64,000 nucleotides of DNA from Promethearchaeota archaeon Loki_b31 (GTDB lineage Archaea; Asgardarchaeota; Lokiarchaeia; Sigyniarchaeales; SOKP01). The notes beneath the pieces were generated by a model. The model made no database searches. It was not told where the DNA came from and was given only the letters and a program-made list of their open reading frames with translations. The translations under genes were made by a program, and so were the position numbers. Below are positions 1 through 64,000 of the stretch, piece after piece. The stretch spans positions 19,921 through 83,920 of the forward strand of contig NJBI01000010.1 of assembly GCA_005222975.1 (NCBI GenBank), in the 5' to 3' direction. The first letter of the stretch is position 1. The number at the start of each line of letters is the position of its first letter.

Positions 1-80
1 TGATAGATAAAATGAGGAAATTTGATAGGATAATTAAAAAATTTTTTATTAGATTAAATATCTAATATTCCTTAGAATTA

Positions 81-584
81 CTAACTCTTTTCTTTAACTG
101 TTGTTAGAGGGCTACTGGGAGCGTACCCAATGAAATCTTCTTCTTCTCTTTTTACTATGTAAGAAGGGGCGTCAATTTTCTTGCCTAGTACTTGAATGTG
201 GCCGTGAACAATAAATTGTCTCGCTTGATAGATAGTTTTCGCGAACCCTTTCTCAAAGACCATAGTTTGTAGTCGTCTTTTTAATAAGGCCTCTACAGTA
301 AGCGATAACACATCTTCGAATCTTGCTTCTGGACCTACTACGCCGAGCCTGATTAACTTCTTACTTAGCGTATCTTGAACCTCTGCTGCTCTTTCTTTTG
401 ATAATGTTCTAGATTGTCGTGCTATACTTCTCCAATTACCCAGCATGGTACGCATTTTCCAGAACTCTCGTTTATTTCTAAGGCCGTATTTTCCTAGAAA
501 TTCAAGTTCTTCAGCCAACCTTTCTTTTTGAAAGGGATGTTTTGGTTTTTTAAATTTTTTCTTTAAACGTCGTGGATCTCCGAT
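81..584 (-). CDS. rps4: 30S ribosomal protein S4 (uS4), probable non-canonical ATC start
   Basis: [15 protein letters not shown] and [10 protein letters not shown] motifs. The frame extends upstream to (I)GDPRRLKKK, matching the archaeal MGDP N-terminus. ATC at 582-584 follows AGGTGA, and an in-frame TGA lies at 591-593. Confidence 0.95.
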
Positions 585-597
585 TTTTTGTCACCTT

Positions 598-1086
598 TTA
601 ATCCCTTTTAATACCTTTTAATCTTCTTCTCAATACGCCGACTACTAGTCCGTGTCGTCCCGTGCTTTTAGTTTTTTGACCTCTTACTTTTAGTCCTTGG
701 TGGTGTCGTACTCCTTTGTAGCTTTTAATCCGCTTCATTCTATCTATATCGCGTCTTACTGACAATTCTAGTCTATTTCCAAAGATGTGTAAATTTTCTC
801 CGGTAACTAAGTCTTTTTTACGATTAACCATCCACGCGGGAATACCATTTGCAATCGGATCTATAATTATTTCTTCAATTCTGTTTAAATCCTTTTCAGG
901 GAGGGCGCCAATTCTTAAGGCAGGGTTTATACTTGCAACCACAATTATTGCTTGAGCGAATCGTCTTCCAATTCCCATTATTTGAGTTAATCCTTGTTCT
1001 ACTTTCGCGTTTCCATCGACTTGACTCCGAAGTTTGCGAAAGAATAATTTTTCCCGAAAGTTGGCAGGTCTTGTAGTTAAGCTCAT
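598..1086 (-). CDS. rps13: 30S ribosomal protein S13 (uS13)
   Basis: GIGRRFA, IPAWMVNR and SYKGVRHHQGLKVRGQKTKSTGR motifs; adjacent to rps4. Confidence 0.96.
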   Translation of the reverse strand: MSLTTRPANFREKLFFRKLRSQVDGNAKVEQGLTQIMGIGRRFAQAIIVVASINPALRIGALPEKDLNRIEEIIIDPIANGIPAWMVNRKKDLVTGENLHIFGNRLELSVRRDIDRMKRIKSYKGVRHHQGLKVRGQKTKSTGRHGLVVGVLRRRLKGIKRD

Positions 1087-1221
1087 TTTTACTCTAAATT
1101 ATTACTTAATTACTTAATGTAATAATTAACGTTATAATTCTTAATATGAAATTTAATATTAATTTTATGGTTTATAAAGGAAGTAGGAATATTTGGGAAA
1201 AATTTTGAGAAAATCTAATAT

Positions 1222-2715
1222 CTAATATTGGGGGTATCTTATTTTCTCATTTTTCTTTTTATCGATATGTTTAGTACATTTGTTTCTTTTGGATTTGGCA
1301 GTCTTTTCGAGAAGAGGTAATCCAGGTTTAGCATCTTTAATCTTCTTTGACTCGATTAAATCGTTTTCGATTAGCCCGCTATATAAATCTTTTCCTATTT
1401 GGGTTCTTATAATAACCGTATTCCAACCTGAGGGAGAACCAATAGAACCAATAGAAATATCCGCTGCTTCTGATGTCAGATCAAAGCAGATATCACAATC
1501 TTCTCTTGCTAAGTGTGTAATCTCTTTAATAGGGACCGTTAATTCATCCCCAGAATTAGTATAAATAAAAAATTTCCCCTTATTTATGTCGGTTTTTCTT
1601 ACGTCCTTTACGTTAACTTTCAAAACCTCGCAGATTTTTAAAAAGGATTCGTACGAGAAGGACTCCATACAGAAGATGCCAATACGAAATTTGATTTGGT
1701 TTAACGCGGGTATATCGATATTATAAATTTTAGATTTTAATAGCCCTTGCATCATGCAAGGAACTCCAACAACTGCTAATTTGGTTGGATTTTTGTTTAA
1801 ATCATTTAACACACTTAAGGTTGGGTTATTTACGTATTTTGTACCGGTAGTTAAAAGAATATCGTCTTTATTTTGAATTACTATCGGTTCAGGCCTCCAC
1901 GGAGTTCCGCTCATTTTTGCGCCTAGTGCTAGATCGATTTGGTTTGTGTCAAAAAGGTAATGTAAGCAAGTACTGGTAATTCCACCATCCTGACATACTT
2001 TAGCAATACTTTCAATTTTAGTTCTTGCGGAATAAACTTCTATGTAATGTCCAATTGTAGAAACGCTTTTAATTTCTGAAGAGTTTTCTTGAGTCATGTT
2101 CAAGATATCTATGGGTAAATACGTACGAGGGCATACAAAATAGCACATTCCACATTTGATACACACATCTTCATCTAATTTACCAAAACCATTATAAATA
2201 TTTAAACAATTTACAGGACAAACGCCGGCGCATAAACCGCACCCAGAGCAGATATTTGATTCAAACACTGCCTTAACTGGTTCGTAAATAGATTTTACTT
2301 CGGAGGGTTTAACAAAACGGCTTTGAATATCGAAATCCTTAAAAACTGTAGCTTTAATTGCGTCATTATTCCCTTCTATCGTATCGTTGATTTTATTGAC
2401 TATTATAAGGTTTTCATTCTTCAATAATTCTAATAAACTAAGAGTTTTTCTGATATCTATGGAGTTTTTTTTGGAAAATTGTTTTATAGAATCAAAATTA
2501 TTGGAATTATGTTGATTTAAATAGTTAAAAAGTCTATATTTCAAATGCTCTTCATCGAACATTTTGAACAACAGTTTATAGTATTGTTTTTCGCTATAGA
2601 TGCCCGCATCTAAGATTTCCTGCTTAGCGTCAATTAACGCGCGGATCCTATATGAGTCTAAAGTAACAGCTACATCTTTTAAGGTTTCCCATGAAATGTT
2701 AGACTCAGAGCTCAT
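1222..2715 (-). CDS. Coenzyme F420 hydrogenase/dehydrogenase beta subunit (FrhB/FdhB family) with 2x[4Fe-4S] domain and ~140-aa N-terminal extension
   Basis: Two CxxCxxCxxxCP motifs plus QDGGITS, GTKY, VGVPC, IGIFCMESF, CDICFD and ADISIGSIGSPSGW. Confidence 0.9.
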   Translation of the reverse strand: MSSESNISWETLKDVAVTLDSYRIRALIDAKQEILDAGIYSEKQYYKLLFKMFDEEHLKYRLFNYLNQHNSNNFDSIKQFSKKNSIDIRKTLSLLELLKNENLIIVNKINDTIEGNNDAIKATVFKDFDIQSRFVKPSEVKSIYEPVKAVFESNICSGCGLCAGVCPVNCLNIYNGFGKLDEDVCIKCGMCYFVCPRTYLPIDILNMTQENSSEIKSVSTIGHYIEVYSARTKIESIAKVCQDGGITSTCLHYLFDTNQIDLALGAKMSGTPWRPEPIVIQNKDDILLTTGTKYVNNPTLSVLNDLNKNPTKLAVVGVPCMMQGLLKSKIYNIDIPALNQIKFRIGIFCMESFSYESFLKICEVLKVNVKDVRKTDINKGKFFIYTNSGDELTVPIKEITHLAREDCDICFDLTSEAADISIGSIGSPSGWNTVIIRTQIGKDLYSGLIENDLIESKKIKDAKPGLPLLEKTAKSKRNKCTKHIDKKKNEKIRYPQY

Positions 2716-2801
2716 TTTTTTTTTACTAATTTATTCTTTACAATTTATGTTTTTTATTATATGTTTTATATATCATAATTCCGAAAACTCATGCTGTGAG
2801 T

Positions 2802-2843
2802 TAGTTACCTTCTAACTCCTTTTTTTTTAGAAGGGTCATTCTA
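2802..2843 (-). promoter_or_regulatory. Candidate SECIS element (eukaryote-like) directly after the mvhD stop
   Basis: Minus strand reads UAG-A-AUGA-C-CCUUCUAA-[AAAAAAAGGAG]-UUAGAAGG-UAA-CUA. It has an AUGA core, an 8-bp perfect stem and an A-rich apical loop. The 3' core is AA rather than the canonical GA. Confidence 0.6.
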
Positions 2844-3269
2844 TTTCGGGTTAATTTTTAGTTTTGGTAGATGAGGAAGAGCTTCGATTTTGTTGGTGAT
2901 GTCTTCTACTGAGTTAAGGAAATTTTCAACTTCGGCTGCAGAGCAGAAATATTGTTGAATCCTATCTTCAGAAAGGCCTATGTGTTTAAACAACCTCTTT
3001 AAAAATTTGACATGTTCGTATGTATTCAAGTTTCCTTTTCCAAACTCACATTCGCCTTCTTTTCAGGAAATAATAGCTACTCCATCGGCTCCGTTCAAAA
3101 AGCATTCCATTATTAAATGAATTCCAATTCTACCAGTACATCTAACTCTTATTAAATGGAAAGTGCTAGAATACGATTTTCTCATAGTACCTGTTAAATC
3201 TGCTACGGAATACCCTCACTTTTCACATCCAAAAGCAATAATATTTCTTTCTTTTACGCTATTTGACAT
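2841..3269 (-). CDS. mvhD: Hydrogenase iron-sulfur subunit MvhD/VhuD, selenoprotein (Sec18, Sec69), 142 aa
   Basis: From ATG 3269: MSNSVKERNIIAFGCEK-U-GYSVADLTG...IRVRCTGRI...GADGVAIIS-U-KEGECEF...SAAE. TGA codons at 3216-3218 and 3063-3065 fall at conserved Cys positions. Confidence 0.92.
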
Positions 3270-3290
3270 TTATTCTCGCCTATAATCTCT

Positions 3291-5291
3291 TTAATTTTCA
3301 ATTTTGGTTGATATTTTCTTCATAACTTCGATTTCACTGCCCGCGATTCCTTTAATTTCTACCTCAAATTGCTTATTTCTGTAATACTTTAAATCGATAG
3401 CTCTTGCTGGACACGAAGAAACGCACACTCCGCAACCTTTACATTTTAACTCGTCAACAACGGCAATGCCATCTTCAGCTACGATTATTGCTTGATATTC
3501 GCATAATTTTTCGCATCTATGGCATCCCACGCAGAGGAGTTCGTCAACTTCAGCTATAATTAACTCTTGAACGATAGTATCGTAAGAAAGCAATGTAGCA
3601 GCTTTACTTGCAGCGGCTAATGCTGTAGAAACGGAATATGGGATGTTTTTTGGTCCCGCAGCACATCCACATATGTAAATCCCTAATCCCTTAGTTTCTT
3701 GAGGTTTTAAACACCCGTGAATTTCTGAAAGGAATCCATTGGGACCTTTACTAAGCCCCATTACATCAATTATTTTATCTGTACCTTTTGAAGGTATCAT
3801 CCCTGTTGAACACACTACTAAATCAAAATCCAAGTAAGAAACGTCTCCCTCTAAAGAATTGTCGTAAAAGAGTTTCATAGTTCCATCCTCGTTCAGCTTT
3901 ATATCGCCCGGTTTTCCCCTTATGAACATTACGTTCTGTTCTCTTATATTTCTATAATATTGTTCGTTTCCTTTATCTGTGGTTCTAATATCTATATAGA
4001 ATATCGTTATTTCCATATCGGGGTATTCTTGCTTTAACAATTGAGCGTTCTTCAAAGAAACGCTACAACAGACAGCAGAACAATAATTATTTCCTCTTAA
4101 CGTTCGGGACCCAACACATTGGATCATAGCTACTTTTTTAGGCGATTTTCCATCGGATATTCTATATACATGCCCCTCGGTTGGGCCAATTGGACTTAAC
4201 AGCCTTTCTAATTCGATTTGTGTAATGACATCAGGATAAATTCCATACATATACTCTTTACTTTTTAAAATGTTGTATTCGTCCCATCCAGTTGCGACAA
4301 TAACAGCGCCTACCGTAATATCGAGAATTTCAGGTTCTTGATCAAAATCAACCGCTTCACTAGGGCAAGTTCTTTCACAATTTTTACAGTCTATACACAC
4401 ATCCATATCGATTACGGCATACTTTGGCACTGCTTGCGGAAAAGGAATATAAACTGCTCTTCTTTCTCCAAATCCTCGATCAAACTCATTAGGGATCGTA
4501 ATTGGACATTCTATTGTGCATAAACCGCATCCTGTACACTTTTTTTCGTCAACATATCGAGGATTTTTTCTGATTTTTATCTTGAAATTTCCAGTTATGC
4601 CACTAAACTCTATAACATCGCTATAGGTCAGTAAAGTTATATTGGGATGTTTCGAAGCATTTACCATTATTGGGGCCAAAACTCATATTCCACAATCGTC
4701 AGTAGGGAAAATCCTATCGAGCTGTGCCATTTTTCCGCCTATGGTTGGCTCTTTTTCAACCAAATAAACAGATATTCCTTGACTGGCTAAATCTAATGCA
4801 GCATTCATCCCCGCAATTCCAGCACCAATTACTAAAGCTGCTTTAGTTACAGGTATTTCTTTTCGTGGAACAGCTTCTAATTCTCGAGCCCGATTTATTC
4901 CTGCTAATATTAACCTTTTTGCTTTTTTTGTCGCTTTTTCTTTATCGTCTTGATGAACAAAGGAGCAGTGTTCTCTGATATTTACCATTTCAAAATAGTA
5001 GGGACTTAACCCTGCTTCCTGTAATACAGTTCGGTATGTGGGTTCGTGAATCTTAGGAGTGCATGCTGCGACCACTACTCTATTTAAATCTAATTCTAAT
5101 ATATCGCTTTTAATAATTTGTTGCCCCGGATCGCTACAAGTGAAATTATTAACTCTTGCTATGACTACGTTAGGTAAAGGCTCAACAAAGTCTCTTAAAG
5201 CATCGCAATCAACGTGAGCTCCTATATTAACGCCTCATCTACAAATGTAAACTCCTATTCTTAGTTTATCGATGGTCTGTTTATCAGACAT
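3291..5291 (-). CDS. hdrA: Heterodisulfide reductase subunit A, selenoprotein (Sec19, Sec203), 666 aa
   Basis: One continuous frame from ATG 5291 (SD AGGTGA). IGVYICR-U-GVNI has TGA at 5235-5237 and FPTDDCGI-U-VLAP has TGA at 4683-4685; both align with HdrA Cys. Also GAGIAG FAD motif, CSAVCC and ferredoxin motifs. Joins track ORFs 4683..5075 and 3291..4679. Confidence 0.93.
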
Positions 5292-5506
5292 TTAATTCAC
5301 CTTTAGTTGAAACATCACCGAAAATAGTTATTGTTTATACTTACTTCTTAAAATTTTAATAGAAGTCCCTTTGGTTTAGGAATTTTTGAATTAATATATT
5401 TTTAAGCATTTTTTTAAGCAACCTATAATTCCATTTAGATCTGTAAATTTGCATTCAAAATGCAAATCTCATTAACTTTTTTATGATAAATTCATTATTT
5501 TCTAAT

Positions 5507-5692
5507 ATGGTGGAGCAAGAGGAAGGGAAAAAAGAAGATTTTGCTAAGCAATTTATGGCAGAAGAAGGCTTAAAAGGTAAAGCTAAGAGAATAAAAATCA
5601 TGAACATTATAGATAAAGTTGGATACGACAATAGAAAAATAAGAGTTGCCTTTCTACGCTCAACAATAACTGAAAGAGTTCAGCATGAATGA
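5507..5692 (+). CDS. Small hypothetical protein
   Basis: Charged ~61-aa ORF with coding-like composition in AT-rich surroundings; ATG at 5507, alternative start 5483. Confidence 0.6.
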   Translation: MVEQEEGKKEDFAKQFMAEEGLKGKAKRIKIMNIIDKVGYDNRKIRVAFLRSTITERVQHE

Positions 5693-5801
5693 GATTTTTG
5701 ATTATTCTTACAAATATTTATAATTTTCATAAATTAATTTAATGATTATTTATAGAAATTTAATAGAAATTAGAAATTTTAAATTTTAATGGGATTAAAA
5801 C

Positions 5802-7085
5802 TTGCGAGATATTGAAGATTTTAGAAGAAATTTTAAAAAAATCGTTGAATCAGAGAAGAAGAGATTTAACAATCCTGTTAAAGCAGAAAGAGTATTTGAA
5901 TACGATCAAAAGTGGAAAAGCGTCCTACAAGAAATTCAAGACTTAAGAAAACAAATAAACGAACTTACTAGTAAGATTAGCACTTACAAGAAATCGGGCG
6001 ATAACATAAAAGCCGAGAAAGCGATAAAGGAATCAAAGCAAATTAAGGAAAAAATTGACGAGTTGGAAAAGAAGAGAATCGAATTTATCAATAAAAGAGA
6101 AAAATATCGATATTATGTGGGAAACGAACTACACGAATCGGTTCCTATTGGTGAAACGGAAGAGAGCAACGAAATAGTAAGAACCATTGGAGATTTGCCT
6201 AAATTTGATTTTAAACCTTTATCACATGTAGATCTAATTGATGAAATTAATGGAGCAGATACAAAGAAGGCATCTGAAGTGGTGGGGTCAAGGTTTTATT
6301 ACTTAAAAGGGGATATGGTGCTACTTAATTTAGCTCTCATTAGATTTGCTTTAGATAAGTTGATTAGCAAAGGTTATACTCCTTTATGGACCCCCTTCTT
6401 TATAAAGCATGAAGTTATGAAAGCAGCCGCAGAATTGGCAGATTTTGAGGAACAATTATATAAAATACAAGACGAAGATCTCTTTATGATTGCCACATCA
6501 GAACAGACTTTAGCTGCTTATCATTACAATGAGATCATTGATCCTAATTTGTTTCCACTAAAATATGCGGGAGTATCGTCTTGTTTTAGGAGAGAGGCAG
6601 GTTCACATGGAAAAGACACTCTGGGAATATTTCGAGTACATCAATTTGAAAAGGTGGAACAATACGTTTTTTGTAAACCTGATAATTCGTGGAATATCTT
6701 TGAAGAATTAATAACAAACGCAGAAGAGATTTATAAAGAATTAAATATCCCTTATCGAATTGTTAATATCGCCTCTGGCGAATTAAACGATAATGCCGCT
6801 AAAAAGTACGATCTTGAAGCTTGGTTTCCTGCTTCGGAAAAATATCGAGAATTAGTCTCGTGCAGTAATTGTTTAGATTATCAAGCAAGAAAATTAAAAA
6901 TAAGAGTCGGAAAAGTAGGTTCTACTCAAAAGAAAGAAATCGCACACACCCTAAATTCCACTGCGGTCGCTACTGAACGTACAATTTGTTGTATTTTAGA
7001 GAATTATCAAAACAAGGATCGTTCAGTTTCGATCCCGAAAGTTCTTCAAAAATATATGAATGGTAAAAAATTATTAAACTCATAA
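5802..7085 (+). CDS. serS: Serine--tRNA ligase
   Basis: N-terminal coiled coil, ATSEQ, FRREAGSHGKDTLGIFRVHQFEKVE, ELVSCSNCLDYQAR and HTLNST motifs. Confidence 0.96.
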   Translation: MRDIEDFRRNFKKIVESEKKRFNNPVKAERVFEYDQKWKSVLQEIQDLRKQINELTSKISTYKKSGDNIKAEKAIKESKQIKEKIDELEKKRIEFINKREKYRYYVGNELHESVPIGETEESNEIVRTIGDLPKFDFKPLSHVDLIDEINGADTKKASEVVGSRFYYLKGDMVLLNLALIRFALDKLISKGYTPLWTPFFIKHEVMKAAAELADFEEQLYKIQDEDLFMIATSEQTLAAYHYNEIIDPNLFPLKYAGVSSCFRREAGSHGKDTLGIFRVHQFEKVEQYVFCKPDNSWNIFEELITNAEEIYKELNIPYRIVNIASGELNDNAAKKYDLEAWFPASEKYRELVSCSNCLDYQARKLKIRVGKVGSTQKKEIAHTLNSTAVATERTICCILENYQNKDRSVSIPKVLQKYMNGKKLLNS

Positions 7086-7110
7086 AATAAAATTTGTCTA
7101 AAAATTAATA

Positions 7111-8343
7111 ATGATTGAAATTTCATTAGAAGAATTCGAAGTTTTTTATAAGGAAAAGCTTGATTCTCAATTTTATAAAGTTAAAAAAGCTGTTAAAAAG
7201 CAAATTTCTGACGTTCGAGATAACCTAATTGAAATAAAGGTTTGTACAGATCATTTTATTGATGCTGGAAAAGGAAATATAGATGAGAAAGCGGTTAAAT
7301 CGTTACATTTCTTTTCTGACAGAATTAAAAAAGAAATTGATGAAGTTGAAATACCTGAAGAAGATATTACTTACGACAACATGCATAGTTTATTAAACTC
7401 AATCAAGAAACTCTTTACAAGCATCAATGATATAGCAAAAAAATCTTTACCAAGATTCCAGAAACAAGTACAACCAGAAATAAAAGAATTAAGTTATATT
7501 ACGCGGAAATTAGGCACTAAACAAAAAGGTTTGGATGAGTTTCTAAGGAAAAAATACACTGATCTAAAGGAGGCAGAATATTTACTTAAAAAGCTGCCAA
7601 AGTTATTTTCTTTAAGAGATAACATCGAACATGCCAAGTCTGATTTAGATGTGTTTGAAAGGGATTTAGAAGAGAGACAGAAAGAACAAGAAGATTTAAT
7701 CCAAAAGCTATCAATTGTAGAAAAAAACGAACTGTTTGGAGAACAAGAAAAACAAGAAGATAACTTAGCCAAGTTGAGGATGAAAATAAACAACAAATTT
7801 GGTTTTAAAAAAGCTTTAAAAAAGTTAAAATTTGAATTAGAAAAAGAAACTATTCATATTCCTAACATTAACACTTTTTTTCTAAGAGATTTTTTAAAAA
7901 ACCCAATAAATACGTTAGTTAAGGAAAGCAGGGACCTACCAAAATTTTCAAGTTTGCTTATCCAATTACGTCATATTTTAGAGGAAAATAAGCTAAATCT
8001 TAAATCTGAAGTAAAAGATAAAACAATTCACCAAATTAATGCAATCTTTGACGAAAAAACAATTCAAAGCGATATCGATAAAATCAAAGAGACGACTAAC
8101 AAAATTAATGAATTAAAGAAACATATTGACCAAGCAGGTTTAGCGATTAATCGAGAAGATATCAAGAATAAAATTGCTACAAATACAATAAAAATAGAAC
8201 ATTTGGAAAACGATCTCGATAGAAAAAACAAAGATTACCTAAGATATTTATCTTCCTTAAAGAACGAAAGAGAAGAATTTCAAAAATCAGTTAAAAAGAT
8301 TTTAAACGAAGAAGTTAAATTAAATATTACCTTCTCATTTTAA
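7111..8343 (+). CDS. Coiled-coil hypothetical protein
   Basis: 410-aa E/K/L-rich helical ORF with no recognisable catalytic motif. Confidence 0.75.
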   Translation: MIEISLEEFEVFYKEKLDSQFYKVKKAVKKQISDVRDNLIEIKVCTDHFIDAGKGNIDEKAVKSLHFFSDRIKKEIDEVEIPEEDITYDNMHSLLNSIKKLFTSINDIAKKSLPRFQKQVQPEIKELSYITRKLGTKQKGLDEFLRKKYTDLKEAEYLLKKLPKLFSLRDNIEHAKSDLDVFERDLEERQKEQEDLIQKLSIVEKNELFGEQEKQEDNLAKLRMKINNKFGFKKALKKLKFELEKETIHIPNINTFFLRDFLKNPINTLVKESRDLPKFSSLLIQLRHILEENKLNLKSEVKDKTIHQINAIFDEKTIQSDIDKIKETTNKINELKKHIDQAGLAINREDIKNKIATNTIKIEHLENDLDRKNKDYLRYLSSLKNEREEFQKSVKKILNEEVKLNITFSF

Positions 8344-8378
8344 TTTTTTAGATATTTCATAAGTTAATAAAAGCTTTG

Positions 8379-9110
8379 CTAATTGGTTTTAACAATTTTA
8401 AAATCTCGATTATTTCTTTTATTTCTTTTTTGCAAAGTTAATTTTAAATTATTTTTTAGAAACTTATACGTCTCCGTTTCAATTAAATTAAAGATTTTAA
8501 AGTATTCGTGCGCTAATACTAAGTCTTGTTTAATATCGATATCAAAACCCGCCTGAAAAGAATCGTAAATCGCAAATTTCAAGTTTCTTTCTTGAGCGTC
8601 TTTTAGTAACGCGACAAAAGAAGGAACATTCGGATCTGAAAAATGCGTAGGCAAAATATCGGGAGGTTTTCTTCCAAAAATAGAAATACCGGCCGAATGA
8701 ATAGCAGGACATACGACCAGTTGGTTTTTTTTCATTAAATTACTTACTTCAATAAAATTTCTTTCTGATATTAAAATAACATCTAAAAACGTAAAAATCG
8801 TTTCTTTAGCGTTAAATTCTTCAATGGCTACATTATTTAAATCTCTAATAACTTCGTCAAACGATTTTTTTGGTACTGTGAGGTGCTCCTTTATCCCAAC
8901 TAATCCATATTCTTCTGCTAAGTCTAATATTTCACCGCTATTACAATAAACTACTTTTTGGTCAAAGCAATCAACATTAACTACTTTATTTGCTAAGTCT
9001 TTAAACATAGCAATAGTCAATTCTTTGAGTAATTCTTTTGGAAAACAATCTCTAAGACGAGATTTAGTTCTTGACAAAGGGGCGATAGGGATTAAAAGAA
9101 TACTCCTCAT
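8379..9110 (-). CDS. cofC: 2-phospho-L-lactate/PEP guanylyltransferase-like (F420 biosynthesis)
   Basis: IPIAPLSRTKSRL N-terminal motif and FDIDIKQDL C-terminal motif. Confidence 0.75.
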   Translation of the reverse strand: MRSILLIPIAPLSRTKSRLRDCFPKELLKELTIAMFKDLANKVVNVDCFDQKVVYCNSGEILDLAEEYGLVGIKEHLTVPKKSFDEVIRDLNNVAIEEFNAKETIFTFLDVILISERNFIEVSNLMKKNQLVVCPAIHSAGISIFGRKPPDILPTHFSDPNVPSFVALLKDAQERNLKFAIYDSFQAGFDIDIKQDLVLAHEYFKIFNLIETETYKFLKNNLKLTLQKRNKRNNRDFKIVKTN

Positions 9111-9168
9111 TATGAAATTTAGGTATAGTTAAAATTTAAAATATATTAAAATTAAGATTTTTAAGTTA

Positions 9169-9726
9169 CTATTTAAAATTATTTAATATTTGAATGGATA
9201 AACTTTCAAATGCCACATCCACATTTTCATTAAGTTTAGCGGAAGTCTCAAAATATTCTACTCCAAGCTTATTTACCCTTTCATCGATAAGAGACTGGTC
9301 AATTTTCCTTTCAAGGTCTAATTTGTTTCCAACTATTATGTATGGGACATCACCGCTTAATTCCTTCAATTTAGAGAGCCAGAAGTTTATACCCTTGAAT
9401 GATGATAATTCATTTAAATTGAAAACAATCATAGCCCCGACCGCTTGAACAAAATAGTATTCGTTGCTAAAAAGTTTATCTTGTTGACCTCCTATATCCC
9501 AAAAATATAGTTTGAAGCCCTTTTCTTTAATATCCTTCTTCAATTCAGGGTTTTCTAATTTTAATTTATCAATGACTTTGCTCAAATCAATCTCTTTAAT
9601 TAAAAAATTTGCACCAAGAGTTGGAACTGATTCTTCGCTAAATTTGCCATCTACATATCGAGATAGTAGGCTCGATTTCCCCACAGAAGGGTCTCCACAC
9701 AAAATCACTTTACCACGATATGACAT
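9169..9726 (-). CDS. Rab/Ras-like small GTPase
   Basis: G1 GDPSVGKS, G2 PTLG, G3 WDIGGQ, G4 NKLD, G5 ETSAK; no C-terminal prenylation Cys. Confidence 0.92.
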   Translation of the reverse strand: MSYRGKVILCGDPSVGKSSLLSRYVDGKFSEESVPTLGANFLIKEIDLSKVIDKLKLENPELKKDIKEKGFKLYFWDIGGQQDKLFSNEYYFVQAVGAMIVFNLNELSSFKGINFWLSKLKELSGDVPYIIVGNKLDLERKIDQSLIDERVNKLGVEYFETSAKLNENVDVAFESLSIQILNNFK

Positions 9727-9863
9727 GCTTTTTTACCCCTATGATTTTCAATCGTATTTGATTAACATTCGTGTTAAAATTTAAACTTATTTTTATTTCA
9801 GTTTGTCCTTTTTATTCGTAATTTTAAACTTCTATTTTTATTGATAAATTTGATTAAATTTAT

Positions 9864-10718
9864 TTACGTTTGGTATGGAGCTTTTGCGGGAGTTAGCTTA
9901 ATTTCTTTCGTTTCGGAACTAATAAAATGTTTGAATAAGTGTTCATAACCAATAATTTGGCTTATTTTACCGTTTTCTAACCATATTCCAGATGTATATT
10001 CCGGAGCTTCTTTAACTTGATCAAGTGTAGTTATTAGAAAACCATAATCCGCAATCAATAAACCGAAAGGGATTACATTATCGCCTTCAATTGAATGTAT
10101 TTTAACAGAAATTTTTAATAATTTCTTAATTTCTTCTTTTAAATCCTCAAAATACTTCAAGGCAATTACAATTTCCATATCGGATGAAAATTTTTTGTTC
10201 CATAATTCCTTTAAAATCCATTCATATCCTCCTAATTCTCCCATCAGTAAATCAGGCGTTATAATAAAATAAATCCGGTTTTCTGACGAGCTAATTAAAT
10301 CCTTAATTTTTGCTCTAATTTTTTCTCGAGAATTTATTGCCCATACTCTGGGTTCTGATTCTTCTGTGTCGATTTCCAATTCAGTTATGGCTTTTTCTAG
10401 GATTAATGTATCTTCGATTTTCTTTTTGTATCCTTCTCTAATAGTTTTAAATATTTTTTCAATAGGAATAACTTGGTAATTTGCGCCCCTCTTTACCGGT
10501 TCTTTTTGGATAAAACCTTTTTCAATTAACCGGTTAAGACTATCGTATACTCTAGCACGATCGACTCCAGAAAATTTTGCTATATCTGCGGGACTTAAAA
10601 TTTTATATTTGGCAAGAGTTAGTAAAACTTTGGAATCGTTTTTAGTAAATCCTAACGATTGTAGAGAGAGTTCGATTTCATATTCTTCAAGCTTTATAAT
10701 ATCACGACTAAACGGCAA
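9864..10718 (-). CDS. TrmB-family transcriptional regulator
   Basis: LQSLGFT...IAKFSGVDRARVYDSLNRLIEKGFI wHTH plus a C-terminal effector domain. Confidence 0.88.
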   Translation of the reverse strand: MPFSRDIIKLEEYEIELSLQSLGFTKNDSKVLLTLAKYKILSPADIAKFSGVDRARVYDSLNRLIEKGFIQKEPVKRGANYQVIPIEKIFKTIREGYKKKIEDTLILEKAITELEIDTEESEPRVWAINSREKIRAKIKDLISSSENRIYFIITPDLLMGELGGYEWILKELWNKKFSSDMEIVIALKYFEDLKEEIKKLLKISVKIHSIEGDNVIPFGLLIADYGFLITTLDQVKEAPEYTSGIWLENGKISQIIGYEHLFKHFISSETKEIKLTPAKAPYQT

Positions 10719-10904
10719 GATTGGAATCTAATTCTTTTTTTATTTCGTATTAAATATCTAATTTTGGAACTATTATTTAATTTTTATTTTTTCAAAAAAA
10801 AGTTGACACTTTTATTAAAACATCTAATTATGCTAAATATTTGATGACATGCATAAAAAGGTACTTTAAGCTAAAAATCCTATTGTTTAAAACATAAATG
10901 TTAA

Positions 10905-10988
10905 TTTAATAAAAAATGAAGATTTCGAATATTTACATGATATTAAATCTTTAATAAAAAAAGAAGATTTCGAACTTTTGCATGAAAT
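10905..10988 (+). repeat. Two imperfect 39-bp direct repeats (45-bp period)
   Basis: tttaataaaaaatgaagatttcgaatatttacatgatat (10905-10943) versus tttaataaaaaaagaagatttcgaacttttgcatgaaat (10950-10988); 34/39 identical. Confidence 0.8.
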
Positions 10989-11257
10989 CCTTTTTAAAAT
11001 CACATTCCAGTGAAATTAAACAATCAAAAAAAATTTATTCCCAATTTAATAAATTTTAAAAATTTATTTTAATAATGGTATTTTGTCGGACAAATAATCT
11101 TTAGTAAATTTTAGATACATAATAAATAATTAACAAAATTTCCATAAAGTAATATTCCGAACCATAATATTTATATAATAGAAAATCGTAGTTATTATTA
11201 ATTATAAATTTAATTTAAAACAGTTCAATTCAAAAAAAATTAGTGGAGGAATAAATC

Positions 11258-11488
11258 ATGGCAAAAAAAGCCCCAGCAAAAAAAAGCGATAGTTATATTG
11301 CAAAAGCTCCAATTCGGCGATTAATGAAAAAAGAAGGCGCTGATTTAGTTGCTGCCGATGCTCTAGATAAACTTATCGGTTTTCTCGAAAAAACAGCCGC
11401 AGACGCAACTAAAGAAGCTATTAAGATTACGAAAGCTGATAAACGAAAGAGAGTTACTGCTGCTGATATTCGAAAAGCTACAAGATAA
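11258..11488 (+). CDS. Archaeal histone with short Lys-rich N-terminal tail
   Basis: IAKAPIRRLMK...A...KRKRVTAADI histone fold; SD GGAGGA; U-rich tract downstream. Confidence 0.93.
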   Translation: MAKKAPAKKSDSYIAKAPIRRLMKKEGADLVAADALDKLIGFLEKTAADATKEAIKITKADKRKRVTAADIRKATR

Positions 11489-11547
11489 GTGATTCAGTTT
11501 TTAATAATTTAGTTTTTATCTTTTTTTTACTTTTTTTCTTATTATAA

Positions 11548-12483
11548 TTAAAACGAGTTGGTTATCAATAATTCCTTTATTTCTCCTCTTTTACTTCCAT
11601 CACTATTTATAGCTCTTTTAGCGTAAAGGATGTTTATTTGATATTCTTTATATAAATCTAAAATAAAATCAGAATAAGAATTACTCAACATTACCTTACA
11701 ACCCCGTTCATCTAAATTTTTATATACATTGAAAAGCCTGATTTGGTCTTCTTTGCCAAAATTACTCTTAGTATAACTGGTAAAATTAGCAGAACGCGAT
11801 ATTGGAACATAAGGTGGATCAAAATAAATGAAATCATCTTTCTCCGCAAAATCTAAACATTTTTCAAATGAGTCATTTATTAATAAAACATTTTTTAGAG
11901 CTTTGTGAATAGCAACTAAATTTTCTTCATCGCAGAATTTAGGGTTCCTATACTTTCCAAAAGGCACGTTAAACTGTCCTTTGCTATTTACTCTATATAA
12001 TCCATTAAAGCAACAGCGATTCAAATATATAGTTCTTGAAGCCTTGTTAACATCTGACAATTTATTATATTCTTCGGGATTTCTATCCTTACTCCGTACT
12101 TCGTAATAATAATCTTTTTCATTTTTGTGGTTTTTAAGGGATTTTATGAGTTCAGAAACATTATTTTTTATTAATTTATAGGTATTAATTAATTCTTTAT
12201 TTACATCAATTAATATAGCCGTTTCGGGTAATAAATAAAAAAAGATAGCTCCGCCGCCCACAAAAGGTTCAATATATTTATTGAATTCTTTAGGAAAATA
12301 ATCGTTCATTTGTAGAATTAATTGTCTTTTACCGCCTACCCATTTTATAAAAGGTTTAGGTACATCTACGATAGATTTCTTCCTTCTATTTTGCTCTTTT
12401 TTAATATCAAGATATTGAATTTTTTCATCATTTTTTCGTAAAAAATTTTGCAATGATTTTTGGGTCAAGCTTTTTTCATTCAA
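11548..12483 (-). CDS. dam: Dam-like DNA adenine methyltransferase (D12 class), apparently orphan
   Basis: KWVGGKRQ, EPFVGGGA, FNGLYRVNSKGQFNVPFG and DPPY motifs; no adjacent restriction endonuclease. Confidence 0.9.
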   Translation of the reverse strand: MNEKSLTQKSLQNFLRKNDEKIQYLDIKKEQNRRKKSIVDVPKPFIKWVGGKRQLILQMNDYFPKEFNKYIEPFVGGGAIFFYLLPETAILIDVNKELINTYKLIKNNVSELIKSLKNHKNEKDYYYEVRSKDRNPEEYNKLSDVNKASRTIYLNRCCFNGLYRVNSKGQFNVPFGKYRNPKFCDEENLVAIHKALKNVLLINDSFEKCLDFAEKDDFIYFDPPYVPISRSANFTSYTKSNFGKEDQIRLFNVYKNLDERGCKVMLSNSYSDFILDLYKEYQINILYAKRAINSDGSKRGEIKELLITNSF

Positions 12484-12626
12484 CGTTAAAATTTCATTTT
12501 TTCTAATATTGTTAAATCAATTAAATCTAATATTTCTATTGATATCAACTATTTAATTAATTTTATTACGACATAAATATCTTAAAATCAAGGATATAAA
12601 AGGAAGAAACCTTTTGGTTTTTGAAA

Positions 12627-13148
12627 TTATTCAAACTTCTCAAAAAATTCCTTATTAAGAAATTTATCAATATTATCCTTTAATTTTTTCCTGACGGAAT
12701 CCAATCCTTCAGGAACAATTCGAGTTTTGCTAACAATATCAATGTATCCTAATTCTGAGCCATATCTTGGAACTAAATGGAAATGGAAATGTTCTATGCT
12801 TGCTCCAGCGTCTTTTCCTTGATTAATTCCAATATTATACCCCATTGGATTGTATAATTCATCAAGTAATAATTGTAAGCCTTGAATCGTTCTTGATATA
12901 TGGACGATTTCTTCTTTCTTTAAATCGGTAAATTTTGTGATATGACGATTTGGAACGCACATGAGATGTCCGGGATTGAAGGGGTATAAGTTTAAAATAA
13001 CAAAGCAGATTTCATCTTCGAAAATTTTTAATGAAACTACTCTTTCGTCATTCATTCTGATAGAGCATAAAATACAATCAACATCAGGTTTTGCTTTTCC
13101 TTGAACATAATCTAATTTTCCTAATGCTTGTAACCATTTCTCGAAAAT
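12627..13148 (-). CDS. HIT-family nucleotide hydrolase, probable ATT start
   Basis: HFHFH histidine triad and NLYPFNPGHLM. The conserved CILC motif lies upstream of the first ATG, so the start is placed at ATT 13146-13148 after AGGTGA. Confidence 0.9.
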   Translation of the reverse strand: MFEKWLQALGKLDYVQGKAKPDVDCILCSIRMNDERVVSLKIFEDEICFVILNLYPFNPGHLMCVPNRHITKFTDLKKEEIVHISRTIQGLQLLLDELYNPMGYNIGINQGKDAGASIEHFHFHLVPRYGSELGYIDIVSKTRIVPEGLDSVRKKLKDNIDKFLNKEFFEKFE

Positions 13149-13177
13149 TACATTTCACCTACTCATCAATTTAATTG

Positions 13178-13708
13178 TTATGAATATAAAGAGAAATCTG
13201 AAGTAAAATCTTTAGATTTAGAATAATCTCCGGGTTTGATTTTACCCATACAATATTCATTTAAAATCATGTTTGAATAAGCTGCACATGTAAATACCTT
13301 ACGTATGCTTTTAAAAAAAGAATTTTTTGAAATAGTACCATCTTTTTTAAGGAAGATTTGATCGCTTACTTCGTATCGAAATTTCTGAGTATCGATTCTA
13401 AAAAAAACATCACGAATTAGAAAAAATTTCCTCAAATCCATAAAAAATTGTAATTTTCTGTTATCTTCTAGAGCGTTTAAGGCATCCACTTGTTGAGGGG
13501 CTATTTGAATTGGGTTAGAAATTATAATTAAATCTTTATTTTTAGGTTTTAAAGCAACCATTTTTTGTGCTATAGGGCTAGGCGGGAATATAAATTGAAA
13601 GCCAAATTCAAGTTTTTTATCATCAATTGGAATTTTTTTTCTTAAAAGACCTTCATCTAATAGATATTCTTGGATTAGATGTTTTATATTGCTCTCGGTA
13701 TCAGTCAT
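13178..13708 (-). CDS. Conserved archaeal hypothetical protein (DUF2299-like)
   Basis: IQEYLLDEGL N-terminus and QIFLKKDGTISKNSFFKSIRKV resemble this family. Confidence 0.6.
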   Translation of the reverse strand: MTDTESNIKHLIQEYLLDEGLLRKKIPIDDKKLEFGFQFIFPPSPIAQKMVALKPKNKDLIIISNPIQIAPQQVDALNALEDNRKLQFFMDLRKFFLIRDVFFRIDTQKFRYEVSDQIFLKKDGTISKNSFFKSIRKVFTCAAYSNMILNEYCMGKIKPGDYSKSKDFTSDFSLYS

Positions 13709-13856
13709 TATTATTCGTAATCTTTGATTCGATATAAAACGTACAATTTTTAAGGGATGGATTAATTTCCTAATAATTACTTAAATCTTGAAATTATTAA
13801 TAGTAAGTATAAATATATCGTCTAACAATCAGGATTTAGACAATAATTTAATGGCT

Positions 13857-14348
13857 CTAATCCCAAAGTAATTTAGATCCGCATTTAGGACAAGGATTTG
13901 AATTAACGGGTATTAATTGATGGCAAATAGGACAATTCTCTGCAAGTTTAGGTTGCTTTGAGGCGCTTTGCGAAGCAATAGGTCTTGAATTATGATTGGG
14001 TGTGATTGAAATGGGAATATTCGGAGTAGTAGAACCGTATTTGGTTTTAAGATATTCGATGAACTCCTGCTCTGATTGATTCATTTTCTTAGTTAAAGAG
14101 TTCCCACTCGTTATTATCATACACGCAACTACGCCTAATGGGAGGAATGTCATTTCATTAAAGGGTAATTCATTTAATAATATCCCAACTACAATAAATA
14201 ATAATATGGCAACACCAATTAACACGCCAATGAGGCTTGAACGGATCGATTTATTTGCCTTTTTTTTATATTCGGTGTAATCATCATCCGTTAAAGTAAT
14301 TCCATGTTCATTTTTTATCTTTGATACAAAGAGAGTCTTTTGTTTCAT
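13857..14348 (-). CDS. Two-TM membrane protein with C-terminal zinc ribbon
   Basis: Two hydrophobic segments; CPIC...CPKC at the C-terminus. Confidence 0.75.
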   Translation of the reverse strand: MKQKTLFVSKIKNEHGITLTDDDYTEYKKKANKSIRSSLIGVLIGVAILLFIVVGILLNELPFNEMTFLPLGVVACMIITSGNSLTKKMNQSEQEFIEYLKTKYGSTTPNIPISITPNHNSRPIASQSASKQPKLAENCPICHQLIPVNSNPCPKCGSKLLWD

Positions 14349-14575
14349 AATTTAGTAGTAAAATTGCAGTAATTTAAACTTATGTTTATAGAAAAGGGCA
14401 TAAGAATATCATAAAATGGAGAAGAATTATTGGTGTGGTTGTGATTTAGAAAATGTGTTTAATAAATTATTTATCCCGTCACTTAAAGAAATGTTGAGTG
14501 TGGATATAAGCGTTGGAAGGCAAGTAAAATATTGATCATAATAAAATAGTAGGAGAAAAATTAACCTAAATTAGG

Positions 14576-14938
14576 TTAATATTTACCTTTTGGTCTAGTT
14601 TGAGGTTGAACTCCTGCGTTCTTTAATTTTTCAATATTTTTTACTAAATCTTCTGAAGAAGTGCTGTAAATAACTTGTAGAGTGTCTAAATCTATATATA
14701 AGGAGCCAACAATCCCCAATCCCATCAATTGATTATCTTTATCTATAAAAGTATTATCAAGATTCATTTTAATCGCTTTTTTATTGCCCTCAAGCTCAAC
14801 AAGTTGCGGTTGACACGCAGTGTACCCCGCTCCTCTATTTTTAATCACATAACTCATTATTGCGTAGTCTAATTCGTCGTTGATCTCTCCTTGCTCTTGG
14901 AGAATTTTTACCACATTTGGAGGGTTTTGCGATGACAT
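14576..14938 (-). CDS. Hypothetical protein
   Basis: 120-aa ORF with ATG start and coding-like composition. Confidence 0.7.
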   Translation of the reverse strand: MSSQNPPNVVKILQEQGEINDELDYAIMSYVIKNRGAGYTACQPQLVELEGNKKAIKMNLDNTFIDKDNQLMGLGIVGSLYIDLDTLQVIYSTSSEDLVKNIEKLKNAGVQPQTRPKGKY

Positions 14939-15015
14939 ATTTATATAACTATATCATTTAAATAGAACTTTAAAGGGACAGAATTCACATTATGGATTTT
15001 GTTATAATAAAATTT

Positions 15016-15267
15016 TTATTTTTCAATAATAACTTCATCAACCGAGTGCAGGGCACAGTTCATGCTTTCTAAAATATCCTTTATTGAATCCAATGTAAGG
15101 GCTTCAGTACCTTTAATGGTTAAAAAAATTGAGGTTGTTTTTTGGTCTATCTCGTCTGTCTTAATCTGCACGTATGTAACACCCTCAGTTTCTATTAAGG
15201 TACGGCCGATCAGTTCGTTATCAGGAGTGTGTGGTTTCAAAACATCTAATTTGAAAGTAATATTCAT
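15016..15267 (-). CDS. DUF211-family protein
   Basis: LDVLKPH...EID...HSVDEV signature. Confidence 0.8.
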   Translation of the reverse strand: MNITFKLDVLKPHTPDNELIGRTLIETEGVTYVQIKTDEIDQKTTSIFLTIKGTEALTLDSIKDILESMNCALHSVDEVIIEK

Positions 15268-15344
15268 AATTTAATAAATTAAATATTTAATTAAAATTAT
15301 TTCAATAATTGATTAAATTGTATTTATAATTTATTTTTATTAGT

Positions 15345-16040
15345 TCATAAAAATTTTTCAAGTGTTTCAATTAATTTAGATGGAATTTCTTCTGGTTCGA
15401 TAATTTTATTAGCTTTCTTGAAAAATTCTCTTTTCAAGTAATTTGGAATTTTAGTGTTTAAAGCGATAGAACGCGATCCTATGTTAATCGCTGCTTCAAT
15501 ATCTCGCCCGGTATCCCCTATAACAACAATTTGATCAGATTTTACATCTATTTTCTCACATATGTGTTTTAAATGATCTGGGTGCGGTTTAAGATTTTTA
15601 GTATTGTCACGACCTACTATGACTTCAAAGTAGTGAAAGATACCTGCTGTTTCTAGTGAAATTCTTGCGTTGTTATGGGTATTATACGTAAAAACAGCTT
15701 GTTTAAGTCTTTTCTTTTTTGCAAACTCTAAAACCTGGTCTATACCCTGAGTTAAAGTCGCTTTAATGGCAGCTTCGTGTTCGACTTGAATTACGGCGTT
15801 ATTCACTTCGTTAATAATTTCTTTAATTTTTTCGGAAGAAAACCCTAATTCATTAAATATTACTCTGGAGATTTTAACATTTTCTAAAATAGGCATTTCA
15901 ATTGAAATGTTTTCCTTTGGTATCCCATAATCTCTTAATACTTTAATAGCCTTCCTTCGAGCTTTAACCGAGTTAATTTTAAAATGTATTAAGGTACCGT
16001 CCAAATCCCATATAATTGCTTTAATAGGTTTTTCGTTCAT
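15345..16040 (-). CDS. HAD-superfamily hydrolase (phosphoglycolate phosphatase-like)
   Basis: DLDGTL, KPHP and IGDTGRD motifs. Confidence 0.9.
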   Translation of the reverse strand: MNEKPIKAIIWDLDGTLIHFKINSVKARRKAIKVLRDYGIPKENISIEMPILENVKISRVIFNELGFSSEKIKEIINEVNNAVIQVEHEAAIKATLTQGIDQVLEFAKKKRLKQAVFTYNTHNNARISLETAGIFHYFEVIVGRDNTKNLKPHPDHLKHICEKIDVKSDQIVVIGDTGRDIEAAINIGSRSIALNTKIPNYLKREFFKKANKIIEPEEIPSKLIETLEKFL

Positions 16041-16613
16041 TTAAAATACCAAATCGGAATATACCGGCCCTGTAGGCGTTAAAACAGACTTCTTTAGTTT
16101 TACCTGGCTTACATTAAAAGGTCCAAATTCGAAATTTTTATTCTCGTTAATTAGTTTTTTTAGCACATCAAAAGTTTTATAATTTACTTTATCCCTTCTC
16201 AATCTTCCTATCGTAAGATGCGGTTTAAATTCAGTTCTTTTATCTTTTTGAATTTTCAATCGCTCAGATAAGAGTTGTTCTATTGTATTTTTAATTTGCT
16301 GTAAAAATTGAACATCTCCAATAAGTTTTACCCATAAAACAGAGAATTTGTTAAATTGACCTACCCCTCTAAGACTATATTCAATGGTTTTTCCTTGAAA
16401 CATGCTTTTGTTTACATCTTCTTTCAAAATTTCATAAATTTTTGATGCCATGGATTCAGAAATGTTTCCCAAAAATTTTACAGTCATATGAAGGTTTTCT
16501 GGTTCTACTACTTTAAGTTTAGGCTGATTTTGTTTTAATCGAGATGAGAAAGCCTGAATTTTCTCTATCGTGTTTTTATCTTTTAATTCGATCGCTATAA
16601 ATGCTCTAATCAT
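16041..16613 (-). CDS. thpR: RNA 2',3'-cyclic phosphodiesterase (2H, ThpR/LigT)
   Basis: MIRAFIAIEL, HMTVKFLG, FKPHLTIGR and SVLTPTGPVY motifs. Confidence 0.92.
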   Translation of the reverse strand: MIRAFIAIELKDKNTIEKIQAFSSRLKQNQPKLKVVEPENLHMTVKFLGNISESMASKIYEILKEDVNKSMFQGKTIEYSLRGVGQFNKFSVLWVKLIGDVQFLQQIKNTIEQLLSERLKIQKDKRTEFKPHLTIGRLRRDKVNYKTFDVLKKLINENKNFEFGPFNVSQVKLKKSVLTPTGPVYSDLVF

Positions 16614-16657
16614 GATTACATCCAAATTAATGTTAATATTACAAGTTTTTTGACGAT

Positions 16658-17620
16658 CTACCTTTCAATTTTGCCAGGAAGATAGAAATCATACTTTTTC
16701 TTAAAGACTTTAGTTTTAAGAAATCTATCAAAGCGTCTCACACTTTGAAAAATAACCCACATACTACTGTCACTTTTGTAATATTTTTTAACTTCTTCTA
16801 ATGTTAACGGTTCAATATCGAAATCAATTGCTTCTTCTTCGAAGAATTTATTGACAAGGTTAATCAATTCAGGGATAAGTTCGGGTTTTTGTTCCTTAAA
16901 GAAATTTGCGACTAAATCAATTGTAACCTTCCTCCAGTCGTAATATCTTCCTACAGTTTCTTCAAGAAATAAAGCTTTTAATAACCACCTTAGAAATGAA
17001 GGGGCACTTTTCAAAAATAGGACTGCCTCCATCGCTTCGTTACCATTAACCCTAAACATTGGTGTACTCGTATCGAAATACATTAGTTTTGTATCAAGAT
17101 CAACTTTGGGATTGTTAGGATCGAAACCAATAATGGCAAAGTTAGATATTTGACCATCTAACCCTAAATCTATATTATTATGGTTTTTACTATAATCCCA
17201 CACTTTCTTCATTTCTCTCATTACAAGTAGAATTAAAGATTTAATGTCTTGATCGCTCAATTGATGAATTACCTTATGCCCTACTGATTCTGAGGGGAGT
17301 TTTTCTTGAACACAATAAAATTGAATTTTTCCCTCTTCGTCTTTAAACCATGCTACATCGTACTCAGGTAGATTTAGCCCCACATCTTCTTTTAAAAGTC
17401 TATTGTATTCGTTATATGCCCAAATATGTCTTTCGACTTGCGTTTCATTATCAAAAATTGGAATCCTTTTATAGGCTATTTGCTCTGGGTTATTCAAAAG
17501 CTCAAAAACGAGGCTTATTTCACCGTAACCTAAAATTTTTATTGGTACTTCTCCTTTTTCAGGATCAGAAGTATCAATTGACTTTTCTAACTTTTTTAAA
17601 ACTTCTATATCAATTTTCAT
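16658..17620 (-). CDS. Hypothetical protein, kinase-like fold (DUF6206-like)
   Basis: LGYGEIS, DGQISNF and YFDTSTP motifs resemble a kinase-like family. Confidence 0.6.
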   Translation of the reverse strand: MKIDIEVLKKLEKSIDTSDPEKGEVPIKILGYGEISLVFELLNNPEQIAYKRIPIFDNETQVERHIWAYNEYNRLLKEDVGLNLPEYDVAWFKDEEGKIQFYCVQEKLPSESVGHKVIHQLSDQDIKSLILLVMREMKKVWDYSKNHNNIDLGLDGQISNFAIIGFDPNNPKVDLDTKLMYFDTSTPMFRVNGNEAMEAVLFLKSAPSFLRWLLKALFLEETVGRYYDWRKVTIDLVANFFKEQKPELIPELINLVNKFFEEEAIDFDIEPLTLEEVKKYYKSDSSMWVIFQSVRRFDRFLKTKVFKKKYDFYLPGKIER

Positions 17621-17794
17621 ATCTAATCAATTCACTTCTTTAATATTTAAAAAAATTAACTTAAATCTTTATAAAATTAACTCAAAAGTTCAATATTAAT
17701 ATTTTTTAAAAAGAATTGATTCTAAAAAAATAATTACCTTTTTTTTAAATAAATAGATCGAATCTATTGTTAGTTTTGTTTATTTGAATGAATG

Positions 17795-18052
17795 CTAATC
17801 TTGTTTTGAATCATCCTTTAAAATAAAAATAAGACTCAATAATAAGATAAGTGCCACAAAACAAAAAAAAACAATTAGGCTCGCAATAATAAGAGATATC
17901 ATTAATGGATTTGACATATTTATTATCCATGATATTGCTACTAAAAGCCAAAAACTCAATCCAAAAAGTATGAAAAAAATAGTAAAGACATAAACAGAAT
18001 GATATCGTTCTAATTTCTTTTCTAAATCATTAATTTTTTTTTCTAATTCCAA
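17795..18052 (-). CDS. Small two-TM membrane protein
   Basis: Two hydrophobic helices; TTG start after GGGGG. Confidence 0.6.
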   Translation of the reverse strand: MELEKKINDLEKKLERYHSVYVFTIFFILFGLSFWLLVAISWIINMSNPLMISLIIASLIVFFCFVALILLLSLIFILKDDSKQD

Positions 18053-18160
18053 ATCTTAGAGCCCCCTTTAGTGTTTAGTTATGTTAAAATAAGTTGAGTT
18101 TAAATAAAAGTTTTTCCAAAAAAATCTTGGTCAAGATAAAGAGAAATATCTCAGAATCAA

Positions 18161-19204
18161 TTAATATTTTCCAAATTTCTCTACTAAGGTTTTTGCAATT
18201 CCTAAATTTCTGCTTGCCATAGTTAATGGTTCCCAGGGCCACTCGCATCCTGCGGCATACATAAACATCCCACCTGGTTTTCCTAATTCGATTGTTTTTT
18301 CCACTTCGCTAATAACATCGCTAATTGAATAAGTTGTGCTTCCCAATATCTGTGTATTAGTATTTCCTCTAATACAATTATTTGTCCCGATCTTCTCTTT
18401 AGCTAATTTTAAGTCTACTTGATAATCTAAATCTAAAATTGCCGCGTTTGTATTTGATATTAACTTAAGCATGTCTCTCCCTTCCTTATCTATCACCGAA
18501 TTATCGCCACAAACATGATACAACACCGGAACATTACTCTGAATATTATCGAATAGTTCTTTTGTTGCCTTTAAACAGCATTTTTCATACCGCATTGGAC
18601 CAATTTGAGATATCGCGGAATCACCAGCGCCAATAATATTCGCTCCAACTTCGATCTGCATTTTAGCAAACTCTTTTTGTATTGGTAGTATTCGATTTAT
18701 GAGATCTCTTATTTTTTTTTCCCAATCTTGATGCTTACATAACATCAGAACATTTACCAAATCAAATAGGCAGCAAATTTCGGCAAAGGGAGCCTCTATC
18801 CATCCGATAATGCATTGTTCACCTCCAACTTTTTCGCTCAATAGTTTGACAGCGTTAACCCTATTTATTATTCTCTTATTTGAATTTAAATCAGGTATTT
18901 CGAGTGAGTCAAATTCATCAATTTTTAAGTAAGTTTTTGCTACAGGAGTATGACTCTTCCAATTTATTTCCACGCCCCACGCGTTAGCTTCGCGATATGC
19001 GTCTGTAGATACATTCACATGATCAATTCCAAAAAAATCAGAGCATTTTGTTTGAGCTTTAGCCAAAATTTCGGGGTTTTGGCAGTATTCGCGATTATAA
19101 TCGACATTGTTCAAGCTGGCTGCAAGGTGCATAATAAATGGGTTAAAGGGTATCTTCTCGGGCGTTCCATTAATCGCAGAGAGGGTTAATTCCAATCGGT
19201 TCAT
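18161..19204 (-). CDS. Uroporphyrinogen decarboxylase/MtaA-CmuA family methyltransferase
   Basis: EANAWG, GWIEAPF, the zinc motif HVCG and C-terminal AAGCE. Confidence 0.82.
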   Translation of the reverse strand: MNRLELTLSAINGTPEKIPFNPFIMHLAASLNNVDYNREYCQNPEILAKAQTKCSDFFGIDHVNVSTDAYREANAWGVEINWKSHTPVAKTYLKIDEFDSLEIPDLNSNKRIINRVNAVKLLSEKVGGEQCIIGWIEAPFAEICCLFDLVNVLMLCKHQDWEKKIRDLINRILPIQKEFAKMQIEVGANIIGAGDSAISQIGPMRYEKCCLKATKELFDNIQSNVPVLYHVCGDNSVIDKEGRDMLKLISNTNAAILDLDYQVDLKLAKEKIGTNNCIRGNTNTQILGSTTYSISDVISEVEKTIELGKPGGMFMYAAGCEWPWEPLTMASRNLGIAKTLVEKFGKY

Positions 19205-19314
19205 TTTCTATAGAAGTTCTATAAAACTTTGAAAAATTATTTATTTTCTTTCCAGAATTTTTTATTAATATTAAATTTGGTTAAGTTTTTATTTATAATA
19301 ATTCTTTTTTTCTC

Positions 19315-21225
19315 ATGGAAAAATTAGGCGAAGAAAATATACCTAGACCGGAATACCCAAGACCCCAATTTGTAAGAGCAGATAATTGGATAAATCTTAA
19401 TGGAGAATGGGATTTTCAATTTGATGATTTTAATATAGGTTTAAGAGAGCGGTGGTACAAAAAACAAGCATCAAAAAAATTTGATCAAAAGATTATGGTG
19501 CCATTTTGTTTTCAAAGTGAATTGAGTAGAGTTAATGATCAAGAGTTTCATGATATTGTTTGGTATAAAAAAGTAATTAACTTACCAGAAAATTTTAAAA
19601 AAAAGCGAATCTTGTTACATTTCGGGGCAGTAGATTATCTTTGTAGAGTTTATCTAAATGGAGAGTATATAGGGAGTCATGAAGGAGGATATATTGGATT
19701 TTCGCTTGATATTACAGATTTTGTTGAGAAAGAAAATTATTTAGTTATTCGTGTAGAAGATCCAAGCACAGATAATGAGATCCCTCGAGGAAAACAGTAT
19801 TGGAGAAAACAAAATGCGGGTATTTTCTATTCTAGAGTTACAGGTATTTGGCAAACTGTGTGGATCGATTGTGTTGACTTAAATTTCTATTTAAGAAAAG
19901 TAAAAATTACGCCTGATATTGATAATTCACTAATAAATCTTGGATGCGATATTTATGGGATTGGATTTGATGATCTTTATATTCAAGTCTCGATTTTGTT
20001 TGAGAACGATTTAATAACTGAATTTGAAACGAAATTAAATTTCTTAGGTAGTATTAGTAAAAAGAAAAGAGGTAAAAATATTGTTAAAGAGGAAGTTGGA
20101 TTCTACGAAAAAATATTTCGTTTTATTAAAAACCCAAATCAATTTCAACTTAAAATAAGAATTCAGAAAGAAAAATTAGAAATGTGGGATGTTAACACCC
20201 CTAATTTGTATGATCTTCATATTTCAATTTATAACAAGAAAACGGGGGAAATCTATGATAAGGTTAAATCATATTTTGGGATGAGGAAAATTTCTATATC
20301 TAAAGGTATTGAAAGTATTAATGGTTTTAAAACTGCTAATAAGGTAATTCTATTGAATAATAAACCCATATATCAAAAATTATTCTTAGTTCAGGGTTAT
20401 TGGCCAGAAAGTTTATATACTGCCCCTTCTGATGACGCAATAAAACGAGATGTTCAGATTATTAAGGATTTCGGATTCAATGGAATAAGAACACACCAAA
20501 AAGCATTCGATCCGAGATTTCTCTATTGGTGCGATAAGATGGGAGTTTTGGTATGGAGCGAGATCGGAAATGCCTTTGTTTTTTCTAAAGATTCCCAACT
20601 CAGATTAATGAACCAATATATAGAAATGATAGAAAGAGATTATAATCATCCTTCAATAATCACTTGGGTTATTTTAAACGAAGGTTGGGGTGTAGGTAAT
20701 GCTGATAAAGACAAAAGAATGGTTGACTATATCGCTTCTATGTGCTTCTTAATAAAATCAATTGATCCAACAAGAATAATTATAGATAATGCCGGATGGT
20801 GGCATACTATTTCTGATGTTTGTACGAAACATTTCTATTTAGATACAAAATTATTACCAAAAAATTTCGATGAGGAGAAAAGTATAAAATCACCTGATCC
20901 GATAGTTCCAGATTGTTATCTTGAACCTTATCATTATAATGATGAACCAATTGTATATAGTGAAATCGGAGGTTATGGTCTTGACTATTACGAGAAAGGA
21001 ACAAAGGATTTTTTTTATCCGGTATTTAGTTCCCCTGAAGAACTTTTAACCAAGATTACAAACCTTTTAAAGGAATTTGATAGAAGAAAAGAATGGATTC
21101 ATGGATTTTGTTATACTGAGCTTTACGATCAGTTCCAGGAAATAAATGGTTTATTAACTTTCGATAGAGAACCTAAATTTCCACCGCATAAATTGAAAGA
21201 AAAACTAGATACAATGTTTTATTAA
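19315..21225 (+). CDS. Glycoside hydrolase family 2
   Basis: PRPEYPRPQF, LNGEWDF, LHFGAVDY, NHPSIITWVILNEGWG, SEIGG and YTELYD motifs. Confidence 0.92.
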   Translation: MEKLGEENIPRPEYPRPQFVRADNWINLNGEWDFQFDDFNIGLRERWYKKQASKKFDQKIMVPFCFQSELSRVNDQEFHDIVWYKKVINLPENFKKKRILLHFGAVDYLCRVYLNGEYIGSHEGGYIGFSLDITDFVEKENYLVIRVEDPSTDNEIPRGKQYWRKQNAGIFYSRVTGIWQTVWIDCVDLNFYLRKVKITPDIDNSLINLGCDIYGIGFDDLYIQVSILFENDLITEFETKLNFLGSISKKKRGKNIVKEEVGFYEKIFRFIKNPNQFQLKIRIQKEKLEMWDVNTPNLYDLHISIYNKKTGEIYDKVKSYFGMRKISISKGIESINGFKTANKVILLNNKPIYQKLFLVQGYWPESLYTAPSDDAIKRDVQIIKDFGFNGIRTHQKAFDPRFLYWCDKMGVLVWSEIGNAFVFSKDSQLRLMNQYIEMIERDYNHPSIITWVILNEGWGVGNADKDKRMVDYIASMCFLIKSIDPTRIIIDNAGWWHTISDVCTKHFYLDTKLLPKNFDEEKSIKSPDPIVPDCYLEPYHYNDEPIVYSEIGGYGLDYYEKGTKDFFYPVFSSPEELLTKITNLLKEFDRRKEWIHGFCYTELYDQFQEINGLLTFDREPKFPPHKLKEKLDTMFY

Positions 21226-21300
21226 ATTAGGTTAATTTTTCTTACAGAATATTAGAAATTAAAATTAAAATACTTTAGAATTAGTAGGTTTGAAGTTAAA

Positions 21301-22116
21301 ATGGGAAGACCGTTATGGTTCGTAAATTTGCTGAAAAAAACTTTTCCTAATATTAAATTGATAGCTAAATTAACGAGGTTTCCTGTTGTTGGTAAAATCT
21401 TTGACTTCCTGTTATTTGAAGGAGACGAAATTATATACTTGACGCAAGATAAGGTAATTTCTATTAATAAAGAAGTCAAAAAACAAGCGGAAATGGTGTT
21501 ACCCTCAAAAGTTTTGGAACACTTTATAGAAAAAGCTAACTACCATTGGGTAATGAATTTCTGTATATGTCGAGATTCAATGCAGTGCAACGACTATCCA
21601 ATTGATTTAGGATGCTTATTTCTGGGAGAAGCTGTTTTAGGAATTAATCCTCAATTAGGACGACTTGTGTCAAAAGAAGAAGCCCTTGATCATATAAAAA
21701 AATGTAAAGAAGCTGGTTTAGTTCACATGATTGGAAGAAATCGATTGGATAAGCAATGGCTTGGCGTAAATCCAGGGTATAAACTTCTAAGTATATGTAA
21801 TTGCGATCCTTGCTGCTGCTTATGGCGTATATCTCCCGTTTTAGCTTCTAAAATTGGTTCTAAAGTGCAAAAAATGCCAGGAGTCACCCTAGAAGTATCA
21901 GAAAGATGTGTGGGGTGCGGAACATGCATGCAAGGAATATGCTTTGTCGACGCGATACATATGGTTGACAACCGTGCCAAAATTACTGAGGAGTGTAGGG
22001 GGTGTGGTAGGTGCGTTGAAATTTGCCCCCAAAACGCTATCGAACTCACGATAAATGATAAAGAATATGTAGAGAAATCAATTAAACAAATTGAAAAAAT
22101 TATCGATGTTACCTAG
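21301..22116 (+). CDS. 4Fe-4S dicluster-containing protein
   Basis: CICR, ICNCDPCCC and two C-terminal ferredoxin motifs. Confidence 0.85.
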   Translation: MGRPLWFVNLLKKTFPNIKLIAKLTRFPVVGKIFDFLLFEGDEIIYLTQDKVISINKEVKKQAEMVLPSKVLEHFIEKANYHWVMNFCICRDSMQCNDYPIDLGCLFLGEAVLGINPQLGRLVSKEEALDHIKKCKEAGLVHMIGRNRLDKQWLGVNPGYKLLSICNCDPCCCLWRISPVLASKIGSKVQKMPGVTLEVSERCVGCGTCMQGICFVDAIHMVDNRAKITEECRGCGRCVEICPQNAIELTINDKEYVEKSIKQIEKIIDVT

Positions 22117-22150
22117 TTTTAAATCTTACCAATCTTAATTCTTTAATGAA

Positions 22151-23266
22151 ATGAGAATTAAGGACTTTAAATTAGAAGAATATTTCGCAAAGTATGAGTT
22201 TAATGTTAAATACTCTTTGTGTTCCTCAGATTGCGAATCATTTAGCGTAGATGAATTGCTAACTTTAGAAAAGGATTCCTTAAAAGATCTTAAAGAAGTT
22301 TGGCTAGGTTATACTGAATCTCTTGGCAATCCTTTGTTAAGAGAAGAAATCTCTAAATTGTATAGCGATATCAAGCCAGAAGAGATAATTGTTTTTTCTG
22401 GAGCCCAAGAAGGAATTTTTGTTTTTATGAATGTTTTATTAAAGAAAGGAGATCATGTGATCGTTCAATATCCTGCTTATCAATCGCTATACGAAATCGC
22501 TAACGCTATAGGATGTAAAGTTACTAAGTGGATAATGAGTGATGAGAACAATTGGGAACTTGATTTGAAATTCTTAGAATCAAACATAGAGAAATCTACT
22601 AAATGTATTGTTGTAAATTTTCCACATAATCCAACTGGGCACCTCATCTCAAAAGAAAATTACGAAAAAATTATTAAGATAGCTAAAGAAAACGATATTT
22701 ACCTTCTTTCTGACGAGGTTTATAAATTTTTGGAGTATAACAAAGCCGACAGATTACCATCTGCTTGCGATCTTTACGAAAAAGGAATATCAATAGGCGT
22801 GATGTCAAAAGCATTTGGCCTTGCTGGGTTAAGAATTGGATGGATTGCAACAAAAAATAAAGCACTTTTCAAAAAAATCGCTTCTTTCAAGAATTATACT
22901 ACTATTTGCAATAGTGCCTTAAGCGAATTTTTTTCAATTTTGGCTTTACGTAATAGGGACAATATTATTAACAGGAATTTGGACATAATTAATAAAAATT
23001 TGAACCTACTGGATAACTTTTTCAATAAATATAAAAATATATTCTATTGGGTTAAACCAATAGCCAGCTCAATAGCTTTTCCTAGATTAATAATAGATAC
23101 TAATGTGGAAGCTTTCTGTTTTGACTTAATAAAAGAGAAAGGAGTATTATTGATGCCTGGCACCAAATACGATTATGGCGATCACCACTTTAGAATTGGA
23201 TTTGGTAGAAAAAACATGCCTAAAGCATTAAAAAAATTAGAAGAATACTTAGAAGAAAAATATTAA
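22151..23266 (+). CDS. PLP-dependent aminotransferase class I/II
   Basis: NFPHNPTG, SDEVY and SKAFGLAGLRIGW motifs. Confidence 0.92.
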   Translation: MRIKDFKLEEYFAKYEFNVKYSLCSSDCESFSVDELLTLEKDSLKDLKEVWLGYTESLGNPLLREEISKLYSDIKPEEIIVFSGAQEGIFVFMNVLLKKGDHVIVQYPAYQSLYEIANAIGCKVTKWIMSDENNWELDLKFLESNIEKSTKCIVVNFPHNPTGHLISKENYEKIIKIAKENDIYLLSDEVYKFLEYNKADRLPSACDLYEKGISIGVMSKAFGLAGLRIGWIATKNKALFKKIASFKNYTTICNSALSEFFSILALRNRDNIINRNLDIINKNLNLLDNFFNKYKNIFYWVKPIASSIAFPRLIIDTNVEAFCFDLIKEKGVLLMPGTKYDYGDHHFRIGFGRKNMPKALKKLEEYLEEKY

Positions 23267-23288
23267 AATTTAAAATTTTAAGGTATTA

Positions 23289-24173
23289 TTATACATCAAT
23301 TCCATTCATTTTTGCTAAAACTCTGTATAATCCTTGAGTTCCAAGGTTCTCTAAACCTAATGCCGTTGCAGATATGTAAAACTGATAAGCGAGGGCAAGC
23401 CCGGGTAACGATAAATTCAATTGTTTCGCTTCTTTTAACGCAATGCCCATGTCCTTTATGAAATGTTTAATAAAAAAGCCCGGATCGAAATTACCTTTTA
23501 CAATTCGGGGACCAAGATTGTTTATCGACCAACAGCCCGCAGCACCCTTCCCAATAACATTTATTACTTCCCCTAAATCATTTCCTGCTTTATAAGCGTA
23601 CAATAAGGACTCTACAACCCCTATCATAGTAGAGGCAATGAGAATTTGATTACTCATTTTAGTATGTTGCCCAGCTCCTGCTTTACCCATATATGCGATA
23701 TTTTTACCCATTAACTCGAAAAAAGGGAACACTTTTTCGTACGTCTCTTTATCGCCACCAGCCATTATTGCTAGCATTCCATTTTTAGCGCCAACATCTC
23801 CTCCAGATACAGGTGCATCGATAGATAATACGCCTATCTTTTTTGCCTCTTTATATACTCTTTGAGCAAGAGAAGGTTCGGATGTTGTCATATCAACGAT
23901 AATTGACCCTTTTTTTATCGCTTTTAGAACTCCATTTTCTCCTAGATAAACATCTTCGACATCGTGAGGGAAGCCAACGATGGTAAAAACGATATCACTC
24001 TTTTCAGCAACTTCTTTAGGGTTTGAACACCAAACAGCGCCCATATCAATCAATTCTTTAGCTTTTTCTTTTGTTCGATTATAAACTGAAACATTATATC
24101 CAGCTTTTAAAATATGGGCACACATAGACTTACCCATAACTCCTGTTCCTATCCATCCAACACGGTTATCCAT
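23289..24173 (-). CDS. NAD(P)-dependent 3-hydroxyisobutyrate/tartronate semialdehyde reductase family
   Basis: GWIGTGVMG, DAPVSGGDVGA, GAGQHTKMSNQ and FIKDMGIA motifs. Confidence 0.92.
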   Translation of the reverse strand: MDNRVGWIGTGVMGKSMCAHILKAGYNVSVYNRTKEKAKELIDMGAVWCSNPKEVAEKSDIVFTIVGFPHDVEDVYLGENGVLKAIKKGSIIVDMTTSEPSLAQRVYKEAKKIGVLSIDAPVSGGDVGAKNGMLAIMAGGDKETYEKVFPFFELMGKNIAYMGKAGAGQHTKMSNQILIASTMIGVVESLLYAYKAGNDLGEVINVIGKGAAGCWSINNLGPRIVKGNFDPGFFIKHFIKDMGIALKEAKQLNLSLPGLALAYQFYISATALGLENLGTQGLYRVLAKMNGIDV

Positions 24174-24279
24174 ATTTTTATCAACTTTTTAAGCGAAATT
24201 CTTTAATTACTATATTCAGATTAATTTAAGAAAATTTGTAATCTTTTTTCCTATAAATTTTTAAAAAAGAAATTAAGAG

Positions 24280-25731
24280 TTATTTGTGTTTTTGCTCCCA
24301 AAATAGATTTCCTTTCTTAACATTATCAATTCGTGTTCTATGTTTAAGCGCAGAAACCGCTTGAACTGCTTCTTTAATGGAATGAAAAGTGGATATGTAC
24401 GCGAGTTCAAGGGATTCGATTATTAAAGTGTATTTTGGAACGTACGGAATAAAACATACTACGGGCTTATTTTTTGTAGAAACAATATTAGCTATCCTTC
24501 GACCTATTTGAAACGAGATGTTAGGAGGATAAGGAAGCAGTAGTAATATTATACACTCAATACGCTCAACATCCGATAAATATCTTACTATATCTTCAAT
24601 ATCGGTATCGATCACAGAACCCGTTAAATCTATTGGATTATTAAAAGATGCAATTTCTTGGGTAGCGGGATTCATAAGCTTTCTTAAGTCTTTTTTCTCT
24701 TGCCTTTCAAGTCGTACTGCATTCAAACCATAATTTTTCAACATATCGGACGCAATTACTCCGTGGCCTCCAGAAACTGACACAATCACGACATCTCCAT
24801 AGGTAATAACATTTTGCCCAAATGGGTTTTTTCTATGCGATAATACATCATAGACTTTTAAGCTCGATAATAGCTCTCTTTCAGAATTAGCTTGTATAAT
24901 TTGATATTGCCTCAATGCTGCTGATAGTATTTTATAATTTCCTGCTAAACTAGCTGTATGCGACTGTGTAGCTACTTTTCCTTCCCTAGTTTTTCCTCCA
25001 AAGAAAGTTACAACAGTATCCTCTGATTCTTTTGCTAATTGCAAAAATCTTCTTGCTCTCCCTTCCTTAAATCCCTCTAAATAGAACGCAATGTTAGTTG
25101 TTTCCTTGTCGACCTTGCTAAAATATTCTAATAGCATTGTTTCGTCAACAACCGCTCGATTTCCTATGGAAACTGCGGTAGATACGCCTATATTTCTCTC
25201 CTTGAATTTATTGAAAAACTGGTCTACCAATACTCCTCCACTTTGACTTATTAATGCCACAGAACCTTTCGGTGGTCTTGTAATACGCTCCGTAGGTAAA
25301 AAGATTGTGTCTACAAGTGGACTTGCGTAAACACCAAGACAATTCGGACCGAGAACTGCAATATCGTTTTCAAAAGCTATTTTCTCCAATATTTGTTGTC
25401 TTTTCTTACCTTTTCCCCCGATTTCAGCAAAACCGCCACTAATTATCACGCTTGAAGGAATTCCTAGATCTGCGCAGTCTTGGATATATCCTAAGGTGTC
25501 GTCCGGTCCAACTGCAATAACGAGGAGATCTGGAATCTTAGGTAATTTATCTAACCTTTCGTACAATTGAATGCCTTCAATATCCCCTCCCGTTGGATAA
25601 ATTCCAAAAACCTCGACATTCATTTCAAACTCATTTTTTAATAAAACAATTCTTCCCGGGCTAAGGGGATTTCTTTTTGAAATACCCACTACTGCCATTG
25701 ATTTTGGTTTGAATAACTTTTCTAAATCCAT
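24280..25731 (-). CDS. Acyl-CoA synthetase (NDP-forming) alpha subunit
   Basis: LFKPKSMAVVG, GPNCLG, SQSGG, the phospho-His motif SHTASLAG, and NPIDLTG. Confidence 0.88.
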   Translation of the reverse strand: MDLEKLFKPKSMAVVGISKRNPLSPGRIVLLKNEFEMNVEVFGIYPTGGDIEGIQLYERLDKLPKIPDLLVIAVGPDDTLGYIQDCADLGIPSSVIISGGFAEIGGKGKKRQQILEKIAFENDIAVLGPNCLGVYASPLVDTIFLPTERITRPPKGSVALISQSGGVLVDQFFNKFKERNIGVSTAVSIGNRAVVDETMLLEYFSKVDKETTNIAFYLEGFKEGRARRFLQLAKESEDTVVTFFGGKTREGKVATQSHTASLAGNYKILSAALRQYQIIQANSERELLSSLKVYDVLSHRKNPFGQNVITYGDVVIVSVSGGHGVIASDMLKNYGLNAVRLERQEKKDLRKLMNPATQEIASFNNPIDLTGSVIDTDIEDIVRYLSDVERIECIILLLLPYPPNISFQIGRRIANIVSTKNKPVVCFIPYVPKYTLIIESLELAYISTFHSIKEAVQAVSALKHRTRIDNVKKGNLFWEQKHK

Positions 25732-25968
25732 TTTAGACAGAACTCTTCAATGTTCTTTATAGTGATATATTTGTTAAAGATTAAAATCATATCTATTTTT
25801 ATCTTATGTTTATTTTTGATAATAATTCAATAGAATAAAGATTAAAGGATTAAGGTTTTGACTCTATTAAATTTCAAAATAAGTATCAAACTTCCAATCA
25901 TGAACAAATATTTATTTAAGATAAAAAAGAAATAAGATCAATTTAATTAAAAATTTTACTGGTAATTT

Positions 25969-27369
25969 ATGAGCGAAACTGAAAATAGAATTGAAAAAAC
26001 AAAATTTTCATATAAACGCGCTGTTTCCTACAGCATTGGTCAAATCGCGGATATAGCCTCTTACCAAGCGTTCACATTTTTGACTTTTACATTTTACTTC
26101 GCAGTCGTAGGAATCGACATAGGGTTAATTATGATAGGATTTATTATATGGTCAATATGGAATAGTTTCAACGATACATTTATCGGTTATTTATCGGATA
26201 AAACACATACTAGATGGGGGCGTAGATTCCCTTGGATCATGGCTTCTTTAATTCCAATAGCCGTGATTATGGTTCTATTGTTTACACCACTATCTTCAAT
26301 AGGTATTACCGATCCTACTCTAAACTTCGTATATTTTATGATTATAATCATTGTATTTGAATTATTTTTTACAATGTATGATATAAATTATACTTCTTTG
26401 TACCCAGAAATTTTTATAACTGAGGAAGAACGGGCGAAAGGTAATAATGTAAGGCAACTTTTTGCTATAGTTGGATTGCTTGCAGCCTTCCTTTTGCCTG
26501 GCATGTTTATTTCTAGCTATACAAGCCCATTACCTGGAGAATATCCTACTTATGGAATAGTTGTTGCCATAATTGTCGTTATTGCTGGTTTACTTTTCTT
26601 AAAATTCTCACCAAAAGGAAGAACTGAATTTCGGAAGGATTATAAAGACGCTCCTAATTTTTTCAACACTTTAAAATATAGTTTTAAAAATAAGAGCTTC
26701 ATGCGTTACATTCCCGCAGAAATTGCTAATTGGTTTGTTTATGGGATGATTCCTGTGATGGTTCCCCTTTATGGTGAATTTATTTTAGATGTTGAACCTT
26801 TTACTATATCGCTTTTGTTAGGTGTTAGTTTTTTATCTGCTGGACTTTTTATGACAGTACTTTGGAAACCAGTGGTTCAAAAATTAGGCCCGAGAAAATC
26901 GTGGCTAATATCAATGACAATTTGGATCATAACTCTAATTCCGCTATTTTTTCTAGGGCCAGGGATGGAAGTAGTAGCATTTATAGTATTCTTCTTAATT
27001 GGAATAGGTTTAGCTGGCTCTTTATACATAATTGATATAATTATTGCAGACATTGTAGACGAAGACGAAGTGAAAACAGGAATACGCCGTGAGGGGGGAT
27101 ATTACGGAATCAACATCTTCTTTCAGCGATTTGCAACTGTATTTGTTTTTCTAATTATAGGACCTGTGTTTCTTATTGCTGATTGGGGTACATTCACTCC
27201 TATTGACATCCCAGAATTTGAAATAAGGAGTTTGTTGGTAATCTTTCCCGTAATAGCTCTGGTAATCGCTATTATTGCAATATATTTTTACCCTTTAGAT
27301 GGCAAATATTTAAAGCAAATCAAAGAACAACGCGATGAAATTCATCAAGACAAAAAATCAAAAATTTAA
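25969..27369 (+). CDS. MFS transporter, glycoside-pentoside-hexuronide (GPH) family
   Basis: ND..IGYLSDKTHTRWGRRFPW and DIVDEDEVKTGIRREG motifs; about 12 TM segments. Confidence 0.9.
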   Translation: MSETENRIEKTKFSYKRAVSYSIGQIADIASYQAFTFLTFTFYFAVVGIDIGLIMIGFIIWSIWNSFNDTFIGYLSDKTHTRWGRRFPWIMASLIPIAVIMVLLFTPLSSIGITDPTLNFVYFMIIIIVFELFFTMYDINYTSLYPEIFITEEERAKGNNVRQLFAIVGLLAAFLLPGMFISSYTSPLPGEYPTYGIVVAIIVVIAGLLFLKFSPKGRTEFRKDYKDAPNFFNTLKYSFKNKSFMRYIPAEIANWFVYGMIPVMVPLYGEFILDVEPFTISLLLGVSFLSAGLFMTVLWKPVVQKLGPRKSWLISMTIWIITLIPLFFLGPGMEVVAFIVFFLIGIGLAGSLYIIDIIIADIVDEDEVKTGIRREGGYYGINIFFQRFATVFVFLIIGPVFLIADWGTFTPIDIPEFEIRSLLVIFPVIALVIAIIAIYFYPLDGKYLKQIKEQRDEIHQDKKSKI

Positions 27370-27440
27370 CTTTTTTTTATTTTATTAAGTATCTATAAAG
27401 TAATATATTGTTAAAATTCATTATTGAAATTGAAAATTCT

Positions 27441-28961
27441 ATGAAAGTATGTATAATTGGATCTGGTATTGCAGGATTAACCTCTGCGGCATATTTAGTA
27501 AAGAATGGGCATAAAGTCACAATTTTTGAACAATTTAATCAAATTGGAGGTGTTACTGCTTCATTCGAAAAGGACGGATATAAATGGGATTTAGGACAAC
27601 TTCTACTCGAGGGGATAGGGGCAGGAGAACCAGTTGGTGATGTACTTAAAGAATTGGGAGTGTTGGATCAAATTGAAGTGATAAAGGACGATCGAACATA
27701 TATTTTCCCCGATTTTGAAATAAAAAAACCTGAGAAGTATGAAGGTCTTAAATGGAGGATGGATAAGTTAAGGGAACTTTTTCCAGAGGACGCTAAAGGA
27801 TTGTCTAAATACTGGAAATATTATCTGCGCTTTATGAAACTAATGACAATCGCGCGTAAAATGGAAAAAACAAAAGGAATAAGAAAATTTGGTTATAAAA
27901 TTTCTCTATTATTAACATTATTCCCTTTAATTACGAAAAAAAATTGGAGCGCTCAAAAATTAATGGATCATCTCTTTAAATCTAAAAGGCTTCAAAGCAT
28001 ATTTATCTCTATATTGGCAGATTTTTTCGTAAAACCAACTCAGTTTATTGGACTCGGGGTTTTCGCTTTGAATCCAGAACCTTTTTACGATAAACGAATG
28101 CCAAAAAAATTAACAAAAAAATCTGAACATTTACATCTTTTTAATGTTTTAGGAGGAATTGGTTCTTTAATAGATGCATTAAGCAATAGAATTCAACAAA
28201 AAGGAGGAAAAATCTTAACAAATAGTTTGGTTTCAATAATACTCGTTGAAAACAATAAGGTTACAGGTTTACAAACTGACAACGGTCAAACACACCCTGC
28301 TGACTTAATAATTGCAAGTGGAGGGGCGAAAGAAACATTTTTGAAGTTAATTGGAAAAAAAGATTTACCTATAGAATTTTTAGAGGAAGTCGAAAATATT
28401 TCATTAATGGATTCTGTATGTATGGTTCATCTAGGTGTAGATTATAACCCGTCTCCCTACTTATCAGAAGTGTGTACTTATTATTATGGTACATACGATA
28501 TTGAAGGAGGGGTAGAACATTGTCTAAAAGGTCTTTACCACGAAGGGGCAGATGGTTTTGTAGTACATGTCCCTTCATTTCATTCTCCATCGATGGCTCC
28601 TCCAGATCATAATGCGATAACAATTTATACAATTTGTCCAGATTCATTAAAAGAAGGAAATTGGGAGGAAAAAAAAGAAGGGTACTCCGAAAAGTTAATA
28701 GAATATGCCGAGAAAAGGATTCCTAACCTTCGAGACCACATCAAAACTAAAATAATTATGACTCCAGAAGATTTTCGGAAAAGAACTAATTTAAATCATC
28801 ACGCTTTTGGTGGAATAGCACCAATCATGGGCAAACAAGGTATTCCTCATAAAACCCCAATTGAGAATTTATGGTTTGTGGGTGCACAAAGCGAAAGTGG
28901 GGGCGGTGTTAGCACGATTATACTAAGTATATATAGGATGATAAAAAGATTTAAAATTTAA
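27441..28961 (+). CDS. FAD-dependent oxidoreductase, phytoene desaturase (CrtI)-like
   Basis: IIGSGIAGL...FEQ...GG, MTPEDF and TPIENLWFVG...GGGV motifs; ATG at 27441. Confidence 0.85.
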   Translation: MKVCIIGSGIAGLTSAAYLVKNGHKVTIFEQFNQIGGVTASFEKDGYKWDLGQLLLEGIGAGEPVGDVLKELGVLDQIEVIKDDRTYIFPDFEIKKPEKYEGLKWRMDKLRELFPEDAKGLSKYWKYYLRFMKLMTIARKMEKTKGIRKFGYKISLLLTLFPLITKKNWSAQKLMDHLFKSKRLQSIFISILADFFVKPTQFIGLGVFALNPEPFYDKRMPKKLTKKSEHLHLFNVLGGIGSLIDALSNRIQQKGGKILTNSLVSIILVENNKVTGLQTDNGQTHPADLIIASGGAKETFLKLIGKKDLPIEFLEEVENISLMDSVCMVHLGVDYNPSPYLSEVCTYYYGTYDIEGGVEHCLKGLYHEGADGFVVHVPSFHSPSMAPPDHNAITIYTICPDSLKEGNWEEKKEGYSEKLIEYAEKRIPNLRDHIKTKIIMTPEDFRKRTNLNHHAFGGIAPIMGKQGIPHKTPIENLWFVGAQSESGGGVSTIILSIYRMIKRFKI

Positions 28962-29084
28962 TTGATTAAATCTCTTAAATTTTAATATAATTAATGAAAA
29001 ATGTCTTACCTAAACATTTATTAAAGAAAAAATTGATTAAGATTAACTACAAATTTATTAAAATTGATTAATTGGTGATGATTT

Positions 29085-30476
29085 TTGAGTAAAAAAGAAT
29101 CTGGAACTCTTAAAAAAGCGTTTTTCTATAGTTTTGGTCAAATAAGTGATGTAACAGCCTACCAAGCATTTATTCTTTTAATTTTTACATTTTATTTTAC
29201 TGTAGTTCAAATAAATATATGGTTAATCACTCTAGGATATTTTATATGGACGGTTTGGAACATGTTTAACGACCCTTTAATAGGATATTTATCAGATAGA
29301 ACTCACACAAAATGGGGTCGCCGTATGCCTTATATTGTTGTATTTTTCGCACCTTTAGCTGTAGTAATGTATTTCCTGTTCACACCTCCGTTGCCTGTTG
29401 GTACAATAAATGAAGTTGGTAATTTCTACTATTTTTAAATGATTATTCTCGTCTTTGAACTATTTTACACTGCTTTCAGTTTAAATCTGACGTCACTTTT
29501 TCCAGAAGTTTTCATGACCGAGCAAGAACGAACGAAAGCAAATAATGTTCGTCAAATTTTCTCAATTATAGGCTTAATTTTTGCGTTTATATTGCCTGGA
29601 CTAATAATATCAGATTTTTCTGATCCCGGTGCTTTACCTGAATATCAATTGTTCGGAATTATAGCCGGAATAATTGTAATCGTGGGGGTATTAATTTTTC
29701 TGCTATTTGGTCCAAAAGAAAAACAAGAATTTCGAGAAGATTATAAGAATGCATTTGGATTCTTTAAAACTATAAAATTTTGCTTTAAGAGTAAGTCTTT
29801 TAGATGGTATATCGTTTCGGAAACATCAAATTGGTTTGTATTTGGTATGCTTCCTACTCTCGTTCCACTCTATGCAAAATTCGTTTTAAATGAATCAGTC
29901 GCATTCATGGCTTCACTGCTTTTAGGCTTAACATTTATTTCAGCTACGCTTTTTATTACATTCTTGTGGAGACCAGTTGTTCGTAAATTCGGTAATAGAA
30001 AAGCGTGGATGATCTCAATGACCATCTGGATATTATCACTGTTTCCTTTAATGTTTATAGGAGATCTTATATCAGGGATGATTATTTTCTTCTTAATAGG
30101 GATGGGTTTATCTGGTTCATTGTATATTATTGACCTAGTTGTCGCGGATATCGTAGACGAAGACGAAATTACTACAGGAATGCGTAGAGAAGCGGGATTT
30201 TATGGCGTAAATGCTTTCGTCCTTAGGTTTTCTAATATTTTAGTAATTTTAGCCATAAGCACAGTTTTTAGTACTGTTGGTTGGGCAACCTTTGATCCAT
30301 CAGTTGATCCATCGCAAGTTGCTTTCGGGTTAAGAGCTTTAATCTTTATATTTCCAGCAATAGCCCTATTAATTGCCATATTGGCAATATACAAATACCC
30401 CTTACACGGTGAAAAACTTAAGGAAGTCAAAGAAAAACTCGAGGAAATTCACGAACAAAAGAAAGCAAGAGTGTAA
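29085..30476 (+). pseudogene. GPH-family MFS transporter interrupted by an in-frame TAA (29436-29438)
   Basis: Track ORFs 29085..29438 and 29439..30476 are in one frame. YYF*MIILVFELF aligns colinearly with VYFMIIIIVFELF of the paralog at 25969. Confidence 0.75.
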
Positions 30477-30636
30477 AATTAAAAAATTTTTCTTTTTTTT
30501 CTTATTCTTATTTCTATTTAATTGTTTATTATCAATAAAAAAAAATATTATTTCCTCCAACTATTAAATTAGCTCTTAATAATCAATAAATATTAAAAAT
30601 TAGATAAGGAAAATAAAAGAAATAATAATTCAGAAT

Positions 30637-31518
30637 TCAGAATTCGTAGCCACACTTCTTACATACATTCTTTTTAGCATACATGGGTATATGGCCAACA
30701 TATGACAAGACTTTTGTTTTATCCTCAATTTGCTTGATTTCTCGTCCTACTGATCCGCACATGGGACAAGTTATCCTTTCATCGTTAGCAAAACCACCCG
30801 TGCCCATTTCTGGAGGCTTTAACTCGCCTAATTCGGTTTCAACATCATCTAGATGTGCAGTTTGAGCTTCAATTAGTTTTTCTTTAGCACTTAAATTATT
30901 ACTTAACTCTTGAATACTGGTGTCTTTTTGCAGCAACGTATTGTTTAATTCCATTAATTGTTCGTTTAATTTCGTGTTTTCTTCTTGGGTACTCGTAAGT
31001 TTGCTATTCAATTCTTGAACTTCAGAAGTTAGATTATCAATTTTTTCTTGGCTTTCTGAAGTTGAGCTTTGCAACCCATTTATTTGAGCTTTAGATGCGT
31101 CTAACTCTGAAGATAAACTCGAGATCGTTGCTTCAAATTCTTGCTCTTTACTTTCTAATTTCTCTTCAAGTTCGCTTGCTTTACTATTTATGTTTTCAAG
31201 ATTAGAATTCAAATTATTTACAGTTTGTATTTTATCTTCGAGATTGCTGTTAACTTGTTCTAATATCGATTTAGTTTCATTTAACTCAGTTTTGGTGCTA
31301 TCATGCGTAGATTTAGTACTATTAAGATCAGTTGTAGTAGCCTCGAGTTTTCCCTCAGTAGCTTTAAGGTTACTCTGCGTTCCAGTCAAATCAATTTTAG
31401 TTTCGCTAAGTTGTTTTTCTAAATCGTTAACTTTCGCTCTTAAGTCTAATAAGAACCTTCCTTCTACGGCTTGCTTCTTATCAGGCTTTTCTTCTGCTTT
31501 GGCCCAGTCTATCGACAT
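30637..31518 (-). CDS. Long coiled-coil protein with C-terminal zinc ribbon
   Basis: About 210 aa of heptad repeats, then CPMCG...CKKCGYEF. Confidence 0.85.
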   Translation of the reverse strand: MSIDWAKAEEKPDKKQAVEGRFLLDLRAKVNDLEKQLSETKIDLTGTQSNLKATEGKLEATTTDLNSTKSTHDSTKTELNETKSILEQVNSNLEDKIQTVNNLNSNLENINSKASELEEKLESKEQEFEATISSLSSELDASKAQINGLQSSTSESQEKIDNLTSEVQELNSKLTSTQEENTKLNEQLMELNNTLLQKDTSIQELSNNLSAKEKLIEAQTAHLDDVETELGELKPPEMGTGGFANDERITCPMCGSVGREIKQIEDKTKVLSYVGHIPMYAKKNVCKKCGYEF

Positions 31519-31705
31519 TATTTTTCACTTTATGTGTGAATTTTGATTTTTTTGGTTATTAATTTTTTATATTTATAATTACTATAATAGGTTTGTTTTA
31601 AAAATCTATTTTTATAAAAAAACAATATTTTAAAGTAAAAATTGTGTAAAATTTATTTATTTTACGGTTGTTATATTATAATAATAATAACTTTTCAGAT
31701 TAGAA

Positions 31706-32584
31706 TTGAGCAAAATGGAGAGAGATAATAATTCCAAATTTGAAATGGATTATATATCTACATCTGGAGTTTACAAAACCCCTTTTTCTTTGATTATAAT
31801 AGTACAATTGTTTATAGGGGGTATAGTTTTATTTCTTGTGAACTTATGGTTTATTAATAGTTTACATTATCTTTTAACTGGAAGCGAATTTTATTCTTTT
31901 GGGTTAAAGGCTGAGTGGTATTATTGGTTATTGCTTCCTCTAAATATATATGGAAATATTTTACTATTCACATTTACAATCATATTATTTTCTGCCGGAA
32001 TTTTTAAGCTACTGAACAAACTCTCTCCACCCCGAGAGGGAATTTTTGAGAGAGGAAGTAAGGACTGGAAGTACATGCATAGAAGGTTCTGGGTGGCATA
32101 TTTCCCGATTTGGTTGGCAAGAGCTTTACCATTGCCTTGGGTTGATATTGTTGTTTATCGATTTTTCGGTACTCGGGTTGGAAAAAGCGTAGTTTTATAT
32201 GAAGGGTATGTAGATCCTTTATTTATAGAGATTGGTGATTTTACGATGACTTCATTAAACATTTGTATTTTTTCACATTTAATTTATCAAGATAAAATCT
32301 TAATTAAAAAAGTAAAAATTGGAAAGGCATGCGTTGTAGGACCTCACACAATAGTTTCGCCAGGTACAATCATGCAAGATTTCGCCATATTGGGCGTAAA
32401 TAGTTATACATCGATTGAACAGGAATTAGAAGGTAATTTAATTCACATAGGTACTCCAGTGAGTTTAACATTGCCTATTCAATCAGTCGAAGATTCTCAA
32501 AAAAAAGCGAAAAAAGTTAAACTAGGGTCTTCAAATGCCGAAGTGAATCAAAATGAAAACGATCTAAATTTAAAAGAGGAGTGA
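31706..32584 (+). CDS. Membrane-anchored left-handed beta-helix acyltransferase-like protein
   Basis: Two TM segments, then YRFFGTRVGK...VKIGKACVVGPHTIVSPGT hexapeptide repeats. Confidence 0.8.
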   Translation: MSKMERDNNSKFEMDYISTSGVYKTPFSLIIIVQLFIGGIVLFLVNLWFINSLHYLLTGSEFYSFGLKAEWYYWLLLPLNIYGNILLFTFTIILFSAGIFKLLNKLSPPREGIFERGSKDWKYMHRRFWVAYFPIWLARALPLPWVDIVVYRFFGTRVGKSVVLYEGYVDPLFIEIGDFTMTSLNICIFSHLIYQDKILIKKVKIGKACVVGPHTIVSPGTIMQDFAILGVNSYTSIEQELEGNLIHIGTPVSLTLPIQSVEDSQKKAKKVKLGSSNAEVNQNENDLNLKEE

Positions 32585-32587
32585 AAA

Positions 32588-33325
32588 TTGTTTCAACCTG
32601 TTAGCTTAAAGGGAGATTCACCATCACCTATAGACGAGAGAATTAGAAGTAAATACCTAATTTTATATATTGGAATAATTATTCTTAGCCTTGTTCCCTT
32701 CTCTATTTTTGAATATTCGTATGTTATTTATTTTTGGAACAAGATGGGTTATTGGTTATTCTTTATATTATTGCCGCTTAATGTTTTAGCCGCGATCTAC
32801 ATAATTCAATTTAGTGCGACTTTAATATCAGTTTTAATTTTGAAAATAGTTAACCTCCTACATGTTCCAAAAGAAGGTAACTTCAAACGATCTTTAGAAG
32901 ATCGGGATTATCTCTTTTGGAATATACGAAATTTTGTTAAAAAATGTCCGTTATATGTTGCAGCTTCAAATCCGTTTCCATGGTTTAAAAATCGGTTCAC
33001 TTTAAGGTTTTTTGGTGTAAAAATCGGGAAAAAAACAATTTGTGATAATAGTTGGATTTCTTCGGAATTCGTATCAATTGGAGCGAATGTTATAATAGGA
33101 ATGAATTCTACGATCTTGAGTTTTGGTATTGAACAAGATAATTTCATTTTAAGAAAAATAAGAGTGGAAAGCGATGCTCTTATCGGAGCCAAATGCGTTC
33201 TTCTGCCTGGTACGGTTATGGAACAAAACTCGAAACTTTCAGCTCATTCGTATACAAGTTACGACCAGATTCTAAAAGATAATTCAATTTATTTAGGTCA
33301 TCCAGCAAAATTAAAAACTACTTAA
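32588..33325 (+). CDS. Membrane-anchored left-handed beta-helix acyltransferase-like protein (paralog)
   Basis: Two TM segments, then LRFFGVKIGK...IGAKCVLLPGT...YLGHPAK. Confidence 0.8.
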   Translation: MFQPVSLKGDSPSPIDERIRSKYLILYIGIIILSLVPFSIFEYSYVIYFWNKMGYWLFFILLPLNVLAAIYIIQFSATLISVLILKIVNLLHVPKEGNFKRSLEDRDYLFWNIRNFVKKCPLYVAASNPFPWFKNRFTLRFFGVKIGKKTICDNSWISSEFVSIGANVIIGMNSTILSFGIEQDNFILRKIRVESDALIGAKCVLLPGTVMEQNSKLSAHSYTSYDQILKDNSIYLGHPAKLKTT

Positions 33326-33329
33326 AAAT

Positions 33330-34928
33330 ATGATCTCCGAAAAAAGCTTTAGAATTAATCCAAAGGAGAAGTTAGAGTCGAAAAAAAGACTTGTGATCAT
33401 ATCTGATACTCATATTACTCGATCGGGTGGCGCATTTAACCTTCACGCCTTTAATGTTGGAATGGAAAAAATAAATAAAATTAAAGACGCGTCTATTTAC
33501 TTGCATTTAGGAGATATTACTCACATGGGAACATTATTGGAATACGAGTATGCGTTAGAGCAATTTGAAAAGTTCCAACCTTTATCCAAAAGTCCAAAAA
33601 TGATATTTTTAATAGGAAACCACGACGCAATGAATGTAGGGTATTTGTTATTTGAAGAACTGGTCGGAACCAGACATTATACCTATGAAGATGACGATCT
33701 TTATATATATGGGATAGATAGTACAAAACCCGATTTACCTGGTGGAATAATTCATCATAGTATAATCGAATCAGTTAGAAAAAAGTTAGAAAAACCTGAA
33801 AGAGAAAATAAATTTAAGGTTGTATGTTTTCATCATCAATTAATACCGATTCCTAACACAGGAAAAGAACGATCAGCGATAGATGATTCAGGAGATATGC
33901 TTAAGATGCTTTTAGAGGCAAAAGCAGATTTAGTTTTAAATGGGCATCGACATTTTTCTAATTTATATACTGTGAGTAGCAGTGAGAAAGATTTATTTGT
34001 TTTTAATGCAGGAACTTTTTGCTGTAACAAAACGAGGTATCGTGAATTATTTACTTATTCAATCATAGATATTGATGGCAACAATCTTAATTTTAAAGTG
34101 ATTCCCGTATTAGATTCAAATTCTCAACGAGAAATTCTACGCGAAGTTAACTATTATATTCCATTACAGATAGATAAAAAACAAAAACCTATTGCTAGAT
34201 TTATTCAAATATCAAATTCGTTAGTTTCAGAACGATTTGAGAGTAATTTCAATAATTTTGATAAAGCAATTGAAAAAATTAATAAAATTGGCGAAGTTGA
34301 TTTAGTTGTTCATGCGGGTAATCTTACTAAGAATAGCTTTAAAGAAGAGTTTCAAATAGCTAAGGATAAACTAAATCAATTAAAGCATCCTTATTTGGCC
34401 GTTCCGGGATATACTGATTCAAAACCTCTTGCTTGGGAATACTGGAAACATTACTTTGGAGAATTTGATCCGCTGTATGAAAATGACAATATATATTTTC
34501 AGGGTATGAACTCTACGACTTTAGATTCGAAAGAAGGATTTATTGGTCGAAAAAAATTGAATAAGTTCATCGAAAAAGTGTTGTCGCTTAGTCATCAGAA
34601 AATTTTTGGAGTTTGTTGTTTTCACAACTTAATACCTACTCCTTTAAGCGTGTGGAGGACGGAATTAATTGATTCTGGAGATGTTCTTTCTCAATTTGCC
34701 AGATCACAAATTGATTTGGTTTTAAATTCTTCGCCGAGCATTTCATTTAACATTAAAATTGAGAATACAGTCTTTTCAAATGGTGGAAACCTTGAAGGTA
34801 AATATTTTGAGGAAGTTTTTATTGAAATTGAAATTTATAAGAAAGGACTAGTTGTATTGAAAGAACATAACTTACAAACGGGAGAGATAAAGGTTATTGG
34901 AAACTATTACCTATCTATTTTAATTTAA
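33330..34928 (+). CDS. Tandem calcineurin-like metallophosphoesterase (second domain degenerate)
   Basis: Domain 1 has DTH, GD, GNHD, HH and GHRH. Domain 2 has SNS, GN, GYTD, HN and SSPS at the equivalent positions. Confidence 0.88.
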   Translation: MISEKSFRINPKEKLESKKRLVIISDTHITRSGGAFNLHAFNVGMEKINKIKDASIYLHLGDITHMGTLLEYEYALEQFEKFQPLSKSPKMIFLIGNHDAMNVGYLLFEELVGTRHYTYEDDDLYIYGIDSTKPDLPGGIIHHSIIESVRKKLEKPERENKFKVVCFHHQLIPIPNTGKERSAIDDSGDMLKMLLEAKADLVLNGHRHFSNLYTVSSSEKDLFVFNAGTFCCNKTRYRELFTYSIIDIDGNNLNFKVIPVLDSNSQREILREVNYYIPLQIDKKQKPIARFIQISNSLVSERFESNFNNFDKAIEKINKIGEVDLVVHAGNLTKNSFKEEFQIAKDKLNQLKHPYLAVPGYTDSKPLAWEYWKHYFGEFDPLYENDNIYFQGMNSTTLDSKEGFIGRKKLNKFIEKVLSLSHQKIFGVCCFHNLIPTPLSVWRTELIDSGDVLSQFARSQIDLVLNSSPSISFNIKIENTVFSNGGNLEGKYFEEVFIEIEIYKKGLVVLKEHNLQTGEIKVIGNYYLSILI

Positions 34929-34946
34929 AAGAGAATTAGGAATATC

Positions 34947-36167
34947 ATGGAAAAAAACCTTATTCTAGAGCAGTACAACTTAATACTAATAAGATACGCT
35001 GAGGTTTGGCTGAAATCGCAAAAAGTAAAAATCCGTATGCTCAAATTCTTAATGAATAATATAAAAAATATGCTCAAGAGAAAAGGAATTCACTTTAATA
35101 AGTATCAATTAAGCAAGGATTCCTCCAGAGTATTATTCTTTTTTAACAATAAAGATATTCCTAATGCTATCGAGGTATTAAAAAACGCTTTTGGAGTGCA
35201 TTCACTCAGTCCGGCAATTAGAACTTCGAATAGTCTTAAAAACATTACTGAAAGAACGATAGAATTAGCTAAAGAAATTTTGGAAAAGGGCGATTCTTTT
35301 GCGCTCAGAGTTAGAAGATCTGGAAAACATGACTATACCTCAATGGAAGTGGCTAAAATCGTGGGTAAAGCCGTCATTGACAATCTCTCGAATCATAACT
35401 TAAAAGTAAATCTAACTCACCCAAAGAAACAAATTTTTGTTGAAATAAGGCAAGACTTTTCATACATATTTTCTCAAGTAATTAAGAGCAAATGGGGGGG
35501 CTTGCCAATTGAACCTGTAAAAAAGATATTAGTAATGGATGTCGGCAGGTTAAACGATTTAATAGCTGGTTTTTTATTAATGAGAAGAGGCTCTGAAATT
35601 TATCCTGTATTGTTTGATATTACAGAAGATAAAGCACTGAACGATATCTGGATATCGAATTGGAAAGAAGTAACGGATTACATACCTTTTAACCAGTTCA
35701 GATTAATAAAAGTTAATTTATATAACATTTTAAAAAAACTCAGCTCAGAATTAAGCGATATTCAGTACTTTTGCGGTATATGTAGATTAATTAGATTTGA
35801 TTTATTATCAAGAATTCTTACGGTTTCCAATTTTTCTTTTTACGAAAAAATTAGGGCAATAACAGACGGAACTAGTTTGAGCTGCTCGAGCATTTGTTCA
35901 GATTCAGTAGATTTAGATTCCATAGTACTTAATCACCTTATTTCTAAATTTCCTATTTTTACGCCGTTAATAGGTTTTGGAAAAGATAGTATTCAAAATC
36001 TAGCTTTTAAAATATCAAAAAAGTTTAAACCTATTGAGTATTGCCCATATAAACCAAAAGATCAAGAATTTGACGCTGAGAAATTAAAGAAAATATACGG
36101 TAATTTAAATCTTGATAAAATTCTTGAAGAAAGCGTTGAAAAAATTGTAGAAATAAAAATTTTTTAA
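34947..36167 (+). CDS. THUMP-domain ThiI-like protein with degenerate PP-loop
   Basis: IRYAEVWLKS, THUMP domain (FALRVRRSGKHDYTS, VNLTHP) and GGLP. DVGRLND replaces SGGIDS; CGIC is retained. Confidence 0.8.
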   Translation: MEKNLILEQYNLILIRYAEVWLKSQKVKIRMLKFLMNNIKNMLKRKGIHFNKYQLSKDSSRVLFFFNNKDIPNAIEVLKNAFGVHSLSPAIRTSNSLKNITERTIELAKEILEKGDSFALRVRRSGKHDYTSMEVAKIVGKAVIDNLSNHNLKVNLTHPKKQIFVEIRQDFSYIFSQVIKSKWGGLPIEPVKKILVMDVGRLNDLIAGFLLMRRGSEIYPVLFDITEDKALNDIWISNWKEVTDYIPFNQFRLIKVNLYNILKKLSSELSDIQYFCGICRLIRFDLLSRILTVSNFSFYEKIRAITDGTSLSCSSICSDSVDLDSIVLNHLISKFPIFTPLIGFGKDSIQNLAFKISKKFKPIEYCPYKPKDQEFDAEKLKKIYGNLNLDKILEESVEKIVEIKIF

Positions 36168-36320
36168 ATTACAAAAAACAAAAGCTCTTGAATTTTTGAA
36201 CCTATTATTTTTCATTATGATTAAGCTTAAAAATAAATTAAATTTATTAAAATTGAATCAAATTTAGGATTGGATTTTATCTAATCTTTTAACTTTTCAA
36301 TTATATGGGGTCAAAATATT

Positions 36321-36602
36321 ATGGTTAAAGTTGATCTAAATTTATTGAACATATTTGTATTGAAGGTTAAAAAAAATACTATTCAATACGAAGGAAACAC
36401 CGTCGGTGATATTATAACTCAATTTCTTAAAGAGCATAAAAACCTATTAGATGATAGCATCCTATCCAAAAATAAGAAGAAATTAAATCCACTAATGATC
36501 ATTTTACTCAACGGCAGAAACATCACTTACATGAAAAATTATAAAACGAAACTAAAAGAAGGAGACCAACTTTACATATCGTTCCCAATTTCGGGAGGGT
36601 AA
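36321..36602 (+). CDS. Ubiquitin-like sulfur carrier (MoaD/ThiS/SAMP family)
   Basis: ILLNGRNI...LKEGD...PISGG with a C-terminal diglycine. Confidence 0.9.
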   Translation: MVKVDLNLLNIFVLKVKKNTIQYEGNTVGDIITQFLKEHKNLLDDSILSKNKKKLNPLMIILLNGRNITYMKNYKTKLKEGDQLYISFPISGG

Positions 36603-36725
36603 TTCTTTTTTTTTTTAATCAAAATTTTTACAATAAAAAGTAAGTATTTATTAGTTTCTTCTGCTATAAATATTTTGTAGAGTTACTTCCGTAATTTTCA
36701 ATAAAATGCCCAATGAACGATTATT

Positions 36726-37658
36726 ATGAAAAAAATTAGTTTTATAGGACTTGATAATGCAGGTAAGACTAGTATTATCACTGTAATTACTAAAAGATTC
36801 GGTTTCGAAGAAGAGATTTCGAAATTGATGCCTACAAGAAAAATCGCACGTGATGCTTTCAAATTTTTAGGTGTTGAATTCATAAGAATGGATTTTGGGG
36901 GGCAATTACAATACAGAGAAGAATATTTGAAGAACCCAACTAAATACATTAGCGGAACCGACTTAATATTTTATGTCATAGATGCGCAAGATTACGACCG
37001 TTATGTTGAGACAATAGATTACCTTGACAAAGTTTTACTCTTCCTAAAAGAAGAACAAGACTACCCTCCAATGTGTATTCTTTTTCATAAATTCGATCCG
37101 CAACTTACTAAAGAAAAGGTAATAAACCAGAGAATTTTAACTATTAAACAAGCATTAACCCGATATTCAAATGATTTTGATATCTTTTTCTTTGAGACTT
37201 CAATATACGATATTAAATCAATAATGGATGCTTTTTCAAGCGGGTTATCGTTATTATTTGAAAAAATGGAAATGGTATCTCAATTATTTGCTGAGATGAG
37301 TAAAAATTACAATTCGATTATGATCGCATTATTTGACCCTAAAGGAATAACAATTGGGGAGTATTATCGGCCGCATTTACATTTATTGGAAAAAATGCGG
37401 ATTTACAATAAATATATAGATGCTCAAAAAAAAATAATAGCAGAAAACCGGACGCTATTAGAATTCTCAGACAAGTTTGAAAATGGCGATAGATATTCTG
37501 GATTGGTAGAAGTATTAAAGTTTGGGAACTTGGACTTCTATTTACTATTCATTATTGAAGAGGACGAACAGAATTTAGGAAATACTGTAGAAATGTTAAA
37601 TAAAATAGAATCCGCGAAACCACAAATGGAAAATATAATTCTCCAATTAATACAGTAA
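36726..37658 (+). CDS. Arf/Rag-like small GTPase with C-terminal roadblock/longin-like domain
   Basis: GLDNAGKTS, PT, DFGGQ, HKFD and TSI motifs; C-terminal IALFDPKGITIGEY alpha/beta domain. Confidence 0.87.
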   Translation: MKKISFIGLDNAGKTSIITVITKRFGFEEEISKLMPTRKIARDAFKFLGVEFIRMDFGGQLQYREEYLKNPTKYISGTDLIFYVIDAQDYDRYVETIDYLDKVLLFLKEEQDYPPMCILFHKFDPQLTKEKVINQRILTIKQALTRYSNDFDIFFFETSIYDIKSIMDAFSSGLSLLFEKMEMVSQLFAEMSKNYNSIMIALFDPKGITIGEYYRPHLHLLEKMRIYNKYIDAQKKIIAENRTLLEFSDKFENGDRYSGLVEVLKFGNLDFYLLFIIEEDEQNLGNTVEMLNKIESAKPQMENIILQLIQ

Positions 37659-37669
37659 AAGAGAAAGGT

Positions 37670-38746
37670 CTATTTAATTTTAAAAGTTTTAATAAAATCT
37701 TCCATTTCTTTCTTAGTTGGAATTAACTGATTAGTAATTTTATAAATCGCCGTATAAGTTGCAAATTCTATGCATTTGCTTAGAATATCTCTTAATTTTT
37801 CGAGATTCTCATCTTTATTTAATTGATCGAGCATTTCTTTATCTTTAACTAATTCAAATAATTTCGTCAAAAACCCCGCTGCAAAACAATCTCCTGCCCC
37901 CGTTCGATCGACAACTTCTTCAACTTCTATTCCGGGAAAAAAGATTTCAAAATTATCAGTTCTTGTAAAAGAACCTCCTTTTCCAGCCGTGTAAATTCGA
38001 ATTTTTGCGTATTTTTTAAATTTTTCATCGACCTGATCGATTGAAAAAGTCCCATTTAATATAGAGTAAGCATCCTTTAAGTTTAAAAAAAATAAATCAA
38101 ACTTTTGCTTGATTAATCCATCAAGTTGTTCGATTGATTGAACTTTTTGAGTCTCTATATTAAAAGCGGTTATCAAGCCCAATTTAGAACCATTTTCAAA
38201 CAATTTAATAAACTTTTTCGCAATAGGTGTTGAATATAATATTTTTGCATTCAAAAAAGCATCATCTTCTATTTCTATTCCTTCGAAGTTCATTCTGTTT
38301 TTTAAATTAGGAGCTAAATGGATTTTTGTTGTAAAGTCTGATTTTATAATAGTACTAACTGGTGTAATCTCATCTATTTGAAAAATATCATCGGTGTTTA
38401 TGCTTAGTTCATTTAGTTCTGTAATCATCCATTCACTTCCTCTTCCAATTACACTAATTAATTTAGTGAAAACTCCAAGTTTTGCGATAAATTCAGCTGA
38501 ATTGTTACCATTCCCCCCTCTCTTAAAGTAACAATGCCCCACTATTTTTTTGGGTGTTTCTGAGAACCCTTTTTTAACTATTTTTTCAAATAATTTTCTA
38601 TTAAGATCATCTGGGTTGAATTTGATAAAATCAATTATATTCGTTACTATTTTTTGAACTAATTGCCAATAGAAATCGCTTTCATAGTATAAATCTTGAT
38701 GTAATTCTCCTACAACAACAATATTCTTATTCAATTTGTTTTTCAC
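37670..38746 (-). CDS. PfkB-family carbohydrate kinase
   Basis: GGNGNNSA and VVDRTGAGDCFAAGF motifs. Confidence 0.9.
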   Translation of the reverse strand: MKNKLNKNIVVVGELHQDLYYESDFYWQLVQKIVTNIIDFIKFNPDDLNRKLFEKIVKKGFSETPKKIVGHCYFKRGGNGNNSAEFIAKLGVFTKLISVIGRGSEWMITELNELSINTDDIFQIDEITPVSTIIKSDFTTKIHLAPNLKNRMNFEGIEIEDDAFLNAKILYSTPIAKKFIKLFENGSKLGLITAFNIETQKVQSIEQLDGLIKQKFDLFFLNLKDAYSILNGTFSIDQVDEKFKKYAKIRIYTAGKGGSFTRTDNFEIFFPGIEVEEVVDRTGAGDCFAAGFLTKLFELVKDKEMLDQLNKDENLEKLRDILSKCIEFATYTAIYKITNQLIPTKKEMEDFIKTFKIK

Positions 38747-38763
38747 CCTAAAAAAATAATAAA

Positions 38764-38867
38764 CGCAGATGGAGGGACTCGAACCCCCGAACGCTTACGC
38801 GCACCGGCTTTTATGGTAATAGTGCATTACTCTCGAAGCCGGCGTCTTACCACTGGACCACATCTGC
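38764..38867 (-). tRNA. tRNA-Ser(CGA) with 22-nt intron at position 37/38 (intron 38810-38831)
   Basis: Acceptor stem GCAGATG/CATCTGC, anticodon stem CCGGC/GCCGG with TT-CGA-G, long variable arm, GGTTCGAGTCC T-arm and G discriminator; CCA is not encoded. Confidence 0.93.
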
Positions 38868-39000
38868 TTTAAATTATATGCTTTATTAGGATTAGTCGTA
38901 AAAAATATAAATTATTTTCTAATAACATTTTGTTTGGATTGAATAAAAGTAAGTAAAGTAAATTAAAAAAATTAGTAGCTGAAATAATATAAATCAGAGA

Positions 39001-39300
39001 TTAAGATTTAGGAACATAAATCTTTAATTTTAATGAAGGATCTAATAATTTTATTAAGCCTTCTTCTTCGTATTGCTTTAATAGCAGATTTACAGTTGAT
39101 ATTCTTAAATCATACTTTAGAGCTAAATCAGACGCTAAAATTGATTTCCGTTTCGAAAGTGATTCTCTAATTTCCTTTTCTATTGAATTAGGTATAAAAG
39201 CATCTCTTTCTACAATAGTGATTTGTTTTGATCTTCCGTATTTTCTACGCAAATTTAAAGTTGCTTTTCTGACCACTAACTTTTCTTCCTTTTCAGACAA
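39001..39300 (-). CDS. rps25e: Ribosomal protein eS25-like
   Basis: Basic N-terminus plus winged helix ILASDLALKYDLRISTVNLLLKQYEEEGLI...KIY. Start taken as TTG 39300 after GTGAT; the track start at 39330 is an alternative. Confidence 0.72.
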   Translation of the reverse strand: MSEKEEKLVVRKATLNLRRKYGRSKQITIVERDAFIPNSIEKEIRESLSKRKSILASDLALKYDLRISTVNLLLKQYEEEGLIKLLDPSLKLKIYVPKS

Positions 39301-39451
39301 TAGTATCACATTAAAAAATTGAAATGTCAAAAATTAAAGATAATTAAAATATTAAATATTTAAATTCTAATAAAATTTTTGATTTATAAACTGATTTAAG
39401 AAAGCTTTTTCCGTATCAAATAGCGAAGCAAATTAGATAGGCATACTCAAT

Positions 39452-40084
39452 TTGAGCGATGATTATTTTTTTAATATCAAACGTAAAAGACCAGAGGAAT
39501 TATATAAGAGCGCATTAGAATATTTTAAGAAGGATACTCTTTCTAGTTATGCCAAGTCTAAATCCATAATGCGTACACAAAGAAAAATTACATTGAGAGC
39601 ATTAGAAATAATGGAACTTAAAGAGAACCATTGTTTAATACTTGATGCTGGTTGTGGTCCTGGATTTGTGGCGATTTACCTGAATGAATTAGGACACACG
39701 ACAATAGCACTTGACATCATTTCAGATTTTCTCAATTTTTACGATATTAAAGATTTAAATCCCATTCTTGCTGATATGTGTTATCCTCCATTTCAACCAA
39801 GCATTTTCGACGCAATTATTTCCATTTCTGCTTTGCAATGGATCTACAAAGATTCAAATTTAGAAAAAAAGCGTTTAGATTTAATTGGTCTTTTTAAATC
39901 GTTTTATAGCATTCTGAAGCCTAACGGGAAAGCAGTTTTTCAATTTTATCCAAAAAATAAAATAATATTGGATGACATTGGAGATATTATTGCTGAGAAT
40001 ACAAAATTTAAGGGAAATTTCATTATTGATAACCCAAATAATCCAAAAAAAAGAAAAATCTTCTTAATCCTAAAAAAGGAGTAG
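39452..40084 (+). CDS. Bud23/WBSCR22-like SAM-dependent rRNA methyltransferase
   Basis: RPEE, Q..ITLRALE, LDAGCGPG, FDAIISISALQW, VFQFYPKN and IDNPNNPKKRKIFLIL match the blocks characteristic of eukaryotic Bud23. Confidence 0.85.
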   Translation: MSDDYFFNIKRKRPEELYKSALEYFKKDTLSSYAKSKSIMRTQRKITLRALEIMELKENHCLILDAGCGPGFVAIYLNELGHTTIALDIISDFLNFYDIKDLNPILADMCYPPFQPSIFDAIISISALQWIYKDSNLEKKRLDLIGLFKSFYSILKPNGKAVFQFYPKNKIILDDIGDIIAENTKFKGNFIIDNPNNPKKRKIFLILKKE

Positions 40085-40137
40085 CCATAAAATATAGTTA
40101 AAATTCTTTTGAATTTTTGATTTTCTTCCTTTTTCTA

Positions 40138-40185
40138 AACATAAGATTATAAGAACATAAGATTATAAGAACATAATATTATAAT
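40138..40185 (+). repeat. 16-bp tandem repeat, 3 copies
   Basis: AACATAAGATTATAAG twice, followed by AACATAATATTATAAT. Confidence 0.85.
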
Positions 40186-40261
40186 TTTATAAATTTGTTA
40201 AAAAAAAAGATGAAAAAGCATCATTGGAAAAAAGGAAAAATGAAGAAGGTGTAATTTAGAA

Positions 40262-41365
40262 ATGCCTGTCGGATTAGTTGTAATGAAATGGGATGAACGA
40301 GTCGGTACTGAAATCCTAGCGAAGTATCCCGAAGAAATCGTAATCACAGATAAAACTCTTATGCAGGTGTACAGCACGCACGAGTACAGTGGGGAATCGG
40401 GGATGATTAGTTTAATGGTTGGTTCATTAAACATTGCTTCATATTACACGGGACCAGAAAAAGGGTATTATATACTCTTACTTTTAAACCTGGACGATGA
40501 TCCTGATGCGTACGAAGGAGGCTTAATCGATACATCAAAAATCATTTTACAAAATCTTGAGGACGGTGCTTTTATACAATTAGTTCCTTCATTATTTAGG
40601 AGGGTATCTATGTATCCAACCTTAAACGAAGAGCAGCGATTAGCAATTACGTATCAAGACGACATAAAACGAATGATTATCAACCGTTTAAGGGAAGAAG
40701 GCGTAGTTTCAAAATCAGAGTTAATGATTTGGCTAAAAGATAGATATAAACAAGATTTTGTTGATTTAGAAGGAGTTGTCATAGAACTCATTAAAAGAGA
40801 CATCATAAAAGAAACATCAGTGAAGGGGATGCCTTCAGAATTAATCTTTCTAACAAACGATTTAATAATGATGCGCGTTCCAGCAATCCAACTTTTCAAG
40901 GATCCAAGCGATAGGGGCTTACCTTCCCAACTTAGCGATGATTACACAACAGAATCCAAGAAATTTTTTCAAAACTATCGTCCTTCAGAACAAGACAACC
41001 TAAAAGTTATAGAAATTCTCGTAAACCCTCAAGCCTACGAAGTATTGAGATTACTGAGGACCGCTATTGTTACTAAAAACGATCTTGAAAAACTGAAAAA
41101 GAAAGGAGTCGAAGACATAGATGATGTTTTGAAATCTCTATGGGAAAATCAGATGATTCAGGTTTTCCGAGACGATAGGAACAACGAATACTACGCTCTT
41201 ATTTCTGACTTTCACATAGCTTTAATATTTCCAAAATATTTATTGAATGTTATTAAAGCGGAATACGATAAAAAATCCAAAGCCGATCAAGTGCTAATAG
41301 AATATCTAAATGTTCTTGAAAATACGTTTTTAAATTTAAAATCAGCCACAAAATCAAAAGAATAA
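40262..41365 (+). CDS. Longin/uDENN-like N-domain plus tandem winged-helix protein, copy 1
   Basis: GLVVMKWDERVGTEILAKYP beta-hairpin pattern typical of uDENN/NPRL2 longins; two wHTH-like segments; 367-aa paralog of 45981..47084. Confidence 0.7.
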   Translation: MPVGLVVMKWDERVGTEILAKYPEEIVITDKTLMQVYSTHEYSGESGMISLMVGSLNIASYYTGPEKGYYILLLLNLDDDPDAYEGGLIDTSKIILQNLEDGAFIQLVPSLFRRVSMYPTLNEEQRLAITYQDDIKRMIINRLREEGVVSKSELMIWLKDRYKQDFVDLEGVVIELIKRDIIKETSVKGMPSELIFLTNDLIMMRVPAIQLFKDPSDRGLPSQLSDDYTTESKKFFQNYRPSEQDNLKVIEILVNPQAYEVLRLLRTAIVTKNDLEKLKKKGVEDIDDVLKSLWENQMIQVFRDDRNNEYYALISDFHIALIFPKYLLNVIKAEYDKKSKADQVLIEYLNVLENTFLNLKSATKSKE

Positions 41366-41373
41366 TTTTCGTA

Positions 41374-41390
41374 AATTTTTTTTTTTTTTT
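41374..41390 (+). terminator. Archaeal oligo-T terminator
   Basis: Long T run immediately after the stop of 40262..41365. Confidence 0.55.
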
Positions 41391-41747
41391 AATCTATTTA
41401 GTTTTAATGGGCAAAATTTTACTTACTAGAAGGATGTACTCACACCAGTTTCAATAGCACAGTCTGAAAATTTTAAGGTAAACAAATCTGCTCTTGGTTG
41501 TTCAGATAAATATATAATTAAAAAAAACTATATTAGATTATTTTACTAAAGATGGGAGAGTTTAAGTAATGAAATGAATTTATAAGGCATTAATTTTCTA
41601 TTACAATTATTATGTCAGAGTAATATTTAGAATTGTTTTATATTAGGGAAAAATTAAATATGAGATACTTGATCATTATTTTAATAATAAAAATTCTCGA
41701 AGAATTTTTAATACTTTATAACAAAAAGCATAAAATAGGTAATCTTA

Positions 41748-44700
41748 ATGAATAGAATTAAAAGCAAAAAGACTCAATTAAAGACATTATTAATGTTATT
41801 GATTTTGGGATTTACAACTATTTATATTAATTATGCTATGTTTACCATGACTAATTCAGATGTTTCTAATGAACCCGATAATGACATAAACATGCCAAAA
41901 ACAAATGAAGTTAGCCTTTCTGATTGGTGGAATGCATCATTCTTTTACAGAAAGCTTATTAATATTACGAATCCTAATGCTGTAGATTTAACTGATTTTA
42001 CCACCTATATTACTTTCAATTATACCGATTTAGTTTCTCAAGGGCATATGAATTCAAGTTTGTATGACATAAGAATAGTGGAAAATGGTATTTTGAGAAA
42101 TTATTATTACAGAATTGATTATCCTAATACTGATTACGCTACAGTATGGTTCAAGACAAACTGTTCTTCAAGTGCTACTGAATATGATACCTTCCTATAT
42201 TATGGAAACAATTCAGTTGGATGTGCTGAAAGTTATTATATGTCACAGGATCCTGAAGGGCTAATTTGGTATTCTTTTGAAAATGATAATACTGGAGTTA
42301 TTGTTGATAAATTAGCAAATTATAATGCTACAACATATAATAATCCGGGTCATACTGATGGAAAGGTGGGAGATTATTCACTCAGTTTTAACGGGAATAC
42401 TCAGTATTTGGGAATACAAGGAAAAAATTATAATACTGTTGGTGCTCTTGGTGAATTAACTATAGGTTTATGGTTTCAAACTTCATACAACGTAGGATCT
42501 TGGACTAATAATTGGGCATTCTTTGATTACGATCGTTCAGAATATTTTAATTTTTTTATACGACCAGATACAGGACAACTAGGATTCTCCACCTCTAGAA
42601 GTGGTATTGACGATTTTTATAGTGCTACTGGCGGATTTAATGATGGAGAATGGCATTATGCTGTAGCAGTGTATGATGGTACAAATAAATATATTTATAT
42701 TGATCCATCCACAGGCCAACCAGATAACACAGATTTGGATTCTCACTCTGGATTAGCAATTGGGACAGGGACATCCCGATACGGAATAATTGGAGACGGT
42801 TCTGAAGCAACTAGTGTGGGTACTCCCAGAAATAACATTTATTATCAAGGATTAATGGATGAGATTAGATATTATGAGCGTGCTTTAGCTGGCCAAGAAA
42901 TAGAATGGCTATTTAAGGATTATAAGTTATCAGCTTCCTTAAATGAAGAACAGCAACAATTAGCTCAAGTGATTTTCACTTGTTATGATGTTGATGGCAG
43001 GATTGTCCCTAATGCAGAAATCTCTTTAATTAACGGTACCGATGGATCAATGGTGGCAATTCAAAACACATCTTCAGACGGATCAGCAAGATTCAATCAG
43101 CTAAATTATGGTTCTTATAACATTACAATAAATTATACATTAAATTCTGGAATAGAGGGTGTTGTTTATGACAGTACTCAAAGCAAATATGGTGGTCCTA
43201 CTCAATATTTATTGACAGGGCTTTACCATACTTTTGATATTAATGTAGATATTTGGACCATAGATTTCGAAATTGTTGATTGGGATAATAATCCATTAAA
43301 CCACGGATATATAGAGATTAGTAATGATTCAAGTAGTCCTGTATTTGAGACATTACAACTCGATAGCGAAGGAAAAATGGTATTCCGATGGCATAATAGA
43401 GCCTCATATTATTATAAAGTCTATTATCAAAATGCAGATTATAACCCAGCTATTACACCATTAAATGCAAGTGATATTTATAGAAATACTTACATCTCAA
43501 ATCAAAAATATTATAGCCAAAGTATTAAAGTAAATGAGACAAATATCGCATCAGCTGGCTTCTTCTCTATAAAGGAAAGCATATTTTCGGGGGGTTCTTC
43601 GACCGAGCTAAGCTATAAAAAGATTTTGAAGGCTAATATTATGTTATTAAATATGATTGACCATTTGGATTCAGTGAAGATTTACTATATTAATAAGGAG
43701 AATAAAACTTTTACATCAATTCCAGGGGATCATCTAATTTTTCAAAATACATCATATGGAATAAGTGATACAACTGATTTCATTCAAATTGATATGAGAA
43801 ATCCAACAGAATCTAGTACCCCTCTAATTAATGATAATTATGAAGTTTTTGGACTGTATTTGGAAGTGGATGGAACAAATGCTACTCAGTGTAATGGAAT
43901 AATTCAAATAGATACTCTCGAAACTCTTAATGTTTATAATAAAACAGCTCTAGCTAAAATAAATATTAGAGTAGTAGATGAACCTCCAAATAGAGTCCCC
44001 GTTCCTAGTGTAATTGTTCATGTTTTCAATGGATCGATTTCAGACTCGAATTCAGTTGTTAACTTGACTACTGATCAAGATGGATATGCCTATGGAACCC
44101 AAAATTCAGATATAAGTTTCTGGTTTTTACGAGGTGTTTCATATAATTTTACTGTGGAATTTTTTGGAGCTCAAGATAAGCAATTCAGTGTAAACTATAC
44201 ATCTCCTTCCCAATGGATGCCGACATATCCAACTGTGGTTACAAATTATAATTACACTTTAGAAAGTGAATCTTCTATTATATTTGAATTAATAATTGAT
44301 TCAAGTAAATTTATAACACTGTTTGAAAATTCATATGGAGATATAGAAGCCGATTGGGGGGAATTTATAACATATTCAGTTAATTTCACTTATTCTACTG
44401 ATGGGGGTATTAGTTGGCATCCCATAACTTCAACTGATGAGATTCAGGCAACGATTAAGGATTTTGATGGCTTTCCTGTATTATACCAAAATTTACAATC
44501 TTTGGGTAATGGTAATTTCAGTGTATCTTTTAACTCAAGTGTCTTATCAGCAGGTTTTGATAGTATAATTTATACTATAGAAATCACAGGAGAAATATCC
44601 GGTTATGGATCACCTGGCATTGAAACATATGTCCTCCAACTTTTAGCTACTCCGACTTCCTCAAATGTCCATGATTATGACAATCCTACACAAACTTTAA

Positions 44701-45980
44701 CTCAAATTACTCAGTATTACAACGAATTAATTAATATCACAGTTTCATATTTCCCGACATCTAGTCCAACTTTTTTATTACACAACGCGATTCTAAGTTA
44801 TAGTTGGGATTATGGATCAGGATTTAATATAGGTGAAGATCCAATCAATCCTGGTTATTATTCATTTGAAATTAATACCTCAGCAGCGCCTACTACTGGA
44901 ACATACAGCATTGATATTAGTATTGAGTTAGAAAATTATACAAGAAGTAATTTTGCTATACTTATGGATATTAAACCAAGATTTACGACCTTAAATGACA
45001 CTAGTACATTATATTATGTCTCAATAGATGGTTGGATCCACGATGCGTTTAATTTAACCTTTGAATATAAAGATACTACTGGTACTGCTAATTTTAGGGT
45101 TGGAGATCTAGAACTAGCATACTATTATTGGTATCAACTTGCTGATGATGGAACACCCATAGGATCCCCAAGTTCTAATATTGATCTTATAGAAAATGAG
45201 GATAACTTATACATATTAGACTTTGATACAGAAACGAGAGATATTGGAAAATACGCGATATTTATAACCTTACAAAAGAATAATTATGAAGCAAGGAATG
45301 CATTTATCAACCTAGAGATTAAAGAACGGACAATTGACCATCTGATTTCAGCTACAGGATTAAGTGGTTCACGAATAAATGTTATCCAAGGTGAAAATAT
45401 TATTATTACGCTAGATTTAAAAGATGAGTCTAGAAATATGGCTGAATTAACAGGAGCTATAGTGAGTTTAACAATAGGTTCTTCCCAATATTCTTTTGTG
45501 GAGCTTGGGAATGGTACATATCAACTAGTTTTTCCAACTGAAGATTTAAATGCTTTCTTTTTACCCCAGACTCTATTGGGAACCATTAAAATATCTAAAG
45601 AGGATTTTGTAACTGAAAATGTTTCAATAACAATAGTTATTGGAATGACTGAAATTTTCCCTGGATTTCCAATATTCTATTTCTTAATAATTGTTGTTGG
45701 AGTTGTTGCTGTTGTTGGTAGCTTAGTGACATATCGGCAAATACAAAGAGCACGGATTCCTACTTTCGTTAAGAAAGTAAGAGAGATGAGCAAAGGTATA
45801 AAAGGAAGAAAATCTATTTCAGACTCGCTTTTATATCCATCTAAGGAAGAATTTATCATAAAAAGACTAGGAGATAAATGGGAAATGCTTGGATTATCGT
45901 TAGAAGAAATCTTGGGAATTGATACTAAGAAGAAAAAGAAATTACCGGAATCTACAGAAGGTAAAGTAGGTGCTTTCTAA
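41748..45980 (+). CDS. Large cell-surface glycoprotein (DUF2341-like, LamG and Ig-like domains, C-terminal TM and ~80-aa cytoplasmic tail)
   Basis: N-terminal hydrophobic signal, WWNASFFYRKLINI, LamG motifs NDGEWHYAVAVYDG and GLMDEIRYYERAL, dozens of N-x-S/T sequons, and TM FYFLIIVVGVVAVVGSLV. Confidence 0.88.
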   Translation: MNRIKSKKTQLKTLLMLLILGFTTIYINYAMFTMTNSDVSNEPDNDINMPKTNEVSLSDWWNASFFYRKLINITNPNAVDLTDFTTYITFNYTDLVSQGHMNSSLYDIRIVENGILRNYYYRIDYPNTDYATVWFKTNCSSSATEYDTFLYYGNNSVGCAESYYMSQDPEGLIWYSFENDNTGVIVDKLANYNATTYNNPGHTDGKVGDYSLSFNGNTQYLGIQGKNYNTVGALGELTIGLWFQTSYNVGSWTNNWAFFDYDRSEYFNFFIRPDTGQLGFSTSRSGIDDFYSATGGFNDGEWHYAVAVYDGTNKYIYIDPSTGQPDNTDLDSHSGLAIGTGTSRYGIIGDGSEATSVGTPRNNIYYQGLMDEIRYYERALAGQEIEWLFKDYKLSASLNEEQQQLAQVIFTCYDVDGRIVPNAEISLINGTDGSMVAIQNTSSDGSARFNQLNYGSYNITINYTLNSGIEGVVYDSTQSKYGGPTQYLLTGLYHTFDINVDIWTIDFEIVDWDNNPLNHGYIEISNDSSSPVFETLQLDSEGKMVFRWHNRASYYYKVYYQNADYNPAITPLNASDIYRNTYISNQKYYSQSIKVNETNIASAGFFSIKESIFSGGSSTELSYKKILKANIMLLNMIDHLDSVKIYYINKENKTFTSIPGDHLIFQNTSYGISDTTDFIQIDMRNPTESSTPLINDNYEVFGLYLEVDGTNATQCNGIIQIDTLETLNVYNKTALAKINIRVVDEPPNRVPVPSVIVHVFNGSISDSNSVVNLTTDQDGYAYGTQNSDISFWFLRGVSYNFTVEFFGAQDKQFSVNYTSPSQWMPTYPTVVTNYNYTLESESSIIFELIIDSSKFITLFENSYGDIEADWGEFITYSVNFTYSTDGGISWHPITSTDEIQATIKDFDGFPVLYQNLQSLGNGNFSVSFNSSVLSAGFDSIIYTIEITGEISGYGSPGIETYVLQLLATPTSSNVHDYDNPTQTLTQITQYYNELINITVSYFPTSSPTFLLHNAILSYSWDYGSGFNIGEDPINPGYYSFEINTSAAPTTGTYSIDISIELENYTRSNFAILMDIKPRFTTLNDTSTLYYVSIDGWIHDAFNLTFEYKDTTGTANFRVGDLELAYYYWYQLADDGTPIGSPSSNIDLIENEDNLYILDFDTETRDIGKYAIFITLQKNNYEARNAFINLEIKERTIDHLISATGLSGSRINVIQGENIIITLDLKDESRNMAELTGAIVSLTIGSSQYSFVELGNGTYQLVFPTEDLNAFFLPQTLLGTIKISKEDFVTENVSITIVIGMTEIFPGFPIFYFLIIVVGVVAVVGSLVTYRQIQRARIPTFVKKVREMSKGIKGRKSISDSLLYPSKEEFIIKRLGDKWEMLGLSLEEILGIDTKKKKKLPESTEGKVGAF

Positions 45981-47084
45981 ATGCCTGTCGGATTAGTAGT
46001 CATGAAATGGGACGAAAGAGTCGGTACTGAAATCCTAGCGAAGTATCCCGAAGAGATTGTAATCACGGATAAAACTCTTATGCAGGTGTACAGCACGCAC
46101 GAGTATAGTGGGGAATCGGGGATGATTAGTTTAATGGTTGGTTCATTAAACATTGCTTCATATTACACGGGACCAGAAAAAGGGTATTATATACTCTTAC
46201 TTTTAAACCTGGACGATGATCCTGATGCGTACGAAGGAGGTTTGGCTGATGCATCACGGATAATCTTACAAAACCTTGAAGACGAAGGGTATGTGCAGCT
46301 TGTTCCTTCGCTTTTCAGGAGATTGTCAGTGTATCCAACCTTAAACGAAGAGCAGCGATTAGCAATTACTTATCAAGATGAAATTAAAAGGATGATTATC
46401 AATCGTCTAAGGGAAGAAGGTGCTGTCTCAAAATCAGAGTTAATAGTTTGGTTAAAGGACAAGTATAGACAAGGATTTGTCGATTTAGAAGGCATATTAA
46501 TTGAATTGATTAAAAGGGAGCTTATTAAAGAAACTTCAGTAAAGGGGATGCCCTCTGAATTGATTTTTCTTACAAATGACATTTTAATGTTGCGAATTCC
46601 TCCAGTTCAATTACTCAAAGATCCTGCCGATAAAGGGTTGCCTTCTCAATTGGCCGCAGACTATAGAACTGAAACGAAGAAATATTTCCAAAATTATCGT
46701 CCTTCTGAACAAGACAACCTAAGAGTCATAGAAATTATCATAAATCCTCAAGTTTACGAGACTTTGCGATTGTTACGAACTGCAATTGTAACTAAAAACG
46801 ACCTTGAGAAGTTAAAAAAGAAAGGCGTCGACGACATTGACGAAGTTTTGAAAATATTATGGGAAAGGCAAATAATTCAAGTATTCCAAGACGATAGAAA
46901 CAACGAATATTACGCGCTAGTGTCAGATTTTTTCATAGATAAGATATTTCCAAAATATTTGTTGAATGTAATCAAAGCTGAATACGAGAAGAAATCAGAA
47001 GCTGATCAAGTTTTACTAGAATACTTAACTGTCCTCGAAAACGCATATCTTAACTTAAAATCAGCAGTTAAATCCGAAGAATAA
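45981..47084 (+). CDS. Longin/uDENN-like N-domain plus tandem winged-helix protein, copy 2
   Basis: First 88 aa are identical to copy 1; the ATG directly abuts the TAA of the surface-protein gene. Confidence 0.7.
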   Translation: MPVGLVVMKWDERVGTEILAKYPEEIVITDKTLMQVYSTHEYSGESGMISLMVGSLNIASYYTGPEKGYYILLLLNLDDDPDAYEGGLADASRIILQNLEDEGYVQLVPSLFRRLSVYPTLNEEQRLAITYQDEIKRMIINRLREEGAVSKSELIVWLKDKYRQGFVDLEGILIELIKRELIKETSVKGMPSELIFLTNDILMLRIPPVQLLKDPADKGLPSQLAADYRTETKKYFQNYRPSEQDNLRVIEIIINPQVYETLRLLRTAIVTKNDLEKLKKKGVDDIDEVLKILWERQIIQVFQDDRNNEYYALVSDFFIDKIFPKYLLNVIKAEYEKKSEADQVLLEYLTVLENAYLNLKSAVKSEE

Positions 47085-47238
47085 TTTTTTATTTTAACTT
47101 TTTTTTTATTCTTATCTTTTTTTAATTATGGAGTGTTATTGAATTAGTTATATCTTCTTAATAATGATCAAATTTTTGTTTTTATTACTAAATAAAAAAA
47201 TTTTTCAATATTAATCAATTATTATTTTTGATGTAATT

Positions 47239-48555
47239 ATGGATAGTACTGAAAAATATTTAGATACGCCAGAAGCAATAGGTTTAGATGGTATTGATTT
47301 AGAGAAATATATTATCGCAAGTTATATCATCAAGCGACCAAAAGGAATGAATGTGAATTATTTATCCCGATTTGCGGCAATTGAACAATCGACAGGAACT
47401 TGGGTTCGAGTACCGGCTGAAACTGAAGAAGTGAGAAAAAATCACGTGGCTCGTGTATTAGGTGTCTATGAAATACCACATTACGAATATGTGATTCCAA
47501 AGGATGTTAAGGAGCGATTATATTTCGTTCAGATTGGTTTCCCAATAATAAATATTAAGGGAGATGGAATTCCAATGCTGCTTACTTCAGTTATTGGTAA
47601 TATTAGTATTACACATGGACTGAAATTAGTTGATCTCGCGTTTCCAAAAGAATATTTAAAAGATTTCAAGGGTCCAAAATTTGGAATTGATGGGCTTAGA
47701 AAACTTTTGAAAGTGCCCGAAAGGCCATTGTTAAATAATATGGTAAAACCATGTACGGGACATACATGTGAAGTCGCTGCGGACTTAGTATATCAAGCTG
47801 CAGTTGGAGGTTGTGATGTCGTAAAAGACGACGAGTTAATTTCAAACCCATCGTTTAACACTTTGGAAGACAGAATTAGCGCAGTTATGGAAAGTATCGA
47901 TAGAGCAGATTCAGAAAAAGGAGAGAAGACGCTATATACAATAAATATCACCAGTAAATTCCCAGAAATGTTTGAATACGCTGATAAAATGATCGAAATG
48001 GGCGCAAATGCTTTAATGATAAATTATCTCACAGCTGGTTTCGAAGCATTAAGAGCTGTTGCTGAAGATCCTTCAATAAAAGTACCAATCTTAGGACACA
48101 TGGATTTTGCAGGCGCATATTTTGGTGGCCATTGGACAGGATTAACAAGCATGATAACTCTTGCTAAATTTCCAAGAATGTGTGGAGCTGATACAGTTGT
48201 AATTCCTGCACCGTATGGTAAGGCAGAGATATTAGATGAAAGGTACGAACAAAATTTAAAAACTCTCAGATATCCTTGGAAACACATAAAGCCTACACTC
48301 CCGATGCCAAGTGGAGGAATCACGCAAGGAATGGTCGAGAAAACCATGAAAGAAGCAGGTACAGATATTTTAATTGGAAGTGGAGGGGGAATTCATAGCC
48401 ACCCAGATGGTCCAATATCAGGTGCAAAAGCATTTAGGCAAGCAATTCATGCTGTAATGCAAGGGATAAGTGTAAAGGAGTACGCTAAAGAACACAAGGA
48501 ATTGGGAGTAGCCCTTGGAGTGTGGGGTACTGGAAAGACTGCTTTAATCGAATAA
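47239..48555 (+). CDS. RuBisCO-like protein (form IV)
   Basis: EQSTGTW, GPKFG, DVVKDDE, PSGG and GGGIHSHPDG motifs. KPCTG and GHMD replace the KPK and HR motifs of true RuBisCO. Confidence 0.88.
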   Translation: MDSTEKYLDTPEAIGLDGIDLEKYIIASYIIKRPKGMNVNYLSRFAAIEQSTGTWVRVPAETEEVRKNHVARVLGVYEIPHYEYVIPKDVKERLYFVQIGFPIINIKGDGIPMLLTSVIGNISITHGLKLVDLAFPKEYLKDFKGPKFGIDGLRKLLKVPERPLLNNMVKPCTGHTCEVAADLVYQAAVGGCDVVKDDELISNPSFNTLEDRISAVMESIDRADSEKGEKTLYTINITSKFPEMFEYADKMIEMGANALMINYLTAGFEALRAVAEDPSIKVPILGHMDFAGAYFGGHWTGLTSMITLAKFPRMCGADTVVIPAPYGKAEILDERYEQNLKTLRYPWKHIKPTLPMPSGGITQGMVEKTMKEAGTDILIGSGGGIHSHPDGPISGAKAFRQAIHAVMQGISVKEYAKEHKELGVALGVWGTGKTALIE

Positions 48556-48600
48556 AATGTAACTTCTTTTTTCTTTTATTTTTTATTATATTTTCAAATG

Positions 48601-49557
48601 TTATTCTAAGTATCTTCTTAATAAAACTCGTATATTGGGATTGAAATCATTATTTTTTACAACCTCCACAATAGAATTGCCACATAAGTCTAAATACTGG
48701 AGTTTTGGTAATTGTTTGAGGAATTTTAGATTCACTGAATCGCTAATATTATTGTTTGATAATATTAGATGAGTCAAATTTTTTAGTTTAATCAATTCTT
48801 TTATGTTTTTAATTTGATTATTTGAAAGATCCAATCTTTTTAAATGATTTAAATTGTGCAAACCTGATATCTCAGAAATTTCCCGAATGTTGTTTTTCCA
48901 ACCCCATGGAGTGCCTTTAACTTCAAATTCAAGATAATCTGATAAATCTAATTTTTCAACCAGTAATGTATTAGGGTCTAGTTCAAAATATACATTCGGA
49001 ATTTTTTCTATTAGGTGTTTTATAGTTAAATAATTAATTAAAATCTCAGCTAGTTGTGTAGTAGTAAAATTTTTAATTCTATTTGTTTTGAGTAGAGCTT
49101 TTAGAGATTTTTTATACTTTTTATTCTCGAAGCCTTTTTCAATACTCAAAAATTGAATCTTTTTAATTTTCTTCAATTGTTCGATTAAAATTAATTTAGA
49201 ATCATGAGAATTCATTTTTACTAAATATTTTATTACAGTAATTAAGCAATTATAAGAAGTTTCGTGCTGAATCGTCCATTTAAATAGAGTTAAAGTATTA
49301 TGGAGATAATTTTTACCAATATAATTAGCAGAAGCGTTCCTTACAATCTCACTTGAATCAGAAAGTAATAGGTTTTCGAAGAAATTGAATAAATTCTCAT
49401 CTTTTAAATTTATTTTACCTAAGATATTAATAGAATCTGCTCTAATTATATCTTCATCGTAGTTCTCAATGATAGAAATCAACAAATTAGTAGCAGAAGA
49501 TTTATCTAAGAGTTTATTACAGTACTCTTCAAATATAGTTTGAGGATTTAACTCCAT
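48601..49557 (-). CDS. HEAT-like plus leucine-rich-repeat protein
   Basis: FFENLLLSDSSEIVR HEAT-like N-domain; LKRLDLSNNQI-type LRRs. Confidence 0.85.
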   Translation of the reverse strand: MELNPQTIFEEYCNKLLDKSSATNLLISIIENYDEDIIRADSINILGKINLKDENLFNFFENLLLSDSSEIVRNASANYIGKNYLHNTLTLFKWTIQHETSYNCLITVIKYLVKMNSHDSKLILIEQLKKIKKIQFLSIEKGFENKKYKKSLKALLKTNRIKNFTTTQLAEILINYLTIKHLIEKIPNVYFELDPNTLLVEKLDLSDYLEFEVKGTPWGWKNNIREISEISGLHNLNHLKRLDLSNNQIKNIKELIKLKNLTHLILSNNNISDSVNLKFLKQLPKLQYLDLCGNSIVEVVKNNDFNPNIRVLLRRYLE

Positions 49558-49629
49558 TATGTGATAATATTTATAATTAAATGTTTGTACACTGATTTAT
49601 TAATTAAAGATGATCTAAAAATAAAAAAT

Positions 49630-50817
49630 TTAAGTAAATTTACCTTTAGGAACATTCTTAAACAAATCTTTAATTGTAGCTTTTAGTTTGTTGAAAGGTC
49701 TTAAATTTCCCGAAAAGGGCGTACTGATGCCATGATATAAAATTGGTTCTATTTGGTCTTCTACATTTTCGATCTTCCTTAAATTTCCTTCAGATAAGCA
49801 AGAAAGAAAATAGTCATTTTGATATTTTCTAAAAGTTAAAAATCGATACTTTTGAAACCCCAATTTAACAGCAATCCAGCGCGGATACGCGCCAGTGTTT
49901 CCTAACGTATTCGCAGCAATTGCCTCGATTTTGGCAGTTAATAACGATTCTTTCATTTCCATCTCTTCCTCTAGATTCTCAAATTCTCCCGGTGCTTTTA
50001 TGTTCAATTGACCTTCTTTATCAAGTAAGAGCGAAATTACACCAATCGACATTGATGACAATCCAATGTAATCAATTCTTATCCAATCCTCTAAATATGG
50101 AATTTCTTGGTCTGAAAATACATCATGTAATTGTCGATATTCCTTTATAATAAAATTAAGATAACCCTTAAACTTATTATCAATGTCAAATTTTTCTATT
50201 TTTGTTAAATTGTTAATGTCTTTACCTCGTATTAGTTCTGAATAATACTTCGCCATTTGTTCGAGAAACCACTTTCCCTTTTTATCGGGAAAAACTCCAT
50301 AGATTAAATATATGATATTATCCTTTTCGAAGAATTGGCATTTAGCATCTTCGTTATTTTCGGATTTGAGGAGCATCTTGTCAAGGTCTCCACCTAAAAT
50401 ACTAGTAGCAATGAAATCTAAGTTATTTGATAATTCTAATAAATAACTTAATCTACTATTACTTGCAAATAAGGGAATTCTCTCTACCGAGGTTATTCCA
50501 CAGAATTGTATGTATTCTCCTTCTCCCCCTTTTCCGCCCCTTTTTAATATAATCTTTTCGTCGTCTAAAGAAAATTTAGTTGCTACTTGCTTTACTCTGA
50601 CTTTACCTTTTAATTTTGAGGAAGCTGTTGCAATTTTGGGTTTAAATTGTTGGGGGGAAACCTTTTTCGACTCACTAATTTCGGGATCAACATATTCAAA
50701 CAAATTTGCTAAGAATTTTCTACATCTAGGGCAAAGTTGGTCTTCTGGATATGGTTTTACAATTGTATAACCACAATTTTTGCACTTTAGGGTTTTACTA
50801 TTGACTGCTCTAAAAAT
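49630..50817 (-). CDS. Zinc-ribbon plus longin-like domain protein, probable ATT start
   Basis: The frame extends 38 codons upstream of the track start to include CKNC...CPRC. ATT at 50815-50817 follows an in-frame TAA. FFEKDNIIYLIYGVFPDKKGKWFLEQM is a longin-like segment. Confidence 0.7.
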   Translation of the reverse strand: MFRAVNSKTLKCKNCGYTIVKPYPEDQLCPRCRKFLANLFEYVDPEISESKKVSPQQFKPKIATASSKLKGKVRVKQVATKFSLDDEKIILKRGGKGGEGEYIQFCGITSVERIPLFASNSRLSYLLELSNNLDFIATSILGGDLDKMLLKSENNEDAKCQFFEKDNIIYLIYGVFPDKKGKWFLEQMAKYYSELIRGKDINNLTKIEKFDIDNKFKGYLNFIIKEYRQLHDVFSDQEIPYLEDWIRIDYIGLSSMSIGVISLLLDKEGQLNIKAPGEFENLEEEMEMKESLLTAKIEAIAANTLGNTGAYPRWIAVKLGFQKYRFLTFRKYQNDYFLSCLSEGNLRKIENVEDQIEPILYHGISTPFSGNLRPFNKLKATIKDLFKNVPKGKFT

Positions 50818-50916
50818 GTTTTACCAACTCCGCCAAAAAAATTAGGATAGATAATATAAACTAATAATTAATTATTGATGTTTGGAAATAAAAAAGTTTG
50901 TAAATCTAAGTAAAGA

Positions 50917-52008
50917 TTATAAATATTTCTCAGCAACAGTATTAAATGCTTGTAAGAACTTATTATTTTCTTCTTTAGTTCCAATAGTTATTCTAATATA
51001 GTTATAAAGGTCCGGCTTACTGAAGTGTCGTACTAAGATTTTGATATCTTTTAAATCCCATAAAAATTTTAAAGTAGTTGATTTATCATCAAATTTAATA
51101 AAGATAAAATTCGCATCTGAGGGTAGCACGCTGATACCTGCATACTTATTAAGTATTTCTGACAATCTTTTTCTTTCTGTGATTATATTCTTATTTTGAT
51201 CGTATACTTTATTTCTATGTTTTATACAAGATAATGCTGCATGTTGTGCGATATAACTTGTATTAAAAGGTAATTTAACTCTATTCATTTCTTTAATGAT
51301 AGAAGCATCAGCTAAAGCGTATCCAATTCCTAAGGAAGCAAGTGAGAAAGCTTTTGAGAAAGATCTGCAAACAATTAAATTTTTTACATTTTTCAGTAAC
51401 GGTAAACACGTATATTCTGAGAAATCGGCGTATGTTTCATCCACTACAACAATTCCAGGAAAATTGTGGCAAATTTTAAGAATAATATCATTATCAAATG
51501 ACTTCCCGTTAGGATCGTTTGGTGAATTTATAAAGAGTAATTTTCCTTTTTGGTTATAAGCACTTTCTGGTATCGTAAAATTGTCATCTAATTTAATCTC
51601 GGTGATTTTTGCGCCATAAAGATTAGCTAAAACTTTATATAATCCAAAAGTGGGATAGAATATAATAACCTCATCTCCATGATTAACAAATACTTTGAAA
51701 ATTACATCCAAAATATCGCTGGAACCATTTCCTACAAAAACAGTATTTCTATTAGTTAATGTATCTTTATTTCTCAATAGTTGATTTAGAACCGCTTTAC
51801 GAACCTCAAGAGCTAATGAATCGGGGTATTTTCGTAATAAATCTTTATTTTCTATAGCTAATTTTAAATCATCTAGTATTTCTTGGATGGGGGGGTATGC
51901 GTTTTCAGTTGTGTTTAATTTTACCCAGCCGTCTCCTTCCGGTTGTTCTTCTGGTTCATAAGCGCTATAATTTCGAAGATTTTCTCTAAATAACTTTTCT
52001 AATTCCAT
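50917..52008 (-). CDS. hisC: Histidinol-phosphate aminotransferase family protein (divergent)
   Basis: KLNTTEN, YPD, GNGS, SFSKAFSLA, PSDANF and RITIGT motifs. Confidence 0.78.
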   Translation of the reverse strand: MELEKLFRENLRNYSAYEPEEQPEGDGWVKLNTTENAYPPIQEILDDLKLAIENKDLLRKYPDSLALEVRKAVLNQLLRNKDTLTNRNTVFVGNGSSDILDVIFKVFVNHGDEVIIFYPTFGLYKVLANLYGAKITEIKLDDNFTIPESAYNQKGKLLFINSPNDPNGKSFDNDIILKICHNFPGIVVVDETYADFSEYTCLPLLKNVKNLIVCRSFSKAFSLASLGIGYALADASIIKEMNRVKLPFNTSYIAQHAALSCIKHRNKVYDQNKNIITERKRLSEILNKYAGISVLPSDANFIFIKFDDKSTTLKFLWDLKDIKILVRHFSKPDLYNYIRITIGTKEENNKFLQAFNTVAEKYL

Positions 52009-52270
52009 CTCGATTACCTTTTTTTAAAATAGACTATTTGGTAGCAATTTCTTAATAATTTAATATGTTATAACATTTATTTTTTGTCTTTTAACTCCTC
52101 ATTCACTGATTTTTTAGAAACTTGCTGTCCTTCGAATTCAACTATTATAGTTGAGTTATCTTTTTTTTTCTATTTATAAAAGCAAGTGAAAAAACTTAAT
52201 TTTTAAATGTATGAAACCTATTAATTTTATAATATTATTTATAGAAGATAGAGATTAAGTATTTTTTAAA

Positions 52271-53137
52271 ATGCGATACGCAATCATGTTTGAGGTGTTG
52301 GAAGGCGGAGTAAGCAACCCTATAAAATGGAATAAAGACAGTCTCACAGCTGAAAGCAATATTATCATCTTAGATGAGGGGACTTCCTCTCTTTATTTAT
52401 GGTATGGGGCAAAACAAGGGTTAGTTTCAAGAAGAACTGCACTTAGACAAGCACAAGCACTAAGAGGGCATGGATTTACCGTCGGTAAAAGTATAGTCGG
52501 GAGAGATATTAGAGATTTAAAAGAAATTGATCAAAGGAAAATTGGTAGGGTTCTTGAAATCGACGAATTAAATGAGGACCTTCAAACATTATTAAATAGA
52601 GAGTATAAAGAATTAGATAATTTTGTTATTACATTTGAATTAAAAGAAATTGTAGAACCCGTTGCAAAAGTAATACCTAAACCTGAAACTAAGATTGTAT
52701 CAAAACCTGTGTCTAAACCCGAACCAGTAATCGAGCAAGAAACTCCTAAAGTTGTAAAAACAGAAATGAAATTTGCTTCTGAATACGACGATAAGCCAGA
52801 TCCTGTTTTAGAAAGCAAACCAACAGTAAAGCCATCAATATCTACTACAAAAGTTTCTACACCAGAACCCAAAGTTGCGCCTAAACCTGCGTTAAGTCTT
52901 TCCATCCAAGCTAAATTAGGATTTGTGTTAGTAGGAATTTTAGATCATTACGATGATATTTGGATTTCAATAAAAGAGGATGGGAGTTATTCCGTCGAAC
53001 ACATGGATGGAAGAGTATGTGAATTCTCAATTGTCGAAGGTAAGATTAAATTTACAGTAGATTCTTTTTCAGGCATTTCTACAAAGGTTAAAACTGAAAT
53101 ACAAAAGAAATTTGTAGAACTATCAAAGCTAATATAA
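52271..53137 (+). CDS. Gelsolin-like domain protein with Pro/Lys-rich linker
   Basis: SLTAESNIIILDEGTSSLYLWYG...RRTALRQAQAL matches the gelsolin-repeat core; PKPE/PV-rich linker. Confidence 0.7.
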   Translation: MRYAIMFEVLEGGVSNPIKWNKDSLTAESNIIILDEGTSSLYLWYGAKQGLVSRRTALRQAQALRGHGFTVGKSIVGRDIRDLKEIDQRKIGRVLEIDELNEDLQTLLNREYKELDNFVITFELKEIVEPVAKVIPKPETKIVSKPVSKPEPVIEQETPKVVKTEMKFASEYDDKPDPVLESKPTVKPSISTTKVSTPEPKVAPKPALSLSIQAKLGFVLVGILDHYDDIWISIKEDGSYSVEHMDGRVCEFSIVEGKIKFTVDSFSGISTKVKTEIQKKFVELSKLI

Positions 53138-53264
53138 TTCTTTTTTTCCTAATTTTTTATATATATTGGAATTTAAATTTTAAGCTATTTTCATTATTAT
53201 TAAGAAGAAGAGTTTCGATTCTTAGTGTTATATTTATTATTTTTAAAAATAATTTTGTAAAATT

Positions 53265-55022
53265 ATGAAATTCAAAACATTAGCAGTTTTATTTTCTGAT
53301 TTAGAGGCCACCCCAAAAAGGCTCGAAATGATCGATATCTTGTCAACATTTTTTGGAAATATAAAAAAGAATAAAAATTTTAAGGATTTAGATAAAATAA
53401 TCTATTTGTTGCAAGGCCAATTAGTTTCGAATATAAAACAATTTCCAAAAATCGGTCTTGCAGAAAAAATGATAATTGAAGCGCTATCTTTACATTCTAC
53501 TATCGAAAAAAAAAAAATAAAAGAAGTTCTAATAAAAATTGGAGATATTGGGGCTACTGCTGAATTAGTATTAACAAAAAAGAAAGAGCAAAAATATATA
53601 TTTGATTTTGAAGATAAACTAAGTGAATTGGAATCTTTATTAGAGATATCTGAATTATATTCTGCTTTACAGAAAATTGCCTTAAGTGAAGGATCAGGAT
53701 CGCAGGATGTGAAACTAAGAATTTTAAGAGGTTTAATGAGTAAAAGTTCTCCTTTAGAGACTAAATATCTATTACGCATAATTACATCAACTCTAAGAGT
53801 AGGTGTTTCAACTTTAACTATTATTGATGGGTTAGCTTTAGGGTTTACTGGCGTTAAAAAGAATAGAGAATTTATCGAAAAAGCCTATAATTTGCATCCT
53901 GATTTGGGAGATATTACAATAATTTTAGCAGAAAACGGTATAGAAGAAGTAAAAAAGATTAATATCAGTTATGGCGTTCCAATTCGAAGTATGCTTGCCT
54001 CTCGGGTTCCTTATGGAGAAATCATTGAAAAAACAGGTTCACCTTTAATAGCAGAATATAAATTAGACGGAGAGAGATTACAAATTCACAAGCATGGAGA
54101 TAATGTTTTACTCTTTTCACGGCGATTACTTGAGATATCTGAACAGTATCCAGACGTTTGTCAAATTGTACGTGAAAATGTGAAAGTAAATAACGCTATT
54201 ATTGAAGGTGAAGTTGTTGCTATGGATGTTTTTTACGAAAAGATGCTTCCCTTTCAAGTTTTAAGTAAAAGAAGGAGAAAGTATGACATCGAAGATGTTT
54301 CAAAAGAAGTTCCTGTCAGCTTATTTTTATTTGATTTGCTAAAAATTGAAGACGAATCCTATATAGAAAAACCATTCCTTGAACGACGTAAAAAATTAGA
54401 AGAAATTGTGAAGGAAAGGGATGAGATACATTTAGTTAAATCCGTTTTAATAAATACAACAGAAGAATTATTAGAGTTTTTTAATGAAGCACGAAATAAT
54501 GGAACGGAAGGAATTATTGCAAAATCTATTAAAGAGGAGTCTATATATCAAGCAGGGAACCGTGGTTTTCTCTGGATTAAGTTAAAGGGGTTGGAAGGAG
54601 GCAAATTAAGAGATTCTATAGATGTAGTATTAGTTGGTGCTTTCTATGGCAAAGGTCGAAGGACGGGCGTTTATGGAACATATATAGGTGCTGTATTTGA
54701 TCCTGTGGATAATAAATATATTGCTTTTACTCGATTCTTCTCAGGGTTAACTGACGAATTATCAGAATCCTTAACAAAAGATATGGAACAATATAAGGAA
54801 AAAAGAAAACCTAATAATGTTATTTGTGAAGATATTCCAGAGATTTGGTTTAATCCAGAAGTTGTAGTTGAAATTATCGGTGACGAGATCACTATTAGCG
54901 AGAAATTTTCTACTTTAGGATATTCCCTGCGATTCCCTGTTTTCCAGAGATTTCGACCAGAAAAAGGTCCAGAGGATATAACTACAGTTGATGAAATTAA
55001 AAAGTTTTATAATTCTCAATAA
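53265..55022 (+). CDS. lig: ATP-dependent DNA ligase
   Basis: EYKLDGERLQIH adenylation motif, EGEVV, EGIIAK, WIKLK and LRFP. Confidence 0.96.
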   Translation: MKFKTLAVLFSDLEATPKRLEMIDILSTFFGNIKKNKNFKDLDKIIYLLQGQLVSNIKQFPKIGLAEKMIIEALSLHSTIEKKKIKEVLIKIGDIGATAELVLTKKKEQKYIFDFEDKLSELESLLEISELYSALQKIALSEGSGSQDVKLRILRGLMSKSSPLETKYLLRIITSTLRVGVSTLTIIDGLALGFTGVKKNREFIEKAYNLHPDLGDITIILAENGIEEVKKINISYGVPIRSMLASRVPYGEIIEKTGSPLIAEYKLDGERLQIHKHGDNVLLFSRRLLEISEQYPDVCQIVRENVKVNNAIIEGEVVAMDVFYEKMLPFQVLSKRRRKYDIEDVSKEVPVSLFLFDLLKIEDESYIEKPFLERRKKLEEIVKERDEIHLVKSVLINTTEELLEFFNEARNNGTEGIIAKSIKEESIYQAGNRGFLWIKLKGLEGGKLRDSIDVVLVGAFYGKGRRTGVYGTYIGAVFDPVDNKYIAFTRFFSGLTDELSESLTKDMEQYKEKRKPNNVICEDIPEIWFNPEVVVEIIGDEITISEKFSTLGYSLRFPVFQRFRPEKGPEDITTVDEIKKFYNSQ

Positions 55023-55039
55023 AGAAAAAAATCTATATT

Positions 55040-56422
55040 TTAAATATAAACCTGAAGCCCCTTTTCTTCTAATTTTTTCAAAAAATAGGGGTAAATTTTA
55101 AGGTTATTTTCTGTTAAATATAATTCTTCTAAAAGATCAAGAGAATTAAGGGTATCTGGAAGTTTAGTTAATTTATTCCTAGACAAGTTTAAAATTTTTA
55201 AATTTTTTAAATTTCCAATTGTATCTGGAATCGTTTCTAACTGATTATCGCCTAAATTTAATAGCTCTAGGGAATTAAGTGAGCCTATTGACAATGGAAT
55301 GTTTACTAACTCGTTTCTTTCAAGATCTAAAGATTTTAGAGATGATAAATTACCTAATGAGGAAGGAATGGTAGTCATTAAATTCCAACTCAAATTCAAG
55401 GTTATTAATGATTTTAGGGATAAAATAGAATCCGGAATTTTTGTTAGTTTATTGTCGTGAAGATTTAAATCTTTTAGGTTTATTAAATTTCCAAAATCGT
55501 TAGGTAATAGTGTAAGCTGGTTTAGTCTTAAATTTAATTGTTCTAATGAGATTAAGGAACAGATTGAGGTTGGAAGATTTTGGAGTTCATTCTTCCAAAG
55601 TAACAATTCTTTAAGCTTAGAAAGCAAACCTATATTCTCAGGAAGTTTATTTAAATTATTTACATTTAAATTAAGGTATTCTAATGAAATTAAAGTGCTA
55701 ATCCACTCTGGAAGTTCTGTTATTTGATTATATCTTAAAGTTAATTTTTTGAGAGAAGTAAGGTATTTAATAGCAATAGGTAATTTTGTTAACCCTTTGA
55801 ACATAAAATCTAACTCCACAATTTTACAACGGTAAATGGTATACTTCAATCTCCAATAAGTCTTTTTCAAGTAAATCAATATAAAATAATTAATCAAAAT
55901 GTCAGCTAATTCCATACGAGTAAATGGTTTCGCACCCTCAGCAAAGCTCAATGTCTCAAAGCCTATTTTAAAATCTTTATCATCTATTTGTTTTATCTCG
56001 TGAATCAAGATGAGTTTTGCGATGCGATCATTTCTTTTTTCTAAGTTTTTAATTATATTTATTAATAAATCAAAAATCGTATCCAAACAAGTTTGAGATT
56101 CTTCATGATGAAGAGCCCATCTTAGTGGGTTCAAAGCTTTCTCTTTAAAATTATATAGTAAAATAAGAGCGGCTTCGTTTCTGATTTTTTCATCTGAGTC
56201 CGAAATAAGTAAATTTTCGAAGAATCTAAAAATCTCCTCCTTCTTTACGCCAGTATTTTTTAAATTATCCCCAATACTTCTTAAAATTTGAATGCTTTCG
56301 TAGCGGTCTTTAACTTTTGTACTATTTTCTATTAATGCGATTAGTTGTTTAACTGCCGATGATACATCGATTATTTTTTTGTTAAATTCGTCAAATATCT
56401 TAGTCGGTGTGCGTCTCGTAAT
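55040..56422 (-). CDS. HEAT-like plus leucine-rich-repeat protein, probable ATT start
   Basis: The frame extends 96 codons upstream of the track start (TRRTPTKIFDEF...FFENLLISDSDEKIR) and is colinear with the paralogs' N-termini. ATT at 56420-56422 follows GAGGGA and an in-frame TGA. About 10 LRRs of 23 aa. Confidence 0.85.
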   Translation of the reverse strand: MTRRTPTKIFDEFNKKIIDVSSAVKQLIALIENSTKVKDRYESIQILRSIGDNLKNTGVKKEEIFRFFENLLISDSDEKIRNEAALILLYNFKEKALNPLRWALHHEESQTCLDTIFDLLINIIKNLEKRNDRIAKLILIHEIKQIDDKDFKIGFETLSFAEGAKPFTRMELADILINYFILIYLKKTYWRLKYTIYRCKIVELDFMFKGLTKLPIAIKYLTSLKKLTLRYNQITELPEWISTLISLEYLNLNVNNLNKLPENIGLLSKLKELLLWKNELQNLPTSICSLISLEQLNLRLNQLTLLPNDFGNLINLKDLNLHDNKLTKIPDSILSLKSLITLNLSWNLMTTIPSSLGNLSSLKSLDLERNELVNIPLSIGSLNSLELLNLGDNQLETIPDTIGNLKNLKILNLSRNKLTKLPDTLNSLDLLEELYLTENNLKIYPYFLKKLEEKGLQVYI

Positions 56423-56435
56423 GTAAATCCCTCAA

Positions 56436-57935
56436 CTATTTATAAATTATTAATCCATTTTTTTCTAATTTACCCAAAAAATCGGGTGTTTCTTCAATAT
56501 TATTAAAGTTTAAATCTAGAATTTTCAATGATTTAAGATTCTCAAGAGATTCGGGAAGTTTTTTCAATTTATTCCCCCATAAACTCAATATCTCAAGAGA
56601 TTTAAGAGATCCCACACAATCGGGTAAATTTTCAAAACGATTCCAACTTAAATTTAAAACTTTTAAATTAATTAACGAGCTAAACGACTTAGGTAAAGAA
56701 GTTAAATTATTATTCCATAGAGTTAATTCTTTAAGCGTAGAAATTTTACCAATTGATTCAGGAAGTTCAATCAACTTATTATCAAATAATTGTAATATTT
56801 CTAATGATTGCAACGACCCAAGCCAAGAAGGAAGTGATGTCAATTTATTTCCTCCCAAACCCAATTTTTTAAGAAATTTAAGAGGCTTTACCCATTTAGG
56901 AAGTCTTTCTATATTGTTCAATCCCAAATCTAATTGTTTAAGAGAAGTCAATCGCTTGAAAGAACCCTTTAATTTGCTTAGATTGTTTCCGTGCAAATCT
57001 AAGACTTCTAACTTTGATATATTCTTTATTGTTTTTGGCAAAGAAGTTAATTCATTAGCTCTTAAATCTAGATGTTTTAACGATTTTAAAGAGCCAATAG
57101 AAAGTGGTAAACTTTTTAGTTTATTATATCTCAAATTCAACACATTCAAGGCCGTTAGTAAACCAATAGAATGAGGAATTGATTTAATTTTATTATAACT
57201 TAAATCTAAGTGAATCATTGAAAATAAAAAGCCAATAGTTTTAGGTATCATAGTAAGTCTATTAAATTTTAAATCTAGAATTTCTAATGATGTTAAAAAT
57301 TCCATAAAATCAGGAAATTTGTTCAAAATTGTCCATCCAAAAACGTGACTACTAACATCGGATAAATCTAATTCAAAAATCAGACCCTCTTTTACCTTAA
57401 AATTAATTTGACCAAATCTTTTTTCCAGATCGGCTACAATAAAATAATTCTCGATAATTCGTGAAAGTTCAAAACTCGAGAAACTTTCAATATCTCTTTT
57501 TTTAAATAAGAGATTTAAATTTTCAACAATTTTCTCATTTCTTATTTTTTTTATTTTATCAATTAACAAGGATTTTGATTGAGGAGTATTAATTTTTCCT
57601 AATATCTTTGAGATCGCTAACAAACATTTTAAGGATTCTTCATGTTTCAAAGCCCATCTCATTGGTTCAAAAGCATTATCCAAAAATAACTTTTCTATGA
57701 CTTTAATTGAATTAAACCTTATAGATTCATGAGAATCTGAAATGAGTAAATTTTCTAATAGTTTGAAAATATCATTAGATTTAGCATCAATCTGAGAGAG
57801 GGTGTTAATGCTTTCAATTCTTGAATCTAAATTATCACTATTGTCTATAATCGATATTAATTGATTTATCGCTGAAATTTTATCTAACTTCTTGTTCTTG
57901 TAATTTTTATTAATTAATTTTGGAGATAATTCCAT
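56436..57935 (-). CDS. HEAT-like plus leucine-rich-repeat protein
   Basis: LLENLLISDSHESIR N-domain followed by about 12 LxxLxLxxNxLxxLP repeats. Confidence 0.9.
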   Translation of the reverse strand: MELSPKLINKNYKNKKLDKISAINQLISIIDNSDNLDSRIESINTLSQIDAKSNDIFKLLENLLISDSHESIRFNSIKVIEKLFLDNAFEPMRWALKHEESLKCLLAISKILGKINTPQSKSLLIDKIKKIRNEKIVENLNLLFKKRDIESFSSFELSRIIENYFIVADLEKRFGQINFKVKEGLIFELDLSDVSSHVFGWTILNKFPDFMEFLTSLEILDLKFNRLTMIPKTIGFLFSMIHLDLSYNKIKSIPHSIGLLTALNVLNLRYNKLKSLPLSIGSLKSLKHLDLRANELTSLPKTIKNISKLEVLDLHGNNLSKLKGSFKRLTSLKQLDLGLNNIERLPKWVKPLKFLKKLGLGGNKLTSLPSWLGSLQSLEILQLFDNKLIELPESIGKISTLKELTLWNNNLTSLPKSFSSLINLKVLNLSWNRFENLPDCVGSLKSLEILSLWGNKLKKLPESLENLKSLKILDLNFNNIEETPDFLGKLEKNGLIIYK

Positions 57936-58029
57936 TAATTCTCGAAATTTGGTTTAATTATTTAAATTTTTTATTTTAATACATTAAATTTCTAATTTCA
58001 TTTTTTATAAAAAAAGAATTATTATAATT

Positions 58030-59934
58030 CTAAAAATATTTCTCTAAAGCAAGCGATTTAATTTTACTTATTGTGGGGTAACTACTTTGTTCATCCCAGC
58101 CTCGTTCGTCATAATAATCGTCTATTAATTTATTGGCAATATCTTGAGTAATAATTACTTCTCCGTAAAAATCTTGGAATTTAAGTACATTTTCTCCAAT
58201 TTTTAATGGTTTAAACCATCCGCTAGGGAATTTATCGTCCTTTCGAGAAAATCCTTCCTTTAAATTCATTAACTTCAATAAATTCCAAGAACGTTCAGCC
58301 GATAGTCTTAATTCTTCTTGATGTAAATTGAATCCAGTAATTAAATTGTATAAATCAGTTACTAATTCTAAACTATAAAATCTATTCATTTGAGCTCTAG
58401 CGCACAATCCTAGAGATGTTAGAACAGTGTACCAATCTTCAGAGTATCTCGTTAGTCGTCCAACATTTACGCCCATTTCTTTTTTGGGTGGATTAAAAAT
58501 TCTAGAGTAAGCGGTTTCGGGAATACCCATCCTGTTAAAATGGCTTTTCATTTTATCCGGAGTTCCCCCAGCGCCAACATAAGTTGGTGATCCACCCGAA
58601 GCTACATGAGCGCCTTTAGGATTTACTACTTGTTCAAATTCCATTGTTCCTAATCGCAAAAACCTAGGTTCGAATATAATATCTAAGCCTTTCACCGTAA
58701 GCATTTCGTTTGAAAATGTTTTATTTTGCTCAGCCAATTTTTTCCACCCATCTGCTAATAAATCCCCGAATCCTTCTCTTTTTGCTGTTATATCGATAAG
58801 GTGCTGAAAAGTCTTAAAATCCCGCTTCCACTCGAAACCTAGTACTTCATTGGTGAGAATATCTCGTTCATTCATTTTACTTATAAATTCGAATAATGCG
58901 GTCATAGTTAATGAGTCCAATCCATATCTACTAATTATATCAAAAACTTTTATCGCTTGGTCGTACGTGTCTAACCCATCAACAGTAAACATCATTAAGG
59001 GGTTAATTATTGAGGATGTGTAATTAATCAAACCGCTAAATTCTCCTTCACATATTTCAAGAATATCTTTATCAGCCATAGGACAAGATGGACAAGCAAT
59101 ACGTCTTTTTTTCATTTTTTTTAAGTACATTCTATCGCTACATTGGCGGGCTTTTTTCTTTTGACCTTTTGCGGTTAAGAACATGCCAACTGGCAAACTT
59201 CTTAACATACCCAATTCAATCCACGAATCTCTAAGAGGATATTTACGAATACGCTCAATAAAACTTGTATATAATTTATCAAACTTTTTTGGTTCTGCTA
59301 TTGGAATCCCTTTTGTCCCTTGAGTCAAAATAGCTTTAAGGTTTTTCGACCCCATAATTGCTCCAAGTCCACCACGCCCTAAAGTTGAAGTTTTATCTAT
59401 TAGCGTCATCGAAGATTTAACAAAATTTTCTCCCGCTTGTCCAATAGCAATTACTCCACTTGAACCATGTTTCCTCTTTAAATAATTAGTTGTCTCAATA
59501 ATATCTTTGCCCCATATTACTTTAGCTTTACATAATTCAACATAATCATCAGATATAAGTAAATATACTGGTTTTTCTGATTTTCCAGTTATAATTATAT
59601 GATCAAATCCCGCTTGCTTCAAGTTAAACGCAAAACTCATACTTCCGCAAGAATTAGCAACGGCTCCGGTCGCCGGAAACTTTGAAATTGCAACGGTTCG
59701 AGAAGAACCAGGTACAATAGTTCCTACTAAGGGGCCAGTTCCAAATATTATTAAATTTTTTGATGAAAATGGATCCGTTAACGGTTTGAATCGATCAGCA
59801 AAAAGTTTACAATTCATCCCGAATCCGCCAATGAACCTTTTAAGGTCTCTGACATCTTCATTAATAACTGACACTCTATTTTCTGTTAAATCAATGTCAA
59901 GTATATTTCCAGTGTAACCAAACCAATCCGTTAT
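58030..59934 (-). CDS. aor: Tungsten aldehyde:ferredoxin oxidoreductase family, probable ATA start
   Basis: GRGGLGAIMGSKNLKA, CPSCPMAD, GLD and YYDERGWD motifs. The conserved N-terminus FGYTGNILDIDLT lies upstream of the first GTG. ATA at 59932-59934 overlaps the upstream gene's TAA. Confidence 0.88.
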   Translation of the reverse strand: MTDWFGYTGNILDIDLTENRVSVINEDVRDLKRFIGGFGMNCKLFADRFKPLTDPFSSKNLIIFGTGPLVGTIVPGSSRTVAISKFPATGAVANSCGSMSFAFNLKQAGFDHIIITGKSEKPVYLLISDDYVELCKAKVIWGKDIIETTNYLKRKHGSSGVIAIGQAGENFVKSSMTLIDKTSTLGRGGLGAIMGSKNLKAILTQGTKGIPIAEPKKFDKLYTSFIERIRKYPLRDSWIELGMLRSLPVGMFLTAKGQKKKARQCSDRMYLKKMKKRRIACPSCPMADKDILEICEGEFSGLINYTSSIINPLMMFTVDGLDTYDQAIKVFDIISRYGLDSLTMTALFEFISKMNERDILTNEVLGFEWKRDFKTFQHLIDITAKREGFGDLLADGWKKLAEQNKTFSNEMLTVKGLDIIFEPRFLRLGTMEFEQVVNPKGAHVASGGSPTYVGAGGTPDKMKSHFNRMGIPETAYSRIFNPPKKEMGVNVGRLTRYSEDWYTVLTSLGLCARAQMNRFYSLELVTDLYNLITGFNLHQEELRLSAERSWNLLKLMNLKEGFSRKDDKFPSGWFKPLKIGENVLKFQDFYGEVIITQDIANKLIDDYYDERGWDEQSSYPTISKIKSLALEKYF

Positions 59935-60176
59935 TTCTCACCCTCCTTGAGTTCTAAAGCTCCATACAGACAAAAATTTGCACATTGCCCGCAGTGAGTA
60001 CATCCATCCAAGAACGAGATTTTTGGGATCAATTCGTAGACATCAACAATTTGAATAAAGGCTTCAGTAGGGGAATATTTATTCTTATATATGGAAGAAC
60101 AGATTAATTGACAGATTCTACATCCTGTACATCTTTCCTCGTGTATAATTATCTCAATTAATTTAGATTTTACCAA
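59931..60176 (-). CDS. 2x[4Fe-4S] ferredoxin (AOR partner)
   Basis: CTGCRICQLIC and CTHCGQCANFC motifs. Confidence 0.88.
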   Translation of the reverse strand: MVKSKLIEIIIHEERCTGCRICQLICSSIYKNKYSPTEAFIQIVDVYELIPKISFLDGCTHCGQCANFCLYGALELKEGEK

Positions 60177-60300
60177 AATAAATCAAATCTTTAACTTACT
60201 TTTACTAACTTGTAAATTTTATTAGGTTCACTATACTTAATGTGTAATAATTTGAGTTTTTAATACATATAGCTTTTTAAGTATTACATTAAAATAAAAA

Positions 60301-61839
60301 TTATATCCTTTCTATCATCATACCTCCTAAAATGATGGGTCCACCAGTCGAATTATATATTTTCTCGGCTTTTTTTAATTTGTTTTGACTATCAGAATGA
60401 ATTTTAAAGATTAAATCTCCTTCCTTTATTCTTGCTCCTTGCTTTTTAAAAATCTCAACACCAGAAAATTTTGAATAGGGGCAACCAGTAGCTTTAGCTA
60501 TACTGTTAATAATTGCGTTGTTTACTCCAGTTATATGTCCTGCTTTAATAGCAAAAAATTCTTTAGAATGGGTGCCTATTTTAATATCTTTGGGTTTTAT
60601 TTCTGGATTTCCACCCTGGACTTCGATTATTCTTTTCATTTTTTCATAAGCCTTACCAGAACGCAATATCTCTTTAGCTAAGCTTTGTCCTTTCCCTTTC
60701 TGAGCCTTTCCACCCATTTCAAGCAATATGCCCGCTAAATCGGTTGCTTTCTCAATCAAAGAATTCGGACCTGCAGAATAATCCATAAGCAAAGTTAACG
60801 CTTCTTTAGCTTCTAATCCCGGGCCAATTGCGTGACCAATTGGTTGATGGGCAAGAGTTAGGGCACACTCCGCTTCAATCCCCACATTTTTTGCAATTTC
60901 TTTAAATAAATAAGCAAACTGTTTCCCATTATCTGGAGTAGGGAATTTTGTTCCTTCGCCAACAGGTATATCTAATACGAGTTTTTTAACTCCAAGAGAA
61001 AGTTTTTTAGTGAGTATAGATGGAATCATAAGTCCTACTGGATCCATGTGGAGTGGGCGTTCAATTTCGATCAATATATTATCTGCAGGCGAAGTATTTA
61101 GAGCTCCACCCCATATAATGCACGCTTTTTCTTTCGATACAATGCTTTTTAATTTTTCAGCATCAAAAGCAACAGGAGCCAGAACTTCCATAGAATCAGC
61201 AGTTCCAGAGGGAGAGGTTATAGCTCTTGTCGATGACTTTGGAATTGTCAACCCAGCAGCAGCGACAATTGGAACAATGATAAGCGTAACTTTATTTCCT
61301 GGCACACCACCTGTCGAATGCTTGTCATAAACGTCCGGTCCGAAGTCGAAAAGCTCTCCACTTCTTGCTTCAGCATAAGTCAATGCTGTCATCTCTTCGT
61401 TATCCATGCCATTTATAGACACCGCCGTTATAAATGCTGCTAAGTCGATTCTTGATAAAGAACCAGAGACTGTATCGTGAATTATACTATTGATTTCTTC
61501 AGTTGTTAGTTTAGTCCCTCTTATTTTTTTCTGAATATATTTAAAAGAATCAGGCGGATCTGCCGGTTTAACGGATATCATCATATTGTCAACTAAATCT
61601 TTTTTCTCCTTAAGGATATCTAAAAAAATTCCGATCTCTCCAGGGTGAACCAAAGAATTAGAATAATCAATTTGTAGTATTGCCACCCAATATTTATCTT
61701 CAAGAGATTTTGATTGAGGATTTTTTACGACAATACGTTCGCCGGCTTTCTGTCCTAATTCTTGAGCGTCTTTAATATTAAGAACAACATCTTTGGTATT
61801 CCCAGTTTCGAAATTAATTTCTTTTACTTTTAGCTTCAT
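60301..61839 (-). CDS. AMP phosphorylase (thymidine phosphorylase family)
   Basis: DKHSTGGVPGNK and KSSTRAITSPSGTADSMEVL motifs; archaeal N-terminal domain. Confidence 0.92.
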   Translation of the reverse strand: MKLKVKEINFETGNTKDVVLNIKDAQELGQKAGERIVVKNPQSKSLEDKYWVAILQIDYSNSLVHPGEIGIFLDILKEKKDLVDNMMISVKPADPPDSFKYIQKKIRGTKLTTEEINSIIHDTVSGSLSRIDLAAFITAVSINGMDNEEMTALTYAEARSGELFDFGPDVYDKHSTGGVPGNKVTLIIVPIVAAAGLTIPKSSTRAITSPSGTADSMEVLAPVAFDAEKLKSIVSKEKACIIWGGALNTSPADNILIEIERPLHMDPVGLMIPSILTKKLSLGVKKLVLDIPVGEGTKFPTPDNGKQFAYLFKEIAKNVGIEAECALTLAHQPIGHAIGPGLEAKEALTLLMDYSAGPNSLIEKATDLAGILLEMGGKAQKGKGQSLAKEILRSGKAYEKMKRIIEVQGGNPEIKPKDIKIGTHSKEFFAIKAGHITGVNNAIINSIAKATGCPYSKFSGVEIFKKQGARIKEGDLIFKIHSDSQNKLKKAEKIYNSTGGPIILGGMMIERI

Positions 61840-61948
61840 AATATCAAAATTTTATGTAATTAATTATTAATTAGAGAGCTTGATTAAATAAATTTAATTG
61901 AAATTTTTACAATTGTATTAGGTTTTTTCGATTATTTATTTATTCATT

Positions 61949-64000
61949 TCTTAAGTTTACAAGTTAACAACTTTTTTTATATTTTTTTGTAATATCTCTT
62001 ATTTTTCTTTCCGACATTATTTCTTCAGTATTTTAAGTTCTTAGAATTGTTCAAAACTGCGTTTAACAGATTAATTGAGTGATTTCTTCATTTAAAAGAG
62101 ATTTTGCTCTATTTTGATTCCATCCCCCCTACTCTTGAAGAATATTCGCTAATTCAATAAGATGAATCTAGTTTTTATAGGCGATAAATTTATAAACCTT
62201 CCCCCCTATTATTAATTATGGTTTATTTAACTCGAAAAAAAAAGAAAGGGAAATATTACCTGTATTTGGAAGAAAAGGCTTGGATCAACGGTCGTACTCG
62301 TCGTGTTTGGCAAAAATATCTGGGTCCAGAAGATAAACTTAAAGATATTAAGTTTAATAGTCTGTTAACAAGACTTGATAATAAAGTGGAGGTAAGAATT
62401 ATCGAGTTCGGGATTTCCGCAGCTTTATGGCAAATGGCAGAGGAGATTGAATTAGCCAAGATTATTGATGCTCATACTGGAAAAGAGAGGAATCAAAACT
62501 TATCTTTGGGTGAGTACATTACCATTGCAGCCATAAATCGCTGTGTTGCCCCTTGTTCAAAATCTAAATTAAAACAATGGTACGAGAAGGACTGGCTTTC
62601 CACGAGATACGACATTGAGCCCAAAGTATTGAATGCCCAGACCTATTGGAACCACTTTCAATACCTAAATAAAGAGGTTCTTGCGCAAATTGAACTCGCA
62701 TTCGGGCAGTTTGTGGTTGATAAGTACGACCTTGACCTTGACAGCTTATTCTACGACCCTACTAATTTTTTTACGTTTTCTAAAGGAGGTGAAGGAAGCG
62801 AATTGCTTCAATTCGGGCACTCTAAAGAAAATCGAAACGGATGTCGCCTTGTAAATTATTCGCTACTATGTGCTCGAGAATCGGGAATCCCTTTGATGCA
62901 CGAAACATACGCAGGAAACGTTCAAGACGCACGGGAATTTAAAGAGGTGCCGCAACGAATAGCAAACCGCCTTCGTGCACTCGGAAGGGACCCCGAGCGA
63001 ATTACGTTGGTGTTTGATAAAGGAAACCATTCAAAAGAAGCGTTTGCTGCCATCGATCAAATGGGGTTAGGTTTTATTGCCTCCAGAAAAAATTCGACTC
63101 ACAAGGAACTTCTCCACACGCCTCGGGATAAATTCATCAAGACGGTATTACCGCTAACAAAAAAGGCGGTCGAGTACTTTAAGACGACTAAGAAGATATA
63201 CGGGAAAAATCGGATTCTTTACGTTGTCCTCGATCCGTTGAAACAGAAGAAACACGCTATTAAATTTAACGAAAACCTTGAAAAAAAGGTTCTTGAAATT
63301 AAGGAGTACTTTAAAGACCGTTTGAACGTAAAAATGTGGTCTAAAAAAGAAGCGGTCGAGAAGAAGCTGAAATCCATAATCGGCAGAAGACCCCTTACAG
63401 ATGTAATTATTACCGAAGTTCTGGGTACGGACGGAAACATGACTCTAAAAGTTTCAATTGATGAGAAAGCCAGAAAAGCACACGAGGCAACGCTGGGACG
63501 GACAATATTATTCACTAATCGCGAAGAGTGGACCCCTGAGGCCGTTATTTGGGGATATAGAGAACAATACATTGTAGAACACGCCTTTCGGGACATGAAA
63601 AGTCCAACTTCTATTGCCATTCGACCGATGTATCACCACGCAGACTCCTCTGTCCGGGCTCATGTGTTCTTGTGCGTGATTTCCTTGCTTTTATTATCGC
63701 TACTCAGGTTGAAATTGGCGAGAAAATCGGTACCTACGAGTTACAACGAGCTTCTCAGCGAACTAAGAGCAATACACGCTCTTAAAATTTTAACCAGCCC
63801 AAAAGCAAAACCTCTTTGGAAACTTGAAAAAATTCCTAAAAACGCTTCAAAGCTTTTCAAGACGCTAAATTTAAGGCGTCTACTGCCAAATTAAGAATCC
63901 ATCCCCCCCTACTTTTTTCTTCAAAGTCTTTAAATTCATTAATGTCGTTAGTTATATTAAGAAAAACTTTTTTTTTGATACTTAACTTGTAAACTTAAGA
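61949..64000 (+). mobile_element. IS1634-family insertion sequence
   Basis: Perfect 19-bp terminal inverted repeats TCTTAAGTTTACAAGTTAA (61949-61967) and TTAACTTGTAAACTTAAGA (63982-64000) enclose a transposase; GC is higher than in the flanks. Confidence 0.9.
62218..63894 (+). CDS. IS1634-family DDE transposase
   Basis: YDPTNF, GHSK, GNVQD, VFDKG, Y..Q..VEHAFRDMK and IRPMYH...VRAHVFLC motifs. Confidence 0.92.
   Translation: MVYLTRKKKKGKYYLYLEEKAWINGRTRRVWQKYLGPEDKLKDIKFNSLLTRLDNKVEVRIIEFGISAALWQMAEEIELAKIIDAHTGKERNQNLSLGEYITIAAINRCVAPCSKSKLKQWYEKDWLSTRYDIEPKVLNAQTYWNHFQYLNKEVLAQIELAFGQFVVDKYDLDLDSLFYDPTNFFTFSKGGEGSELLQFGHSKENRNGCRLVNYSLLCARESGIPLMHETYAGNVQDAREFKEVPQRIANRLRALGRDPERITLVFDKGNHSKEAFAAIDQMGLGFIASRKNSTHKELLHTPRDKFIKTVLPLTKKAVEYFKTTKKIYGKNRILYVVLDPLKQKKHAIKFNENLEKKVLEIKEYFKDRLNVKMWSKKEAVEKKLKSIIGRRPLTDVIITEVLGTDGNMTLKVSIDEKARKAHEATLGRTILFTNREEWTPEAVIWGYREQYIVEHAFRDMKSPTSIAIRPMYHHADSSVRAHVFLCVISLLLLSLLRLKLARKSVPTSYNELLSELRAIHALKILTSPKAKPLWKLEKIPKNASKLFKTLNLRRLLPN

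Follow-up and report, generated by a model that had tools for sequence, protein, structure and literature searches.

Sequence evidence for SD-anchored near-cognate translation starts in the Lokiarchaeon Loki_b31

In animal mitochondria many genes start at ATT, ATA or ATC in the absence of a Shine-Dalgarno (SD) motif, and internal AUA often means Met there, being read by a modified single tRNA-Met. For archaea, the start codons described are AUG, GUG and UUG (PMC7531240). The bacterial infC gene (IF3) has an AUU or AUA start and is translationally autoregulated, and eukaryotic eIF1 has an AUG in poor context (PMC4705826). In S. aureus an extended SD aids the AUU or AUA starts of cvfC1, ccpN, citZ and infC (PMC13009471). 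L12ae of Staphylothermus marinus has an ATC start (PMC2678158), and the tubulin AtubA of the Asgard family Kariarchaeaceae has an ATT start (PMC13394414).

We analyzed a stretch of 64,000 nucleotides (the window) from the metagenome-assembled genome of Promethearchaeota archaeon Loki_b31, which is 92% complete and 6% contaminated, and compared it to related genomes. The codon set is like that of mitochondria, but in Loki_b31 internal ATA is Ile and the starts are SD-dependent. As for infC and eIF1, the gene of a fidelity factor, aIF1, has a conserved poor start in the Lokiarchaeia (28/29 loci); here, however, the factor acts in the archaeal aIF2 system, and feedback is a proposal drawn from sequence. 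Whereas E. coli has two confirmed weak-start genes, about 3% of the genes are candidates here. The S. aureus starts likewise follow a strong SD at a set distance and are conserved among relatives, but there are four such sites compared to tens here, where SD motifs are rare overall, ribosomal protein genes are hit and the evidence is sequence-based. L12ae and AtubA are also essential or conserved archaeal genes lacking a valid start, with ATC or ATT deduced from alignment and SD distance; they were, however, reported as isolated oddities, and neither a rate for the whole genome nor switching among orthologs nor a connection with aIF1 was described. In a non-exhaustive literature search we found no report of systematic near-cognate use in Asgard archaea.

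An earlier note on the window had assigned ATC, ATT or ATA starts to five genes. All five codons were found where it had put them, on the minus strand and with SD-like motifs as claimed (Table 1), and at all five sites ATG, GTG and TTG were missing ahead of the conserved coding sequence. The first such codon lies downstream by 22 codons in rps4, 31 in the HIT gene, 38 in the Zn-ribbon gene, 96 in the HEAT-LRR gene and 20 in AOR. Each gene is bounded by an in-frame stop upstream, at a distance of 2-4 codons and not of 1-3. The expected truncation by gene callers is seen in the database entries for HIT (142 aa, not 173), AOR (614, not 634) and the Zn-ribbon protein (357, not 395).

Table 1. Genes and SD-like motifs discussed in the text, with window coordinates
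Feature	Coordinates	Strand	Size	Start codon	Details
rps4 (uS4)	81..584	-	167 aa	ATC 582-584	TIGR01018, residues 2-160
rps4 SD	591..596	-			AGGTGA, 6 nt ahead of ATC; TGA within it is the in-frame stop
HIT-family nucleotide hydrolase/transferase	12627..13148	-	173 aa	ATT 13146-13148	PF01230
HIT SD	13155..13160	-			AGGTGA, 6 nt ahead of ATT
Lokiarchaeia protein, N-terminal Zn ribbon (two CxxC)	49630..50817	-	395 aa	ATT 50815-50817	
Zn-ribbon gene SD-like motif	50824..50831	-			GGAGTTGG; anti-SD duplex -9.1 kcal/mol
HEAT-like/LRR protein	55040..56422	-	460 aa	ATT 56420-56422	LRR_8
HEAT-LRR SD-like motif	56428..56433	-			GAGGGA
Aldehyde:ferredoxin oxidoreductase (AOR)	58030..59934	-	634 or 633 aa	see text	AFOR_N/AFOR_C
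2x[4Fe-4S] ferredoxin, upstream of AOR	59931..60176	-

The segments skipped by canonical starts are coding. The archaeal uS4 model aligns from residue 2 of rps4 and AFOR_N from residue 9 of AOR. Substitutions in the skipped segment are found chiefly at third codon positions in rps4 (0.11/0.07/0.25 for the three positions) and HIT (0.19/0.08/0.46), and the CxxC of HIT as well as both CxxC pairs of the Zn-ribbon protein fall within it. When ortholog N-termini were aligned, relatives had ATG or AT[TCA] at the matching position. For rps4 the 70 other genomes had ATG (52), ATC (15) or ATA (3), with at least four switches of start codon in the tree. The HIT gene had ATT or ATC in 21 of 29 relatives and ATG in eight. 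Seventeen of 29 relatives of the Zn-ribbon gene lacked a canonical start ahead of the Zn ribbon, six had ATG and six were ambiguous because of an in-frame TTG. The HEAT-LRR gene has ATG in 19 of 22 relatives, and its nearest relative also has ATT but not the ACG that follows it, which is a less likely alternative start. At several HIT and rps4 loci an in-frame GTG within the SD could be used instead. With respect to annotation, the HEAT-like N-terminus is a lead with a score of 0.85. The Zn ribbon of the "Zn-ribbon/longin" label held, while longin is a weak lead (Roadblock/longin cluster, 0.81 only); the protein had no match in Pfam.

For AOR the lack of a canonical start was confirmed, but the true start may be ACG (59929-59931) rather than the proposed ATA (59932-59934). 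Among AOR loci 92-98% identical, six had ATA-ACG, two ATG-ACG and one ATA-ATG, while distant relatives have ATG where ACG stands here. The SD (59938-59947) is contained in the last codons of the ferredoxin gene, 7 nt from ACG and 4 nt from ATA, and the ferredoxin stop TAA (59931-59933) overlaps the ATA in the style of an ATGA overlap.

In the whole Loki_b31 genome, AT[TCA] was found in 45 of the 106 in-frame slots behind 5' SD motifs that lacked a canonical start, compared to 16/233 out-of-frame and 61/652 further-downstream slots (p ~1e-14). The control sets AA[TCA] and TT[TCA] were not enriched behind the SD in this conditioned test, from which canonical starts are excluded; a crude count that did not exclude them gave next to no AT[TCA] signal. 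AT[TCA] starts account for ~3% of genes, of mixed functions, and for about one fifth of the GGTGA-led genes. The rate of ~10% in the earlier note (about 5 of ~50 genes) is therefore not that of the genome, and the window (5 of ~58 genes) lies above the genome-wide rate. The leniency also goes beyond the third position: ACG and CTG were found at equal SD distance. The trait is not special to one lineage either. It extends to a further genus, to a GC-rich pair of Asgard genomes from outside the class and, on a small sample, to a second family; the in-frame enrichment behind the SD was repeated in the Asgard genomes G093, G055 and G161/G171. Near-cognate starts occur reciprocally in rps4 and rps8 of Loki_b31 and in rps10 and rpl15 of G093. 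Altogether, these comparisons support systematic near-cognate initiation that includes essential ribosomal proteins. The near-cognate starts of Loki_b31 are very probably real, and on this evidence the start is almost certainly ATT, ATC or ATA in about 3 of every 100 genes of Loki_b31 and its relatives, ribosomal protein genes and the gene of the start-codon checking factor included. At hdrA (window ~5225), which has a normal ATG further upstream, a seeming ATA start was an artefact of Sec UGA codons, and so were ATT starts in mvhD.

SD motifs are rare overall in this lineage and most genes have none, yet a strong SD was found ahead of 95% of AT[TCA] starts compared to 38% of ATG genes. The spacer for AT[TCA] peaked at 6-7 nt, as for TTG, whereas ATG spanned 4-10 nt; near-cognate codons sit 5-7 nt past a strong SD. 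The SD duplex was -7.2 kcal/mol for 20 homology-supported AT[TCA] starts, which were chosen partly with the SD in view and whose relatives are not independent, and -3.0 for 141 ATG starts. Since the 16S rRNA was not assembled in Loki_b31, the anti-SD was the archaeal consensus (PMC7531240). For both rps4 and HIT the SD was stronger in AT[TCA] orthologs than in ATG orthologs, and an SD match of at least 6 was found in 19/19 ATC or ATA rps4 genes compared to 30/53 with ATG.

The best explanation, with a probability of roughly 0.7, is SD-anchored, weak initiation at near-cognate codons by a normal apparatus. A strong SD would pair with the 16S rRNA end and hold the 30S with its P site over the codon that lies 5-7 nt downstream. 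Met-tRNAi (CAU) would then pair at two of three bases, mostly with AUU, AUA or AUC and at times with ACG or CUG, which may suffice to slip past aIF1/aIF2 proofreading. Genes with a strong SD, a minority because most genes in the lineage have none, could lose ATG through one mutation and remain expressed. The weak codon would be long retained in some genes (HIT, the Zn-ribbon gene and aIF1) and flip between close strains in others (AOR). Initiation is presumably by Met-tRNAi, and less efficient than at AUG. In E. coli AUA, AUC and AUU yield just 1-2% of AUG (10.1101/063800), an efficiency difficult to reconcile with a ribosomal protein needed in stoichiometric amounts, unless discrimination in Loki_b31 is less strict than the sequences show.

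The sequences gave no sign of the altered apparatus suggested by the earlier note. The initiator tRNA appears canonical in sequence (A1-U72, three G-C pairs, CAT anticodon), and internal ATA stands opposite Ile in 65% and opposite Met in 2.4% of cases, near the values for ATT and ATC, so that an altered code with ATA as Met was rejected. aIF1 appears intact, with PF01253, the Zn knuckle and the basic loop, and aligns full-length with M. jannaschii aIF1. By these features it is a member of the discriminating family; aIF1 of S. solfataricus discriminates against AUU (PMC4705826). Loss of TiaS does not track the trait, and families with TiaS also show ATA-start aIF1. Nor does the uS13 tail track the rps4 start codon. 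aIF2-alpha is absent from the Loki_b31 assembly, probably through an assembly gap, since it was found in 28/30 family genomes.

The aIF1 gene itself starts at ATT (15), ATA (9), TTG (4) or ATG/TTG (1) in the 29 readable Lokiarchaeia loci, 28 of them thus being without an ATG start; at six loci the SD contains a GTG in frame, a possible alternative. The level of aIF1 probably gates the near-cognate starts. We consider it somewhat favoured that aIF1 also sets the readout of weak-start genes via negative feedback on itself. More tentatively, the AUU or AUA start could limit aIF1 in a stringency circuit, with tens of SD-led weak-start genes as a regulon that goes up when aIF1 drops; several ribosomal proteins, small GTPases and, in one other lineage, aIF2-gamma would be members.

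Of the alternatives, drift without regulation survives best, although we find it doubtful as a full account. In slowly growing cells with mutation biased towards AT and expression under weak selection, ATG would decay to AT[TCA] wherever a strong SD cushions the loss, and aIF1 would be one more case. This agrees with the mixed gene set, with the fast flips at AOR and with a codon spectrum that tracks base composition (AT[TCA] at 30% GC, a prominent share of ACG in the pair with 46-49% GC), and for most genes it is compatible with SD-anchored initiation. However, aIF1 avoids ATG throughout the class by differing codons and has ATA, CTG or GTG in several other Asgard families (ATG in some). Its ATT is invariant in 15/15 loci of one group, where most internal Ile columns vary. 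Likewise, the ATT of HIT (retained in 21/22) and the ATC of rps4 in one clade, a rare codon (16% of Ile codons), vary less than the majority of internal Ile columns do.

Globally relaxed fidelity is unlikely. Changes in aIF1, aIF2, a P-site protein tail, rRNA or tRNAi modification would make AUH about equal to AUG and the codons neutral. The codons are indeed tolerated in essential ribosomal genes, and ATG and ATA are swapped between AOR genes 93% identical. Loop 1 of aIF1 reads RKWG rather than R[RK][YF]G, and the uS9 C-terminus reads QKSFR rather than QKSYR, a variant common in the family by a loose pattern search. However, the W loop is also found in families with ATG-start aIF1, while Y-loop families of the class use ATA too; uS9 keeps its terminal Arg, and G161/G171 carry QKSYR and yet have ATT and ACG starts. 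The canonical tRNAi sequence also argues against it. True equivalence to ATG would not need a strong SD, and a conserved weak aIF1 start makes sense only if discrimination still functions.

Translational coupling, in which terminating ribosomes re-initiate at the closest near-cognate codon and bypass fidelity checks, is improbable as a general cause. AOR overlaps the ferredoxin stop, and rps4 (downstream of rps13) and the HEAT-LRR gene begin 13 nt past a stop. However, 4/18 near-cognate starts lie less than 20 nt from an upstream stop compared to 16/138 ATG starts (p 0.25), the closest stop upstream of the Zn-ribbon gene is 99 nt off, and aIF1 has a divergent neighbour. Coupling may contribute at AOR only.

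Creation of an ATG by editing or by splicing of short bulge-helix-bulge-like introns is very improbable. Hairpin inserts of 29-31 nt do interrupt aIF2-gamma, rps11, a thiolase and other genes in Loki_b31, but none was found whose excision yields ATG at the five sites; rps4 offers no intron option, the other four sites give only weak, chance-level geometries that remove the SD or conserved residues, and ATG orthologs have identical spacing with no insert. Sequencing or assembly errors or pseudogenes, conceivable in a metagenome-assembled genome of this completeness and contamination, have next to no chance of explaining codons that relatives match with ATG or AT[TCA] and that are found again in as many as 21 independent assemblies for a gene, in intact frames under purifying selection.

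If a few percent of genes, core ribosomal proteins included, start at AT[TCA], Asgard proteomes in databases would be systematically truncated, as three of the five genes are. Such truncation affects cloning, the prediction of structures and the hunt for eukaryote-like proteins; one published tubulin has already been repaired by hand. Through the weak aIF1 start one can directly test whether the archaeal factor controls its own synthesis in the manner of IF3 and eIF1. The proposed circuit, if true, would be the archaeal equivalent of the autoregulation of IF3 and eIF1, and possibly a forerunner of non-AUG control in eukaryotes.

The metagenome-assembled genome of Loki_b31 (G000; 3.5 Mb, 31.5% GC), in which the window belongs to contig C17, was compared with G093, a relative belonging to a different genus, over 1.2 Mb of its sequence. 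Among genes with a clean ATG in the relative and alignable N-termini, 8 of 208 Loki_b31 genes were found without a canonical start (ATG, GTG or TTG), seven of them, rps4 and rps8 included, having ATT, ATC or ATA (ATH; H is dA, dC or dT). In the reverse census about 5 of 201 genes in the relative lacked a canonical start, among them rps10, rpl15 and one CTG case. Among 498 pairs tested for conservation ahead of the first canonical codon, 20 were flagged, of which about 13 held up on inspection. Based on these counts non-canonical starts are used in about 3% of genes, as a lower bound. Several small GTPase genes (C35, C58, C75, C78, and C90) are among the candidate ATH-start genes.

Independently of homology, we scored slots 4-8 nt behind a 5' Shine-Dalgarno (SD) motif where no canonical start was present. 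In Loki_b31 ATH codons occupied 45 of 106 in-frame slots compared to 16 of 233 out of frame. An in-frame signal was also found in G093 (25/44), in a second family (6/14, a small sample) and, more weakly, in a GC-rich Asgard pair outside Lokiarchaeia, G161 and G171 (10/61). Segments L245-L284 of this pair carry an ATT start of aIF2-gamma in both genomes, and an ACG start of rpl2 and an ATT start of a RadA-like gene in one. About one fifth of 151 GGTGA-led frames had an ATH start, with a spacer peak at 6-7; ACG (4) and CTG (3) likewise occurred at spacers of 5-7.

The earlier note had proposed non-canonical starts for rps4, a HIT-family gene, a gene encoding an N-terminal Zn ribbon (Zn gene), HEAT-LRR and aldehyde:ferredoxin oxidoreductase (AOR). 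All five sites were found as described: an in-frame stop precedes each by 2-4 codons, and no canonical codon occurs until 20-96 codons downstream. The part thereby skipped is the uS4 N-terminus in rps4 (the model match begins at residue 2); it includes a CxxC in HIT, takes in the entire Zn ribbon of the Zn gene, and in AOR covers the first strand of AFOR_N; in rps4 and HIT it varies mainly at third codon positions. The window uS4 is 67-95% identical to genes from genomes labelled mostly Promethearchaeota (Lokiarchaeia). As had been expected of gene callers, the HIT, AOR and Zn proteins stand in databases in truncated form. In stop-to-stop scans, the in-frame TGA of the selenoprotein genes hdrA and mvhD gives the false appearance of non-canonical starts. 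A gene for a 1410-aa membrane protein lies between two paralogs whose N-termini are identical.

Positions of the proposed starts, candidate inserts and neighboring features
Feature	Location	Strand	Remark
rps4	window 582-584	minus	ATC
HIT	window 13146-13148	minus	ATT
Zn gene	window 50815-50817	minus	ATT
HEAT-LRR	window 56420-56422	minus	ATT
AOR	window 59932-59934	minus	ATA
aIF1	G000:C88, L001:1447-1791	minus	no ATG/GTG/TTG before Zn knuckle; probable start ATT
rps11	G000:C17 ~19390-19811, just left of window	minus	ATT start; 31-nt hairpin insert near 3' end
aIF2-gamma	G000:C32	minus	29-nt insert with stop, within P-loop; relaxed bulge-helix-bulge geometry
Further 28-32 nt inserts, conserved genes	G000 C12, C16 (three), C83; G093 ~1129380		AAA+ ATPase, thiolase; rpl11-like in G093
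hdrA, mvhD	window 2841-5291	minus	in-frame TGA
eS25 and SAM methyltransferase genes	window 39001-40084		head-to-head
Paralogs	window 40262-41365 and 45981-47084
uS9	G000 C57 44555-44984		C-terminal QKSFR instead of QKSYR

In 70 other genomes the conserved Met position of rps4 is ATG (52), ATC (15) or ATA (3), requiring at least four switches on a tree of seven neighboring proteins (FastTree, midpoint root, several weak nodes). HIT starts with ATT or ATC in 21 of 29 relatives and with ATG in eight. The Zn gene lacks any canonical start in 17 of 29 relatives, has ATG in six and is ambiguous in six, while HEAT-LRR has ATG in 19 of 22 and ATT in the closest relative only. Nine AOR loci, 92-98% identical, read ATA-then-ACG (6), ATG-then-ACG (2) or ATA-then-ATG (1), and distant relatives have ATG where Loki_b31 has ACG. 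Judged from this variation the AOR start is non-canonical, as claimed, but ACG, 7 nt from the SD, is as plausible as the proposed ATA at 4 nt. Since independent assemblies repeat the same non-canonical codons, sequencing error is excluded as the cause of the missing canonical starts.

Computed against the consensus anti-SD, the SD duplex averaged -7.2 kcal/mol for 20 homology-supported ATH starts and -3.0 for 141 ATG starts, with 95% compared to 38% at -4 or below; p values overstate this dependence, because kin are not independent and the SD guided the choice among adjacent Ile codons. For both rps4 and HIT the SD is stronger in ATH than in ATG orthologs, and in rps4 all 19 ATC/ATA genes have an SD match of at least 6 vs. 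30 of 53 ATG genes. SD motifs are reported to be rare in Lokiarchaeia (PMC7531240; PMC12993045).

A looser initiation apparatus is possible, mainly because an efficiency of 1-2%, as in E. coli, seems too low for ribosomal proteins. The earlier note had suggested an altered aIF1 or aIF2 or a modified initiator tRNA. At the sequence level, A1-U72, three G-C pairs, CAT and a T-loop intron are present in the initiator tRNA, and aIF1 aligns to M. jannaschii aIF1 over its length. Neither the loop-1 Trp of aIF1 nor the QKSFR ending of uS9, apparently common in the family, co-varies with the trait. The genome encodes aIF1, aIF1A, aIF2-beta, aIF2-gamma, and aIF5B; aIF2-alpha probably falls in an assembly gap. 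The SAM methyltransferase beside eS25 has only generic methyltransferase matches in NCBIfam and could bear on start selection if it modifies P-site rRNA. Internal recoding of ATA was rejected, ATA inside genes being Ile. TiaS (agmatidine synthetase, PF08489) was found in none of 41 Lokiarchaeia genomes and none of five other Asgard families and is present in most remaining ones. ATA makes up a third of Ile codons, and a search for Ile2 tRNA did not find it.

Pure drift of start codons explains the pattern in part. It accounts for how rapidly some codons flip and for the association with base composition, yet fails for the avoidance of ATG at aIF1 across the whole class, where 28 of 29 readable loci are non-ATG (15 ATT, 9 ATA, 4 TTG; the remaining one ATG or TTG). 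Other Asgard families have ATA, CTG, GTG or ATG at this position. Translational coupling to the upstream gene fits AOR only. Candidate short hairpin introns do occur in Loki_b31 mRNAs, but none would yield an ATG at rps4, and options at the remaining sites are at chance level. The rps11 insert is missing in about 50 relatives and its removal restores the conserved C-terminus; the 28-32 nt inserts in conserved genes are candidate mRNA micro-introns, and a literature search found no paper on Asgard mRNA introns. The aIF2-gamma of Loki_b31 also has a long N-terminal extension resembling a helix-hairpin-helix domain.

Altogether, the non-canonical starts are almost certainly real, and part of their mechanism is inferred. 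They resemble bacterial SD-assisted near-cognate initiation at infC and pcnB, and at cvfC1, ccpN, and citZ of S. aureus. Single cases of archaeal near-cognate starts have been published (PMC2678158; PMC13394414), and our literature search found no paper on the start of aIF1, on genome-wide use or on switching among orthologs. In Sulfolobus, aIF1 acts against initiation at AUU, and poor starts underlie the autoregulation of IF3 and eIF1 (PMC4705826). Since the aIF1 gene itself lacks a canonical start, it is reasonable to suppose that aIF1 would feed back on its own synthesis.

Follow-up and report, generated by a model that had tools for sequence, protein, structure and literature searches.

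Several described systems resemble parts of the locus reported here. The NPRL2 and NPRL3 subunits (Npr2/Npr3) of GATOR1/SEACIT are paralogues defined by a longin domain with two or more winged helix-turn-helix (wHTH) domains (Levine 2013, PMC3747258). In the C9orf72-SMCR8-WDR41 Arf GAP, C9orf72 is the longin subunit that does not supply the arginine finger, and residues W33-D34 and G38-P39 of the human protein are essential (PMC12290439). Among the asCOGs, some Asgard ESP families have a longin domain and, C-terminal to it, a small NPRL2-like domain, while in others the longin domain is itself NPRL2-like (Liu et al. 2021); an enrichment of such families in 'Ca. L. ossiferum' has been stated (PMC9834061). 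The protein family examined here very probably belongs among those of Liu et al. 2021; the fusions described there were solely to two-component signalling domains, whereas here the partners are giant surface proteins. No description of such pairing or fusion, of the tail motif reported below or of an operon with longin-Arf GTPases was found, and in MK-D1 GTPase genes generally lie outside operons with roadblock/longin genes (Tran et al. 2024).

The window is a stretch of 64,000 nucleotides from the Lokiarchaeial genome Loki_b31, and the GTPase, both module copies, the receptor and the T15 tract described here lie on its forward strand. All of the open reading frames named in the original prediction were found, at the coordinates given there. 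A Rag/Gtr1-like small GTPase gene (36726-37658; 310 aa, with an N-terminal G domain and a C-terminal domain of ~100 aa) is separated by 2.6 kb, including three unrelated genes of which two are on the opposite strand, from a stand-alone gene for a 367-aa protein with a longin domain and two winged helices (WH), hereafter called the module (copy A, 40262-41365). A tandem 16-nt repeat is located 5' of copy A (40139-40184). The T15 tract that begins 11 nt past the copy A stop codon (41376-41390) resembles an archaeal oligo-T terminator, which suggests that copy A may be transcribed separately from the genes that follow. These encode a 1410-aa type-I surface protein, the receptor (41748-45980), and a second 367-aa module (copy B, 45981-47084), whose ATG directly follows the receptor TAA as originally described. 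A Shine-Dalgarno-like AGGTG (45968-45972) lies within the last receptor codons, 8 nt 5' of the copy B ATG, and AGGTG also precedes copy A. The two copies are 84% identical, with residues 1-88 identical in both; third-position identity is 0.80-0.97 in the 5' 270 nt versus about 0.5-0.6 further downstream, which points to gene conversion between them.

The AlphaFold2 (AF2) model of the module (pLDDT 92.3, pTM 0.85; pLDDT 96.2 for the C-terminal half modelled separately) has a longin topology, beta-beta-alpha-beta-beta-beta-alpha-alpha, followed by two WH domains (pLDDT 92-96). From the model and structure comparison, copy B is divided into the longin domain (45981-46340), winged helix 1 (46341-46592), winged helix 2 (46698-46946) and a long C-terminal helix. 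The six top-ranked Foldseek matches were all GATOR1 NPRL2 or NPRL3 chains (E 4e-5 to 5e-4), with full-length alignments of 330-440 columns to chains of 362-408 modelled residues. The longin domain gave its best Z, 12.0, with NPRL2 (7t3b_B; rmsd 2.6 A over 119 residues; VIA), although NPRL2, VAMP7, Ykt6, Lst4, DENND1 and FLCN were tied within about 1. Taken with the definition of Levine 2013, the AF2, Foldseek and VIA results bear out the predicted NPRL2/NPRL3-like domain order and size. Membership in the NPRL2 family did not hold at the sequence level: no Pfam NPR2/DENN match was found among 60 members of the family or anywhere in the Loki_b31 genome, and NPRL2/3 were absent from the top 50 structural matches of the C-terminal half, which retrieved only generic winged helices. 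Global TM-scores with NPRL2/3 are only 0.22-0.26 because the domain orientations differ, and no DEPDC5-like partner was seen.

The NPRL2-type arginine finger was likewise absent, as the original prediction had it. The longin domain has no conserved arginine: R13 reaches 57% conservation, and the residue varies at the site that corresponds to the NPRL2 finger. This makes an NPRL2-type arginine-finger GAP unlikely. The module shares this lack with C9orf72, and its beta1-beta2 loop carries a W-D-x-x-x-G-[P/T/A] motif with the same spacing as the C9orf72 motif; W10, D11 and G15 are 82-93% conserved, and orthologues in family f9 read WDDELGP. The C-terminal part of C9orf72 is instead a DENN domain, the proline is replaced by threonine in the Lokiarchaeial copies, and no SMCR8-like arginine-bearing partner was identified. 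As modelled, the longin domain belongs with the NPRL2/C9orf72/uDENN class.

The receptor has a hydrophobic N-terminal signal or anchor (41781-41849), a LamG/ConA-like domain (42396-42902; Pfam Laminin_G_3, residues 217-385, E 1.6e-10) and a CarboxypepD_reg-like beta-sandwich with an Ig fold (42987-43136; residues 414-463, Pfam). Its ectodomain contains 33 N-x-S/T sequons versus 20.1 +/- 4.1 in shuffles, an enrichment that makes the label 'glycoprotein' plausible. A single C-terminal TM helix (45666-45734; about residues 1307-1329) precedes a basic cytoplasmic tail of 81 aa (residues 1330-1410) with two elements: the juxtamembrane RIPTFVKKV (45753-45779; residues 1336-1344) and WEMLGLSLEEILG, of the form W-x-x-L-G-L-S-L-E-E-I-L-G (45879-45917; residues 1378-1390). 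The single TM helix, a tail of ~80 aa, the LamG and Ig-like domains and a RIP.FVKK motif had all been recognized originally. Across module-adjacent receptors of at least eight families, the juxtamembrane motif is kept as TM-[RK][IV]P-x-x-[IV]K[KQ][IV] in f1, f2, f9, f15 and f28 and is looser in f5 and f17. The second element is conserved in Lokiarchaeial tails and kept in fused forms, and f9 and f28 tails have the related form G-L-x-[DE]-L.

The expectation that the module consistently accompanies large TM proteins was substantiated by abutting pairs, natural fusions and the phylum-wide tail motif. The receptor tail lies directly 5' of the module in 29/29 orthologous loci examined, and receptor and module form a single polypeptide of 588-3009 aa in at least nine genomes, one of which (G210) has five such fusion genes of ~2660 aa in tandem. 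Giant proteins with an N-terminal signal and a C-terminal TM helix adjoin the module in f2, f3, f5, f9, f15, f17, f23 and f28; the usual gene order in other classes is module then receptor. In all six frames of the Loki_b31 genome, a TM helix with a RIPTFVKKV-type motif occurs only three times, each time beside a module or module-like gene. Contig C87 of this genome holds a third receptor-module pair, with genes that overlap as TAATG and a receptor paralogue 40% identical over residues 376-1400; a longin-Arf GTPase is also present on this contig. The family has 801 homologues, with identities of 80-97% across many Lokiarchaeial MAGs, and module paralogues without an adjoining receptor also occur. 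Together, the gene arrangement and the tail motif support a functional tie between the module and the large TM protein; their charges also agree with it, the module being acidic (pI 4.85) and the tail basic.

The proposed link to small GTPases stood in part. The window GTPase matches Pfam Gtr1_RagA (E 1.2e-23, above the curated cut-off) and Arf (4.8e-14), its best PDB sequence matches are 8yl2_A (5.6e-36) and then Sar1, Arl3, RagC and Gtr1, and its C-terminal part was placed with Gtr1_RagA at 0.88 (Atlas lead). In one GTDB family, f1, at least 25 genomes have an orthologue 1.7-9 kb 5' of a module gene and in the same orientation; this synteny is absent in f2, f3 and f21 (sister family, other classes). 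The family as a whole does occur beside small GTPases across the phylum, and the consistent neighbour elsewhere is of another type than the one originally named, a fusion of a sigma-adaptin-like longin with an Arf-like G domain. This gene of ~280 aa directly adjoins the module in f3, f10, f11, f14, f17, f21 and f28, and f9 has module, receptor and GTPase in this order, with a spacing of 6.7-7.6 kb in 14 genomes, with related genomes counting as non-independent samples. In profile searches its N-domain matched AP-2 sigma (E 1.2e-6) and, more widely, AP-2/AP-3 sigma and delta-COP (1.2e-6 to 0.004), and its G domain matched Arf1 (1.5e-14); the module and this N-domain showed no significant profile-profile similarity (probability 2.5%). 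The module tree has three deep clades, and each of them includes adjacencies to receptors and to GTPases. Among Lokiarchaeia, the sigma-longin-Arf GTPase mostly lies apart from the module; in Loki_b31 a GTPase lies <4 kb from both close module loci, with 31 GTPase-like places in 3.5 Mb overall. The original interpretation is therefore retained for the fold, the receptor tie and the GTPase link at family level, and set aside for NPRL2 sequence membership and the specific GTPase.

Our preferred reading, which we judge probable by a modest measure, is that the module acts as an adaptor on receptor tails and links adhesin-like surface proteins with a small-GTPase switch on a predicted membrane-proximal platform. 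The receptor would present a variable lectin/Ig-like ectodomain outside and a short basic tail with two linear motifs inside. The acidic module would sit on that tail, bound non-covalently in this genome following coupled translation and covalently in relatives with fused genes, a tethering that NPRL2/3 lack. Asgard Arf/Rag-like GTPases have a longin or roadblock domain in cis, and the module longin is predicted to pair with it; the result would be a longin platform of the type with which eukaryotes control or sense small-GTPase nucleotide state. GEF, GAP or effector activity could follow, and the GTP switch would be coupled to the surface protein through its state or position. Like NPRL2/NPRL3, the modules occur as paralogue pairs and are tied, genomically or physically, to Rag/Arf-class GTPases with roadblock/longin domains. 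In MglA/MglB, the polarity module of Myxococcus, a small GTPase of prokaryotes likewise has a partner of the roadblock family, and the module controls surface adhesion complexes. MglB, however, consists of one roadblock domain and works as a homodimeric GAP/GEF, and this system has no winged helix, receptor-tail docking or adhesin gene fusion.

The same components could instead act as in a coat, sorting, clustering, positioning or turning over giant surface proteins from inside without signalling, which we regard as a possible though rather unlikely alternative. The tail motif would then be a sorting signal, the module a tail-binding adaptor and the GTPase a membrane recruiter, as Arf1 is for AP/COPI adaptors; we hold this division of roles to be similarly doubtful. 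It would fit the AP sigma- and delta-COP-like longin and Arf1-like G domain of the neighbouring GTPase in most classes, the missing catalytic arginine and a short cytosolic motif conserved on unrelated, variable ectodomains, as in eukaryotic cargo. Numerous complex surface proteins are present on Lokiarchaeial bodies and protrusions (PMC9834061), yet cultured Asgard cells were reported to be without observable internal compartments (PMC12290439). The longin and GTPase are here on a single polypeptide, unlike in AP sigma or zeta/delta-COP with Arf1, no large adaptin or coat subunit gene lies within the cassettes examined, and the nearest structural matches of the module are GAP-type longin proteins rather than adaptins.

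Translational coupling and one-to-one pairing would also suit a co-translational chaperone or targeting factor for insertion, folding or secretion of the giant neighbour, with no part in GTPase regulation. The SRX domain of SRalpha has a longin-like fold and serves membrane targeting together with the Arf-like SRbeta (Levine 2013, PMC3747258), and SRP-SR is among the longin matches (Z 9.5; VIA). In the fused forms, however, the module is C-terminal to the TM helix and is synthesized last, so it could not act before receptor insertion; together with free copy A, the paralogues that lack an adjoining receptor and a family-wide identity above that expected for the private chaperone of a fast-evolving ectodomain, this leaves such a role improbable. 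Least probable, and very much so, is a membrane-associated transcription regulator in which the WH pair binds DNA, the longin senses and the receptor genes are controlled. Both winged helices do superpose on MarR/MecI and ArsR/SmtB/Phr repressors (Z 8-9.5; VIA), some members have weak HTH_20, ArsR, TrmB or TFIIE-alpha matches (best E about 1e-4), and the tandem 16-nt repeat 5' of copy A would fit such a role. These Pfam matches are nevertheless all below the curated cut-off, the module and its WH domains are acidic (pI 4.85, and 5.2 and 4.9), and in many genomes the module is fused C-terminally to a membrane protein of 2-3000 aa. The WH pairs of NPRL2/3, ESCRT-II and cullins bind proteins, and ESCRT-II and cullin WHB are among the WH matches.

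For the preferred reading of a receptor-tail adaptor, the pairing and fusion with the receptor and the recurrent GTPase neighbourhood mean that a particular receptor, its adaptor and a GTPase can now be named for joint testing.

The four genes of the original prediction were all found where it had placed them in the window, which is AT-rich (~30% GC), derives from a metagenome-assembled genome (MAG; 92% complete, 6% contamination) and encodes proteins whose closest homologues lie in MAGs labelled Promethearchaeota or Lokiarchaeota. Two of the genes (copy A, 40262-41365, and copy B, 45981-47084, both on the forward strand) encode the 367-residue protein hereafter called the module. The third (41748-45980, forward) encodes a 1410-residue single-pass surface protein, the receptor, and the fourth (36726-37658, forward) a Rag-like GTPase of 310 residues. 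The receptor begins with a hydrophobic signal or anchor, carries a Laminin_G_3 domain (residues 217-385) and a CarboxypepD_reg-like Ig fold (residues 414-463) identified by Pfam, and ends with a single transmembrane (TM) helix at residues ~1307-1329 and an 81-residue tail. Its N-x-S/T sequons are enriched (33 versus 20.1 +/- 4.1). The TAA stop codon of the receptor directly abuts the ATG of copy B, with AGGTG 8 nt upstream.

Copies A and B align without gaps over 367 residues at 84% identity and do not differ in residues 1-88. Third-position identity is 0.80-0.97 in the first 270 nt (40262-40531 versus 45981-46250) and ~0.5-0.6 thereafter. Because the third codon positions are also near-identical there, this stretch, which spans most of the longin domain (residues 1-90), is read as a gene-conversion tract and not as the product of purifying selection alone. 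A run of 15 T residues (41376-41390) lies 3' of copy A, so copy A is probably transcribed on its own; the receptor and copy B would probably form a bicistron. A tandem repeat of ~16 nt, ACATAAGATTATAAGA, is present in about 2.8 copies at 40139-40184, ~80 nt upstream of copy A, and may mark a promoter or a site for a regulator. No such repeat precedes copy B, whose 5' flank is the coding end of the receptor. Directly 3' of copy B lies a gene for a 438-residue RuBisCO large-subunit homologue (47239-48555, forward; RuBisCO_large E 2.4e-51), which is probably unrelated to the cassette. Genes for three LRR proteins, of which two also have HEAT repeats, follow shortly downstream (48601-49557, 55040-56134 and 56436-57935, all reverse), and the gene upstream of a second receptor on contig C87 of the same genome (29654-30694) is LRR-like by eye; LRR and receptor genes may form a recurrent neighbourhood.

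The module family gave 801 hits, with 80-97% identity across Lokiarchaeial MAGs, and is present in 198 of the 301 sampled genomes of the phylum, genomes within one family being non-independent samples. That module genes pair with large TM proteins across Asgard genomes, as the original prediction had proposed to check, was borne out both at the 29 best loci of other genomes, all 29 of which have the coding sequence of a receptor tail immediately 5' of the module, and in further GTDB families (numbered here from f1, the window's own, and f2, its sister). The third module copy in the window's genome, 60% identical, directly follows a 1460-residue paralogous receptor on C87 with a TAATG overlap. 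The representatives of the top clusters are single polypeptides of 588-2548 residues that run from the ectodomain through TM helix and tail into the module, and six-frame searches recovered unbroken receptor-module frames of 700-3009 residues in at least nine genomes. In one genome, five tandem genes of ~2655-2678 codons, spaced by ~8.3 kb and each ending in a module (G210:C9:430340-464784), are interpreted as an array of fused receptor-adaptor genes. In f2, the genes that abut the module encode proteins of 1368-2598 residues, each with a signal at the N-terminus and a TM helix at the C-terminus; in f9 the order is reversed, the module being followed at gap 0 by proteins of 2360-2391 residues with equal topology; and pairs of the module with large membrane proteins likewise occur in f3, f5, f15, f17, f23 and f28.

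The ectodomains of the module-adjacent receptors vary (Ig-like, invasin-like, LamG). Common to these receptors is a juxtamembrane sequence, TM-[RK][IV]P-x-x-[IV]K[KQ][IV], which is followed by a second tail element, G/L-L-x-[DE]-L. A six-frame scan of the window's genome for a TM helix with the tail motif returned three places only: the receptors of the window and of C87, and a membrane protein of ~1110 residues on contig C61 (115554-118946, reverse). All three adjoin a module or module-like gene. The C61 protein looks like an internal duplication, with a tail motif after each of its two TM helices (RFPKPVRKV and KYPVEVRKV); divergent to it is a diverged module-like gene (C61:119087-120353, forward; 29% identity over residues 120-345). 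Since the fused forms keep the tail motifs, the tail would do more than tether, and the basic receptor tail and the acidic module are complementary in charge. At the level of the genome sequences, these arrangements show the module to be genetically welded to giant single-pass adhesin-like proteins via a conserved tail.

The longin domain and the two winged-helix-like segments expected in the module were recovered in an AlphaFold2 model, for which an alignment of 60 diverse homologues served as input and which was confident (pLDDT 92.3, pTM 0.85). Residues 1-120 adopt longin topology (beta-beta-alpha-beta-beta-beta-alpha-alpha), followed by winged helices at residues 121-204 (WH1) and 240-322 (WH2) and a long C-terminal helix. 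The longin domain aligned with NPRL2 (7t3b_B) at Z 12.0 and an rmsd of 2.6 A over 119 residues in VIA-align, and VAMP7, Ykt6, a Lokiarchaeal roadblock-longin, Lst4, DENND1 and FLCN scored within ~1 of NPRL2. When the full-length module was compared with the PDB by Foldseek, as the original prediction had proposed, GATOR1 NPRL2 and NPRL3 chains took ranks 1-6 (E 4e-5 to 5e-4, probability 0.92-0.99) with alignments of 330-440 columns covering both halves; Mon1-Ccz1, Fuzzy-Inturned and BLOC-3 came next. The TM-scores to NPRL2/NPRL3 were just 0.22-0.26, so the domains are differently arranged in the model. Folded alone, the C-terminal 247 residues reached a pLDDT of 96.2, and VIA matched WH1 to MarR/MecI/cullin-WHB and WH2 to ArsR/SmtB/Phr at Z 8-9.5, as generic winged helices; this half gave no Foldseek match at E<=1e-3, and NPRL2/3 lay outside the top 50 (Foldseek, VIA). 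As NPRL2 and NPRL3 are defined by a longin domain plus two or more wHTH repeats (Levine 2013, PMC3747258), the module as modelled has the NPRL2/NPRL3 architecture, from which membership by sequence does not follow.

Searches of Pfam, NCBIfam and the PDB with the module sequence gave no significant match. Although a longin and two winged helices are common to the module and GATOR1 NPRL2/NPRL3, Pfam NPR2/NPR3 was not matched at E<=1 by P0002, P0004 or any of 60 family members; PF06218 (NPR2) was without a match in the window's genome and equally so in control genomes. Residues 121-367 led to unnamed Asgard clusters alone in the ESM Atlas. DENN and uDENN models of Pfam found no match in the module family, and the one weak DENN match in the genome lies away from the module (C61:18892-19122), so that the cassette is apparently distinct from the DENN operon of Liu et al.; a DENN-domain identity was rejected, as two winged helices stand where the core DENN/dDENN would be.

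Within the longin domain, W10 (92%), D11 (82%) and G15 (93%) are conserved, with the same spacing as W33-D34 and G38-P39 of C9orf72, which are essential in that protein (PMC12290439). The proline of the GP pair occurs in only 12% of the 60 rows, the others having T, A or V; f9 orthologues carry GP, as WDDELGP. The GP motif in Asgard longins was already known from the literature. In family f15, a stand-alone 160-residue longin paralogue that starts MPKGLIILHWDDATGP and has the full WD-x3-GP motif is encoded directly upstream of a full-length module (locus L046, G012:C1, 3349-3831, reverse). The original prediction saw no NPRL2-type arginine finger in the module, and the family alignment agrees: no arginine in residues 1-120 is conserved at 80% or more (R13 reaches 57%), which makes an NPRL2-type GAP mechanism unlikely. 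The beta4-beta5 turn (63-68) is variable. The position presumed equivalent to the NPRL2 finger was placed by sequence.

The GTPase in the window matched Gtr1_RagA (PF04670) at E 1.2e-23 (84.3 bits, cut-off 22), and its PDB matches include RagC and Gtr1 at ~1e-6. Robl_LC7 was not matched; for residues 185-310 a language model gave a lead to Gtr1_RagA clusters (0.88). The proximity of this gene to the module, noted in the original prediction, is kept within f1, where at least 25 genomes of seven genera have an orthologue 1.7-9 kb upstream of a module in the same orientation, but not in f2, f3 and f21, where its closest relatives map to other contigs or to sites tens of kb distant; in one complete f2 genome the nearest paralogue is ~30 kb and the best orthologue ~63 kb from a module. 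The link in the window is weak for this reason and because three unrelated genes intervene, namely a pfkB kinase (37670-38746, reverse) and a divergent pair of eS25 (reverse) and a Bud23-like SAM methyltransferase (forward) at 39001-40084. The Rag-like GTPase was rejected as a conserved partner beyond f1, and a search of the 64-kb window for a second GTPase found none.

Across the phylum, the GTPase found by the module has 275-315 residues and consists of an N-terminal domain of ~120 residues and an Arf-family G domain (Pfam Arf 1e-12 to 1e-23; Arf1 1.5e-14). A profile of 10 of the N-terminal domains aligned over its positions 1-98 with residues 1-94 of AP-2 sigma (E 1.2e-6) and matched AP-3 sigma and delta-COP at 0.004 each. 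On the AP-2 sigma match, this protein is assigned as a sigma-adaptin-like longin fused to an Arf-like GTPase; a longin-Arf architecture is on record among Asgard GTPases (Tran et al. 2024). Its gene immediately adjoins the module in f3, f10 (four genomes), f11, f14, f17 (two loci), f21 and f28, and is divergent to it in f15. In f9 it comes directly after the module or after an intervening receptor, with a spacing of 6.7-7.6 kb in 14 genomes and direct adjacency in some others. One f17 locus has overlapping genes in the order GTPase, module, 2026-residue receptor, and on C87 a 529-residue longin-Arf GTPase with bacterial TSP3 (calcium-binding) repeats (22270-23859, forward) is convergent with the module at 96 nt. 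The N-terminal domain is found in 282 of the 301 genomes, in multiple copies; phyletic co-occurrence is therefore uninformative and coordinates alone are useful. Profile-profile comparison of the module with this domain was not significant (probability 2.5%), so no specific kinship of the two longins is established. In a maximum-likelihood tree built from 35 modules and midpoint-rooted solely for display, receptor and GTPase adjacency each occur in all three deep clades, and the three copies of the window's genome form a late Lokiarchaeial clade. By gene order, the module family is shown to be recurrently co-encoded with longin-fused Arf-like GTPases. A thymidylate-kinase-like gene regularly comes before the modules of a second f9 orthogroup (loci L055-L079; N-terminus MPVAMLLIDWDSKIGA); an Arf-like GTPase lies 0.7-1 kb downstream in 12 of ~19 loci, and a receptor is adjacent in none.

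In the proposed mechanism, the module would bind the receptor tail, and its longin domain and the GTPase's longin or roadblock domain would together make up a platform, which would couple the surface protein to the GTP switch, the module acting as regulator or as nucleotide-dependent partner. A serious rival is that the system is a cargo adaptor, with the tail motif as a sorting signal and the GTPase as its recruiter, and the resemblance of the operon GTPase's N-domain to sigma-adaptin speaks for it. The winged helices might instead mark the module as a transcription factor, and wHTH/HTH models were the only Pfam matches among 60 members, all of them below the curated cut-offs. The module is acidic throughout (pI 4.85; WH1 5.2, WH2 4.9), which argues against DNA binding insofar as net charge, a proxy only, can; this charge and the position of the module in the fusions make both that reading and one in which the module is a chaperone less likely. 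A wider proposal is put forward tentatively and at somewhat less than an even chance: that Asgard archaea already had the eukaryotic logic that combines a longin adaptor, an Arf/Rag-type GTPase and a TM protein bearing a motif in its cytosolic tail, with an NPRL2/C9orf72-like module that docks on giant adhesins and works with a sigma-adaptin-like longin-Arf GTPase.

Asgard NPRL2-like longin families were already known (Liu et al.), MK-D1 GTPases are generally not in operons with roadblock/longin genes, and genome layout was of little help in matching GTPases to regulators (Tran et al. 2024). The tail motif, the coupling of the module to surface proteins and an operon with longin-Arf GTPases were not found described in the searchable literature; against the known longin-platform/small-GTPase systems, what would be new is the wiring to transmembrane surface proteins.

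Small GTPases and longin/roadblock proteins are each encoded by the dozen in Asgard genomes. The cassette gives concrete, phylum-wide triads of a tail-motif surface protein, an NPRL2/C9orf72-like longin adaptor and a longin-fused Arf-like or Rag-like GTPase, whose members are amenable to expression and to binding and GEF/GAP assays. It connects the "complex surface proteins" of Lokiarchaeial cells to the cytoplasmic ESP machinery, and bears on how components of cell-cell contact, protrusions and membrane trafficking were linked before eukaryogenesis. If the proposal is true, the cassette would be a common forerunner or early parallel of the longin GAP complexes (GATOR1, FLCN, C9orf72-SMCR8) and likewise of Arf-driven cargo adaptors, and small-GTPase signalling or sorting would be coupled to receptors at the archaeal plasma membrane.
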